Assembly (NCBI GenBank): GCA_047495785.1
Contig: JBLDXI010000020.1
Location: 1,922,001 to 1,986,000, forward strand
Length of the DNA: 64,000 bases
Direction: 5' to 3'
From: Lepidodermella squamata
Lineage: Eukaryota > Animalia > Gastrotricha
Program-made: the position numbers and the translations under genes
Notes under the pieces: model-generated
The model's input: only the letters and a program-made list of their open reading frames with translations
What the model was told of the DNA's origin: nothing
Database searches by the model: none
Shown here: positions 1-64,000 of the stretch, piece by piece
How the letters are laid out: every line of letters starts with the position of its first letter
How positions within the stretch are numbered: the first letter of the stretch is position 1

Positions 1-3000
1 TAGTCGTTGGCCATCGCACAGATGTGAGACAGGTAATACGCGTTATACTATAGCCAAACATTATTACTATAGCCGGGGTGTTGTTTTAGCCTGAAGAGCC
101 GGGCGCGTACAATTTCGGGAAGCCACCTTAATAGCGGGCCACGTGGCGCGCCGATCGTTGCGCAACCGGGCAGGTGCGCAAAATTGACTTGACAAGCGCG
201 AAGAAACCTGTCATTGACGCTAATACGATGACACGACCGTTGGTGGTCGCCATTCGGAAGCTGGGCTATCCGTTCAGTAAACACCTCGGTAGAAAGGCGC
301 CGCGGCCTTTTGGGTAACTGAGACGCAGCCGCAGCGGCCGCGAAAATTCCGGCGCACGTTCGACACTTCAACGAGCGACGGCGCGCACTCGCGGATTTTT
401 GACTCAGATTATATTTTCATTGCCGCGCTCGGCTATTGACGCGACGGATTATTTTGGTCTACTGCCGGCGTCTGATTGCATCACTCGCAAAAATAATTGT
501 TTTCGAGGCGCAGTTCCTGGGCGAGCGCGCCCTGTAATAAAGTTAAATGGCGCTCTTGGAACCGGCCGCTCGGCGCCACCATTATCATCATCATCATCGT
601 GGCGAGCATCATCATCATGGTGCGCCCCTCAAAATCTGTGTCGTAAAATCGCGCGATGACAATAATAACCCGCATTGTGTAAATGAGAGACTCGTTAGTT
701 GCCGCCTCGATGGTCGCAGCTAAATTTCCGCGCACCACGGCCGCCGTCATCGCCCGGAAAATTTACTACTGCTTCAAGAGGCGCATCGCGACAGATTGCG
801 CGCGCGGGCGGGCGGGTGCGCGCATCCACCACGCGCGCAAAATGGGAATGAGCGCGCGTGTGCAATTCAATCAACGATTTTTACACAGTTATTTATCATC
901 ATTATCTCAGCGCGATCATCTCGTCGTAAGTGCAACCGAGTCAGCCACTTACTTCAGCAGCAGCAGCAGCAATTTAACACAATGACGAAACAAGCAACGC
1001 CCGGCGGCTATGAAAAGTTCACAACATATGTTTGGCGCTTATTATAGCCGGTGTTTTGCGCACAGTTGCGTGTTATTTTTCAATTAATTCCTAGCCACCT
1101 TTTCGATAAAAATCGCGCACATACCTCTACACATTATGAGGTCGATCAAGGTGGCGCGGATATTTTGATAGTACCATGTGCGCATCGCAGTGCATCGATT
1201 AATAATTATTATTTTCGCTACTAGCGTGTAACCAAGCTTGAATAAACAAACGTGTGTTGTTATTCGATGATGAGCCAAAGTAATAATAATAATACCTAAT
1301 AACGAGCTACCTACTACACCACTGGCAATCGTCACTCAATCCACCGGAGTCGGCTTGATAACCGTTATTATTCTACCGGCGCCGGCCAAGCGTGGCGGCG
1401 TATATATATATATATATATATCGATAGGCACGTCTAGTTATAAGGCAAAGAGATAATACAAATAAGCTGAAAATTGCCTCGTATTACCTCGGTGAATATC
1501 GACACCGTGGAATCGCTACTTTGATGCGTTGATGAACTGTAAATATTTCCGCTGGTGCGCGCGCGAACCTGCTCGGCAATTAAAACGCTCGCCTAAACAC
1601 GCGAATGGATTGGTATTATTAAACAAAAAGCAGCGCGCAAAAAGGTGATGCGTCGAGTGATACGCGCCAGATTTTCGGTGCACGCGTGCCGTTTAGCGGT
1701 AGGCCCGAGCGGGTGCGCCGTGTTTGTTGTGCCGGGCGCTGCCGCCGTGGCGCAAAGGCGCACGCGGCGTCAAAGATCTTAAACACCCTGGCACGCGCTC
1801 GTGATTTTCCCGATACACTAACTACTACTATACTAATATAACCGTTAAACGATATTATAAATACTTATACACACGAGTATATTTAACTACAGGTTGCTGA
1901 TAGACTCGATACTGTTATGTGTTTATACAAAAATTGGTGCGCATCTAATCGGCGGAAATAAAAGCGGTGGCGGCGCACCACCGCGCGTGTTTAAACGAGC
2001 TAAAAACAACGATGATATACGCTCGCTCGCACATAATATATTATACACACTACTTAATCACCCTGTAATAAAGTCTTCAAATTGATAATGGACAAGAAAA
2101 GTGCGCACGCTTATAGTATAGTGCAAATTCACTGGCGATATCGATAACTTGGCGGCGTCGATTGAAAAAATGCAAATGTGCGTGATTATTAGCTGGTAAT
2201 AAACTTGTTATTGTGGGTTGAAGTGCGCGCTTTTTTGCGCTAATCGATAAAATCAGAAGCCACATGCCATGCGCTTCGCCAGAATGTTGTTGGTGAATGC
2301 TAAGTGTGGTACCCATCATAAACACCGAACGAAAATCCTGGAAAAATAATGGAACTACCCGGGAATAAATACCGAAAAATGATATTAACGAGGCGAATAA
2401 TAGAAAAATCGTGTTTTTGGTGAATGAATTTTCATGAGGCTAATTGATGCGCCATAAAAACCTGCATAGGTACTTTGAGTTTATCCCAGTTCAAATACAG
2501 GTATTCCTGTTCGTGAGTAACTAATTTGCTTAAAAGCTCGGACAAGGCGGGGTAATTCCGGGCTGTTCAGTGTGAATATTGAAATAATGTTCGAATTTCA
2601 CAGGGATAGAGGTACAATTTAATAATAACCATCGAGTAAATTCGGGATGGGGGAGGAGGGGTATTATAAAAAATTAATTCATTGAACTTGAATTCTGTCC
2701 GAAATTATTTATAACAAAATTTCCATTATGACCCATTCCCTGCGGAAATTTGCATATTCAAATTGTACTGCCCTGAAACTAAATTCGGTGCGCTTTGCTT
2801 TGCGCTTTGATTTGCGCTTTGCTTTGCGCTTCTTTAAACCAAAAAGTATCACACGAGTGAAGAGTTCAAATGGAACCTGATGTCGAAGTTCGCAGAGAGA
2901 TCCTTTTTTCGTTTTCCAAAGCCAAAAAGGTCCAGGATACGATAACTTTGCTGTATATAATTTTTATTTCATGCATTCATTTCAAATAATTTCACTCGCA

Positions 3001-3095
3001 CTATTTTTTTCATGAAAAATCAAAATAAAATAATAAAGCTATAAAACTATCACAAATTTTACAATAGCTATATATAAAAATTAAATTAAAAATAA

Positions 3096-3559
3096 TTAAT
3101 TGAGTTTACAACCCATCTGTAGCAGAATCAGTTTGTCTTTCAGCGAGCTTTGGACACATTGGAACAATTTCGTCAGATTTTTCTAAATAGATGAAAAAAA
3201 TTGAGTAAAATATGAAAAAAATCATAAAATTCGCTGGTTACCTTGAAGCATTTCATGCACGATTTATCTGCTGTTCGGGTTGTTTCACTCTCTATCCAAG
3301 TTGCCAACCGTCTCGGCAGGGGCGCCTTCGTTGTCGGAGGTTCAGTCGGAGGCGGTGTAGCTTTCTCCGTCGCGTTTTTATCAATTCTATTCAGAATATC
3401 GACTAAATTGATGGCTGTCCGCATGCTGATTCGATATTTACTCGGCTTTTTGACTGTTCCATCACTCGACGAACCCGATGGGGCGAAATTAGCGCTTTCG
3501 GACGAGGCGATTGCGCAACAAATTGAGGCGAGGCAGGTAATTAATACTGTTAAATTCAT
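3096..3559 (-). CDS. Secreted 4-Cys peptide precursor, family A (C-x2-C subtype)
   Basis: Signal peptide MNLTVLITCLASICCAIA. Exon 1 3559-3242, GT-AG intron 3241-3183, exon 2 3182-3096 gives ...SCMKCFK|KNLTKLFQCVQSSLKDKLILLQMGCKLN*. Paralogue of the 6729 gene with the same intron position. Confidence 0.8.
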
Positions 3560-4107
3560 TATTTTATTAAAAAATCTATGAATTAAGATTATAAAATCAT
3601 TAAAGCTAGAATAAGGTCACGCGCCCAAACAGGAAATGAGATTTGCCATATAATTCGACAAAAATCCAAAATAAATAGCAAAAGTCCGTAAGCGAATTTC
3701 GGCGTTCCATGGAAATGACGCAGTCACGAGTCACATCGATGACATTTTGATGAATTCAAGGAATTTGCCGTGTCTGCAGGGGTTATAATATCGGATTTCG
3801 CATTTTGTCTCGAAAATGCAGCTTGAAAATTAATTAGCAAATCCGATAATGTTATTTTGATCCCGCTCATGGCATGTATTTTTGCCAAAAAAACACGCAT
3901 TTTCTCACTTGTGCGATGATTCATTGCAAAATCGATCTTATAATGTATATAGATTTTTCGCGAATATAACACGACAAAAAAAATCGATCGAGTTGCCTTG
4001 ACAACGGCGACGCACATGTGCGAATAAAACAATTCGAGTGGATAAAAAACTTAGTGCAAGCTACCAATAGAGATATATAGTAACAAAATCGAACTGTATT
4101 CTTAACG

Positions 4108-6244
4108 ATGGGCCAGGGAAACAGCAAATTTTCGTGCGAGGAATTCTGCTGCTCACAGGGTGTTACAAATATCGGCGAGGAGTGGATCAAAGAGCATGGA
4201 TCTTTATACCAAAATGACCAGCTGCCGAATAAGGTTCGAAAATTCTAAAAAAAATTGCCAATATTTTTACCTGGATTTTTTTAGATTGAGAAATGTTTCG
4301 AAATTACGATAGAAATTTTCTCAATGTTTCACATATTTATCGCAGTTGGAATTTTGATTTTCGGAATCTACACCTACGCCCTTCGAAATGAAATCCAGCA
4401 CGGGACAAGTAAAATGGCTCAAGACGGCTTCATCTACCAACTAACCATGGTCCCGGTGTACCTAATAGTCATGGGTTGTCTCGTGATAATAACGTCAGTT
4501 CTCGGTCTTGCTGGTGTTTTTCGCCACCATTTACCGCTATTGATGACCTACTTGATCTTGCTGTTCACCTATTCGATACTTCAACTGATCTTCGCATGCA
4601 TCGCACTGACCCAGCGGAATAGGATCGAGGCTTCTATTTACAACTATTTTTCCGGCGATGCTATTGTCAACTATCGCGAGGATATCGACCTTCAAAACAT
4701 CATTGGTAATTTTGATAAATTGATTTTGGTAATTGGTTACTTTTGACATAAATTTGGCATAAATATACATAATTATGTAAACATTTCAAATCACACTTTT
4801 CAATTAATTCGAGTTGGAATCATTGGGAAATTTTACATTACTAGTACGCTTTCGGTTTATAAAGCAAATACGTGCTTCCGATGACGTAGGCATTTTTTCC
4901 CCTTGAAAATGGTTATTGGTGAAGTTCAAGGGTCTATAATCGAACTTGGTAATACCCCAAACACGACCTAACCCTAACCCTAACCCTAGCCCGAACCCTG
5001 ACAACTAAGCCTATAATCCTAACCCCAATTCCTAATCATCGTTTTGCTAAAAAAAATTTAGCCAAAATCGGTTCGGAAAATTGAATTACACTAAATGGTC
5101 ATGAATGCTGCTTGGCATTACTTGGTTTCGGGTAAAATTTACTGTCAGATTTTTTTATACTATAATTAAGGCTGTCGATAAACTCAGACATTTGTCTGAT
5201 GTCTGAAATGGAAAAAGTTTCACCCCGCTCAAAAATTGACTTGAATGGAGCGTGGACCTTGAAGAGCTTCGGCGGGGCTGAAGTGCCTCTCTAAAGCAAT
5301 GAAGCGACTTTTATATCGAAAAATGATGAAACCAAAATTTCAGTGTTTGATTACTTCATAGGTTCGCATGAAAAGTAGTCTGCTTAAGCATAAATAAAAT
5401 AATCAAGTTGGAGACGTCAAATAATGCGAGGATACGCTAGTATTAATAATATATAAATTGTATGAATTAACCGAGGAACGGGGATTAAACAAATTAACAC
5501 CTAAAAAACTTGCGGAAGTTGGTTTTCGAGGATTGCGGAAGTGTGAATGCAAAGTAGAGGTTATTCCCAGACACTTTTCATTGTAATTCGGGCGTAAAAT
5601 GTAAAATATGTGCACCCACATTTTGTCCCATTAATTTGCCTGCAAATTCGGAAGGAAAAATCGAGTTATAAAATAGAAAATTGTAAATTAAAATCCCAAA
5701 ATTTCCAGATTATTTTCAAATCGAATACGATTGCTGTGGCGCTTCCGACGGGGCCGGCTACCTGGATTGGAGCAAAAATCCGTATTTCAAGTGCACGAGT
5801 GGCAACCCGAGTGTCGAAAGGTGCGGCGTGCCGTATTCTTGCTGTTTAAACTCGACTATCGACGACATGGGCCCGAAAAACACCTATTGCGGGTTCGAAG
5901 CTCAACGCAAAACTGTCGAAGCCGCTGGAAAATACATAGCCACCCAAGGATGCGTATCAACAGTTTTCACTAAGATGGCTTATTACGGTAAAAAAACATC
6001 ACGTGCAAAAAACGATTGAATTATTTTTTAATTTTAAGGTGGAGCGATAGTTGCGGCAATCTGCGCGTTAATAATCGTCCCAATCGTGTTGGAAATTATG
6101 TTGGTTCTGCTGATTCGAGACGTTTACGATGAAATGCGGGCCTACAAAGAATGGGAACGGGCTATGATGAGTAATGACCCCAAAGTCCGAGCTAGGGCAG
6201 AAGCAGCAGCGGAAACCGCGGCCGAAGACACTTCGCCACTGTAA
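4108..6244 (+). CDS. Tetraspanin, TspanC8-type (TSPAN5/14/15/17/33-like)
   Basis: Exons 4108-4233, 4285-4705, 5709-5987, 6039-6244. Four hydrophobic segments; large loop has CCG, ERCGVPYSCC, YCG and GC, totalling 8 Cys. Confidence 0.9.
4803..5050. repeat. Dispersed repeat with telomere-like (TAACCC)n core in tetraspanin intron
   Basis: cctaaccctaaccctaaccctagccc at about 4967-4992. Flanks (aattcgagttgga, atcatcgttttgcta) match the reverse complement of 22455-22620. Confidence 0.6.
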
Positions 6245-6728
6245 TGAAGTTATAAAAATGACGTGACTTTAGGAGCCAAAAATAAATGTCTATGCATTAA
6301 TCGAATATTCTGCTTAATTTACATGTAAAATTAGAACTTCACCCGATGAACTTTTTCCTTTTAAATAAAGCCAAAAATATTTAATTAGTACTAATTGAGT
6401 CTGAGTATTTTTTCTTAATTGGCGCGGTCATTTTCCGGGCTGAAAAAATGTCCGCAAAACCACGGTGGGCGTTACGCGAGACGGGGCATTTCTGTAAATA
6501 AAATAAACAGAGCGTGACGTGTTACACTCAACTTGATTTAATTATTCGCGTGACGTGCTGATTTAATTTTTGGCTATTTCCCGCCTGTCTATGGTTACGT
6601 TATATATTATCCTATTTCCGGCATTTCGTAACTTGCGAAATGGGCATGGCTTATAATCCTGAGATGAAGTCAATTTTTTCGATTATTTCTCTTCTTCTTC
6701 TTCAATCAGTTTTATAGGTTTTGTAAAT

Positions 6729-7167
6729 ATGAATTCAACCTTGATTTTTTCCATTTTTGCGGCCTTTATCCTGGCTATAGGACATGTATCGGCTCAGGAT
6801 TTGCCGAATTTCGCTATCGATGCCAACAAGGCGCTGGCTATTGTTGATCAATTAGAGGCCTTGAAGGCGAACAATTACCAACCGAAACCAACAAATACAC
6901 CTAAAAATGACACAAAAGTCGAGCTATCGAAGCAAACATCAAAGAAATTGGCGAATAAGCTTGAATCGAACCTTCGACGCGCCACCAATCAGGCATGCTT
7001 GACTTGCTTCAAGGTAAAAGAATTCAAAGTAAAAATTGAAAATTTATTCTCCAATTTTCCAGGGAAATTTGCCGAAACTCTTGCGATGCTTGGGATCAGA
7101 GCTTCGCGAAGCTATTATTTTCATCCAATTTTCATCATGTGCCGGAGCAACGTTTGCGAATTTCTGA
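6729..7167 (+). CDS. Secreted 4-Cys peptide precursor, family A (C-x2-C subtype)
   Basis: Signal peptide MNSTLIFSIFAAFILAIGHVSA. Intron 7014-7062; spliced C-terminus LRRATNQACLTCFK|GNLPKLLRCLGSELREAIIFIQFSSCAGATFANF*. Dibasic RR precedes the Cys domain. Confidence 0.8.
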
Positions 7168-7342
7168 GCATTTCTGCCCAGTCAATGGCATTTTATTCAT
7201 GTGACTACAATTTTTCAAAATAGCGTAGTTTTTTCGCATTCGAGATGAATAGCCTTTTCACAGTATCCATACAACCCTAGTAACGCTCATTTTCTCAGCA
7301 CTTATTTTTTGGCAGAATAAAAACAAACAATTTTTTTCGAAA

Positions 7343-9167
7343 ATGGGAAATGGCTGTTACAAGATTTATATGTTACTATGCTCCGAACGCGAGAGCGAAA
7401 TCGGGGAAAAGTACATAAAGGCCATTCGAAAGGACAACAACGAACAGTTGTCCGATCGAGTCCAATGGGGCTTCAACTGGGCCGTCATTTTAATTTCCTG
7501 TTTTCACTTTCTCGTCGCAATTGGCATTCTGATTTTCGGAATTTACACCTACGCCCTTCGCCAGGATGTTCAGCGCGGGAAGGAAAGCCTATCAGACGAC
7601 ACAGTCATCCATCAACTCAGCCTTGTCCCAAATTACTTGATCGGCATCGGCTGTATCGTATCGGTGGTGTCGTTAATCGGTGTCGCTGGCATTATGAGGC
7701 ACAATGTGCCGTTGATGATTTTTTACCTGGCTTTTCTCGTGACCTACACTGTCCTCCAGCTGATTTGCGCGATTATTGCCCTGACAATGTGGACACGCAT
7801 GAATGCTTTCATCTATAATTACTTCTCGTCCACGGCCATTGTCAAATACCGCGACGATATTGACCTTCAAAATCTAATCGGTAACGAAAATTTAGTTCAT
7901 CGATTTTCGTTGCGATCGATTTTATGTATCGATTTTAAAAATCAGTGATTTTTCCAAGATTAGGACTTATGAACTTTTGAAATTGTCTACAACCTTATAG
8001 GGTATTGGTAACTAAACTAACTTCTTAGAAGAGAGGGAAAAGTCCAAATTGCAAAAATCGGATCTTCAGCACTAGAATTTAAATTTAAATTTTAAATTTA
8101 AAAATGCTTATTTTTAAACGGTGTGGCTATTGGCACATAATTATGTGCCTCTTATTGGCTATTGGCACATACATTATGTGCCCCTTAATGGCTATTGGCA
8201 CATAACATTTTTCATTTAACTGCTTTTTTCGGGAGTTCAATTCCCAGATACCAGCATTTCAACCTTGCAGTAGCAATCTAGGGGCGGCGAATTCACTGGA
8301 ATCGTCGGATTTCACGTAACTATGCGATAGACTTCAGATACTCTACTTGGGCTACCCATTGGATGACGGATACCCCGATTTGCGGGCCCATGACTGCAAT
8401 TTCGATATCGCCATTCGATTCCCCGTTGACGAAAACCCTAATATCAATACTCGTGGAACATTTCGATGCGTGACTTTCTAAAACATCGAAAATTGAAATT
8501 AGCGTTATGTGCCAATAGCCAATAAGAGGCACATAATTATGTGCCAATAGCAACACCCATTTTTAAATTTAGCTTTTAGATATTAAATCAAAATTTCAAA
8601 AATAAATTTTTTTATTGCAGATTTTGTGCAAATGTCCTTTGAATGCTGCGGAGGTTCAGACGGTACTGGCTATCAAGACTGGAACAAAAATGTTTATTTC
8701 ACCTGCGACCAGAAAAATCCGAGCTTCGAGCGATGTGCCGTGCCGTATTCTTGCTGCAAAGTTCCTCTCGATGAGGTGACAAAAAATCCGAAAATGATGT
8801 GCGGCTTCAACGGGCAGCAACTCACCACTGACGCAAAAGACCCACCAATTTACTTCAAAGGCTGCGTTCAAAAAGTTTTCGATACAATATCAAACTACAG
8901 TGAGTCGGAAATTTATTTCGATTTTTTTTAATAATTTTTTTTTATAATTAAGGTGGCTATTTGGTCGTTGCGATTTGCTGCCTGGTTCTGGTACCAATCG
9001 CCCTAGAAATCATGCTGGCCATCCTGCTGAGGGACGTTCGTGAAGAACGAGAGGGTTTCAAACTATGGCTCGAGGCGAAAGAACGAGGCGATGCTCTTGC
9101 TATTAAGGTCGAGGCAGAAATGGAAGCGGAAGAGCGCGCTGCGGGCATGGCGGATGATCGGCTCTAG
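7343..9167 (+). CDS. Tetraspanin, TspanC8-type, paralogue of 4108-6244
   Basis: Exons 7343-7880, 8621-8899, 8953-9167. CCG and ERCAVPYSCC motifs, 8 loop Cys; shares YRDDIDLQNLI and LVPIALEIMLAILLRDV-like segments with the first copy. Confidence 0.9.
8119..8558. mobile_element. MITE-like element in tetraspanin intron
   Basis: About 50-bp terminal inverted repeats ggtgtggctattggcacataattatgtgcctcttattggctattggcacata, reverse complement at about 8505-8558; no convincing ORF. Confidence 0.75.
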
Positions 9168-9363
9168 AATAAACGTTACACAGCTGCTTAATGTGGCAAA
9201 TGTTCTGCCGGTGTCAAAGCTTTTGCTATGTTTTCAGACTATACGGATAGTAAATAAAAATAAAGAGTTACAAAAATACGCTGCGTTTACACAGTTGCTG
9301 TTTTTGCAGTTATAACTAGGCTAAAAATTGAAAATAATCTTATTATAATAATTTTCGAAAAAA

Positions 9364-11888
9364 ATGGAAATAATTCTTCTAATTATCTGCGTTGTCGCCG
9401 TCCTTTCAAATGAGACAGGTAATTAAGAGGAAAATTCCGCTGAATTAATCAATTATTTTCGGAAATTATCTAGGTCAAGATAATCAAATAATAATGCCAG
9501 CTCATGACCCACTTTGGTTTTTATTTCGCAAAAAAGAAACTCCGCCGAGATTAGGAAAAGTTTTCCACTACGTAAATTCGACAAAATCAACCCCGAAATC
9601 CACCATACAGGCTACGTCGACCAAGCCGCCGACTACTGCTGACACTCGAAGCGATAAACCTGAGCCGCCCATGTCGAATGAAAATCGAATAAAGCGGATG
9701 TTGTTGACTGAAAATGATTACTATGACAAGACATCGCGGCCGGTCGATGAAGATGCCCACAATGTGACGGTTCAAATCGGCATTTCTCTCTTCCACATTT
9801 TGGAAATGGATGAAAAATTTCAAACCATCACCTTCCTTCTCGCAGTTCGGCTGGTGAATTTAATTTAAATTATTAAAATTTTACTAATTAATTTTAATTT
9901 TCAGAGATGGAATGACGCAAATTTGAAGTGAGTTAAAAATTCGAAAATTCTGGATTTTTCATTTTTTTTTAAATTAGTTGGGATCCTGATGACTACAACG
10001 AGTTGGACAAAATCCTTGTCCCTTCAGAGACATTATGGCGGCCGGATATTCGAATCGCAAATTCAGTCGATTACGCCGAACCAGCGGCCACAAATGCCAT
10101 CATCTACTCCTCAGGCGATGTTCTCTGGATGTCACCACAAAGCATCAAACTCTACTGCTCTTTGGACCTTCGAAATTTCCCATTCGTAAAATCTCCAAAT
10201 TAAAACTTCAAGTACACTATATTTTTGTTTAGGATACCCAACATTGTGAAATTCAATTTTTTTCTTGGACGTATAACGGCTTCCAAGTTGACCTAATTCC
10301 GGAACCAGGTCAATCCAGTTTTTATTCCGGCGAGAACCAGGAATGGACGATTCGCAATATTACGAGTCATAGAAGCGTCGCCTTTTACCCATGTTGCCCT
10401 GAACCTTACCCGATCGTCAGCTTTGGCGTCAACATCAAACGCGGGGCAATGTTCTACATTTTCAACCTTATTTTTCCGTAAATTTAGAAAACTGCTAAAA
10501 TATTTTTTGAATTTTTTATATTTTAGTTGTGTGTTGATTTATGGGGTTGCCTTGCTTGGATTTTTCCTACCGATTCAATCAATTGAAAAAATTAATTTGG
10601 AGGTAACTGTTTTGCTGGCTCAAGTCGTCTTTCTGCAAGTAATTGGCGATACGATGCCTGCGAATCCTGAAAAATTGCCCCTGCTTGGCTGGCTGTAATC
10701 AACTTTTTTCACAAGTTTTCCCAACTTTGAGCTGCCAATTATTTTTAGTTACGCAGCAACTATGCTTCTGGTTTCAATCGAACTCGTAACCGCTGTAATG
10801 GTGACCAACATATACTACAAAGGAAAACACGGCGAGACTGTGCCTTATTGGTTTTATAAAATTATTTTCTGGAACAAAATCAATCAAAGGTGTTGGACGT
10901 GTGGGAAGCTTAGATTCGTATGTTCCTTTCGACCTCATAAACTATGTCTCTTAGTTCCATGAACTAGATCCTATACCAAGGAAACAAAATTAATGCCAAA
11001 AATCTCGACGAGGAAAAGGTGAAATCACAAAAGTTTCATAAAAGCACGGTAATTTTTTTGAAAAATCCTCCTTAAAAAATTATTTTCTTATTTTTTCCAA
11101 AGATTGCGAGCTTGGCTGATAAGGCCTTTCAATTAATTCGGTTGGGTAAAGATGCGAATCTGGAACACAAAGATGTTTTGACATCTCTAAAGGATGACCA
11201 AAAGCGAAATAATAGATCCAGCAGTGGTCATTACTACAAGAAAGTAGCAGCTCCTCCGGCTTACCAACCTCGGCCTGTGGCCAGCCTCGAGGAAACCCGG
11301 CAAAAATCAATGTCCCTAATCGATTTAGCTTCAAATTTACGTAAATCGACGCTGAAAAAGATGATAAATGAGCCTGTTAGACAGCAGGTCAGATTTGGAC
11401 ACCCTGATCAAAGTAGGTTGACCTCGCAAAAACGAGCCACCTCGGCAACTTCGGTTCATTTGCCCCCAGGAAAAATCCAATACCATCACCAAGCTAACGG
11501 ATTCGATGCAGTGTCTTATGTGGAACCGAATAATGCCCATCACCGTCGTAGAAGGTTTCACCAGGTTGAGCCCGTTGTTTTGATGCCTCCAAAGCCGGTT
11601 CTGATTGAAAATAGCAACGGTGGTAGTCGGAAGAGTTCTATTCAAAGCAACCAACTCGATCAAATTTCTCTCATGTACCAAGCTGATTCGGCTGATGACC
11701 ATGGCATGGGGCCGCATGGTGGCGGGAAAATGAATAACGTCATTCGAACAAGCGAGGGTTGTATTCACATTATCATTTCGTGGCGTGAAACTGCTGAACG
11801 GCTGGATGGTCAACTTTTCTGGGTATTTGTCATCGCTAGTATTGCTGTGTTCGGATTCCTGCTATCGAGTGCTCAGGAGAAGGATTAG
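9364..11888 (+). CDS. Nicotinic acetylcholine receptor-like alpha subunit (Cys-loop channel), divergent
   Basis: Multi-exon gene. Signal peptide, YDKTSRPV, LWRPDI, Cys-loop CSLDLRNFPF|DTQHC, loop B SWTY, vicinal YPCCPEPY, M1-M3, long intracellular loop, M4 after WRETAERLD. Includes a 23-nt micro-exon at 9905-9927. Confidence 0.93.
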
Positions 11889-13334
11889 AACTGCGTGTAA
11901 CAGAATGTGTGCGAAATGTATTTCAGCCTGTGTAAATTTAATTATGTTATTTCCTCTTTTTCGTCTTATTCCAGCTCATTTTCTCGTTATATTGCGCACG
12001 AGACAAAAATTATACAAAAAATACGCTGAAATGAAAGAAGTGCGGAAGACGCAGGCGTTTTTTTCGGCTATAACAACATTATTATTTTTCTCTCGTTGAT
12101 ATTCGAAAATGCAATGAAGGAAGAACGATCGATGCAGATAACTAGCTGGGCGATATGATGAAAGAAGCTCGTGATGAGCGGCTTATTTCTCTCTTCGTCA
12201 TCGATGTCGAAAGCTATATTGAGGGAGTGGCGATTTTCGATTCTTGATAATATAACATCATCTCAAACTTGATTTCCTATTAAAATCTCAATTTTATCAT
12301 AATTAAACATTAGGGTGATCGATTTTTATTACCTGCGCATTATTTTTTTTCCATCTAACCCACTTACAAAATATGATTGAGCTTTTTATAGCTTCGGGGT
12401 CGATTTCAGGATGTAAAAGTGAGAATAAGTAGGCGAATATGGTGAATATTTTATAAGCTCATCAAATCTTTTCTTTTTACAACGGCGCTGTGGTATATTT
12501 ACTTTTGTCATTTACCTACTGCTACGTAAATGCACCTGAAAATCACTTTAATAATGGCGCAAATCGATACTGAAGGTGTATCAATATTATACTGCGCAGC
12601 ATCTCGTTTCACATTCCCTGCTCATAAATTTTCATGTGTGGGAGAAAAAAGTTGGAAATTTTTTTCAGTATACCTATAGGCGCTTCTGTAATTGACGCGC
12701 GTCTTGTTTTTTTTTGTGAAAATGACCTTCGAACCAAATTCGCACTAAGATACTCGAATTTCGCTTTCAAATCGCGCAAAAACAATCTCGCGTCAAAAAT
12801 CGCCTTTGGCGTGTTGTGATTAGCTCTCTTTTACGACATCGCGGATAAAATTTAAAAAAAATCACGAGTCCTAAATTCTCGTTGCATATTTATACAGATG
12901 TTGCCGTATATTACGTTTGCATTTTACAATGCGAAATGTTACGAAGTTGCTATGGCGTCTTGCACTTGTGGCCACTCGAGCAGTGCCATGTTTTAGGCGA
13001 ACAATGCCTATCAAAGCGCTTTATTAATAGGGCATCTTGTGTATAGTAGCTCGCGCGTTAAAAAAGTGGGCCAGAAAAAATGCGCACAAGTTTTTTAGTG
13101 CACCTATAAATCATTCTTGGCGCGCGCTTAGCATAATATACACAATTCACAATTATTCACGCGCGGATTTTTCGTAAACACGTAAACACACCCCGCAATA
13201 CTTTATTAACACTATGCTGATAACATTTTTTAATGGGCATATCTTTATCTAAATTGGGCTGATAAGTCACGGTTTTTAACCCCTCATCATCAACAATTTT
13301 TCCGCTTGAGTAGGCATTTTTTCTCGACTTTATA

Positions 13335-13913
13335 ATGGCTTCCAGGCGAAGATTTTCATCAACGGCGAAGGCCGTCTTGTTATCGACATTGGTTGCAATT
13401 TTAATAATTTTCGGCAGTGCTGAACGGGTGACTGACTATGGAGGCTGCCAAAATATCTACGATTATTGTATCGATTCGCTGAAACTTCCTTCCGTAACTT
13501 TCAACCGCCTTTACCGACTTGCTTCCGCTATTTCTTTGACTCTAACTAATCCAAAGGTAATTTTGAAAAAGCTTTACAAAAATTGAAAAATTTATGAATT
13601 AATTATGAAAATTATTTTATAAATATTTTTAAGCTGGCTTTTTTATTCTTTTTAATTCATTTTTTAGTATTGTGGCAGTCGGCAAAGTAACAGCAGTTTA
13701 GTCACAGGGTGTACGGTTCTATCGAAATTTGCCTACTGCACATCGAACGTTGATGCTCGGCGCGAATGCTCGCTGTTCGAAGACCCGGCAACCTCTAACC
13801 CTGACTTCTTTTTCGCCATGAAAAACTGTGGCGATTTCTGCGGCGTCGGCCGTGCGACCTGGCTAAATCTCGGCGACACGAGCAGCGAAAGCGAGGCCGA
13901 TGTTAGGACTTGA
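13335..13913 (+). CDS. Secreted 8-Cys protein, family C
   Basis: Hydrophobic N-terminus. Intron 13557-13667; exon 2 YCGSRQSNSSLVTGCTVLSKFAYCTSNVDARRECSLF...FFFAMKNCGDFC... aligns Cys-for-Cys with the 17203 and 20115 proteins. Confidence 0.8.
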
Positions 13914-16900
13914 TATTATTATATGAAATGCTATATGATCGAAAAAATTTGTGATTAGTGCTTTCCAATTTTCCATTACACTGATTTTTTCCAAAAGCAT
14001 TTCTTTTTTGTACATGAAAAATTTAACATCGGAATACAATTAATAATAAATACTCCGAAAAATAACATGTTTTATGACCTGTAAAAAATATTGACCTGAT
14101 AATTATTGGATCCTTTTATTCCTCGCACTGAATAGCTGCTATAAATATCTCTATAAATCAGCCAAGCATAAATTCTCTCCCACACTCAAAAACCCATATA
14201 GGATTTGAAATTATGGGGGATATGCACGCGATATACCAACAAATCAGTGATCACGACATTGTCATAAAAAAAACTAAACCCACGCGAAGTGACACATTTT
14301 TGTTCGATGCGTGTAATTTATAGACACGTAATTTCAAGTGACCCAAGTTGTTCCGCACCTTCTCTGTTGGTCATCTTCAGACATTCATGAATATCGATTA
14401 TAAAATACGTTTATTAGCTCTACCTTACTTGAAGGTCACGTTTCGACTTCAACCTACACGAGACTGCAAGCGGATAGAGTTCGCCTTGAAACCGAAGAAA
14501 GCTCATTACGCCCGTTTATTTCCTTCAGATTGATTTTTCTTTTTTAAATTTCAGTGTCTGCGATTATTTTTTCAAATCGCTTCCGCATGAATAAAACTTG
14601 ATCAACCGATTTCTCTCCATGGATTAATTTTGTGGCTATTTAGGGCTTGCCCAGTTCATTCCACCTGTGCTCAGTAAGGACTTTCCGGTATCCTAGGATT
14701 AACGAAATATTAATTGCGTGGACAAAAATAGCTCCCAGCAGAGCCACTCCATGCAAAATATTATTTTCATTTAGCTTTGATTAATCTAAAATTAACAAGA
14801 GGCACGATTCATTAGGATTAGGGATTAGGATTGACCAATGATGATGAGAGCTTGGGGAATAATTACACGGAAGTTCTTAGCTCGCGTGGGATCTTGAAAA
14901 AAAAACCGCATTCGCAAATATCGAGCCTGGTTAGCAAACTATTTTACCAAGTTCGTGACTCACCACTCAATATACCTGGGAATTGCTTAGAAATATTCTC
15001 AAGCAAATAAGAGGCCTAGATTACCGGCTATTAGTGCAATATTTTATTATGAGAGTAAACACTCATATTAAGGATTTTATTTATTAAAATCGATTCTCGC
15101 CTATTCATCCATCACCTTTTTTTATTTTTAAGTTGATTAACGGCTGAATACGCCTTAAAATTCAGGTAGGCGGTATATCGTTAATTGAATCATGAAAACA
15201 GCGGCGAGCTTTAAAAATAAATCGCCCCGCCTGACGCAGTTTTGCATCGTCAGATGACCCGCAGCCCGTCAATAATCAGCTTTTAGCTGAAGAAAAATTA
15301 AAAAATGTTGTCCTCAATGATACATTCTGCCAGACGATTATTTGCGTCAAAAATTATACTCTCATATTACTTTTGTCTGAGTTAAAATATGGAGAAGTCA
15401 TGCAAAACCGAGTTCCACGCCAGGTACTTTAGATTATCCTTCAGATCCTATTATGCATCACGATCATTTTTAGCTCGACCTCGTCGCGCTAGCCCTGTCA
15501 GTCCAATATAAACTCGTGATGTGTCAGTATCCAATTATCTATACGGACCTTGCCACTTCGTTATCTGAAAATTTCAGTCTTTCGGTGAAATTAATTAACT
15601 TGGTTTGATCTATTTGATTCTAGTGGACAAAACAAAACACATGTATTACCTTTGGCTATCTCCACTACATTCAAATTTGCCTTAAATCCATTTTCTTCGG
15701 ATCAATTCTTTCAATTCTCTAAAACCTATAAGGCCTTAGTAGTATCAGTGCTGATAAGGTAGCATCAGCCTTAAGTGTTGGGTATCCGTCGAAATATAAT
15801 CTACCTTGAAGTTGAGGCCTAATTCGGGAAAATCTGACCTTTTGCGAACTTTCACTATTTCCGGCGATGAACGAACCCGAAAATCTTCATTTTTGAAAAT
15901 TCCTATATCACTTCTGTTATAGCCCTTGAAATGCTAATATTCTAGGATATATTTGCAAAAATGGTGGGAAAATCTGAAATTTTTCGAAAAATGAATATTC
16001 CATCGAAAATTCACTCACAAAATCATTTCAGATACCTTACATTTCCTTTCTTCCTTTTTGAACCAGTCAGCTTAATTTTTCGCTTATGTTCTGCATTTTT
16101 AAGGCGATGAGTGGGCTTAAAACGCGTTTTTAGAGTTCGAATACATTTTTGCGTAATGATGCGCAAATTGACGGGCATGTCATTCCGAATTAGGATCTCG
16201 TAAATTGGATGTCAATTATAGAACAAGTCTAATCGGTAATAGGAATTTAATCCGACTAGTCGCTGCGGTAGAATGCGTCGAATCCGCGCATTCGTGACAA
16301 GTTGCGTTAAATTTTTAATCTATAATTTTTTATTCGCAAGCCATACGTCATCGGGAAACCTTCGCTTAGTTGAAAAAAAAATTATTAAATAAATATTTTC
16401 TTTATCCTGATTATATTTTAATGTCAATATCCGGACTAGTTCAATTTGCTAAAATGCTTAATAAGCGAAGCCTTTATTTTGCGCAATATATTCCCAACTG
16501 ACGCAATATTTTTTCCTCTCATTCATAATTTTTTAAGGGCGAAGCTTCAAAAATCGCGCAAAAAACGTGCGCAAGTGGGCGATCTACTACTGCATACTAC
16601 GCCCATGTATTAGGCAAAACCTTTCATGCAGTAATGATTATGCGTTATCGTATACCTTATATATTTCAGACCCTACCTGATTTTTTGCTAATGGCACCTG
16701 CGTCAAAGTAAACAAACTGACTCATGACGCGATAAAGAGCCTGTCAAGAGGATTTATCGCCTTAAAGCTAAACGCAGCAGCAACAAATCGCCGCCACGCG
16801 TAGGGCAGCAGACGATGGCTATTTCCGGTAAAGCGATAAGCAATAGAAATGCGATTATATCACAAGCGGTCTTTATAAACCAATTTAATATCGGTCACAT

Positions 16901-17202
16901 GAAGCTTTAAGACGCGCCCCGTTTTGTGTGTGTGACCCGCAATATACCTCGCATGATTCATCAATTTTTTTTGTATGTATAATGCAAACAACGTTAACCA
17001 TCAGCCTCTGTAGCTTATACTTATTAACGCGAAACTACGCAAAACCAATTTTCCAATATATCCTACGCGCTGTAGTTTTTTTTATAATAAATTGGTAATG
17101 TGTTGAGGATTCATCCCATGTATCATCCATTATTCATCTAGTCGAACTGTCTCTAAAAAAATTCTTTATCGACAATCTAGATCATAATACTACAAAGTAA
17201 AA

Positions 17203-17685
17203 ATGCTACCAAATATTCCGAGAAATCTGGCTGGCCTCATCGGAGCTGTTGTGAAAACATGGCTATTGGTCGTTCTGTTGGTCACCTCAGTACCATCAAC
17301 GACATACGCCGAGCCTATTAAGGCTTCAAAGCACGCTCGAGCTGTTCCTATGGGCTCGCTAGGCGGCGATGGAATGCTGGAGGAACCCGGTTGCGTCAAT
17401 GTTTACAACTACTGCGTGGAGAGGCTCGACCTGGCCGGTATTACGTTCCCAGTCTTCGACAAATTGGCGACCACCCTAGCAGTTGTGCCCCTCGTCGGCA
17501 GCCGCGGCCATTGCCCGACCAAAGTGCTAATATCATGCGAGCTGGTGTCGAAGTTTGTCTCGTGTGCGAACAGCCTCGACGTGAAGCGATCGTGCCTGCT
17601 CACCGCTAGCCGGCCGCACTTTTTCCACGCCCTGAAAAAATGTTCGACAAGCTGTAAAACCGACGTGGGCGTTGTCTTGCAATGA
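17203..17685 (+). CDS. Secreted 8-Cys protein, family C (intronless CDS)
   Basis: 160-aa ORF with signal-like hydrophobic stretch; EPGCVNVYNYCVERLDL...CPTKVLISC...CLLTASRPHFFHALKKC nearly identical to 20115. Confidence 0.85.
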   Translation: MLPNIPRNLAGLIGAVVKTWLLVVLLVTSVPSTTYAEPIKASKHARAVPMGSLGGDGMLEEPGCVNVYNYCVERLDLAGITFPVFDKLATTLAVVPLVGSRGHCPTKVLISCELVSKFVSCANSLDVKRSCLLTASRPHFFHALKKCSTSCKTDVGVVLQ

Positions 17686-20114
17686 GACTTTCATTCATAA
17701 ATGTTCATCAATTAATCGCATGATCTAATTACTTGATCTATAATTTACTTAGAAGAGAAAACTTGAATATTTTTTATACTTTTTACATCTTCATTGAGAC
17801 TTCTAGAGAAGCCAAACCATCATCTGATAAATAATTGTTTCTAAAAAAAACTGCTAGTCTATCCGTTCTCCATTAATCTTTTGATCCGATCCGATGTGCA
17901 CGGCATGTTAATGTTACCGCTGTTTCATTTTGTCACACTGTGCGTAATGGCGATGGATATCGATGTTTTGATATGCGAAATTGATCGAATCTCAATAAAA
18001 AAAACCAATTTTTTTGAAATTTTCAAATAATTTAAGATGCTATGGTTTTGTTTCAACTCAAGAATGGGTTCATAGCCATTATTGTTCCGGCTGTAGAGGA
18101 AACAGATAGGACTGCGTAAAGCGAAACGGATTACATATTCATGAGCTCGTCGCATTGATTTGAGGCACGAGCTGATGTTTTTTGCCCCTTTTATCAAGCC
18201 TCGGCGTCCTGGTACGTCTCATGGTCTCACGACTAGTACCAGACCGGTGACCTGACCCAACAGGTGACTGGTGACCGGCGGGTCGACTTGACCCGTTGCC
18301 GCTGAGTCAGGTAATACGCAGGTAAAGAAGGCGGTAAAACATCTTCACCACCAAAGCGCCGCTAGCGATATCCGTTGCTCTTGGTACCGTAAAAATGAGC
18401 GAATTCAGCCAGTGGGAACAAGTTTTGACAAGTTTTTGCAAGTTGCGCCAAGTTGCGCGCCGTGTGAAAACTTTCGAAGAACTTTCGAAAAACTTCAACG
18501 AAATCGACAACAATCGGCAAAATTGACCAAAGCTGTTTACACAGCCCGGTGTCCTGAGGTAGCGAGTCACGTCAACAGCGCAATACAGAGGGCTAGGGCG
18601 GCGAAGAGGGGCGGAACTCTTGAGACGCGGATTAGGGATTAGCGGATTAACACCGCTTTTGAGAGCGAGCGCCTTGCAGACCTGCAATAAGGGCAATAAA
18701 GATGTGACAACTGCGCACGGAGAGGGTTCATTCGAACGCGGTTTTTCAAGAAATTGACTGCTACATGTTGTAATGGGTCGGCGGGGGAATAGCGTCCAGC
18801 GTTTGGAAAGAGCTGAGTAACACGGGTCGTAAAATGGCTCGGCTCAGTCTCAGTGGTTATCGAACCACCCCGATTAGGTGCTAGGAGCTAGCAATGGGCG
18901 GTTGTTTCGGTGTTACTATAGCCACCCTCGTGCGCAGTCCGGTATAAACTCATTTCGAGTCCCATAGGTACGCAGCCGCCGAACACCCAGTTCATGCGCA
19001 CCGATAGCGAACATCCCTTTTACGGCATATCTGGCCGACATTGCGCGAAAAAGTTAGCCCATTATAGAGCTTTAATACCAGTCGCTAGGTGCTAGCGGTT
19101 TGCTATCAGCCGCGTTTAGCTAACGTGACGAAGTGGTTCTGTGGCCAGTGGATGATTTTTGCAAAAAAAAACCAGCCGCCAAGTTATTCTGATTAATGGA
19201 TTTAATTCCGCGGATTCATCGCTACTTTCCGCGTCTATTTTTAAATTTTTCCGCGGCGCGAATAGTGGTTTCCGCGTCAAAAGTCTTAACACCGCACCTC
19301 TGCACACTATTAAGCAGAAAGGTAAACAATCGCGCGCACTCGCGCATTATTCCGCAGCGCACCACCGCGGCGATTTTAAGAATTCCGCGGGCGCAACACA
19401 CAGAGCCTTCATAAAATTATTAAAATTATTAAAATATAAGGAAGACCGTCAGAATAAAAGTCCATACGGAACCTTAAATTCAGGATGCTTATTTGGCCCA
19501 CTATTTAATTTTAATATTTCAAATTTCAAGTTATCAAATTCAATTTTTTAGCTCTCCGAGGAATTTACGCTTAATCTTGAAATTGTACAGTAAATACATT
19601 TTTTTAAACTAATAACGGACTAAACAAAGTGAATAATTGAATTTCGCGCGAAGCGATGCGTGAAAGGAATAAACAAACATTCGGGACGCCGTTATTAAGT
19701 ACTCCGCGTACAGAAAACGTCAACGCTTCTTAGGAAGTGCAAATAAAAGTTGTCTTCAAAGTGTACAGCTTTATCCCAATCGTTCTTTTTGAACTGGCAA
19801 AATTAGCACGAGACGCTAGCTCGTGCTAGCCGTCGAAAACGTGCATGGTACCTGCCACACCGGATATGTCACTTGCTCTAAAAATATAGGTATCATTAGA
19901 ACCCGTTTCAGACGGGCCCTTGAAAGTCTTCGACATTGAGTTTACGCCTCGGGCAATGTATATAGGTACTTGACTTGGATTAGACTTGTCCTCATCGGAC
20001 ATAGTGGCGAAAAAATCACATGATTAATTGTGAAAGACACATTTAAGTGGTGCACGGTAGTATATATAATCCGATATTGGCTATTAACTCGTTCAGTTCA
20101 ATTCTGAGAATATA

Positions 20115-20564
20115 ATGCTAATACCGAGAAATATTTCAAGTTTACTCGAAACTATGAAGCAAACTTGGCACTTGGTCTTACTGTTGGTATCAGCGCCGTT
20201 GTCTATTGAAGGTTCAAGGCAAGCTAGGTCCGTTCCAACCAATGGATTGCTGGAGGAACCTGGCTGCGTCAATGTTTACAACTACTGCGTGGAAAGACTC
20301 GACCTGACCGCAGTTACGTTTCCAGTCTTCGAAAAATTGGCAACCACCCTAGCGGTTTCTCACCTGGCCGGAAGCCGCGGCGTTTGCCCGACCAAGGTGC
20401 TAATATCTTGCCAATTGCTGACAAAATTCGTCGCCTGCTCCAACAACCTGGACGTGAAGCGATCGTGCCTGCTCACCGCCAGCCGGCCGCATTTCTTCCA
20501 CGCCCTCAAAAAATGCTCGATAACGTGTAAAACCGATGTCAGCCATCTCCTTTTGCAAAGATGA
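20115..20564 (+). CDS. Secreted 8-Cys protein, family C (intronless CDS)
   Basis: 149-aa ORF, close paralogue of 17203; Cys domain conserved while the N-terminus has diverged. Confidence 0.85.
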   Translation: MLIPRNISSLLETMKQTWHLVLLLVSAPLSIEGSRQARSVPTNGLLEEPGCVNVYNYCVERLDLTAVTFPVFEKLATTLAVSHLAGSRGVCPTKVLISCQLLTKFVACSNNLDVKRSCLLTASRPHFFHALKKCSITCKTDVSHLLLQR

Positions 20565-22427
20565 CGACGATGCGACTTTTCGCCTGACATTCATATCGAA
20601 TTATTTTATTCCTTTAAACAAAGATTATATTTTATATTTGATTGAAACCGTATATTTTATGAGTTGTCGCATTAATTTTTCAGCTGATCTGTGACCATTT
20701 TTTCGCTTTATTATTTTGTGAGACAGTAATTTACGAATAATAAAACACATTTTTTTATTTCATGTTTTGAGGTGATTAAATTGCAGAAAATTGAACCCCT
20801 CATTATTCGGTAATAGCAACTTTCATTTTCTACATCAGGACGAACTTCAAGGTTCGTTGAATATTCTAATTTTTCTTTAATTCGATTTCAACATTTTTTA
20901 CATTTCAATTTTTCTCTTTGAATTATCCGATTTTCGGCTTCTGACTTCAGGTAAAAAAAATTGCCATATTTAAGAATGAGTGACACGGTCGTGGATGAAT
21001 AAGCAAAAGCGACGTTATGTCAACATGTCGATTTTTATCCCAATTGGAGTCGAAAAAAATTAAAACCGACATTTGGTAAATTGAAGACACGCACCTGGCG
21101 CGTGTATACTCGTCAAGGTTCGATAGTTTGCGTTCTAAATTTGTCTATGGTGTAAGAAAACACTTGGAGCATGAAGTTCAAGGGACGTGAGTGGTAAAAA
21201 CGAGAATTCGACAAGGATCATCTCATTTCAGACACATTGTGACGCTTCTGATAGGAATCTTAGAGTCAATATTCCAATTTGCTGTTAAATTTTTTTTATT
21301 AAATTGGCATTTGAACTAGGAAATAGCAGACAATCACTAACATTTGGGTCGAATTCTCAAACTGATTAGAATTAGAAATGATAAGGAATGGACAATCAGG
21401 TGAATCAAACTTCGAGTGCCCTCCCATCGCACTATGACGGGATCTGAGAATGGGTACATTGTCATCGAAATCGGTTTCTCTTAGGTTCCAAGTTGCAACG
21501 CACTCTTCGACCCAATTAATTATGTCATTTTTAATTAATTTTTGACTCAAGTCTGTTGACAGCTCCGTTCCATTTTTTTATTTTCCGACTGAAAATATTA
21601 ACACAGCACGGCTTTGTCCCACTTTTTACAGCAAAAAAAATCCCGGAAATGAGTAATTTGAGCTTTAGGTCATGTGAGATGGAAACGAAATCGATATTGT
21701 GAAATTATGTAGGTTGAAATAATTAAAAAATAATTATACAACCTACATATAATTATACAAATTCAATAAAAAACGGGAAATTTGAAGGGAATTTCGAAAT
21801 AATTTTTTTAACGCCCCCTAAAATCTCAATTATAAAAAATTGATGGGGTTGAGAACAATTTATGAAAAGGTGCGATAAAATTAAAATAATTATCTTACAC
21901 TCGTGTTGGAGCAATTGCTTTGTTAACCCTCATTTGTACACGCGGAAACCTTGAATGCTTATATATCGTATAGTGAAATATTGAAAAAAATTACAGACCC
22001 AATTACAATAAAAACACAATTAAAACACTTGACTCGATCAATGAGAAAGGTATCATATTCCAGGTGTTTCAACATGAAAGTACTTTTTCGCCCTTCTGGT
22101 ACGAAGCCATCGCCTTATGCGATGGTGGGATTCCATAAGAAAGGAGAGATTGTCATCGAAATGGGTTTCCCAGTTGGGTACATGTTTCAACCTGAATACT
22201 TGGTCATTTCTAATTAATTTTTGATCCCGGCTGCTGGACTAGACGTTGTCATTCCGTATATTTTCACGGAAAATCAAAATCAATAATGAGGTACGGCGTT
22301 GTCCCACAAATAAGTAGAAAATTAATTCACCATCTTATTAGTAATATAGGCTCAAACAATATGTACATTCTTATTTCAGAAAATGCAACAGTATGCAATA
22401 TCTTTTTCGAGGAAGTATTCTTTCATA

Positions 22428-22638
22428 CTTCATACATATTTTTCATAAAACGGTGTTATTAGCAAAACGATGATTATGGTTTGGATGGGGTTCAGGGTTA
22501 AGGTTAGGGTTAGGTTCCGGTCGATTTTCAAGCAGAAAATATGGCTACGTTTTTGGAACCCCGTTTATTAAACCAAACACTGCTTGCATTTCCTCTTTCC
22601 TTTTTCCAGCTCGAATTAAATGAAAAAATATGTATGAA
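22428..22638. mobile_element. Short TIR element with telomere-like (TTAGGG) core
   Basis: Ends ttcatacatattttt / aaaaaatatgtatgaa are inverted; internal gggttaaggttagggttagg; related to 4803-5050. Confidence 0.5.
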
Positions 22639-25600
22639 AGATTGCACCCTATCTTTGTCTAGTGTGGGACTTAATGCGCTACCGCTTGAAGTTCAATAAA
22701 AATAAATAAAAATGACGTAATTATTTCGCACTCGTGTTAGACAAATGAGCTTATATTGCTTCGTTCATTTTTTCACCCGGAACTTCAATACATAAGCTCA
22801 TCTCACGTTGAGTATAGTGACGAAATTTTACAGACCCAATTACAAAAAACACAATTGAAGCACTTGACTGGATGATTGTATTTCAATACGACCGGTGCTA
22901 GCCGGCGTTATATGAAGTGGGGGATGAAAAAGACGCGGCTATTAAAAGATAAATAATAAACAATTCATTCGCCTTTTGTTATCAGCCCTTTCTTCATCAT
23001 CATATGTATGTGTGTGTAAAAATGAGAAAAAAAACAGGCGATTAAGAAGATGAGCTGCGGTAACCACCTGCTGCTGTATGGAGTAATACAGTCAGCAGCA
23101 GCAACAGGTATATATAATACTCGCGACTCACACGAGTGTTGGTCAGTTCAAATAAGACCGGCGGCCAAAGAAGAAGAAGAGACGTGTTGACGTTAGCTAG
23201 CGCTCGCTCGCTCATCATCGCCGATTTGGTCGTCGTGGCCTTTGTCATACACATACATACCACATACACCCTTTTTATTCAACGACAAATACTACTTGCG
23301 TGAGCGCCGTGTTTGTGTGTTGCGCTTCGTCGCGCTCTCTCACACGCAGCATAGACGAAGCAAAACGACTCAAGGTGTAGTTTAGCTGCACACGTGCGCA
23401 TTAAACTTTTGGTATTATCATTACGCGAAGACGTCATGGCGAGCGCGCTGTGCGGTTTTGCTGGCTTGCGGGGCCACGGGAATTTAACGTAACCTTTTGT
23501 CGTGAGACAACAAGCGCGCGCAATCTAAATACGGCTCGGTTCCCTAACTCGACGTAACACGCCAGACGACGACGAAAAACCGGACTGTCACAACTTGCTA
23601 AATTTCCGCTCTTTTTTGCTTCATCATCGACGGCACAGCAGTTTTTTCTTCCCGCTTTTCTCCGCGCTGCTGCTCGGCCTATTGTTCGCGGCGTTTCGAA
23701 ACATGTTTGTTGTTTCAGCGGCGCTTTTGTCACAATAAATAACACAGGTAATGCATATCGGCATCGCTTTTTACCTCGGCGTTTTTAATACTTAAAACCA
23801 CCGTGTTTTTATAGGCGCTTTTATTACTGTTATTTTTGTAGCTTTAGCGCATTATCGCGCGCTAGCGGCGTTTATCGAGCGCGTTCTCGCCCCGGCCGCG
23901 GCAAAACACAACGCGTCACCCTGTTTTAACGACGCGATAATGAGGCTGGATGATGACGGATTTTTGGCCCGCGCCAAAATTTCTACCGCCGCCGCGGTTC
24001 ACGTAGCAGAGCGATTGACATGACGCGCGTTTTCATAAACGCCTGTTATTTATTTATCAATTTATAGAAGCAACCAGCCAACCACCAGAGATTTCACCTT
24101 TATTCACGCGTGTGTCAACTTGTCACCATCAGCGGCTATTGCACTCTCGCTGAACTACCCGGCGTGTTCCGGGGGTCAACTCATTGACTTGGCGTCGTCG
24201 TGCGAGTCATTTATCTACGTTAAAAGTTTCGTTCGCGCGATGCAACAACATGATTATTATTCCATTAGGTTTTCCAGAGCGCGAAATTGATACCCCCTCG
24301 CTATTATCATCTTCTATACATTTTATACCCTGGCCGGTGTGGTATGAAGAACAGGGAAGCTAATCCTTCGGTCAGCTTTCAGCTTGGTCAATGCCTCGAT
24401 ACCCTTATTATTGTCTCGCGGGCTTTTTCCTACTTGTCCATAAATTATGATTATGTATCGCCTCGTAAAAATCTGTTCTTTCCTTTGTTTCTATCGCAGC
24501 TATTTATCATTATATTTCGTCGCGATATATCTATACCACTCGTAAGTGTCCGGGCGTGTAATAAAGGCAACCGTGTGGTTAGAACGCGGCGCCCGCGCAC
24601 CGCAGAAAGCCCTCGAGCCGCCGCCTTGAAAGACCCGCAAAGCAAACACCACCCGCCTCGTTCAAGTTATTACCTGCGATTTCGCTTTCCGCCTCCGCTT
24701 TTGTCTCATCATTTGTGTCGCGCCCCGAAACCTGGCGGCCGCGGCTTTTACAACAACAAAGCCAGCAGAATATTATACCAGCACAGCAGCAGCGTTTAAT
24801 AATCGCATTCGCTTTTCATTATATTTCGCCGTGATTTTCCACGCACTTGAGCTTCACCTGTCTAATTAAGTTGGACGTGAGTGACCCAACGTCTAACTGT
24901 CAATGCCGGTGTCTTATAGAGCTTCCTTTGATTTTAAAAATTAACGGGCTCATCATGCATTCCTTTAGTTGATGCTATGAAACATTGCGGATACCAACCC
25001 AAAAATAGAAAATCCTTCTCCTTAAAAATTCGACTTATATTGAATATTTCTGGTTAATTTTGTAGAAAATAGATTCAAAGCGAAACTCGATTTATTGAAC
25101 CGCGTTATTTTTTCGACAATTTTCATCAATTTACGCCTAGTTCTCAGTGTCATTGTGGCTATACAGAACTTTCACGTGATTTTTTGAATTTTTGATAATT
25201 AATAATGGAATTTCTGAAAATTATGGAAATTCCTATTAGGAACTTCCAATTTGGTTTTTTGTTTCAAACAATAGTTTCAAACAAAGTAAACAAATAATTT
25301 TTTTCATGAAATTTCGAACTCGGCTAAAAAAATTCTAAAATTTATTGGGACATCTGCTGAAAATTTTCATAAATTATGGAGTCTCTAAATTTAATTTTAT
25401 ATTTCAAAGAATGAGTTTGGGAAAAATGAAATACAGTTGAAGCAGATGGCTTTGAAAAATGTTCTCGAGTTCGCTTTTTTCAAAATTATTACCTTCTTGA
25501 ATAAAAAAAAACGTGGTTTAGTGGTGTTAGGGCGGGTTAGGGCGATAAATTAATTGATAATTGTCACGTATTTTTTGCATGAATTTCTAAAGCAGCTTTC

Positions 25601-25675
25601 TCACTTTTATAGACTTGTTTTTAAAGACTTGAAAGTTGAACTCCAGGGGGCGTCAAAGTTTGAATTACATTTAAT

Positions 25676-28425
25676 ATGGGCGCGCATGGTTCAAAAAACC
25701 ATCGCAGCCCGACCCGGCACCACCGGCACGCCTACTCGCAGCAGCAGCAAATGCCGCCGCCCACAGCAATGCCACGCGCTCCCTCGCGGCCACGGCGTGA
25801 CTCATCAATCGACCAACACGAGTTTTACCCGGATAATTCATCCTCGCATCAGACAAGTGTCTTCGACGCGCCTGTTAACATGCGATCACATCAGAGCCGC
25901 CAGCGGGTTAAGCAAATGCGGCCTCATTTAGGCTATCCAGATGGCGATTTTTCGCAACAGGGCGGGCCAATATCGGCGAACCCGTACCCGACTGCGATGA
26001 GGCCGACGTTGCGGCCGATTTTAACGCCGAATGATCAGCAACAGCAATTTACCTCCGCGACTATGCAACGGCCGAATGCTGTGAATCGGGCTAATACTCG
26101 TTACAGTTTCCACGCGACCAGTTACCGCCCGACATCGATAGACAGGTCGTCGGGGAAACAGGTGCAATTTTCTACGGGACAGGCGCCCAGCCGTGTGACG
26201 TTTGGCTCGACGTCGGCGATTACGGCCGGCGGGCGCGGGTCGTCGGATTTTGCGGACGGCAACGGAGGCAGTGAGGCGGCGAGTGCGGTGTTTACGCGAT
26301 CGCGGGACAGCCATCGCGCTAGTCAACTGGCTATTAATGTCACCCATCGGCAGGACAATGTGCCGGTTTCGAAATCTATGACTATCGATAGGCGTACTCT
26401 CATATCAAACAGCTCAAATCGCGGCCCAACGGTAATTTTTCAAAATTAAAAAATTCCACCTTAAATTAACTCGATTGGTGAAAAATAGTTTTTAATTTTT
26501 TTTAATTTCAGCCCAGCCATGAAAATATTTTCATAATCTTTCAAATTTCAAAGTCAAAATTCAAAATTCAAAAATTGAGAAAATAGTGAAATTTCGAAAT
26601 TTTTAATTACAAAAATTAAAAATTAAAATTTTTGAAATTTTGAAATTTTTTGAAAATTAAAAATTCGAAATTTCACTTTACACAAACTATTTCTTCGAAT
26701 TTTAAAATTTATATCACATTTTTCGAAAACTATGACTTTTCTGTTTCTTGCAAGTCAATATTCCCAACTAAAAAGATTTTATCGTGCCATCGTGTCACGC
26801 AATTTCAAAAATTTTAATCCTCAAGGTCAAACTAGGTCAAAAGGGATTAACTTTTTAAATGAAAGTGTACAGCATTTAATTAAAATGGTAATAATTATTT
26901 TTTTGATCTTTTCTAGCGGACAAGTACGTTGCGGCGGCAACAACAAGAATTTGGCCCCTCGATGACCCGCTACCGGTCTGATCCGGTGCTGGTCGACGAA
27001 AATGACAACGCCGTCCTCGTTCAACCGCTGCCTCGCTCCGACGTCGAAGAGATCCGGCTTAACGTCGACGAGTTGCGCGCAGCCCTCGACCAGCCCGACT
27101 ACCCGTCGATGAGCCTGCCGCGTCGCCAGAACATCCTCGACTCAGACTCGGACGCGCAACGCCCGAAATTGCGGGTCATGCGCCAAGCTCCGCCCCCGCC
27201 CCCAGTTAAAACCCGATCGGTCGCGCCCAGCTCGGTTAGCGAGCTCAGCGACATGGTCGCCGCCAACTCGGCAGATTCGGGCGTTGAAGTCAAGCCGGAG
27301 CTGTTCTCACTACTCCGCGACAACAGCCCAGCGTCACCCCCGCCGCCCGTCACCCGTCACCTCTCCCTACCTCGTCACCTAGCAGCGAAATCGCGCTCGC
27401 TAGCTAAACCGGTCTCTAATAATTTTAGCAATAATAATAATACTCAGCAGGACAAGAAACAATTCATCGCACCACCGTGTCACTGCGACGACTGTAGACA
27501 CCCTATTAACTTATCACGGCACAGGCCCCTGCCTCCAGAGCCGCAGGGTAAGCGGCGACAGACTTTCGAACCGCCTAGCTACAACAACGACGACTGCCCT
27601 TACGAAGGCTGTTGCGCGAATAATAACGAAGATGACGATAATGAAAGCGACTACCAGCGGCTGGTTCATCGGTCTTACAAGGGCCAACCGCCGGCGTTGC
27701 GGCGCGGCACGGTTGTCGCACCGGCGGCGAGGCGGCGCAGCCAAAGCCCGGAAGAAATGTACGCCGCTGCGTTCTCGGGCGAATCGACGCTGCTACGCCA
27801 GGCTAATAAGCCGAAATCGACCAAGACAACCCGGGCGCCGGACCCGCCCAACCGGCGGCAGCGGCCGAATAGCATGTTCACAATCTCACCGGCGAGGAGT
27901 TCGGAGAAGGAGAACAGCTCGACGCAGGGTGACTCAACGACCTTCCTCGCGAAGGAATCAACCGGCGCGCTGGTCATCGTCAACCGGGCTGATCTCGAGG
28001 CCGGGCTGCTCAGCGGCAAGTACATCCAGTACGACATCGCGCCTGCCTTATTGCTAGACCAAGCCGCGGCTCAGGTGGTTAACGAGCAGCCGCTGCTAAT
28101 GACGTGTGGCGGCGATACGTTGTCAAGTAGCCATTACGACAGCGGCGTCTCGCCCGCTGACTCATCGTCCTGCGCTGCGAGTTGCCAGTCGTCAAACACC
28201 CCGGCGTCTTCGTCATCGCAAGCCGGCGGCGTGACTACTGATAGTAGCAACAGCAGTACAACAGCATCGCCGCCCTTACTGCCCCCTCGCCAGCGGTCGA
28301 GCGGTTCAATCACCCAACACCGCCGTTCCGGGTCGAACGGGGCCGGGCAGGCGCGGCCGGTTTTGGACACAACTCTTCACGAGCTATCCAGCGTATCACC
28401 CCCTATGGATTTCCCAAGCAGTTGA
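25676..28425 (+). CDS. Uncharacterised about 754-aa disordered Ser/Pro/Arg-rich protein with N-myristoylation-type start
   Basis: Two long ORFs joined in phase 0 by intron 26432-26916. Starts MGAHGSK (G2, S6, K7). A candidate non-coding exon donor lies at about 23747. Confidence 0.8.
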
Positions 28426-29139
28426 ATAAACAAAATGTCCGAAATTAGGTCAATCGAGCTCAAGTATTATTAAAGAGGTCTCTAGAAAATTGTTTCTTTT
28501 TCGTTTGTTTTTATTGTTGCTTTCATTACCTCGAGCCGAAAGCTTATTGTTGCCCCTGACATTTTCACCGCCAACTGCTGCTGTGCGCTTTTTTAGGCGA
28601 TTCCGTCGAAAAAAATGTATAAAAAAATTTGTATGAAAGCTGAATGCTCCTTATTCTCGTGTTTCTTCTCGCTCGATGCAATTTTATTGTTTTGCTGCAA
28701 TATAATATCATGAATAAAGACACACTCTTCGCAATCTCGTCTCAATTCCTGTTTTATCTGCGGCAAATAATTATATTATAATAACCATCCGTCTCACTCA
28801 ACCTATATATACTATCGATATGTACCATATCACCTGAAATTTTTTTGTTAGAGCAACTTTTGACATAAAAAAAACTGTGAGTGAAAAAAATGAATGATGC
28901 ATTATTGTTGATGTGTTGTTGACCGAAATATGATGATTATAAAAAGTCGGCGTGAAGTAAGACGACGATGATGTCTTTTTAAAATCGCACGGAATTTATA
29001 GCAACTCTACCTTTGAATGCGTAAATAAAAAACCCGCGCGTTTTTAAGTCTTCTTTGAAAGTCAACAGTACGGACAATTTCCATTTATTTCATCTTCCCT
29101 GCTTTCAACTCAACTTTCAATAGAGTAATACGGAAACAT

Positions 29140-29445
29140 TTAATGGAAGTCCTGCATAACGCCGCCGACAATGGGAAGAGAACCGGTGATAGATGTACCG
29201 ATACTACCCAGCAATTGGGATATCATGTTCGTTTCTCGGCCTGTAGCCTCCGGACTCTTGGTCGAGACTTTTGTAGCAATCCTGACAAAAGCAGCGCCGA
29301 ACCCTGCGCCTTCATGGCGATGCCCCTGATGCGTATTGCAGACGGTAACTCCAACCTAGGACATTCAGTTGATAGTGAAAAATCGAATTTTCCAGCTTCA
29401 AAAGCTCACCAGTATGAATGCAATTATAGTGACTTGGCGAAGCAT
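29140..29445 (-). CDS. Secreted His-rich peptide precursor, family B
   Basis: MLRQVTIIAFIL|intron|VGVTVC-NTHQGHRHEGAGFGAAFVRIATKVSTKSPEATGRE...QDFH*. The 36-nt first exon and phase-0 intron are shared with paralogues. Confidence 0.75.
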
Positions 29446-30160
29446 TTCTTCCCAAACTTCAAAAGACAAACAAATAAAAATTTGAATAGGATCGTAATAC
29501 ACGAAGAATGAAAAATGATAAGGGATGATACAAGGGGTTTAGATGACAATGATGCAAAAACGTGTTCTACCGATGGGACATCAGTTATACCAGCTGCGAC
29601 GGCGGTAGGCTATAGAACAACGACCATTGCAAATATATTGAATAGATGTCTCTTTTGCCACTATAGCTACCTACTACTCCGAGACAGCTAGTTTTGGCAA
29701 CTAACTTTCTTCAGCTCTTGTGGTTTGATGACCTCAGCATTGTGGAAAGACTTCATCAGGCAATTTTATTTAGCAGAGAATTAGGTCAACAACGCGCATT
29801 AGAATGATTTTGGAACTCCCAGAAATGTTCCTATTCACCGAACGCGATCCGAAATCGCTTTTTGAGGAAGCTGTGCCAACTTTCGTTGAATCCGCCACTT
29901 TCATGTAGTCGGATGAATTCTGATAAGAAATCGGTTACCCAGATCCCACAGAGTATCGAAAAAGACTTGAAATATTTGTCAAGAGCGATGAACAGCTCTT
30001 GTTATATCGGATGGAAAATTTCAATATTTTTAATTATTAAATTGTTAAAAATGAAATGGACGTGTTTTTTTCCTCATCAATTTATTTTTCCGAAAAAAAT
30101 TTCCATTGATTTCATCTTCCCTGACTTCAACTCGACTTTCAATAGCATAATACGGAACAA

Positions 30161-30268
30161 TTTAAGGCAAGCTCTTCAGATCGCCGTTCCCGAAGTTCGC
30201 TGATGACTGGAAGAATGTTTGCTGTTGTGTACTGATACTACTAATGGCTCCGGATATGCTGTTCGCAA
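30161..30268 (-). pseudogene. 3' fragment of a family B gene
   Basis: Reads ANSISGAISSISTQQQTFFQSSANFGNGDLKSLP*, matching the 31116 copy; 5' part lost at a short tandem duplication aagctttaggattg. Confidence 0.65.
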
Positions 30269-30791
30269 GCTTTAGGATTGAAGCTTTAGGATTGAATGAC
30301 TTCATCCATGTGGAGAGGCTTAACGAGGTTTTTTACTGTTTTAGCCGAGTATCAGCTCATCAACGCGCCGTGAACCGAGAAGATCAAGATTGGAACCCAC
30401 TGGAAAGTTCCTCATCCACGAAACCCGATTTGAAATAGCTTTTTGAATACTTTGAGGAACGTGTGCCAAATTTTCTTATAGCCGCCAGTTTCAGCTAGTC
30501 GGATGAATGCTGATAAAAAATCGGTTACTCAGATTCCACAGAGCATCGAAACAACTTGGAACCTTTGGCAAGAGCAATGAAGAGCAACTTGCTGTATCGG
30601 ATGTAATATTTCCAAATAATGATGTATTTTAAATTAAAAAATGAAACAGAAGTAATTCTCAGCAGTTTATTCCACCGACAACCGATTCCCATTGATTTCA
30701 TCATCCCTGCTTTCAACTCGACAAAATATGAACATGTTTAATAGAAGCCCTTCAGGTCGTCCTTCCCCATGTCGGTAACCGCGTGTCTATA

Positions 30792-31116
30792 TCACGGCTG
30801 ATAGATCGCCGTTTTCGAAGTCGGCGATCCCATTGTTAAGGACTGGAAGTAGGTTTGCTGTTGTGTACTGATACTAGTAATGGCTCCGGATATGCTGTTC
30901 GCATCTCGGCCTGTAGCCTCCGGGCTCTTGTTCGTGATTTTGGTTGCTACCCTGACGACAGCAGCGCCGAACCCATGGCCTTCCTTATGATGCCCGTGAT
31001 GCGTGGTGCAGACGGCAACTCCAACCTAGGAGATTCGGTTTACATTGAAGAATTCGAATTTTCAAGCTTCTAAAGCTTACCAAAATGAATGCAACAAAAG
31101 TGGCCTGGCGGAGCAT
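30792..31116 (-). CDS. Secreted His-rich peptide precursor, family B
   Basis: MLRQATFVAFIL|gtaag..ag|VGVAVC-TTHHGHHKEGHGFGAAVVRVATKITNKSPEATGRDANSISGAITS...; C-terminus appears frameshifted relative to paralogues. Confidence 0.75.
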
Positions 31117-32582
31117 TTCTTCTCAACTTTAAAAGATGAAAAAATAACTTTGAAAAGGATAATTAAATACGAAGAATGATAGATGATAAGGGAAGGGGTT
31201 TTGCTGACAGTGGCGAAAATTGTGTGCAAACGAGGGGCCAACGCCTCAAAAGTTATACCAGCTGTGACGGCGGTAGGCTAGAGAACCGACCATGTCTTGA
31301 CATTGCAAATATATTGAGAAGATAGCTCTATTGCCGTGGGACCTCTTATTCACTCAAGATAATAACTTGCCCAACTCATCCAACTTACGATAGTTTGTTA
31401 AAAAATTCGGAAATTTCAAACTGACTCGCGCAGCGTGAAAACTGACTTTTAACCTTCGAAATAAAAAAAAATACAAAACCGATAACAATACTCGCAGATA
31501 TCCTCTGCTATGTATTTCTCCGACAACTACTTTCCATTGCGAACGTTTTCCCTTTCAATTACAGTGATCAGGCGCATCATCTTTCAAAACTCGTAGCCTC
31601 GTAAAATATCGTAAAATATGTAAAATCGCGGTTGATAGGGGAATAAGGGTTCGCTGAAAGTGAGCGAAGTCGGCGTATAGCCTTTTGCTTAGACGGTAAC
31701 GCCACAAAATTTCTATACCAGCTGCGACGGCAGCATACAAGAGGAAAAGAACCGCTTGTGAAATGCGTAAATTCTTGCTATACTTATTCTTACAGGATCT
31801 ATTAGAAACACAAACCGCTTCTTGAAATAGCTATAATTTGACTTTACGAAATATATTGCTGTTAGATCTCTTATTTGCTTAACATTACATGTAATGCTAC
31901 CGCTTGGCTAAAAAGGTGACATGGCAGGGCTTGGCTGGAAATTTATCTTTGATTTAGTTGAAAACTTTCGTTCGGAAACGTTGCATCCAGCGAGAATTCC
32001 GTGGTTACCTATAGCTTAGTTCTTCTCGTAATGCTTAGTTCTCTCAGGGAGATTGGCGCAGGTGTGTTAACCCAGATTAAAGAAGTGACCAAGACTACAG
32101 CAACAGCTACAGCCTGTTCACAAGAAGTGAACAGTCGATGCGAGCTGGAGGGGGATAGCAGGACCGACATAAGCCCAAGTGAGTAATGACAGGATGCGCA
32201 TGGCTTTTAGCCGCGGGGAAGTTTTTTTGATAGCCACGAATCGATGATACCAGCTTCAACTTCGCCTCAGGATGCGACTTGAATCATCCTTTCCATTACA
32301 GTTTATTTCAAATTGCAACAATGGCCTTACGAAGCCTTCGTAGGCCCATTGTTGCAATTTGGTTCGTTTGGTTCTCAAAAAATTCGTATCGAAGGTTTCA
32401 CAGAATTTCCCTATCATCATAGAGAACGTAGTGATCACTACGTTCTCTATGCCTATCATTCACTATTTTCATACATTCTTTGAGTAAACGGTAAACGGCA
32501 CAAGAAGCGACACTAAGGAAACGCCAGAAGCACATGATACTTTCGGACTGGTCAGTTGAGCCATAAACGATCCTCATTGTAG

Positions 32583-32944
32583 TCACTGACAATTTTTATC
32601 CACAAAGGCCATTCGGTTTTCAGCCTTTTCTTGGACACATCCGCGAGTTCGACCCTGTGATAATCATAATTGTAATAAAATCATAGTCTCATGTTTTTAC
32701 TCTAATTCCTTACAATGCTTTCGCAACTTATTCGACATTGTGTCTGTGTTAAGTTGTCAAGCGCTGTTGCAGCCATGAGTTCCAGTTCGGCTAGTTCAGC
32801 ATCGCATAGCTCGCTGATAGCTTTTATGAGCATATCCTGCTCAGCCAACGATCCAGCAATACTGTTTCTGATAGGCTGGGACAAAGATCTGGCCACCAAA
32901 GCCGCGGCGAGAGCTACAGGTATCAATAAAGCTATAGTGCACAT
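32583..32944 (-). CDS. Secreted 4-Cys peptide precursor, family A (C-x3-C subtype)
   Basis: Signal peptide, acidic pro-helix DAELAELE, intron 32713-32655, Cys domain QCRISCESI|GRTRGCVQEKAENRMAFVDKNCQ*. Confidence 0.8.
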
Positions 32945-33836
32945 GTTAATCTGTTAGGATCTGGTAAACGCAAACGTCAAGCCTAGCTTTATATGCTGCC
33001 TATGTCTCGAATTGGCTGAAATCAGTCGGCTGAAATAATTCACTTTCCTAGTTTTAGCCATCTAAGTAATTGTTACGAGGAAAGAGAGTCCGCTTTCAAG
33101 CTTGAAGACAGTATCATCTCTATATAATTGCGCTGGATTCATTCAATGTTATGATTGGGTTAATCTTCAAAAGTTGACAATTGATACACTTGGGGTCTTA
33201 GGACTCATTTTCAATTCTCAAGGCCTTGATGGTGTCTGGGAAATGACAAATAATGTAACGCTATGGGAAAATAGGACACATAGGGTGAGAGGTGGCCGAG
33301 GCGACAGAAAAATCGATATGTTTCTACGAATCTGATTCGATTTTAATTTCCATATATTATCTCGATCAGAGTTATCTGTTTTCGAAATTTCGTGAACTTA
33401 TTTTTTCTTGATTGATGGTTTTGTCACTCGGTGTACGTTTAATATATATTAAATTACATTTATGCGATATAAATCATAACCCCGAGGCTAAATTCATTAT
33501 CCCGATTCGGATGGCGATGTGAACGATTCAGTAACTTTACGACAATGTGTCCCCTAATTTGAATCAGCAAGTAATCACGGAGTGGCACCTTTCAAGCTTC
33601 GTACGGATAAATTCAATAAAACAAATCGTGCAACGCGACCTATCACCTTGGGCTTGTAAATTTACTAGGAGAGGATTCAAAAACAGGTAAATCTCTTCAG
33701 CTATTTATTTTTCCGACAACTTTATCTCCATTGAATTCATCGGTATATTGGAACATGCGCATGGGTACTTGCGCATAGAGTATTTTGAGGTAATTTGCGC
33801 ATTGGGCTTTTGCGCACTATAGGTAACTTGCTATAG

Positions 33837-34330
33837 ATGTTCGGATTACTCGCCTCAAATGACCGCTCGTTCATGGATGGGACATTTTCCATTGTTCCAG
33901 ATATTTTTTTCCAATGCTTTACGATTCATGTTCTCAAGAACGGCTTTGCCTTGCCGGCCTGTTATGTGCTAATGACCGGCAAGAAGAAGCGGCTATATGA
34001 AGCGGTGTTCAAGGCGATAAAGCAAGAAATGTCCCGAGTTTCCCCTGGCTGGGCTAGTTCTCGCAAATTGACGATCACTGCCGACTTCGAGACGGGGCTA
34101 GTTCCAGAACAGTTCCCCAGCGCAACGCTTGTCGGTTGCCTGTTTCATTTTAAACAGGCGGTCATTCGTTGGATACAACAAAAGGGCTTCATTGTACTTT
34201 ATTCAACAGCCGGCTCGTCTTTTCGAACTCTTGCGAAGCGTCTTATGGCCCTGCCGCTTATACCTGCTCGAAAAGTTCCGGCCGCATTTCAACTCATCAA
34301 AGACCAATTATCCAATACTCCTCAAAATGC
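33837..34330 (+). mobile_element. MULE/Mutator transposase fragment
   Basis: Motifs MDGTF..FQCFTIH, ADFE and GCLFHFKQA typical of the MULE DDE domain; truncated where a peptide-gene promoter block begins; gcgca repeats upstream at about 33755-33820. Confidence 0.85.
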
Positions 34331-35132
34331 ATACCAGCTGCGACGGCGGTAGGCGTAAGAAAACCGACCATTTCTTGAAATTGCACAAATATTGAGAAGA
34401 TGGTTATTTTGTTGTTTGATCTCTTATTCACTTATCACTAGAAGCAGCAATTTCCGCCCGGCCTTTTCTTATACGTCATAGTCTGGATTCTCTTTACCGC
34501 TCTCGGTATAGGTTATTACGCCGCTGTATTAGATCCAAATTATTGAGCTGGTTTCGGATAGCTACCCACCTTTGGCATCTTGCAAAACACAGACACGATC
34601 GATCTGCTGCTCGCAGGTTACCATCACGCAGTCGCATCTGAACCTGTGTTCGCCACAAGATTCGAACGACCTGCAGCTTTTGCGGCTTCTTGGTAGTCAC
34701 GAATTGGCCTAAACACTCGACCAGAGACGCTCTGAACCCTCGAGATTATTCATGGTGGTCCAGTTGCATGGGTTGCATGACTTCAAGAATAACAACTTCA
34801 GTCGTGAAAATAGCATAAAAATTGAATTGACGCTCATTACTGCTTTCAAGAAAGGGGTTTTTCGTCTTAATGGAGCGGAGAGGCTCGTCTAATTTCCTCA
34901 TATTCCACCTATTTTTAAGACAGCGATCCTGCAAATAAAGAAAAATTGGTACAAATAATGAAGTAAATTATTTCTCCAAGTTGGCTAACTGCCCGTCGCT
35001 GTACGAAAGCTTATCTCCTTTTATTTCTCGACCTTTCACACTTCATCATCACTCTAGACTCGACTTTGAATGTGGAAAAGAAGAAGAAAAAATATTTACT
35101 GTAACCCCATCTGATCAGGTTACAATTGCGGC

Positions 35133-35392
35133 TTATCTTCGGCTAATTAATGTATCATCAACCGGGCTCATAAATGCATTATCTATCCGATCCCGATTTT
35201 CTCCGGATCTTGCGGCAGGTTTTGTGAGGATTTGCACTAACACGTTGCTCAAGTTAGGGTGGTCGTGATTCTGTCCATGATGCTGGGCGCAAATCGCAAG
35301 ACCAACCTATCAAGGATTCAGTAAAAAAATCGAAATTTCCAACTGCTAAAACTTGCCAAAATGAATGCAATAATGGCGATCTGACGCAGCAT
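35133..35392 (-). CDS. Secreted His-rich peptide precursor, family B (GC-AG intron; upstream region disrupted)
   Basis: MLRQIAIIAFIL|gcaagt..ag|VGLAIC-AQHHGQNHDHPNLSNVLVQILTKPAARSGENRDRIDNAFMSPVDDTLISRR*; close paralogue of 48539. Confidence 0.65.
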
Positions 35393-35438
35393 TTCTTCGC
35401 AATTTCAAAGAAAAGAAATTACTGAGGCGTAAAATGGT

Positions 35439-35772
35439 CATTGTGGAACCACTGGTAAGTCGAACCTTGGCGCGCACGCTGATTGGTCAATTTATCGTTG
35501 CTAATGACTCCGGAACATTTCCGTCGTGCGATCCACAAATAAATTATTTTATATTTATGAAAAAAATGACCTTGCCACACCCTCTGCCCGGTTTCCATTG
35601 ACCACGAGCGTAACCTCCATATTAATCGTGGTAAATTGCTGCGGCAAAAAACACTTGTTGCAAAAAAATTTTATGGATCGCACGACAGAACGTTTCATCC
35701 GGGAGTCATAGCAACGATCGATCGACCAATCAGCGTGCGCATTGGATTGGACTTTTAAGTGGTCACACAATG
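35439..35772. mobile_element. MITE, about 330 bp, CATTGTG...CACAATG termini
   Basis: Imperfect TIRs of about 100 bp; 2-bp flanking duplication GT; absent at the homologous site upstream of 48539; second copy inverted at 46120-46457. Confidence 0.85.
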
Positions 35773-36503
35773 GTAAAATATTTTGAATGGTAGGTAAAGA
35801 AGGATCTTCTATAGCATCCTCCCACCGCCCGTCATTCGCCACCTCTCCCTACCTCGTCACTTAGCGGCGAAACCGCGCTCGCTAGCTAAACGCTAGCTCC
35901 TCTAGAATCGGATTCGAGCGGAAAATTGGTGACGAAAATGCTTTTCAGATATTTATTGCATTATATTCCCAATATTAGAAATAGCATTTTTCAAGCTTTA
36001 GGATTGAATGACTTCATCCATGTAGAGAGGCTTAACGAGGTTTTTTACTGTTTTAGCCGAGTATCAGCTCATCAACGCGCCGTGAGCCGAGAAGATCAAG
36101 ATTGGAACCCACTGGAAAGTTCCTCATCCACGAAACGCGATTTGAAATAGCTTTTTGAATACTTTGAGGAACCTGTGCCAAATTTTCTTATAGCCGCCAG
36201 TTTCAGCTAGTCGGATGAATTCTGATAAAAAATCGGTTACTCAGATCCCCCAGAGCATCGAAACAACTTGGAACCTTTGGCAAGAGCAATGAAGAGCAAC
36301 TTGCTGTATCGGATGTAATATTTCCAAATAATGATGTATTTTAAATTAAAAAATGAAACAGAAGTAATTCTCATCAGTTTATTCTACCGACAACCGATTC
36401 CCATTGATTTCATCATCCCTGCTTTCAACTCGACAAAATATGAAAATGTTTAATAGAAGCCCTTCAGGTCGTCCTCCCCCATGTCGGTAACCGCGTGTCT
36501 ATA

Positions 36504-36830
36504 TCACGGCTGATAGATCGCCGTTTTCGAAGTCGGCGATCCCATTGTTAAGGACTGGAAGTATGATTGCTGTTGTGTGCTGATACTAGTAATGGCTCCG
36601 GATATGCTGTTCGCATCTCGGCCTGTAGCCTCCGGGCTCTTGTTCGTGATTTTGGTTGCTACCCTGACGACAGCAGCGCCGAACCCATGGCCTTCCTTAT
36701 GATGCCCGTGATGCGTGGTGCAGACGGCAACTCCAGCCTAAGAGATTCGTTTTACAGTGAAAAATTAGAATTTCAAGCTTATAAAGCTTCCCAAAATGAA
36801 TGCAATAATAATAATAACCTGGCGAAGCAT
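36504..36830 (-). pseudogene. Family B copy with mutated splice donor
   Basis: Exon 2 is nearly identical to the 31116 gene, but the donor reads GGAAGC instead of GTAAGC; intron retention meets TAA. Confidence 0.65.
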
Positions 36831-37417
36831 TTCTATTCAAATTTCAAAAGAATAAAAATTAACTTTTAAAAGAGCCGTAAAATGTGTAGAATGGAGGATG
36901 ATAAGGGAGTTTTGCTGACAGTGTCCAAAATGTTTGTGCTATAACGAGGGGCCAACGCCTCAACAGTTATTCCAGCTGCGACGGCGGTAGGCTTTTGATA
37001 TTGCAAATATATAGCTCCATTGCCGTTGCATCTTTTACTCCCTAGACTTAACTCATCCAACTTGAGATATATATTTCGTTTGGAGAAAATTCGAATAGAT
37101 AGAACGACTAACATAAAACCAAGCGAGTAAAGAATGTAGCTTGGAGCCGTGGGGAATCCACGGTTTTCACGATATCCACGAATGATGATACCAGCTTCAC
37201 CTTCGCAACAGGATGCGACTCAAGTCATCATTTTCATTAAAATATTTATTTCAGGATTAGAAAACGAATCGAATTGTAACAATGGGCTTACAAAGGTTTC
37301 ACGGAATGTCTTAATCATTTTTAATGGCGCTAGAAGCGACACTAAGGAAACGCCAGAAGCACATGACACTTGACACTTATTGGGATTTGGTCAGTTTATA
37401 GCCTTTGGCGACGTCGG

Positions 37418-37777
37418 TCACTGACAATTTTTATCCATATAGGCAATTCGATTTTCAGGCTTTTCTTGGAAACATCCGCGAGTTCCACCCTGTGATAATC
37501 AGAAATTTAACATAGTATTTTGTTTATTTTGGCTAAAAACGCTTACAGTGTTATCGCAACTTAGTCGACATTGCGACTGTGTCAAATTGTCAAGCGCTGT
37601 TGCAGCCATGAGTTCCAGTTCAGCTAGTTCAGCATCGCTTAGCTCGCTTATGGCTTTTATCAGCATGTCCTGCTCAGCCAACGACCCAGCAATGCTGTTT
37701 TTGACAGGCTGGGACAAAGATCTGGCCACCAAAGCCGCGGCGAGAGCTACGGGTATCAATAAAGCTATAGTGCACAT
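37418..37777 (-). CDS. Secreted 4-Cys peptide precursor, family A (C-x3-C subtype)
   Basis: Paralogue of 32944; spliced Cys domain QCRLSCDNT|GGTRGCFQEKPENRIAYMDKNCQ*. Confidence 0.8.
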
Positions 37778-38643
37778 TTCTATCTCTTAGGATCCGGGAA
37801 ATGATAGCTTCAAGTTTGGTTTTATATGCTGCCTGTGTCTCGAATCAGTCGGCTGAAATAATTCACTTTCCTAGTCCCAACCAAAGTGATTGTTTACGAG
37901 AAAAGAGAGTCTGCTTTCAAGGGTGTTAGTAGACATTATCATCTCTTTCGCTCTTTAACTGCTCTGAATGCTTTCAGTGCTTTGATTAGGTTAATCTTCA
38001 AAAATTGACAATTGATGCACTTGGGGTCCTAGGTCTCTTTTTTAATTCTCAGGCCTTGATGGTGTCTTGGAAAGGACAAATTCAGAACTTTGTGAAAATA
38101 GGGCACATAAGGTGAGAGGTGACAGAATAATCGATTAATATCAGAGGGAATGTCTCTGAGAAACTCATTCGATTTTGATATCCACATATCATCTCAATCT
38201 GTTTTCGAAATTTCATGAACTAATTTTTTCTGGCTTGATAGTTTTGTCACTAGTATGTTTGACATTAAATTACATTTATTCGATTTTAATCATAACCCCG
38301 ACGGTTGTAATTCGATATCCCACTATTCATTCGATACGCCAAAGTGTCTCCTACTTTGAATTAGCAAATGAGTGGCACCTTTCAAGCCTTTTTCGGGTTA
38401 ATTCAATTGAGAAAAGTGAATTTTATTGCAAACATTTTGATGGCCAACTATTGACAAATTGCAAGAATAGTTACTATGTTCATAAGCTTGTTAGAGGACA
38501 TTACAGTCGCTCTCGGACTGCCCTGGGTGCGTTCAATGTTTTGATTAAGTTAACGATAAATTACTGGAATTAACATATTTGGGGTTTTAGCACTGCCTAG
38601 TAAGGCCCAAGTGTAAATGGACAAATAATATAGCCTTTGCGAA

Positions 38644-40050
38644 CATTATGTTTCCGATTTTCCGGGTCAAAGTCCATTGTCAGCCATTGCTGTCATCCAT
38701 CAGCCACAGTCAGCTCGCGTGTTGTCGTCCAGAGAGCTTGGTGACTTGGTGACTTGGTGACTTGGTCGTGTCATTGCAATTTTCAATGCAAATTTCGCAT
38801 GATTTTTCCAGGTGTTACTTATTACACTGCAGCACATATAGTTTGTTCAGAAAATGATCGGGAAGTCTCTTGCAACCTGCTATCAAGAAACGGGTGAATT
38901 GCGGTTACGTCTTTGTTAATCTCTTGCGTTTAGTTCGTAACGAGTTTTTCAAGTAATTCAGGGACTTTTAACCACTGTTTAATAACATGGCCAACGATGG
39001 TGGATCAAAATGATGCAATTAAACATTTTACAGGTTTGGTGCTACAAAATCATGACATGAGTAGCACTGAGATTAAAGATTTGCCGAGCGGGCGCAACTC
39101 AATGTTACCATGTGTTAATTGGAGTCAAATCAAAGCTAATTTCCGTCTTTTAGGTGAAAAGGAGACATCACACCAAGATGTATGCTTATTATCAAACAGA
39201 ATATTTTTAGCAGAGCCAAATTTGCTTGTTGCATACAATATCCGGGTGGATATCATTGGTGGATAGAACGATGGATATTGGCCTGAAGGCAAGAAGGCTT
39301 TCTATGTGGGCCAGGGGCGCAGCCGAACGCCGGAATGGTGGCCTGAAGGACGAATATCCATCGCTGTCCACCGATAAGACCCGGATATGGTTGTTATCCG
39401 GCGTCAAAAATCATAAAATCCGGATAACGGAGCCTAAGTTTAGATCCTGGCACCATAAACGCAACCAAGTTAAAAACAGTGACTTCTTTAAAAATGCAGG
39501 AAAATCGGCAAATAAGGCAAAGCAGGCCATGATCTCAAAGCGAAGATCTGGCCTTATGCAGAAAATTGTTTTGGATTTCTGCTTATCAATCGCGATATTT
39601 TCCAGAAATATTTGAAAATTCATTACTTCAGCAAATGCATTCTGCTTCCCATCTTATTCAGTTTTACCCCAAGCTAAAAGTCAGTAAAAAGTGAAACCAA
39701 ATATTTATGTTTTCCTTTCCCCTAAATTCAATTTCTCAAAACAATTTGTTTGTAAGTCATCAAAGCATAGATACCTTGACCTGAAAAATTATCAAAACGA
39801 AAAGCTTGTCGATGATGTCATGGTTATTGATGATACAGGTACAAAATAAAGGTTATAGGTGCTGCAGTGTAATAAGTAACGCCTGGAAAAATCATGCGAA
39901 ATTTGCATTGAAAATTGCAATGACACGACCAAGTCACCAAGTCACCAAGTCACCAAGCTCTCTGGACGACAACACGCGAGCTGACTGTGGCTGATGGATG
40001 ACAGCAATGGCTGACAATGGACTTTGACCCGGAAAATCGGAAACATAATG
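38644..40050. mobile_element. Non-autonomous DNA transposon with about 190-bp TIRs
   Basis: 38644-38835 is the near-perfect reverse complement of 39859-40050; termini CATTATG...CATAATG; AA on both flanks. Confidence 0.9.
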
Positions 40051-40554
40051 AAGCTAGGATATGTTACATGTTGAGACGTGGCTGAGGTGGACGGAAATCA
40101 AAGACAACGTCTGCAAGTACCCGAGCATTGATGCTCCACAAACGATTCGTTATTTTTTCAACAGAAAAGTGATTCATCGCTATGGTGTAAACGGCCAATT
40201 TCGCGACAATTTTCTTCACGGCACTGAGATAACTTGAAAGACCTGAAAAGGCGCAACTAGATAGGATGTAGTATTTCCTGTCATTCAAGAGCGCCACAGG
40301 TAAAAAAATGTCACAGCTCGTCATTGAGCCTGCAATGGAAGGATTTCCTTCGGCCATTTTTCATTGGAAAAACGAAAAACTGATTAAGTTCGAAAAATTA
40401 AAGGGCAGAACCGAAATAAAGGGCAGACCCTAAATACAGGGCAGGATCTTATAATTCACAAAATACGATACTCATTAACAGTCAGAAAATAATTATCGCT
40501 TCTTTGCCATGAAATTACCGCGTCTTTACTTCTACATGATTCAAATCATAGCAT

Positions 40555-40915
40555 TTAGTATCTGGTTAGCTGAATAGCGGAGCCACATCTTTTCTCGATA
40601 TAATCCGAACGTTTTTCGGGAGATCTCTTAAGGCAGCGTCGGATGTAATTCTGAAATGAAACAAACGTTTTAACGAGAAATTAATTCGTTACTACCAGAA
40701 CTTACGGCGGGTTTGCACATGGTTTTGCACTGCTTTGAGGTAACATCAGCCAGTCCATTGAAAGCTAATGCTTCAATTTCTGCAAGCTCGGCTTCGTTGA
40801 GAAATTTCAGCGCATTAAGCATGATATCCATCAGCTCAGCGTTGACCCCATCAACCGGGACAGCAAAACAGGGAACTGCCATAGCAATGATAATTACAGC
40901 ATAATAAAACTGCAT
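40555..40915 (-). CDS. Secreted 4-Cys peptide precursor, family A (C-x3-C subtype)
   Basis: MQFYYAVIIIAMAVPCFA signal, NEAELAEIE pro-helix, spliced QCKTMCKPA|NYIRRCLKRSPEKRSDYIEKRCGSAIQLTRY*. Confidence 0.8.
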
Positions 40916-41562
40916 TTTTCGATATTCAAAGAGGTTATACTTCGATTTCAATTCAATTTCAGGGTTTTTATCAACAACTTTTGGGCTGCATTGTCAACTT
41001 TGACGTTCATCAGTGAGACATGGCTGATAGTTCTGTCACTCGGTATGTTTAACCTCATTCAATTACATTTGTTCGATATAAATCATAAAGCTGACGTTAG
41101 TAATTCGATATCCCGATTTGGGTGGCGACGAAGAGACATGAACGATTAAGAAGCTTTTCGGTACAGTGTCTCCTACTTTGAATCGGCAAACAATCAATTA
41201 TCCAGTGAATGGCACTTTTCAAGCCTCATACGGGTAAATTTGATTAATAAAAGAATCATAGAAAAGCTTAAAAATGGCTTTTAATATTATGACTGGTGTC
41301 CGGAATCAGCGTTCCCCTTAATAGGAGACATTTCAATGGCTGACGATTAACAGCTATCCACGTGGGCATTTAATAGAAAAACCGACAAAACATATAAAGC
41401 CAGACAGCTTGTGACAAATATGGCCCTTGCTATGTTCAAGCTTTTGAAACTCGACAATTTGTCCCGAAATGAAGCATAACACGCTTGATAACTGATTGGC
41501 AATGTATTTATAACACCTGCCTATTCCAGAAATCGAGTATCAGTTCTTCAGCAGCTTGGAAA

Positions 41563-41939
41563 ATGAAAGTATCAATTGTTATCCTACTTACTTCAACCTG
41601 GTTGCCCGTATCTGGTGTAGCACTGGGGTTTTTGTACGATCTGAACAGCGAGACAACAGCAGCCGACAATGATGAGCTCGGTTTTATTACAGGTGAACAA
41701 GCTAAAACTCGTATGATGCCTGATTCTTCGGCGATTATGATGTGCAAGCTAGCCGCTGTTAGCAAAGCTATTCGAACAGAACTTGGCCCAACGGGGCTTA
41801 ATAAGGCAATCCTCAGGGTCAGCAATGGCTGAAAGCTGTAGCGTCAATGAAGGCGAAGAAATATCAACGCGGCAAAAGTGGCCGCCTTGGCCGCATCGTG
41901 GTAACAGGTCGTTTCGACGTTCCCGAAATTCCTAATTAG
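41563..41939 (+). pseudogene. Family D peptide precursor with frameshift
   Basis: N-terminus MKVSIVILL...GFLYDLNSETTA matches 47190; the homologous C-terminus QWLKAVASMKAKKYQRGKSGRLGRIVVTGRFDVPEIPN* is in another frame after about 41790-41820. Confidence 0.7.
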
Positions 41940-43442
41940 AATCTTTGGCTTATTGCCTCAAAGTTTTTCAGATTTTAGACATATACTTGTTCTTGATACG
42001 GCTAGCACTATGAGATTGAAAATATCTGAAAATCGAATCGGTGTCTTCGTCTTAGGCACTTATGAATAAAATTTTGTGGAATATTCAAAGAGATAATTAG
42101 TATTTGTTCAGATGAGTGCGATCATGGATGGATCCTGGAGCTGCAGGGATGGAAATTTCGTTGTCTTTGCTACATTTGTATGATATAGCATGAGTAAAAA
42201 GTTTATATCTGAGCCGGCCGAGATTTACGAATCGAAACGAGTCAAAGACGAGTTGAGGTGAGTAAATCGAATATATAAGTTCAGATATAAACGATTTACG
42301 AATGCAATGGAAGCGAATCAGCCGCAGCCTGCAGTTCGTCTGAATTTCATGCCGATTTTCTCGCTGTCGAATGGCTCGATTTCGAAGACGCAATTGTGCC
42401 CAGTACCTCGATTACGGCAACTGGCAGACAATCTCTGGCAGACTGGTATGAACCCGGGATTTCTTTGGTTCGAAGTGCCGCCCGACTTTGCGGATCTTTT
42501 GAGTAGTGTTTCTGGTTCGTTCGATCGATGTATGGGTCGGAATGCTGCCCAAATTGTTGCCTGTGCATTTTCCCACCAAATTCCTATGTTTTCAGATTGG
42601 TTCAGATTGATCTGATTCGCCTGATCACCTAAAATTAATATCGATCATCGATTCAACTTGAATCGGTATTCCTTTAAGTTCAAAAAGCTGAACAGCATAC
42701 ATTAAGGAACCTGTAAATGAATGAGCTATAGCGCGCTGATTGGTCAACACTGAAAATGCTAGTTAAGCGCACTACTCCAGAGATCGTTACAGCCTAATTA
42801 TGATCACTTTTCGTAGATAACATTTATGGTTATTCATCTTATTGGCCATGACCGGGATGCCATAACACCAATCGTTACACAACGACGTCGAAATGGAAAT
42901 TCAGGAAATCGAAAAATGAACCATAATAAGAAACACGCTTTTGTGTAAATGTGTAAACTTTGAGACATCAAGATTAACAGACATGTCAACGCGTTATCAG
43001 TGATCCGACAGCTTTCGTTTTGAATATTTCGGGTTTTGATTGTAACGCTCGTGGCATTCGCCTGTCCTCAGTTGTTGTGTCAGTTGGAAAACCCCACCAT
43101 CCCGTTACTGTTGCCATCAACTGCTTTTTAGAATTCGTACGCGTGGATAATTAGATTAAATGTGTTGATTCAGGTTGAGGACACATCATCGCAAAATTAT
43201 CCGAATCGCCCATGTCTCCTCAGCATTCAACATTTAATCAGCCTCGCTATTTCATCTGGATATTGAATTATTGAGTGACGGATTGACACTAATTTCAGGT
43301 TAAAGGTACGTACTTACAGCATGACAAACTCATTAACCACGCTGTCTCTAAAATAGAAGCTGACAGGTCATGTAATTAAACGCTTTCCAATATAAGGATG
43401 ATTGACTTGAGCCAGAAATGTAACAGTTCACCGCAATCAATA

Positions 43443-43793
43443 ATGAATATTTTCGCCATTACTATCAGCGCTTTTGCAGTCTCCTGTCTTACAGCGTCCA
43501 CGGTAGATCCAAACAACGACGATCGAGATTGGATAATTGGCGCGCTGCAACAATTGAACGACGCCGAACTAGCCGAAATCGAAAAGTTGGCGCTTGACGG
43601 CCTGGATACGGTCACAACTGCACAGTGCGAAACAAAGTGTAAACTTTCCGTGAGTTTTTTTTTAGCTGAATTATGTCTTTTGAAACATTACGGCCCCACA
43701 TTACCACAGGATCTCATTGATCGCTGCCTGAAGCAAGCTCCGGAAAACCGACCCGATTTCATCTTGAATCACTGCAACTGCGATATATACTGA
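43443..43793 (+). CDS. Secreted Cys peptide precursor, family A (C-x3-C subtype, extra fifth Cys)
   Basis: Signal peptide, NDAELAEIE, stop-free 60-nt intron 43650-43709, QCETKCKLS|DLIDRCLKQAPENRPDFILNHCNCDIY*. Confidence 0.8.
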   Translation: MNIFAITISAFAVSCLTASTVDPNNDDRDWIIGALQQLNDAELAEIEKLALDGLDTVTTAQCETKCKLSVSFFLAELCLLKHYGPTLPQDLIDRCLKQAPENRPDFILNHCNCDIY

Positions 43794-44329
43794 TTTTAAG
43801 CTATTGCATCTGATGGAAATCTCTTGATTTGGTACTAGTTGATTAGCGTGAATAATAAAAATAATTATATTCTGGTCATTTTCCTTGAATGAAAGCAAAA
43901 GTAAAGATTTAATGAAATCTGTTTTCTGACGCCGTCTCTTAAGTGAACACAGACATAATAATATTATGATAATAGTTTTATTTTAGCCTCTCCATGACTA
44001 AGCGTCATTACCGTTTCCGGTTTTGAAGAGGGCGAAGGCAGGCAGGCTTACCCACCCCCACAGTTGAAGATCCTGCTTTTTCCGAAAAATTCATAGTTTT
44101 CAATCGAGTTAACAATCATGCGCCATTCATCTTATTCAAAAGACACCATTTCAGCTAGTTGAAAATCGGGTGTAATTTTAATTTCAAACTGCATTTCGCC
44201 AGATTTTTCCTTCCCTTCTTTCTTTGGCGTTTTGCCCTTCTTATCCTTGGCCTTATTCTTAGTGCTAGTTTTCGTTTTCTTTTTCCGGCGTAATTCCTTA
44301 GTCAGTCCTACTTTAATCGAACTTCTATG

Positions 44330-44540
44330 CACTCCGTGGATCCATCTAGTACGGGGTCGTCCTCTAGGTGCAAACCATCCCAACGGAGGCGTCCAAATAT
44401 AAATTTTGTTAATTAGTCCTTCTGCGTCGTAGTCACGTGATCTAACGATGTGTCCGAAGTACCTTAACCGTTGTTTTCAACTATGCGGCTCACTTCAATG
44501 AGGCCTCCGCATAGAGCCAGCCTTATGTCTATGTTAGGAA
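44330..44540 (-). mobile_element. LINE ORF2 3' relic (RTE/L2-like)
   Basis: Translates to RLRYFGHIVR...RGRPRTRW, the typical C-terminal motifs of RTE/L2-type ORF2. Confidence 0.7.
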
Positions 44541-45433
44541 TGTAGTCCATTAAGTGTACACCTACTATTGATTGGAGCCAACGATATTCTATAGTATTTA
44601 ATCTGTTTTCTTGGGCTACCGATATGTTCCATGATTAACACAGACATCATGGTCAATAATCTCAGTGAAGGCAAGAAATAAAAAATTCGAGCTTGCCAGA
44701 TTCGAGCCGTGAACAAGCCTAATATTACATAGTATGAGCGAAGCCGTGCTCGCAAAAATTTCCACATTATGTTCAGTTTTTTTCCAGCTGGTTTTTCCGC
44801 GGCTTCGGTGGTCAAAATAATAATAATAATGACGGCTCGTTTGCTAGGCGGAATTTGTTAATAAAAGTTGTCAGCTACATGTAGACAATAAGTCGCTTAT
44901 GTAACGCAATTTCTAAAAATAATACAGCCTATTAATAGAAATTCGGTAAACGAGACGAGAGGATCGGACTATGAACATAGCTCTATTTAATGTGCGTACT
45001 CTAATGCAATCGTTTAATTATTTTTATATTGTTTTGTCACAGGGCTGGATGCTTGAGGTCCCGCAGATTATTAAATTTTCCGATTGTACATCTCATTATC
45101 GCTCATATTTTACAGGATCAATATTTAGCTAAAATAGGTGAAACGGGTGATACAGGTAACACATGTTGCATCTGGACAATAAGGGGACAATCAATCCTCA
45201 CAATGCATGTAAATGAACCCCATCAACCCCACCGCCGCAACCGAACCTGCAAAAACTAGTTGGACTTGGGCATATCGCGGGACTAGAATGTAATAAATAA
45301 AAATTTCGGCGGTGAAATACAACCTGCAAATCTGGCAAATGTGAAATTCAACTGTGGTATCGGAAAATCTATCTTCTCAGACATTATGGAGCTCTGAAAC
45401 ATTTTTATTACGTAATTTAACAGTCGTGATAAG

Positions 45434-45736
45434 TTATAAGTTAGCTCCAACCAGTTTGGAGAAAATCAATGCTTTGCCGCAATGGCCTCTGATATAAACC
45501 AATCGGTCCTTTACGGAAGAGTGTGCGAGGCACTGCAGCATGCGATGCGTGTTCTTATTGAGGCACTGCACGCATAACGTCGATGCGAACTGTTACAGAT
45601 AATCGATTGCTTTGATCGTTTTTTCTTGATGGCGTTTGGGCTGGTTATAAGGCTTAGGCTTACTTGCCGCGTGACTTGCTGCATGACTTGCCGCAATAAT
45701 CACCATCAAAAACATTTGAAGGGTAGTTGAAACCAT
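45434..45736 (-). pseudogene. Intronless family A copy with one in-frame TAA
   Basis: MVSTTLQMFLMVIIAASHA...AIDYL*QFASTLCVQCLNKNTHRMLQCLAHSSVKDRLVYIRGHCGKALIFSKLVGANL*; stop at 45593-45595. Confidence 0.75.
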
Positions 45737-46119
45737 TTTTTCAATATGAGCGTTAACTTCTGAACGCTTAAATATTATCTTCAATGGCATGATATTTAAA
45801 AATTGATCGCTTATGTACTACTATAATCATCACCTCATCATCATCAACTTCTGATAATTTGTTAACGCGTGGCACGTCTACTTTACTCGGGAGACATTTG
45901 CCCAGATTAATTTATGAGTTGTCAAGGACGTGTGACATTTCTGTAACAAAATTAGAGATCAGTAGAGCGAAGTTAAATGAGAGCCTTTGCCGGGATGTTA
46001 GATTTCCCGCTAGCTGAAACTGACCGAGACGGAATGAATCTTTAGTAATTAGTGAACGCTCGGCAACAATGAGTAATATAAAATAATAAGCTTCTGGAAA
46101 CATACAAGGTTTACAATAA

Positions 46120-46457
46120 CATTGTGTGACCACTTAAAAGTCCAATCTAATGCGCACGCTGATTGGTCGATCGATCGTTGCTATGACTCCCGGATGAAAC
46201 GTTCTGTCGTGCGATCCATAAGATTTTTTGCAACAAGTGTTTTTTGCCGCAGCAATTTACCACAATTAATATGGAGTTTACGCTCGTGGTCAATGGAAAC
46301 CGGGCAGAGGGTGTGGCAAGGTCATTTTTTTCATAAATATAAAATAATTTATTAGTGGATCGCACGACGGAAATGTTTCATTCCGGAGTCATTAGCAACG
46401 ATAAATTGACCAATCAGCGTGCGCGCCAAGGTTCAACTTACCAGTGGTTCCACAATG
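46120..46457. mobile_element. MITE, inverted second copy of 35439-35772
   Basis: Near-identical reverse complement of the first copy; AA on both flanks. Confidence 0.85.
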
Positions 46458-46806
46458 AAGTTTGAAGTTTGAATGAGCCCAGTTTCACCATTTCATCGTT
46501 TACTTTTCACTGGGTCATCGCCGTTCGAATGAGAAATCTCGCCTGTTTTTGGGTTGAAAAGTAACAGTTCGGCAAACTCATTTCTTCAAGGTAGAACTCA
46601 CAAATACCGCAATGTCGGATTTGAGCTTATCATGGGTAAATTGAATCAAAGGCAGTAGTTATTCGAGTCAAGGATAAGGATAAAGGATTCTGACCGTTTG
46701 AAAACAGTTTCATTTATTCATATGGGCTTTATGCTTTATGTGACATATTACAAATGCAAAAGCAAAATAACTCATTTCATTTCGTTGCAATAATTGGTAG
46801 CTTGTT

Positions 46807-47190
46807 TCACTTAGGAATATCTACTACATCAAATGACCCGGTGACAACAATGCGACCGTGTCTGTTGTTTTTGCCGCTACGTTGGTGCTTCTGACGCTTT
46901 ATCGACGAAGCCGCTTGCAGCCACTGCAGCCCGCTAGATTTTCTCTGCGCGTCCTTCATGAGCGCTGACAAGTCCGTCACTACTTTGGTTCGCATCGCTC
47001 CGTTGATCATAATCAGTTTGCGCCAGATTGATGTCGAGTTGACGCTCGGTATCGCTGGCATTTCAGCGGGCTCGTCATGTTCAACGGCCGTTGACTCGCT
47101 GTTCATATCTGACAAAAAGCCAAATGATGCCAGCGAAATAGGCAGCAAGGATGATATCAGAATTAAAATTACGTATATCGGCATTTTCAT
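46807..47190 (-). CDS. Secreted peptide precursor, family D (acidic pro-region, cationic C-terminus)
   Basis: 127-aa ORF with signal peptide, dibasic RK/KR sites and basic tail KRQKHQRSGKNNRHGRIVVTGSFDV; paralogue at 41563. Confidence 0.75.
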   Translation of the reverse strand: MKMPIYVILILISSLLPISLASFGFLSDMNSESTAVEHDEPAEMPAIPSVNSTSIWRKLIMINGAMRTKVVTDLSALMKDAQRKSSGLQWLQAASSIKRQKHQRSGKNNRHGRIVVTGSFDVVDIPK

Positions 47191-47820
47191 GTAAGTATTA
47201 AACGAAGGTAACGACGAGGGCTAAAATTTGCTTTTATACCCCTGGAATGATAATTAAATTTCCTGCCATATTTTTTCGATACAAGACAGGGCCAAAAGTG
47301 TCAGAATCTCGCAGGTCAAGCTTGATTAAATCGCAGGGTTGCAGACGACAAGAAGAGAGGAAATGAGTTGCGCCTAACGAAAATGTCCTCGGATAAGTGG
47401 TCTAATTATTAGTCTTCTGCTGACGAATGAAACGTCCATTATTTTCAATTTAAACATTCAAATAAAATTAAAAATACAAAGATTCATTGCTTTGCTGAGT
47501 TGATGCTGAGATTAATCTGTCATTTAAATTAACCTGTTTACTATGATGTTAAACTACTGACGCCAATTATGTTTCATAAAAGCAATTTTAACGAACTCTC
47601 TAAACGATACGAGGCATGAGAACGGGAATTCATATCAATGATTGCAGCATCACACGATGTTTTTGATTCCTTCAAATACCTCCAACAAAAGCAATCATAG
47701 ATTACGATATAGCATTGATATAGCGACGAACCGCCCGCTCGTGAAGTAGGGCTGGCAGGAAGCATGCTGAAAGTGGGACTGATTCACCGCTGTTCGAATA
47801 ATAGCCACGCCTTGCCTTGT

Positions 47821-47943
47821 CCGAAGCTAATTTCGTCGCCTACAACGGCTAAGCGGATTGGAGGTGGTGGACGTAAGCCGCTGTTCGCGGATGTCGAGGA
47901 AAGATTAGCAGCATGGGTCAGATAAGATAGAAGTCAACCGTGG
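47821..47943 (+). mobile_element. pogo/Tigger-like transposase relic (CENP-B-type HTH)
   Basis: KRIGGGGRKPLFADVEERLAAWVR*DR resembles the GGRK...LEE.L..W motif; contains a stop. Confidence 0.6.
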
Positions 47944-48268
47944 AAATGACTTGCTGTGATGAAATTTGGTATTTTGAATTTTACAAAAAAAGCAAGATAC
48001 TTTCGGACGTAGGGGCGGGTGACTGATTCTTTTGGTTAATTGCCTTGCCTTCGCCTTCCTCAAAATCCGAAAGGGTATAGACGCTCAGTCTCGGGGAAGT
48101 GAAACAATCAAATCATTTTCATTTCCAAGTGCAAACTGCCAGTCGCTCTCTTTTATTTCTCGACCTTGCACATTCTATCCTTCATCATCACTCTAAACTC
48201 GACTTGGAATGCAAAGAAGATAAAGAAATATTCACTGGAACCCAATCAGATCAGGTTACCATTGCGGC

Positions 48269-48539
48269 TTATCTTCGGCTAATTAATGTATCATCAACCG
48301 GGCTCATAAATGCATTATCTATCCGATTTTTAAAATCCCGATTTTCTCCGGATCTTGCGGCAGGTTTTTTGAGGATTTGCACCAACACGTTGCTCAAGTT
48401 TGGGTGGTTGTGATTCTGTCCGTGATGCTGGGCGCAAATCGCAAGACCAACCTATCAAGGATTCGGTAAAAAAATCGAAATTTCCAACTGTTAAAACTGT
48501 TACCAAAATTAATGCAATAATGGCGATCTGACGTAGCAT
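48269..48539 (-). CDS. Secreted His-rich peptide precursor, family B
   Basis: MLRQIAIIALIL|gtaac..ag|VGLAIC-AQHHGQNHNHPNLSNVLVQILKKPAARSGENRDFKNRIDNAFMSPVDDTLISRR*. Confidence 0.75.
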
Positions 48540-49376
48540 TTCTTCGCAATTTCAAAGAAAAGAAATTACTGATGAATAAAGTGGAAAAATTTATTCAATG
48601 ATAGGTAAAGAAGAATCTTCTATAATGACATTTTTCGCTAACGCCTCAACAATTTTAACAGCTGCGATGACGGTAGGCGAGAAGAAAGAAAAAACCGCTT
48701 CTTGAATTTGCAAATTCGACAATTTAGTTCCGTCTTATTGTTTGCATAGTTTAATAAGCCCATTTAATTTAAGTCAGCAAGATCTTCAGAACGCTAGCAT
48801 TTCGGTATAACCCGCCATTTGACGGTAATTCCATTTCGCCTTTGTTCTCAAGTTTGGTCAAGTTGAATACTTTACCGTAACGGCAAGACAGCAAGACCGC
48901 AGCGCCGCAAACAATACCATTCATTTTTGCAAATACACAGCAAGACTTTTTTCCATCCCTGCAGCACCTCCAGGGTCCAAGATCGCACCCCGCACTTGGG
49001 TGTCAAATGAATGACGAAATATTAGCGAACGCTGTAATTATTGAGTACATATTGAGACGTTTGAGCCGAAACCGGAAAAAGTAAGAATGCAGCCCGTCGA
49101 AGCCCGCTGCTGGTCGACTATAGAGCGAGACGTGAAAACAAGCAAAATCCCGTCCTCTCTCTGGTCTAGTGACACTGGTCTGTCCAGTAAGGCTTATTAA
49201 GGTTTCCTTTGGTGTTTCATTTTTTCAAAAAATTCATTTTTGGTTTTACACAAACAACTCTGGTGTGGTGAATAGGCGAATCTGCTGAACTTTCCAGCGT
49301 CAAACCTGACATGCCCCGTATCCACGTTTTTGGAGAGAAAAAATTCGCGACCTATCCCTTTCTAACGAGTTATTAT

Positions 49377-50246
49377 AGTGCGTTCACAAACGACTTCGGA
49401 GAGGTGTCCTAAGTTTTCGGCCTCCGAAGTTTCGTAACAGGCCTCCGAAGTTGCGTAATCGCTGCCCGAAGTTTAGATTATCGTTCACAAACGCGCGCAC
49501 TGGGGACAGCGCGGCCGAAGTTTGAACAAATGGCGGCGCGCGTGTACCTAACACACGACGCGCACAAACTTCGGTTCGGAGAGCCCCAAAACTGCTCTCC
49601 GAAGTGCCTCCGAACCGAAGTTTGTGCGCGTCCGAAGTTATTATGTATAAATAAGGCCCTAGGGAAGGCTAGTTTCGAGGAAAAACTCACATAATAAGGC
49701 GAGGCGAAGCCGAGTCTTATTATGCGATTTTTCCGAGGAACTAGCCGTACCGTGGGCCTTATTAGACATATTACTCAAGGCGAAGCGTTAACCGTTCCCG
49801 ATAAAACTGCAATTTAAATGGAAAAATGTGACATAATAGGTGATTTTCTGGTGTGAAATGCGACTTTAAAAAATCAACCTTAAAACTGTACGATGAAAAC
49901 GGCATTTTTTAACGAATTTCATGCTGAAACAAGAAAACCTAACACACGACGCGCACAAACTTCGGTTCGGAGAGCCCCAAAACTGCTCTCCGAAGTGCCT
50001 CCGAACCGAAGTTTGTGCGCGTCCGAAGTTATTATGCATGCACACAGTCACTTGGCCACACTATACCAGGCGCCTCAATTAGCCTTTCCTGGCCAAACGA
50101 TCACCCTTTTATGAGCGCTACGACGCTAGTACACAAAAGAGGGCCACATTTGAGTTTTCTCGCTGGGTGATTTTTTCAGGAACAGCGGTTGTAGCCTGCC
50201 ATCTAAGCTAGGCCCTCAGCTATCCATCGGTAGTTTGTGAACGCTC
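49377..50246. mobile_element. Composite non-autonomous TIR element with internal palindromes
   Basis: Termini agtgcgttcacaaac / gtttgtgaacgctct; about 97-bp palindromic unit duplicated at about 49550 and 49940; long hairpin 49652-49762 centred on gaggcgaagccgag. Confidence 0.7.
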
Positions 50247-50612
50247 TAATAACCGTTTAGGGAAAGTAGCATTAAAATCCAGGAAATAATACTTGCCATT
50301 CTCGAAAAAGAATATATTCCTTCCTATTACTTCCTCCGCGAGCGAAGCGAGCTTAATTACGACCCCCAGAAATGCAAAGGGTCGGGAGACACGCGTTTCC
50401 GTTTACGGAGGGTTGCAGTTAGAAGGGCTGTTGAAGAGCTAGCGATGAATTATAAGTGCGTAGCCAATTTTCTTCTTAGTAGCAGGGCGACGATGATTTT
50501 ACTGGTTAGCCATATTTTAGCCATGTTCGGGAAATAAACACTTGGCTTCGAATTTTCGCTTTACTTCATAATCACTTGGAACTCGAATATCATTAGTAGG
50601 AGCTGAACATTT

Positions 50613-51229
50613 TTAATGGAACCCAATCAGATCTTCATGTGCTGGGTTCTTGATTACTTTTGAAGGTTCCCACTGCGGCTGGTTTTTCGGGGTAACTTCA
50701 TCACTGAGTTGGTTCTTAATAGCATGGGCTGACAGGTTTTGGGCTCGTGAGGATTTGCACCACCACGTCATTGTTCAATTTAGGGTGGTCGTGATGGCTC
50801 TCGTGCTTGGTGCAAACGGCGAGTCCAACCTATAAAGGGATTCGGTTTACAACAATTCGAAATTTCCAACTGCTAAAACTTGCGAAAACGAATGTGATAT
50901 TGGCGATCTGATGCGGCATTTTTCTTAGGAGACGAGTGTAAAATATTATGTTGAATCTTCTATAATGACATTCGTAAGGCGAATTTTTTTAGCTAACGAG
51001 CTGCTCGCACGCCTCAAAAATTTTAACAGCTGCGACGGCGATATAGGCGAGAGGAAAAACCCCTTCTTGAATTTTTACAAATTCCGCAATTTTGCGGCTT
51101 TACTCAGCCCTTTTTTGAAGAAAATATTGTGAATAATAAAAGGATCGGTTAGGTAAAATCTGCCTGAAATTTTCCAACTGCTCAAACTTATACCAAAATG
51201 ATTGCAATGATGGCGATCTGACGCAGCAT
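50613..51229 (-). CDS. Family B locus with duplicated first exon and probable frameshift
   Basis: First exons at 51229-51194 (MLRQIAIIAIIL, GT donor) and 50919-50884 (degenerate, GC donor). Exon 2 from 50829 VGLAVC-TKHESHHDHPK... stops at 50716; a shifted frame continues to EDLIGFH* at 50613. Confidence 0.55.
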
Positions 51230-51586
51230 TTCTTCACAAGCTCAAAGACCGAAGAGACGACAGTAAAATATGATGAATTATGGTAATAAAATAAAAAAGG
51301 ATCTTCTATAAGCGACATTTTTTTCTAATGAGGTGCCCACGCCTCAAAAATTTTAACAGCTGATGTAGTCAAGAGGAAAAGAACATGCAAATTGGACAAT
51401 TTTTTAGCTCTACACCCCGTCGGATCTCTTATTTCCCAAGTTTTCACGCTTAGTCACAGCGTGTTGGCTATCGCCCTAGGTAAATATGAAAAAATTGAAT
51501 TATAAATATTTTTTTGTTTTATTAATGACATTGTTACAACAGAAAATTTAAATATTAAGAAAATTTCATTTTTAAGATCAAGCTGA

Positions 51587-54500
51587 TTATTTGTCTGCTG
51601 CATCATTTTTCGTGAAAATGTCAAAAGGCGTGTCGTCGGCGAGCATGATTAAATACAGGAATAAATTGACCATGCCCGACAAAATTCCGAACGTGACCAG
51701 AAAAATGCGATCGAGAATTCTCGCAATTTCCATCCAATACTTCTGGTACTTGTGTTTACGCTCGTGCCGATTCTCAGCCGCCGTGTCACAGATCAACTGA
51801 TTCGAATCGTCATTGCCCTCCTTATCGCTTTCGGACGTGCTTGAACTGGCAGAATGCAGCCCGAGCTCATAGCCCGGCTCGTTATTGGCGTACTTCTGCC
51901 GTCTTTCATCGAAAGACTGGGCAAGGGTCGAGTGGCCGTCGGTGATGAAAACACCCGATCGCCGATGGCGCTGGTGACACGGGTCGCTGCTATGCGTGAA
52001 GTCCGAATACATGACCTGCTCGTCATTCACGGTCATGCATCGTTGATTATTATGATGATGATGATGATGATGTTGGGTTGGCTTCACGTTTTCGTAAGTT
52101 GAGGTCGGAGGCGAGGTTGGGTCGATGAACGAGCGTCGCTGGGCTCCGAAAACAGGCGACGGCTTCTTTTCGACGTTTTGAATTTTCGGACGACCCACCA
52201 GTTCACCCTCGCAGATTCGCTGGTCGAGCAGGGCCTGTTTGAAGCTTTTCACAACTCGTTCGTTGCCGTAGTTCTGAAGTAGCCAGCTCAGACATCCTGG
52301 AATCGCGTTAGGCTTGATCTGAAAATTTAATATAAACACAATTTTTTCGCCACAATTCCAACTTCCAAATCTTTATCAAGACGAATGTAATTTTTTTTAA
52401 ATAAAAAACAGCTGATTTTCTTAATTTTTCTGTTATTAATTTCTCGAAATTCGAACAAACTTTAAAGCGAAATTTAAATTTCAAAGCTGCATATGCAAAT
52501 GAGCATCTGAAATAATCATAGAGAAATAATCTATGGAAATAATTTTCCGAGGCTCAAGGCTCTAAGACATATTTCGCCAAAATGTCTCGAAATTCACGAA
52601 AAAAGCAAGAGTTACTTTGTTTACTTTCAGTTCAATTTTCAGAATTTTTCGAGCAAAGCTAATTCAAACAATAAAAAAATGTTGTTGTCTCAACTTCAAC
52701 CATACAGCGTGTCCCTTAAGTTCCGCAATTAGCAATTTTTGTAGGAAATTGAACTTTCGATTTTTAAATTCTTTTTGAAGGAAATCTTTCGAAATTAGCC
52801 GTATTCCGGGAAAATCTTCCATTTTTACCTGTGATTTGCCAAAAAAATTAAAATTTACCGGAGGATACCCGAAAAATCCCGATGGTAACTGGTTCGGTAA
52901 TTTTACGATATTTTACCTGGGACCATTTTTTCCGGATTTTGAGATACTTGGTTACTATTCTCATATGAAGATTTTTTGGCCTCTCACTTCAGCGTTTCAT
53001 CTTTAAATTTATCCTTTAAATTTAAATTTTCAAATTTTGTATTGATTTTAGAAAGATGCAATTTCGATCAAATTTAAGTTGAAAAAATTATTTCGAAAAA
53101 AATTACGTTTCGATGAGCTAGATAAGTCACAGCGACGGCCATGACCAAAGCAACGACAACTTCAATCATTGTTGTCACGACAATCATTCCTAAAATCAAA
53201 ATTCAATTAGGGTTATATTTTACGACGAATTTTATCATAAATACCTATAGCTGGTAGCATATCAGCGGTCGGAGGTAGCATTTCGTTCACAAACATCATG
53301 AAAACAACCAGAGACAGCAAAACAGTGACTTCCATATTAACCTTGTCACCACTCTCGAGCGGCAACAAAAAGCCCAAAAACGATAGAATATAGAACAGCA
53401 AACACGGGTAGATGAGGTTCAAAACGTAGAATTGCGATCGGCGTCGCAGAAAAATCGTGAAAGTCACGTCTGGGAACGTGTCATTCGGGCAGCATTCGTA
53501 ATTTACAACATTTCTCGAGACATTTATCTTGTCGACGAACCACTCTTGGTTACGTGGGTTGTAGTAGACGGCGTTGTTGTCCTTCGGATCGGGCTTCAAG
53601 TCAACCTGCCGGCCTGAATACGTCCAGCTGATTAGAACTATTTTACACTTTTGGCAATCGAATGGGAAGAAGAAGACTTGGAAGATGCATTGGCTTTTCA
53701 GAAGAATCGGAAACATCCATAGAACATCGCCGTTTGGCGACACGATTGTGTTAGTTGAGACATAGCCATTTGTCGCCTCGGCTGAATTTGCGAAAACAAT
53801 GTCTGGTACCCAGATTCTTTCGGCTGGAACTGAAATTGTAAAGGGATACACTAGTCAACTATCATTTGATTTGGTATTTATTGTCATGTATCGGTAAGTT
53901 GGACCACCCGCTGGGAGTTAGTTGGACCGATTTCTCAGGAATTTTCGCATACCTGTTGTCAATAGGAAAAGGAATAGGAATAGGAATAGGAATAGGAATA
54001 GGAATAGGAATAGGAAGATTGTTGCTTTCGGTCGATGAATAGGGTAACATTTCTTTGAGCCTGAATTCAGGTAAAAATTCGAAAGTCAGTGAATCAGGAT
54101 ACTCACAGGGCCCTAGTTGAAAACATTCCATGAGCTATAAACTCTATTATTTTGTATCACCCAATCTGGGCGATTGTTTTTCTGGTTACCTCAAAAAGGA
54201 GTTTCTATAAGTTTCAGGTCTACATATGCATCTTAGATTCCCCACACATAGTTTATATTCTAAGGAAATTGGTCATCAAGTTAAACTAACTGTAAAGAGA
54301 TTTGATTGTGTTCGACTTCCATCGCAAAAAGTTGTCCTTCCACCTTAACCGAACTGATAGCAGCGTTGAAATCGTGTGAAATTTCTCGTTCGTGTCCAAA
54401 ATGTTGTAGAGAGAAAAACCGACTCGAACCTGTAACAAATCACTAAAACCATGACATCATATTTTTGACAAAATATCCCACCTGAACAGCGACATTATCA

Positions 54501-55340
54501 TCGGAAACCGGCCGACTCGTTCGGTCGTAGTAGGTCAATAGGATATTTTTTATATCACTCTCGGACGCATTATCGTGGAAAGCTATTGGAAAAAAAAATT
54601 CAATTTTAATTTAAAAAAAACGGGAAAAATTATTGAATCCTACTTAAAACACCGCCGTCTTGAGTGAAATTTTCGAATGTAGTTTTCGTCCATCGACTCT
54701 GAGGCGGCTGGCTGTACCAGCGGTATTGGGACATATTCGGCGTTGCACTAACATCGACTTTGCCCGATATTTCCGGGGCAAGATTAGCCAGTTGCGGCGG
54801 CGGCGGTCCAGCGAACGGATTATCAGAACCAGGTTGAACTTTGATTTCGAAATCTGGAGCAACCAGCTTTTCAAACGACTGAACAACCGGCGCTACCGAT
54901 GGCTCATCCTCAGCCGCCTCCTCCTCTTCTTCCTGCGGCTCATCGGTCCCTGTCGTTTCTTCAGACACTTCAGTTGTCTCAGGAGCAGACGTTGTCGTAG
55001 TCGTCGTCGTCGTTTTCCGCGAAGATCGGCTCCTGCTAGGCGGCAAAGTCGTGAATCTCGACCCGGTCGTAGTCGCGACGCGTTTCTGAGTCGTCGAGGC
55101 GCTGATAACGTTCTTCGAACCGGAAAATTTCCCGGAATTTACGGCGATTCTCGATTCATTTTTAACGCTGCTAGTAGCTGCAACTGGTTTCGACGAAATT
55201 TTAACAGTACCCTGGCTTGGCTTTCTCGCGGTCGACGTTCGAGGCGTTGTTGACCCAATAACGCCCTTTCGACTCACAGCCGAGTCGATTGAGGCGAAGA
55301 TTAGCAGGCCGAAAATCACGAGGCGATGCGCTAACATCAT
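51587..55340 (-). CDS. Nicotinic acetylcholine receptor-like alpha subunit with long Ser/Thr-rich N-terminal extension
   Basis: Signal peptide, about 200-aa S/T/acidic stalk, YYDRTSRPV, IWVPDI, Cys-loop CIFQVFFFPFDCQKC, SWTY, YECCPND, M1-M3, M4 after WMEIARILDRIFL. Confidence 0.93.
53969..54015. repeat. (GGAATA)n microsatellite in intron
   Basis: About 7 tandem hexamers. Confidence 0.95.
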
Positions 55341-55985
55341 TTTATCATTATTGCCTCATTTTCCAGGTTAATTTATAGGAGGAAAAAATACTGCGCACGT
55401 GTTTTTCGCCTTGTTAAATTAGCATATTTTCTACAAGTAGGAAAAATTCGCTAAAGTGCGCGCTCAAAATTATTAAGGAGGAATTTTTATTCGCAGGAAT
55501 AATAAAATAATAAGTGATGGCTATTAGAGCGCCATTCACCTAATCCATTGGCAGAATAGTTTTTCAATGTAAAATAAGGGCCGTTTCATTATAAGATATC
55601 GATGGATATTGGCAAAACCAGTCGAGCTTATCCGTAGCAGCGCAGCCACTTAGGCATTCTTTAATCAGCATAAAAGCTAATATTTACGCGCTCGCCAACA
55701 CCGTCTGCACTGGCACTGGTAGTAGTCGTAGTGGTGGTGGTAAGATGATCAGAATCATTAGAATTGCCTAGAACACTTTAATAGCAATAGAAGTATGTGC
55801 GATTGTGCTGCTGCTGCTGGTTGTGGTGGCTCTGTAGAAAAAATATATAATATATCAGCGGAAATGTGTGTAAACACTTTTTACTAATAATTCATCGCCT
55901 TCTTCATTCTTCCCTCTGATTTCAATCGCGCTGCATTTATTTATTTATTTCCTATAGTCTGTTGGTTCAACGATGACGGTAGGGC

Positions 55986-56719
55986 ATAATATAGGCTATA
56001 CTACTAATTAATTTCGCCTCATTAAACTCTCCGGTCAACTCAATTATCGCAATATAAAACAGACAAATTCAAATTTATTCACAGAAATGCATATAAAAGT
56101 CTAAACTAAGAGCGAAATAAAAATATTTTTCGGCCGGATCGTTTGCTTGGGATTGCTCGCGCGAAAATCGAGGACGCTCCAAGATCGGCTCCAGGATCAG
56201 CCTGCGGGACGTAGCCGTCGTCCTCCTCGCTGACTCTTATAGGCAAAGATTTCTCCGAATTGTCTTCATAGTCTTCGTATTCCATGTCATCATAAGAGCA
56301 GTAAGCGGGATGAATTGCAATGAACGAGAACAAAAATAAAACCGTTAATAAAATGGAAAAATGCATTTTTTTCGACAAAAACCTTCGCAAAAAACTGGCT
56401 AAAGTGACCTTGAAATGAGAGTGCCAGCGATGTCTAAACTTCAGGTGACCACGCATTATTAAAACTATACCCGCGAGAGTCATAAAAACGTAGAAAAACA
56501 GGGATATTGGGGAACTGTCCACCTGTAAATGAAACCTCGGGAGAGGTAATGACGGTAGCCTTTTCTTAATTTTATGCATAGGTACAAAGTAATTGAAAAA
56601 GGGATGGCTCTTCTGAAGCCCACTGAAATTTTCAAAAAGAATGGTCAGGAGTCAGGAAAATTACCCAGAAAGGCTGGTGACCAAAATTTTCTCTAAATTT
56701 ATTTTATTTTTCAAAAAAA
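55986..56719 (+). repeat. Direct duplication, identical by eye to 63267-64000
   Basis: Constant offset of 7281; identical ORF translations at 56106 and 63387; second copy runs to the window end. Confidence 0.95.
56106..56366 (-). CDS. Secreted acidic Tyr-rich peptide, family E
   Basis: Internal Met MHFSILLTVLFLFSFIAIHPAYC forms a signal peptide, followed by SYDDMEYEDYEDN...VSEEDDGYVPQAD...PSKRSGRKIFLFRS*. Confidence 0.75.
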   Translation of the reverse strand: MHFSILLTVLFLFSFIAIHPAYCSYDDMEYEDYEDNSEKSLPIRVSEEDDGYVPQADPGADLGASSIFARAIPSKRSGRKIFLFRS

Positions 56720-56759
56720 AAACGATCACAATTTTGCCGAATTTTGAGCAGCGGAGTTA

Positions 56760-56996
56760 TTATACATTGCCTTTGAAGATGTTTCTGAAGCGATTGCGCG
56801 GATTGTTAGGGGCGAAAATTGAAAATATTCCGAAGTCGACACCTGTATCGGCTTGTGGCACGTAGCCATCATCTTCCTCACTTACAGCGACAGGCTTCAA
56901 ACTGTTGTTGTTGACGTCGTCTTCGTAGCTAGGGTCATCGTCGTAATAATATTCCGAATCATCTTCCTTATCATCAGCAGCCGAAATTAGGTAGTA
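56760..56996 (-). pseudogene. Family E paralogue, 5' end cut off by the retroelement junction
   Basis: YYLISAADDKEDDSEYYYDDDPSYEDD...VSEEDDGYVPQADTGVDFGIFSIFAPNNPRNRFRNIFKGNV*; no start codon before pol sequence begins. Confidence 0.8.
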
Positions 56997-56998
56997 GT

Positions 56999-59900
56999 TT
57001 GTTGAGCGAATTCAAGGATTGTTTCGCGCGCCATAGGCTGGATATCGGCCTGTGCGATGCCCTTGAGTTCAAGGTCAAGGTCGAAGGCCCGCCGTTCATT
57101 CAGCCGCTTCGGCGTCAGTCACATCATGAGAGGGAAATGGTTGAGAAAGAAATACAAGACTGGGTTAAACACGGCATTGCTGAGCCGGCCGCTACGCCGT
57201 ATAGTAGCTGCCTCCTTGCCCTGAGGAAAAAGGATGGTTCACTGCGCCTAGCCCATGATTTTCGCCGCCTAAATAGCATGACTGTCAATGACGGCTCACA
57301 CCCAATACCGCAAATTTGGAGCCAGTTTGATTTATTGTCGAAAGCACGCATTTTCTCAGCTATTGATATAAATCAGGCTTATTTTCACATGAAAGTGTCC
57401 GAAGATTCAAAGCAATATTTAGGGTTCAGATCATCCCAAGGGTCCTGGACCATGAATAGAATGCCTTTCGGTGCTCAGACCGCCCCGGCCTATTGGAACC
57501 GTCTGCTCACGTTCTGCATGACTGGTTTACTGGGCCGCATCGTCGCCACTTATTTCGACGATATTCTAGTTTTCAGCCCGAATAAAGAACAACATTTTCG
57601 TGATCTCCGCGTCGTGCTTGAGCGCATGCGTAAGATGAACTTGAAAATTAAGGGTTCGAAATGCCAACTTTTTCGTCGCTCCATCACCTATCTTGGCCAC
57701 ACTATTAGCCAGGATGGTTTATCTATCTTTCGGGACCGAGTTTCGAAGGTCCAGAATTTTCCCGTCCCTACGACGGTTAGCGAACTTCGAGCTTTTACCT
57801 CGTTAGCCGGATATTATCGGCGGTTTATCAAGAATTTTGCGATGATCGCGGCTCCGTTATACGAGCTACAACGTAAGAACAACTTTCACTGGAATAAGGA
57901 TGCCGAGAACGCTTTTAATGAGCTCAAAAAGGCGTTGATCTCGCCGCCTTGTTTGGCCTTTCCTCAGTTTGACAAGAAATTTATTTTATCGACTGATGCG
58001 TCGGGGTCCGGTCTCGGCTACGTTCTCGAACAAGACCAGGACGACGGTACCCGGCGCCCAGTCGCTTTCGGTTCTCGAAATCTGACTAAGGCCGAGCGCA
58101 ATTATTCTAGTTGTGAACGAGAGGTTCTTGCCGTCCTGTACGGGCTAAAGCAGGTTAAGCCTTACATCTCGCCGGGTTTGAATTCGATTACCACCGACGT
58201 CATTACCGACGCCGCTGCTCTTCGTACTTTGAACACCTGGAAGGACACCGGAGGTCGGTTGTCCAACTACCTGATGATCCTACAACAATATCCGCTGAAT
58301 ATAATAACGCGCCGAGGTTCGACTCATGCGAATGCCGATGCGATGTCGCGTATGCCTGATCGAGCTACGCCACTCCCGGCCGGCATCAACGCTATGACGT
58401 CCGACCTTACTTTCGATGACGACGTTGTTGTCGACGAGAACGCGTACCACGAGGGCGACCCGTTCCGCTCCCTCACGCCGTGTGGCGTTAACTTGACTCG
58501 CGATGTTTTGATTTCGGCGCAAGCCGCCGATCGTCGTTGTCGCTCCAAGAAACGCCGCCTTCGTCACAATCAGAAGCAGCGTAGCAAATATTTCATAGCG
58601 CCTGATGGCTTGTTATGTCGCTACTACCCTGCCTCTGAATCGGGTTACCAGATCGTCGTACCTGAGAGTCTCATCGTCACCGTGCTTCACGCTATGCATG
58701 ACGAGAAATGTCATTTCGGCGTTGCACGCACCCTATCCACCTTAAAAGATCGATTCTATTTCCGCAATTACGAGGAAATTACTGCTGAATACGTCAAATC
58801 ATGCGCGGTGTGCCAAATTCGTGATCACCCTGTCAAACATCCGCGTGCTCCGATGGAGCCCATCTTTTCGCGTGACGTGAATGAGCTTCTCACCTGGGAC
58901 GTAGCCGGTCCATACCCTACGTCTCGTCGTGGAATGCGCTATATTCTCATCATTTCCGATCATTTCAGTGGCTTCACACTGTGGGAGCCCATTCCAGATA
59001 TTAAGTCCGAAACCGTGATTGAGAAATTGCTCGACTGGATCTACATTTTCGGTAGCCCGCGTGCTTTGCTCAATGACAACGCCCGCTACTTCATCTCCAA
59101 GCTCATCGAGGACGTGACTGATGCGTTTGCGATTCGTCGTATTAAAAGCTCCGCCTATCACCAGCAGACTAACGGCCATTGCGAACACTTGAATTTAGTC
59201 ATGAATAACTGCATCGCGAAATACGTCGTGCCCGGCCAGCACCTCGACTGGTGCCGCTTCGTCAAGGCCTGCTGCTCCGGCTACAATTCGTCTCACCATT
59301 CGACTCATCGCCACCCACCAGCATATCTTATGCTAGGTCACATGCCCAAGTTGGCTATGGACTGGCAGTGCTCCGCCGAGAAGCCTGCATCCCAGCCCAA
59401 GACTCAGAACGAGTTGCGTGAAAATCATGCTTACGGCTTGTATGACAAACTCCGTCGCGCTTTCGACGACGTTCGAACTCGTTTCCAACTCGCGCGTGCT
59501 CGTGAGAAAGAGCGCTATGATCGCAGTTCAGGAAATTGCGAGCCGTTCGATATCGGCGATCTTGTCTACCTCCACGTGCCAAGTAACCGGCCCGATGTGA
59601 TACCGAAATTCGCATCTCGCTACAAGGGCCCGTATTCCGTCGTGGCTCGAGTTTCGCCCGTTACTTACGCTATTCGCTTCTTTGACCTGTCCGGTCGTGA
59701 TATTCTTGCCCATCGCAACCGCCTCAAGTTGGCCTGGTTGCGCGACTTCCCCACGGCTGATCGCTATTCGCAAGCGCAACAGTCGGCCCGTTCGTCGGCG
59801 AAGAGCGCTACAAAGTTGGCTGCGCCGCCCGGCGCTGCGGCGCCTGCGTCGACTGCGCCGCGACCGCCCGCCGCCGCTGCGTCGCCGTTACCTGATCTTC

Positions 59901-60712
59901 GCCAGACGCTTAGCCGCCAGGTTGTTCATGAGCCAACCCGTGACGACAATTTCACGACGGGTGGGTACATACTCCGTAGTTCGAAAAGGCCGACCTCGGC
60001 CAGTTCGGGTACTACAACGGCGACTTCTACAAGTACAACACCGACTACAACGACCGCAAGTACAACGCCGTCAACCGCGACGTCGGCGACTACGACGCCA
60101 ACAACGCCACCGGTACCGCGACGACGTACCCCAAGCACGTCAGAATTGCCTGAAACACCGCCCAGAATGCCTTCACCGCCAATAATAACTGGGCCAGCAC
60201 CGTCTACCTCAGACGAAGATAATCGCCATTCATCCATGTCAGCACCGTCAAACATCGACCATTTCAGTCCAATAATAACGTCAACACCAGCCCACAAATT
60301 TCGAATGCAAAACACTGGCCATTTGACAGCATCGCCAGGATTCCACCGACGACCAACACCATTCCAGTTCGGCATGGACTTGGTTAGCCTTGTACCACCT
60401 GTCCAACCGCAATCGGTGGCCCCGCAACACCGTCCAGCCTCGTCACCCGAGAAAAATCAATCAAGCGTGACGACGCCTGAAAAGTCCTCTACTAGCGTCA
60501 CCTCCGACAGAAACTACTCGCTCAATAAGTCAGATCTTGACGCTACGGTCGTACATCAGCCGTATAACCTTCGCACGCGAGTAACTTTCGCCAACCCCGT
60601 CGTTCAAACATCGCCGAAATCCGGCAAGGCACACACTCGAAGAACACAAATCACCAAAATTTCGAGAAAGAAACAATCGTCAAACAATACAGATTCTTCT
60701 CCTACTGTATAG
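56999..60712 (+). CDS. pol: Pol (RT, RNase H, integrase), N-terminally truncated
   Basis: DFRRLN, MPFG, YFDD, TDAS...EREVLAV, HHCC (HDEKCH...CAVC), D-D-E (WDVAGP, NDNA, GHCE); about 320-aa S/T/P-rich tail. Confidence 0.95.
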   Translation: MLSEFKDCFARHRLDIGLCDALEFKVKVEGPPFIQPLRRQSHHEREMVEKEIQDWVKHGIAEPAATPYSSCLLALRKKDGSLRLAHDFRRLNSMTVNDGSHPIPQIWSQFDLLSKARIFSAIDINQAYFHMKVSEDSKQYLGFRSSQGSWTMNRMPFGAQTAPAYWNRLLTFCMTGLLGRIVATYFDDILVFSPNKEQHFRDLRVVLERMRKMNLKIKGSKCQLFRRSITYLGHTISQDGLSIFRDRVSKVQNFPVPTTVSELRAFTSLAGYYRRFIKNFAMIAAPLYELQRKNNFHWNKDAENAFNELKKALISPPCLAFPQFDKKFILSTDASGSGLGYVLEQDQDDGTRRPVAFGSRNLTKAERNYSSCEREVLAVLYGLKQVKPYISPGLNSITTDVITDAAALRTLNTWKDTGGRLSNYLMILQQYPLNIITRRGSTHANADAMSRMPDRATPLPAGINAMTSDLTFDDDVVVDENAYHEGDPFRSLTPCGVNLTRDVLISAQAADRRCRSKKRRLRHNQKQRSKYFIAPDGLLCRYYPASESGYQIVVPESLIVTVLHAMHDEKCHFGVARTLSTLKDRFYFRNYEEITAEYVKSCAVCQIRDHPVKHPRAPMEPIFSRDVNELLTWDVAGPYPTSRRGMRYILIISDHFSGFTLWEPIPDIKSETVIEKLLDWIYIFGSPRALLNDNARYFISKLIEDVTDAFAIRRIKSSAYHQQTNGHCEHLNLVMNNCIAKYVVPGQHLDWCRFVKACCSGYNSSHHSTHRHPPAYLMLGHMPKLAMDWQCSAEKPASQPKTQNELRENHAYGLYDKLRRAFDDVRTRFQLARAREKERYDRSSGNCEPFDIGDLVYLHVPSNRPDVIPKFASRYKGPYSVVARVSPVTYAIRFFDLSGRDILAHRNRLKLAWLRDFPTADRYSQAQQSARSSAKSATKLAAPPGAAAPASTAPRPPAAAASPLPDLRQTLSRQVVHEPTRDDNFTTGGYILRSSKRPTSASSGTTTATSTSTTPTTTTASTTPSTATSATTTPTTPPVPRRRTPSTSELPETPPRMPSPPIITGPAPSTSDEDNRHSSMSAPSNIDHFSPIITSTPAHKFRMQNTGHLTASPGFHRRPTPFQFGMDLVSLVPPVQPQSVAPQHRPASSPEKNQSSVTTPEKSSTSVTSDRNYSLNKSDLDATVVHQPYNLRTRVTFANPVVQTSPKSGKAHTRRTQITKISRKKQSSNNTDSSPTV

Positions 60713-60792
60713 ATTTTATTTGAGCGAAAATTTACTCAACCATTTATTCGAACTGTAAATATTTCTTGATATTTACTCATTAACGAATCTCG

Positions 60793-62919
60793 ATGTCGCT
60801 TACTGGCCTTCGCCTGTGGCTTGCCGTAGCCACGCTCGCCGCTTCACTAATTTCTTCCGCCACCGCTACTCGTTCAAAACGACAAACCGAACTTAACACG
60901 GACGCTTTCACTTCTGACCACGTAATTTTCCCGCAAGCATTGCTCAAAGGCACTAAGAAACAGCTGGTCTACATGTTCGACGACGTTATTTTAACCGCCT
61001 TGAATATGCAAGTTGAGTTTCAAAAGCCGAAATTTATTCGCCAATTTTATCCGGAGGAAGTTCAACACGTACTCGATTTTTGGGAGGAAACTGGGACATC
61101 GCTCGCTCCGTCGCCTTGGGACAAGTTGAAATCATGTGCCGCCTATCTCGGAAAATGGTGTACGCCGATACCGCCGTTCGGATTCTCAGAGTTCGACTGT
61201 TTGTCGCAGTGGGCCACTCAGTGCCAGCCGTCGACCGCGAAGCTGACCGCCTCGTCGACAGTGACTGGGAAACGATACCGCGCCAGGCGTGACTTAGACT
61301 GGATCTGCTCCTCGATAGTTCTACGTGGCATCAACGAACTATTCTCACACAACGGTTGCTCAACTACTGACGAAAATACGAAGAAAGCCCTCTACGCAGC
61401 GACGGCTGCTTTAAAAGAGGATGAGACTCAAATCAGAAAAATTGGCAACGCCACAATGCTGCTGGCGAAACAAACCCACCGGCTAGGACAACGTCTGCAA
61501 GCCGTGGAAGATGTGCTCATAAATTTGACCAGCGAATACACCAGCGATCGGCAGAAGTGGCACAACTTCAATAAACTGACTGCTTTTCACTTCACAAAGC
61601 AGGCAGCGATGCGTGACCAGTTCGCGCATGTCGAACGCATCCGAGTAGGCATAAACGATGGCTCGTTCGGTACCTATGAAATGACCGAGGCCATGGCGAC
61701 GAAAATCATCCGCCAGCTACAAATCTCACCCAGGCACAACGAAACGGTCAAATTACTAACCCAGGGTGTCCCATTGTTTGTCTCGGCCTGGATGTCCATC
61801 ACCGGCGCCGATCAACCCGATGTCATCGACGTTACAATTCGAGCGAAACTTCCGATAATAAGAAACTCGGTCTGCAACATCATCGCCTTGTCCCCGATCA
61901 GCTTGCTGGGCAACCGCAGCTGTTTAACGGCCCCGCGATCTGTCTACATCGGCATGTCCGCCATCCAATGCTCAGACCAGCCCGTCCGCTTATTTCCTAC
62001 CAGCTGTCTCGACGCCTGTACCACAATTTCACCCCACAAAATCGTCTGCCCACTTGAATTCTGCGATATTTCCACGACACCAGACTGGCTACAACAGACC
62101 GGCCTCGTCGCTGATTCCGAGCACGCCTTAGCTCTCGACCCCGTTATCAGCTCGAAAGCCGAGTTCAACTGGTGCGAACAAGCCAGCGATGTTGTGCGAC
62201 TCAACCACAGCTCGTTCCTCCTTCAAAAACCGGCGGCTGTCTCACTCTGGCGCGTTAATGGCACCGCCAGAAAACAAATTTTTAGCCGAAAATATTCGCA
62301 AAGTGGCCACATTTTCCACCTCTCTTGCAACCACATCATTAAAATTGGCGACCTCGAATTACACCCATCGGCCTTTGAATGCGACGAGGATCTGCGCCAA
62401 GAGATACTAACGGTCACCGAGTCGGGTCGATTAAAGCTACTTGACCCCAATACCAGCGACTACCCGACCCAACACAGCAAAAATATCGATAAAATCGTCG
62501 CCAGCCTTAAGGATTCAACCATGCGTGACGAGTTCAACCGGAATGATGCTACAACACTGCAGCTCGTCGAAAATATCAGCGCCAGCTCGGCCCAATTAGG
62601 TCTCTTCACGCAGCTGATGAGTATCTACGTTGGACAAATCGGCTCCTCCAACGACACCAACTCAGCGCTGCTATCGATTCTCCCAACCGGAGCGAATTCT
62701 CTCATACTGACACTGAACACCGTCGCAATCATTTACCTCATCTGCAATAGAAATCGCCCTTCAAACCCGCTCCAAATCCAGACAATAATGCCGACACTTC
62801 AAGTCCCAACCGCCCCACAACCGCCAGGATACGAAATACCGTCAACGGCCATTCCGCTCGACAAAGCCAACGAAGCGGAACCAAAACCACAGCCGCGCAA
62901 AAAGCGCTTCTACTATTGA
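60793..62919 (+). CDS. env: Env-like glycoprotein (class I fusogen architecture)
   Basis: 708 aa; signal peptide, furin-like RYRARR, hydrophobic segment and heptad-like helix, Cys-rich region, N-glycosylation sequons, C-terminal TM; lies between pol and the LTR. Confidence 0.85.
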   Translation: MSLTGLRLWLAVATLAASLISSATATRSKRQTELNTDAFTSDHVIFPQALLKGTKKQLVYMFDDVILTALNMQVEFQKPKFIRQFYPEEVQHVLDFWEETGTSLAPSPWDKLKSCAAYLGKWCTPIPPFGFSEFDCLSQWATQCQPSTAKLTASSTVTGKRYRARRDLDWICSSIVLRGINELFSHNGCSTTDENTKKALYAATAALKEDETQIRKIGNATMLLAKQTHRLGQRLQAVEDVLINLTSEYTSDRQKWHNFNKLTAFHFTKQAAMRDQFAHVERIRVGINDGSFGTYEMTEAMATKIIRQLQISPRHNETVKLLTQGVPLFVSAWMSITGADQPDVIDVTIRAKLPIIRNSVCNIIALSPISLLGNRSCLTAPRSVYIGMSAIQCSDQPVRLFPTSCLDACTTISPHKIVCPLEFCDISTTPDWLQQTGLVADSEHALALDPVISSKAEFNWCEQASDVVRLNHSSFLLQKPAAVSLWRVNGTARKQIFSRKYSQSGHIFHLSCNHIIKIGDLELHPSAFECDEDLRQEILTVTESGRLKLLDPNTSDYPTQHSKNIDKIVASLKDSTMRDEFNRNDATTLQLVENISASSAQLGLFTQLMSIYVGQIGSSNDTNSALLSILPTGANSLILTLNTVAIIYLICNRNRPSNPLQIQTIMPTLQVPTAPQPPGYEIPSTAIPLDKANEAEPKPQPRKKRFYY

Positions 62920-63071
62920 AAATCAAAATCACGAAGTTTTGTATATATATTTATCAGTGATCTTAATTATTGTAAATTCTCTCACAATACCATTTTCGAA
63001 TTTTTCTCTTGCCGTTATACTCCTTGCGTTTTCCCGCTTTCCAGGAGTAAAGCACCATTTCACCTGGGGAA

Positions 63072-63266
63072 TGTGCTATGCGGACGCGCGACACGCAAGT
63101 CGAGCGCGATTGGTCCGCATACCAACCAATAAGCGGCCTGCGTGCCGCAGTATAAATACCGAAACACAATAACAATAAAATGAGGAGTTTTGGATCATTT
63201 CTGCCTGACTGTTATTTACTCTTTATATCGAACCCGTGTGGTATCCGTACCGTGCCGGATATTACA
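63072..63266 (+). repeat. 3' LTR (about 195 bp)
   Basis: TGT...ACA termini after short purine tract ggggaa; CCAAT, TATAAA at about 63151 and AATAAA at about 63174; host duplication starts at the next base. Confidence 0.8.
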
Positions 63267-63386
63267 ATAATATAGGCTATACTACTAATTAATTTCGCCT
63301 CATTAAACTCTCCGGTCAACTCAATTATCGCAATATAAAACAGACAAATTCAAATTTATTCACAGAAATGCATATAAAAGTCTAAA

Positions 63387-63647
63387 CTAAGAGCGAAATA
63401 AAAATATTTTTCGGCCGGATCGTTTGCTTGGGATTGCTCGCGCGAAAATCGAGGACGCTCCAAGATCGGCTCCAGGATCAGCCTGCGGGACGTAGCCGTC
63501 GTCCTCCTCGCTGACTCTTATAGGCAAAGATTTCTCCGAATTGTCTTCATAGTCTTCGTATTCCATGTCATCATAAGAGCAGTAAGCGGGATGAATTGCA
63601 ATGAACGAGAACAAAAATAAAACCGTTAATAAAATGGAAAAATGCAT
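63387..63647 (-). CDS. Duplicate of family E gene 56106-56366
   Basis: Identical translation within the duplicated block. Confidence 0.7.
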   Translation of the reverse strand: MHFSILLTVLFLFSFIAIHPAYCSYDDMEYEDYEDNSEKSLPIRVSEEDDGYVPQADPGADLGASSIFARAIPSKRSGRKIFLFRS

Positions 63648-64000
63648 TTTTTTCGACAAAAACCTTCGCAAAAAACTGGCTAAAGTGACCTTGAAATGAG
63701 AGTGCCAGCGATGTCTAAACTTCAGGTGACCACGCATTATTAAAACTATACCCGCGAGAGTCATAAAAACGTAGAAAAACAGGGATATTGGGGAACTGTC
63801 CACCTGTAAATGAAACCTCGGGAGAGGTAATGACGGTAGCCTTTTCTTAATTTTATGCATAGGTACAAAGTAATTGAAAAAGGGATGGCTCTTCTGAAGC
63901 CCACTGAAATTTTCAAAAAGAATGGTCAGGAGTCAGGAAAATTACCCAGAAAGGCTGGTGACCAAAATTTTCTCTAAATTTATTTTATTTTTCAAAAAAA

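Follow-up and report, generated by a model that had tools for sequence, protein, structure and literature searches.

Clustered genes for secreted-peptide precursors, each comprising a signal peptide, a pro-region and a mature peptide, are known from the toxin superfamilies of cone snails and from the nlp/cnc antimicrobial clusters of C. elegans. Small helical, disulfide-braced proteins serve as water-borne signals in Aplysia (attractin) and Euplotes (pheromones), and among flatworms the signal peptide has an exon to itself in the genes for Echinococcus antigen B and the micro-exon genes of Schistosoma. Among the products that gastrotrichs secrete are an elaborate cuticle, egg shells and adhesive. 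To our knowledge the phylum has been barely studied: a single genome has been published, and its secreted proteins have seen no functional work.

The locus described here lies in a 64,000-nucleotide stretch of Lepidodermella squamata DNA, analyzed as a whole and referred to as the window. Between positions 3096 and 51229 (~48 kb), 19 loci were rebuilt that are small genes or gene remnants of five paralogous families: A (2), B (3), C (4), D (2, one of them frameshifted) and E (seven copies and one fragment). In all A-E genes the initial Met is followed by a hydrophobic leader, as judged by a heuristic and by eye, and on that heuristic their products are predicted to be secreted. As in the cone-snail and nematode clusters, these are small tandem genes of one lineage that encode a putative N-terminal signal peptide, duplicate often and include pseudogenes; unlike in those clusters, dN/dS stays below 1 everywhere, and no sequence or fold relationship to them was found. 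The first-pass annotation had proposed about 20 secreted-peptide genes in five families with multiple intact and dead copies. Our reconstruction bears this out, the dead copies being D1 (frameshifted), Ed (probably splice-dead), Eg (exon 1 only) and the family E fragment.

We consider it likely that the locus groups genes confined to one lineage, which encode small exported proteins with extracellular roles and fall into five families evolving by birth and death. Reading frame, splice sites and the spacing of cysteines are preserved among paralogues whose flanking sequences now differ about as much as random DNA, so the families are more than a product of chance. Duplicates are both young (dS 0.04-0.2) and old (dS at least 0.7), and dead copies occur as well, which supports reading the A-E loci as a birth-and-death array of real-looking genes. 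Each gene would be its own short transcription unit, and each product would enter the secretory pathway via its N-terminal signal peptide. The role is most likely extracellular, in defence, as a surface or gland secretion, or in signalling, although such roles are conjectural for families with no relative of known function. The motif ATATAA/TATATAA was enriched upstream of the C and D genes, most of which have a TATA box ~45-60 nt upstream of the ATG.

Selection on the families is purifying. Pairwise Nei-Gojobori estimates gave dN/dS values of 0.17-0.79 in every comparison, and of 0.17-0.55 for families B, C and D. An arms-race effector array of the venom or immune type would be marked by values over 1 for the mature part, which these pairwise estimates do not show; the within-family check that had been suggested thus gave a pattern unlike that typical of venom or immune effectors.

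Relatives of the families were searched for in Pfam, two very large protein libraries, the PDB and by fold, and none was found. The Pfam-A scan covered A1, A2, B3, B4, C2, C3, C4 and D2, for which no family scored above the gathering cut-off; at the E locus it used a plus-strand open reading frame (29143-29511) opposite the E gene model, with the E products themselves left out. These results agree with the earlier description of the families as unrecognised. They are a weak sign of novelty, since gastrotrichs are almost unsampled in protein databases and a lack of homologues therefore says little.

The genes of families A and B are as follows.

A1: 3096-3559, minus strand; exon 1 3242-3559 (106 codons, ending CxxCFK then GTAACC), intron 59 nt, exon 2 3096-3182 (28 codons, 2 Cys, plus stop); intact
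A2: 6729-7167, plus strand; exon 1 6729-7013, intron 49 nt, exon 2 7063-7167; 4 Cys, CxxC...C-x16-C; intact
B1: 13335-13913, plus strand; divergent, exon 1 13335-13556, intron 111 nt, exon 2 13668-13913; 8 Cys; intact
B3: 17203-17685, plus strand; single exon, 160 aa, 8 Cys; intact; under an RNA-like contig at 17178-17946
B4: 20115-20564, plus strand; single exon, 149 aa (136 aa if the Met at 20154 is used); intact

Family A has two exons and four cysteines, arranged as CxxC followed by C-x15/16-C, and a third copy lies ~11 kb upstream of the window. Its product would be a four-cysteine domain, with the cysteines read as two putative disulfides. Family B products would be helical domains of ~100 residues with eight cysteines; the structure model for B3 was poor (pLDDT 54). 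Between B3 and B4, dS is 0.69 and dN/dS 0.27 in the open reading frames, while the flanks are 41-49% identical. The listed polymorphisms are synonymous third-position changes in all cases, seven of seven in B3 and four of four in B4.

B3 is transcribed. In run X2 it lies under a discrete RNA-like contig of 768 nt and depth 228 that begins 25 nt upstream of the B3 ATG, with depth about zero in the flanks, and an identical contig of 438 nt was present in run X3. No RNA contig was seen in run X2 over B4, 2.4 kb away, which indicates that close paralogues were not co-expressed there. Among the 19 loci, RNA evidence was obtained for B3 alone. No RNA contig was found over the C/D/E region 37400-47300, so for A, B1, C and E splicing is predicted from sequence alone.

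The abundance of B3 in run X2, together with what is generally known of gastrotrich secretions, raises the question of whether the proteins are structural extracellular material (cuticle scales, egg shell, adhesive) rather than bioactive molecules. B3 and B4 do weakly resemble the cysteine motif of insect vitelline-membrane proteins, C-P-x6-C-x8-C (E = 0.003-0.03). However, as a family assignment for B, Vitelline_membr (PF10542) was rejected, with B4 scoring 17.8 bits (E = 0.003) and B3 14.8 bits against a curated cut-off of 25 bits, and with B1 lacking this type of cysteine spacing. The products also have no low-complexity repeats typical of matrix proteins, and small helical globules are predicted by modelling instead. 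We regard a structural role as unlikely.

The four family C genes in the window are all intact.

C1: 32583-32944, minus strand; exon 1 32714-32944, intron 59 nt, exon 2 32583-32654
C2: 37418-37777, minus strand; exon 1 37547-37777, intron 57 nt, exon 2 37418-37489
C3: 40555-40915, minus strand; exon 1 40706-40915, intron 55 nt, exon 2 40555-40650
C4: 43443-43793, plus strand; exon 1 43443-43649, intron 60 nt (in frame), exon 2 43710-43793

Each of the four has two exons, four cysteines and a phase-0 intron of 55-60 nt. The same architecture was found genome-wide: in 11 of 13 family C paralogues CxxxC is followed, three codons on, by a phase-0 intron (49-60 nt), and exon 2 has C-x14/15-C; one further paralogue is intronless. 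At least 12 paralogues share the position and phase of the intron. The cysteine spacing is C-x3-C-x8/9-C-x14/15-C, and dN/dS is 0.32 for the C1/C2 pair and 0.69 for the cysteine part of C. The AlphaFold2 model has four helices with pLDDT 80-92 over the mature part, suggesting a four-cysteine domain of ~70 residues folded as a small helical bundle, with two putative disulfides. In its modelled size and helical character, its predicted secretion and its origin in an aquatic animal, family C resembles attractin and the Euplotes pheromones, but the number and spacing of cysteines differ, and structure searches with C returned generic helical-bundle matches only (Z at most 5.5). A twin CX3C/CX9C helical hairpin was rejected for both C and A, as C has one CX3C and then C-x14/15-C while A has CxxC and then C-x15/16-C. 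Joining A and C in one superfamily was likewise rejected, hhalign on exon-1 profiles giving a probability of 0.7%. The two families are alike solely in intron position, intron phase and C3-C4 spacing.

Family D is represented by one intact gene and one pseudogene.

D1: 41563-41937, plus strand; pseudogene; compared with its closest paralogue it lacks 16 nt after 41785, which shifts the frame
D2: 46807-47190, minus strand; single exon, 127 aa, no Cys; intact

The D product would be a cysteine-free precursor of ~100 residues with an RxxR/KR-type site directly before a conserved C-terminal 14-residue peptide, a predicted site that furin or a prohormone convertase could cut. In D1 this peptide is still readable in another frame. 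The organization is that of prohormone and neuropeptide precursors, in which a signal peptide is likewise combined with a conserved C-terminal peptide behind a basic site (RxxR or KR), and family D, possibly also E, could encode neuropeptide or peptide-hormone precursors, with the 14-mer freed at the basic site and acting on a receptor. The hydrophobic leader of D, its lack of cysteines, a basic residue (R or K) at P1 ahead of the 14-mer in 9 of 10 members and purifying selection (dN/dS 0.17-0.55 across six pairs) are all consistent with this. On the other hand, D differs from known precursors in having no C-terminal Gly for amidation and in being evenly conserved, the N-terminal (FLxDLNxE) and central (AMRTK) motifs of the alignment being as conserved as the C-terminal one (IVVTxSFDVxDIPK). 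The genome has at least 16 D paralogues, many for one hormone, and a profile search of 1.84 billion proteins gave one match, which looks spurious, and no known neuropeptide-like family. A hormonal function is thus doubtful.

Family E is the largest in the window, and all of its loci are on the minus strand.

Ea: 29140-29445, minus strand; exon 1 29410-29445 (12 codons, donor GTGAGC), exon 2 29140-29355; intact
E exon-2 fragment: 30201-30302, minus strand
Eb: 30792-31116, minus strand; exon 1 31081-31116 (donor GTAAGC), exon 2 30792-31025; intact
Ec: 35133-35392, minus strand; open reading frame, exon 1 35357-35392 with a GC donor (GCAAGT), exon 2 35133-35306
Ed: 36504-36830, minus strand; donor GG instead of GT, exon 2 protein 99% identical to that of Eb; probably splice-dead
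Ee: 48269-48539, minus strand; exon 1 48504-48539 (donor GTAACA), exon 2 48269-48451; intact
Ef: 50716-50919, minus strand; open reading frame, GC donor, weakened leader (MPHQIANITFVF), short exon 2; possibly a decaying copy
Eg: 51194-51229, minus strand; exon 1 only, no recognisable exon 2

In this family a first exon of 12 codons splits the signal peptide, and the mature part is His-rich. A tiny exon that opens the signal peptide, a short intron after it and a local tandem cluster are also found in the Echinococcus antigen B and Schistosoma micro-exon genes; E differs in having a single micro-exon and shares no sequence similarity with them, and L. squamata is free-living. The E products would be peptides of ~30-70 residues with a predicted N-terminus X-X-His followed by a His-rich stretch. 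An ATCUN end requires His in third position behind a free N-terminus (PMC8277166), and the X-X-His end would be of this Cu/Ni-binding type if cleavage occurs, as predicted, directly after Cys. Histatins (PMC12787115) offer a parallel, since in five of five E variants His is third after the predicted cleavage (NTH, TTH, AQH, AQH and TKH) and a His-rich run follows; unlike histatins, to which they have no sequence similarity, the E peptides are longer (~30-70 aa) and not strongly cationic, and their cleavage site is a predicted one.

Part of the array may be non-functional, and E in particular could have arisen by local amplification of a segment now in decay, its reading frames being relics. 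The non-GT donors (one GG, two GC) and the dN/dS of 0.79 between Ea and Eb suggest that E may be in decay, in part or as a whole, and the exon-1-only copy, the fragment and the failure to find RNA for E (C/D/E region 37400-47300) point the same way. Against this, the copies are only ~60-70% identical in DNA, yet they keep the ATG (7 of 7), a leader exon of 12 codons, the acceptor and an intron of ~50-55 nt (6 of 6 with an exon 2) and the Cys-X-X-His junction (5 of 5 sequence variants), and young pairs have dN/dS of 0.18-0.31. We consider decay the less likely reading.

The genomic distribution bears on whether the families work together. C and D genes are interleaved again on the contig labelled C1, where 10 C and 6 D genes lie between 4.60 and 4.67 Mb, and occur on contig C4 as well, whereas A, B and E are confined to this locus genome-wide. 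Only C and D thus travel together; a joint role of all five families would be conjecture. The three C+D clusters may also descend from one duplicated block, in which case they are not independent evidence of a functional link.

The strongest form of the earlier interpretation was a single co-expressed secretory arsenal, in which one gland or cell type would produce all five families, whether as toxins, defence peptides or pheromones, and an arms race would drive their evolution. The tight packing of five predicted-secreted families with frequent duplication and dead copies would fit, as would the recurrence of C with D, the His-rich E peptides with their possible ATCUN end, and the higher dN/dS in the cysteine part of C (0.69) and in E (0.79). 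However, dN/dS never exceeds 1, the other C/D clusters lack A, B and E, B3 was abundant in run X2 with B4 unseen, and beyond TATA no common promoter motif survived multiple testing. We judge such an arsenal quite unlikely. What stands of that interpretation is a real-looking, predicted-secreted birth-and-death array without recognisable relatives; what finds no support is the single arsenal, given that only C and D recur together, dN/dS stays below 1 and RNA was seen for B3 alone. More speculative still, and in our view highly improbable, is that this locus and its sister C/D clusters form a gastrotrich-specific secreted defence or communication system, in which E would supply Cu/Ni ATCUN metallopeptides, while C and D, interleaved throughout the duplications of the cluster, would function jointly, one conceivable pairing being a processed peptide and a small helical protein that serves as its carrier or binds a receptor.

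With a cluster of lineage-restricted genes for exported proteins as the preferred reading, the value of the locus is descriptive and lies in five new families whose gene models were checked by hand, with transcription shown for one. No long-standing question is opened, as orphan secreted-protein clusters are expected in any newly sequenced phylum. In situ work could begin with the recurring C and D pair, and E carries a putative metal-binding motif that can be tested.

Several neighbours lie outside the five families.

Two tetraspanin paralogues: 4285-9164 (about 4285-6241 and 7253-9164), plus strand
Cys-loop (nAChR-type) receptor gene 1: 9449-11888, plus strand
Cys-loop (nAChR-type) receptor gene 2: 51587-55340, minus strand; C-x13-C loop, YxCC motif
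LTR retroelement: 55986-64000

The cluster had been drawn from 3096 to 64000. Its start is exact, being the stop codon of A1 exon 2, and its end is too generous, since receptor gene 2 and the retroelement fill the distal part. Interleaving with divergent nAChRs had also been noted. Two nAChR genes are indeed present, but neither they nor the tetraspanin genes are found in the other C/D cluster, so the adjacency looks coincidental and we treat them as mere neighbours. Both receptors are of the nAChR type, with Pfam matches to Neur_chan_LBD and Neur_chan_memb (E down to 1e-31), and in receptor gene 2 the exon at 53213-53851 shows the C-x13-C loop and a YECC motif.

Short ORFs that begin with a hydrophobic leader fall into five paralogous families of small predicted-secreted proteins (A to E), as shown by comparing all open frames with one another and by tblastn inside the window, and gene models were reconstructed base by base. 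The 19 loci in these families bear out the hidden multi-family cluster of about 20 genes proposed in the first-pass annotation, whose start coordinate, 3096, coincides exactly with the end of the A1 model. The following loci were placed.

L036, a locus outside the window (G000:C20:1909740-1912937), exons 1354-1698 and 1758-1859, approximately 11 kb before the window's left end: family A, third copy, intact
3096-3559, minus strand: A1, family A
6729-7167, plus strand: A2, family A
13335-13913, plus strand: B1, family B, one intron
17203-17685, plus strand: B3, family B
20115-20564, plus strand: B4, family B
30201-30302: family E fragment
between 32583 and 43793, minus strand: C1, C2 and C3, family C
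between 32583 and 43793, plus strand: C4, family C
41563-41937, plus strand: D1, family D, frame shifted
46807-47190, minus strand: D2, family D, intact, 127 residues, no cysteine

Since L036 carries a further family A gene, the cluster runs past the left end of the window. Exon 1 of family A encodes the leader and a helical part rich in Pro and Thr, ends in C-x2-C-(F/Y)-K, and is followed by a GTAA donor, an intron of 49 to 59 nt and a short exon 2 with two further cysteines at a spacing of 15 to 16 residues. The A genes were also considered as first exons of the adjoining tetraspanin genes; this was ruled out because A1 is oriented opposite to them and each A gene has an exon 2 and a stop codon of its own. 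Family B proteins are approximately 150 residues long with eight cysteines, and genome-wide the family occurs at this locus only. In family C, the exon 1 leader is joined by an acidic helix (consensus D-x-E-L-A-E-L-E) and C-x3-C-x3; the intron of the window genes is in phase 0 and 55 to 60 nt long, and exon 2 supplies C-x14/15-C. Homology between A and C was considered and found negative with hhalign, the intron position and cysteine spacing being left as a lead. The frame shift in D1 is due to a 16-nt deletion after position 41785 relative to its nearest paralogue. Every copy of family E is on the minus strand, with an exon 1 of 12 codons (consensus MLRQIAIIAFIL), an intron of approximately 50 to 55 nt and an exon 2 in which the last part of the leader (VG[LV]A[IV]C) is followed by X-X-His and then by a His-rich stretch.

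Several independent lines of evidence indicate that families A to D are genes: constraint between paralogues, polymorphism, transcription, gene structure and promoters. Selection on the families is purifying. The dN/dS ratio is 0.27 for B3/B4, whose flanks are only 41 to 49% identical, and 0.17 to 0.55 for six family D pairs; for C1/C2 it is 0.32 overall, with 0.11 in the leader and helix part and 0.69 in the cysteine part. Among the sites listed, all differences between the assembly and sequencing runs X1 (DNA) and X2 (taken for RNA), seven in B3 and four in B4, are in third positions and synonymous. Transcription was detected for B3. A single 768-nt contig of run X2 with a depth of 228.6 lies on 17178-17946 and comprises B3 together with 25 nt of leader and a tail of approximately 260 nt at the 3' end, the depth over adjoining DNA is 0 to 5, and a third run, X3, yielded an identical 438-nt contig within the B3 ORF, a pattern incompatible with an origin from genomic DNA. 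B4 had no coverage in run X2, so that co-expression, which the first-pass annotation had proposed as a check, is contradicted within family B in this single RNA run. No RNA run was listed for 37400-47300, which does not mean that the region is silent.

Gene structure was assessed in 13 family C paralogues from three contigs, 12 of them spliced and one intronless. The intron has the same place, phase and size, and is followed by the C-x14/15-C exon 2, in 11 of the 12 spliced paralogues; the twelfth, at L018, is without the usual exon 2. Most C and D genes, and also B4, have a TATA box approximately 45 to 60 nt upstream of the ATG, and ATATAA/TATATAA is enriched upstream of C and D genes. Several C genes, and a few of the D genes, in the window and at loci L004 to L033 outside it carry the sequence GACAGG/TGACAG 20 to 40 nt ahead of the TATA box; as a shared C/D promoter motif it showed mild enrichment (p approximately 3e-5 to 6e-5), which was lost after correction for 4096 tests.

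The gene evidence for family E is weaker than for A to D. For the older pair, Ea/Eb, dN/dS reaches 0.79, and several donors depart from the canonical GT: GT is present in Ea, Eb and Ee, GC in Ec and Ef, and GG in Ed, while Eg consists of exon 1 alone. All seven copies retain the ATG; in the six that have exon 2, the Cys-X-X-His junction, the acceptor and the lengths of leader and intron are also kept, at a DNA identity of only approximately 60 to 70%. A transposon or non-coding repeat, suggested by conservation in several frames, was rejected as a genome-wide repeat because a search with the Eb-type sequence matched this locus alone, apart from one chance-level hit, and because conservation extends to the ATG, the donor and the acceptor. 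Decay of some copies is possible, and we read family E as a real, fast-turning-over family with several dead members.

The similarity and fold searches that had been proposed as a check returned no recognisable family or fold. Pfam gave no match above the cut-off, and word-indexed searches of 5.8 billion protein clusters with B3, D2 and a family C profile were blank. When 1.84 billion representatives were searched exhaustively with a family D profile in HMMER, the sole match was a 1259-residue coiled-coil repeat protein, judged spurious. Sequence searches of the PDB and two metagenome scans gave nothing usable, and ESM Atlas searches scored at noise level (0.81 or below). An intronless family C paralogue modelled with AlphaFold2 has four helices and a pLDDT of 80 to 92 over the mature part; with it, Foldseek found no match at E < 1, VIA-align reached a best Z of 5.5 with generic helical bundles, and an atlas structure search gave TM values of 0.45 or below. 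The B3 model, predicted to be helical, was poor (pLDDT 54) and too weak as a fold query. Signs of a nematode or arthropod origin were also looked for: the nematode SL1 leader, the nematode cuticle-collagen domain Col_cuticle_N and the arthropod R&R cuticle domain Chitin_bind_4 gave no match, a weak result since the controls for the two Pfam searches were equally blank. As the libraries contain hardly any gastrotrich sequences, the blank results for families A to E mark the families as unrecognised and do not show them to be young.

Families C and D recur elsewhere in the genome, with at least 20 and at least 16 loci, respectively. On contig C1, the interval 4.60-4.67 Mb has ten C genes interspersed with six D genes and no A, B, E, tetraspanin or nAChR sequences, and on contig C4 a C and a D gene are 1.2 kb apart. 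The association of C with D is therefore real and the other window neighbours are incidental. Close relatives are found across clusters (75% protein identity for C; 71% DNA identity between D1 and L022, a locus outside the window), so the clusters may have arisen by copying of a single ancestral block rather than as independent associations. At L014 (G000:C20:2213541 region), some 230 kb further downstream on the contig that carries the window, a 110-residue family C paralogue has no intron and may represent a retrocopy or intron loss. The single undescribed secretory arsenal proposed in the first-pass annotation is only partly supported. Its families hold up as real, predicted secreted and unrecognised; selection, in the dN/dS comparison it had called for, is purifying, and only C and D are linked beyond the window.

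All products of families A to E are predicted to be exported. Those of A, B and C would be small helical proteins, in which the four (A, C) or eight (B) cysteines are read as stabilising disulfides. In family D, a basic residue, often within RxxR or KR/RR, directly precedes the conserved C-terminal 14-mer IVVTxSFDVxDIPK in nine of ten members, which is compatible with convertase processing at this site. The N-terminal FLxDLNxE and central AMRTK motifs are as conserved as the C-terminal peptide, which sets D apart from a textbook neuropeptide precursor. In family E, cleavage after the conserved cysteine fits the -3/-1 rule, with A or T at position -3 and C at position -1, and would expose NTH, TTH, AQH or TKH. 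With histidine as third residue, the predicted N-terminus would have the Cu/Ni-binding ATCUN arrangement (defined in PMC8277166) that histatins show (PMC12787115).

Several other elements were found in the window. Between B3 and B4, 18053-19452 is a high-copy repeat (X1 depth 450 to 760 versus approximately 76 nearby); this insertion looks polymorphic, since one X1 contig links 18101 to 19452 and omits 1350 nt. Two long plus-strand frames at 25676-28425 (257 and 498 residues, rich in Ser, Pro, Arg and Gln, no Pfam match) are probably exons of one disordered protein, and a 71-nt piece, 27339-27409, is repeated at 35821-35891. A MULE transposase fragment (33837-34352; Pfam E = 4e-6, just under the cut-off) is inserted between C1 and Ec. 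Approximately 340 nt at 35438-35775 have an inverted copy at 46117-46458 (97 to 99% complementary), the pair flanking the C2-C3-D1-C4 block, and approximately 360 nt at 35077-35437 have a direct copy at 48213-48584 (92 to 96% identical); together, 35077-35775, 46117-46458 and 48213-48584 are a recent complex rearrangement. The segment 38644-40050, with a 197-nt inverted repeat pair (99% complementary, 1013 nt apart), appears to be a small terminal-inverted-repeat DNA transposon.

An LTR retroelement occupies 55986-64000. Its two LTRs, at 55986-56719 and at 63267-64000, where the end of the window truncates the second, are identical over at least 734 nt. The element has an open RT/RNase H/integrase frame of 1237 residues (56999-60712), no gag or protease frame seen between the 5' LTR and RT, and behind the RT frame an open 708-residue frame (60793-62919) in an env-like gene position with no Pfam match. 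A minus-strand frame of 236 residues (54630-55340) lies immediately upstream of the exons for the ligand-binding part of cys-loop receptor gene 2. It combines a signal-like leader with a mucin-like run rich in Thr and an acidic stretch, and may extend this receptor in an unusual way at its N-terminus.
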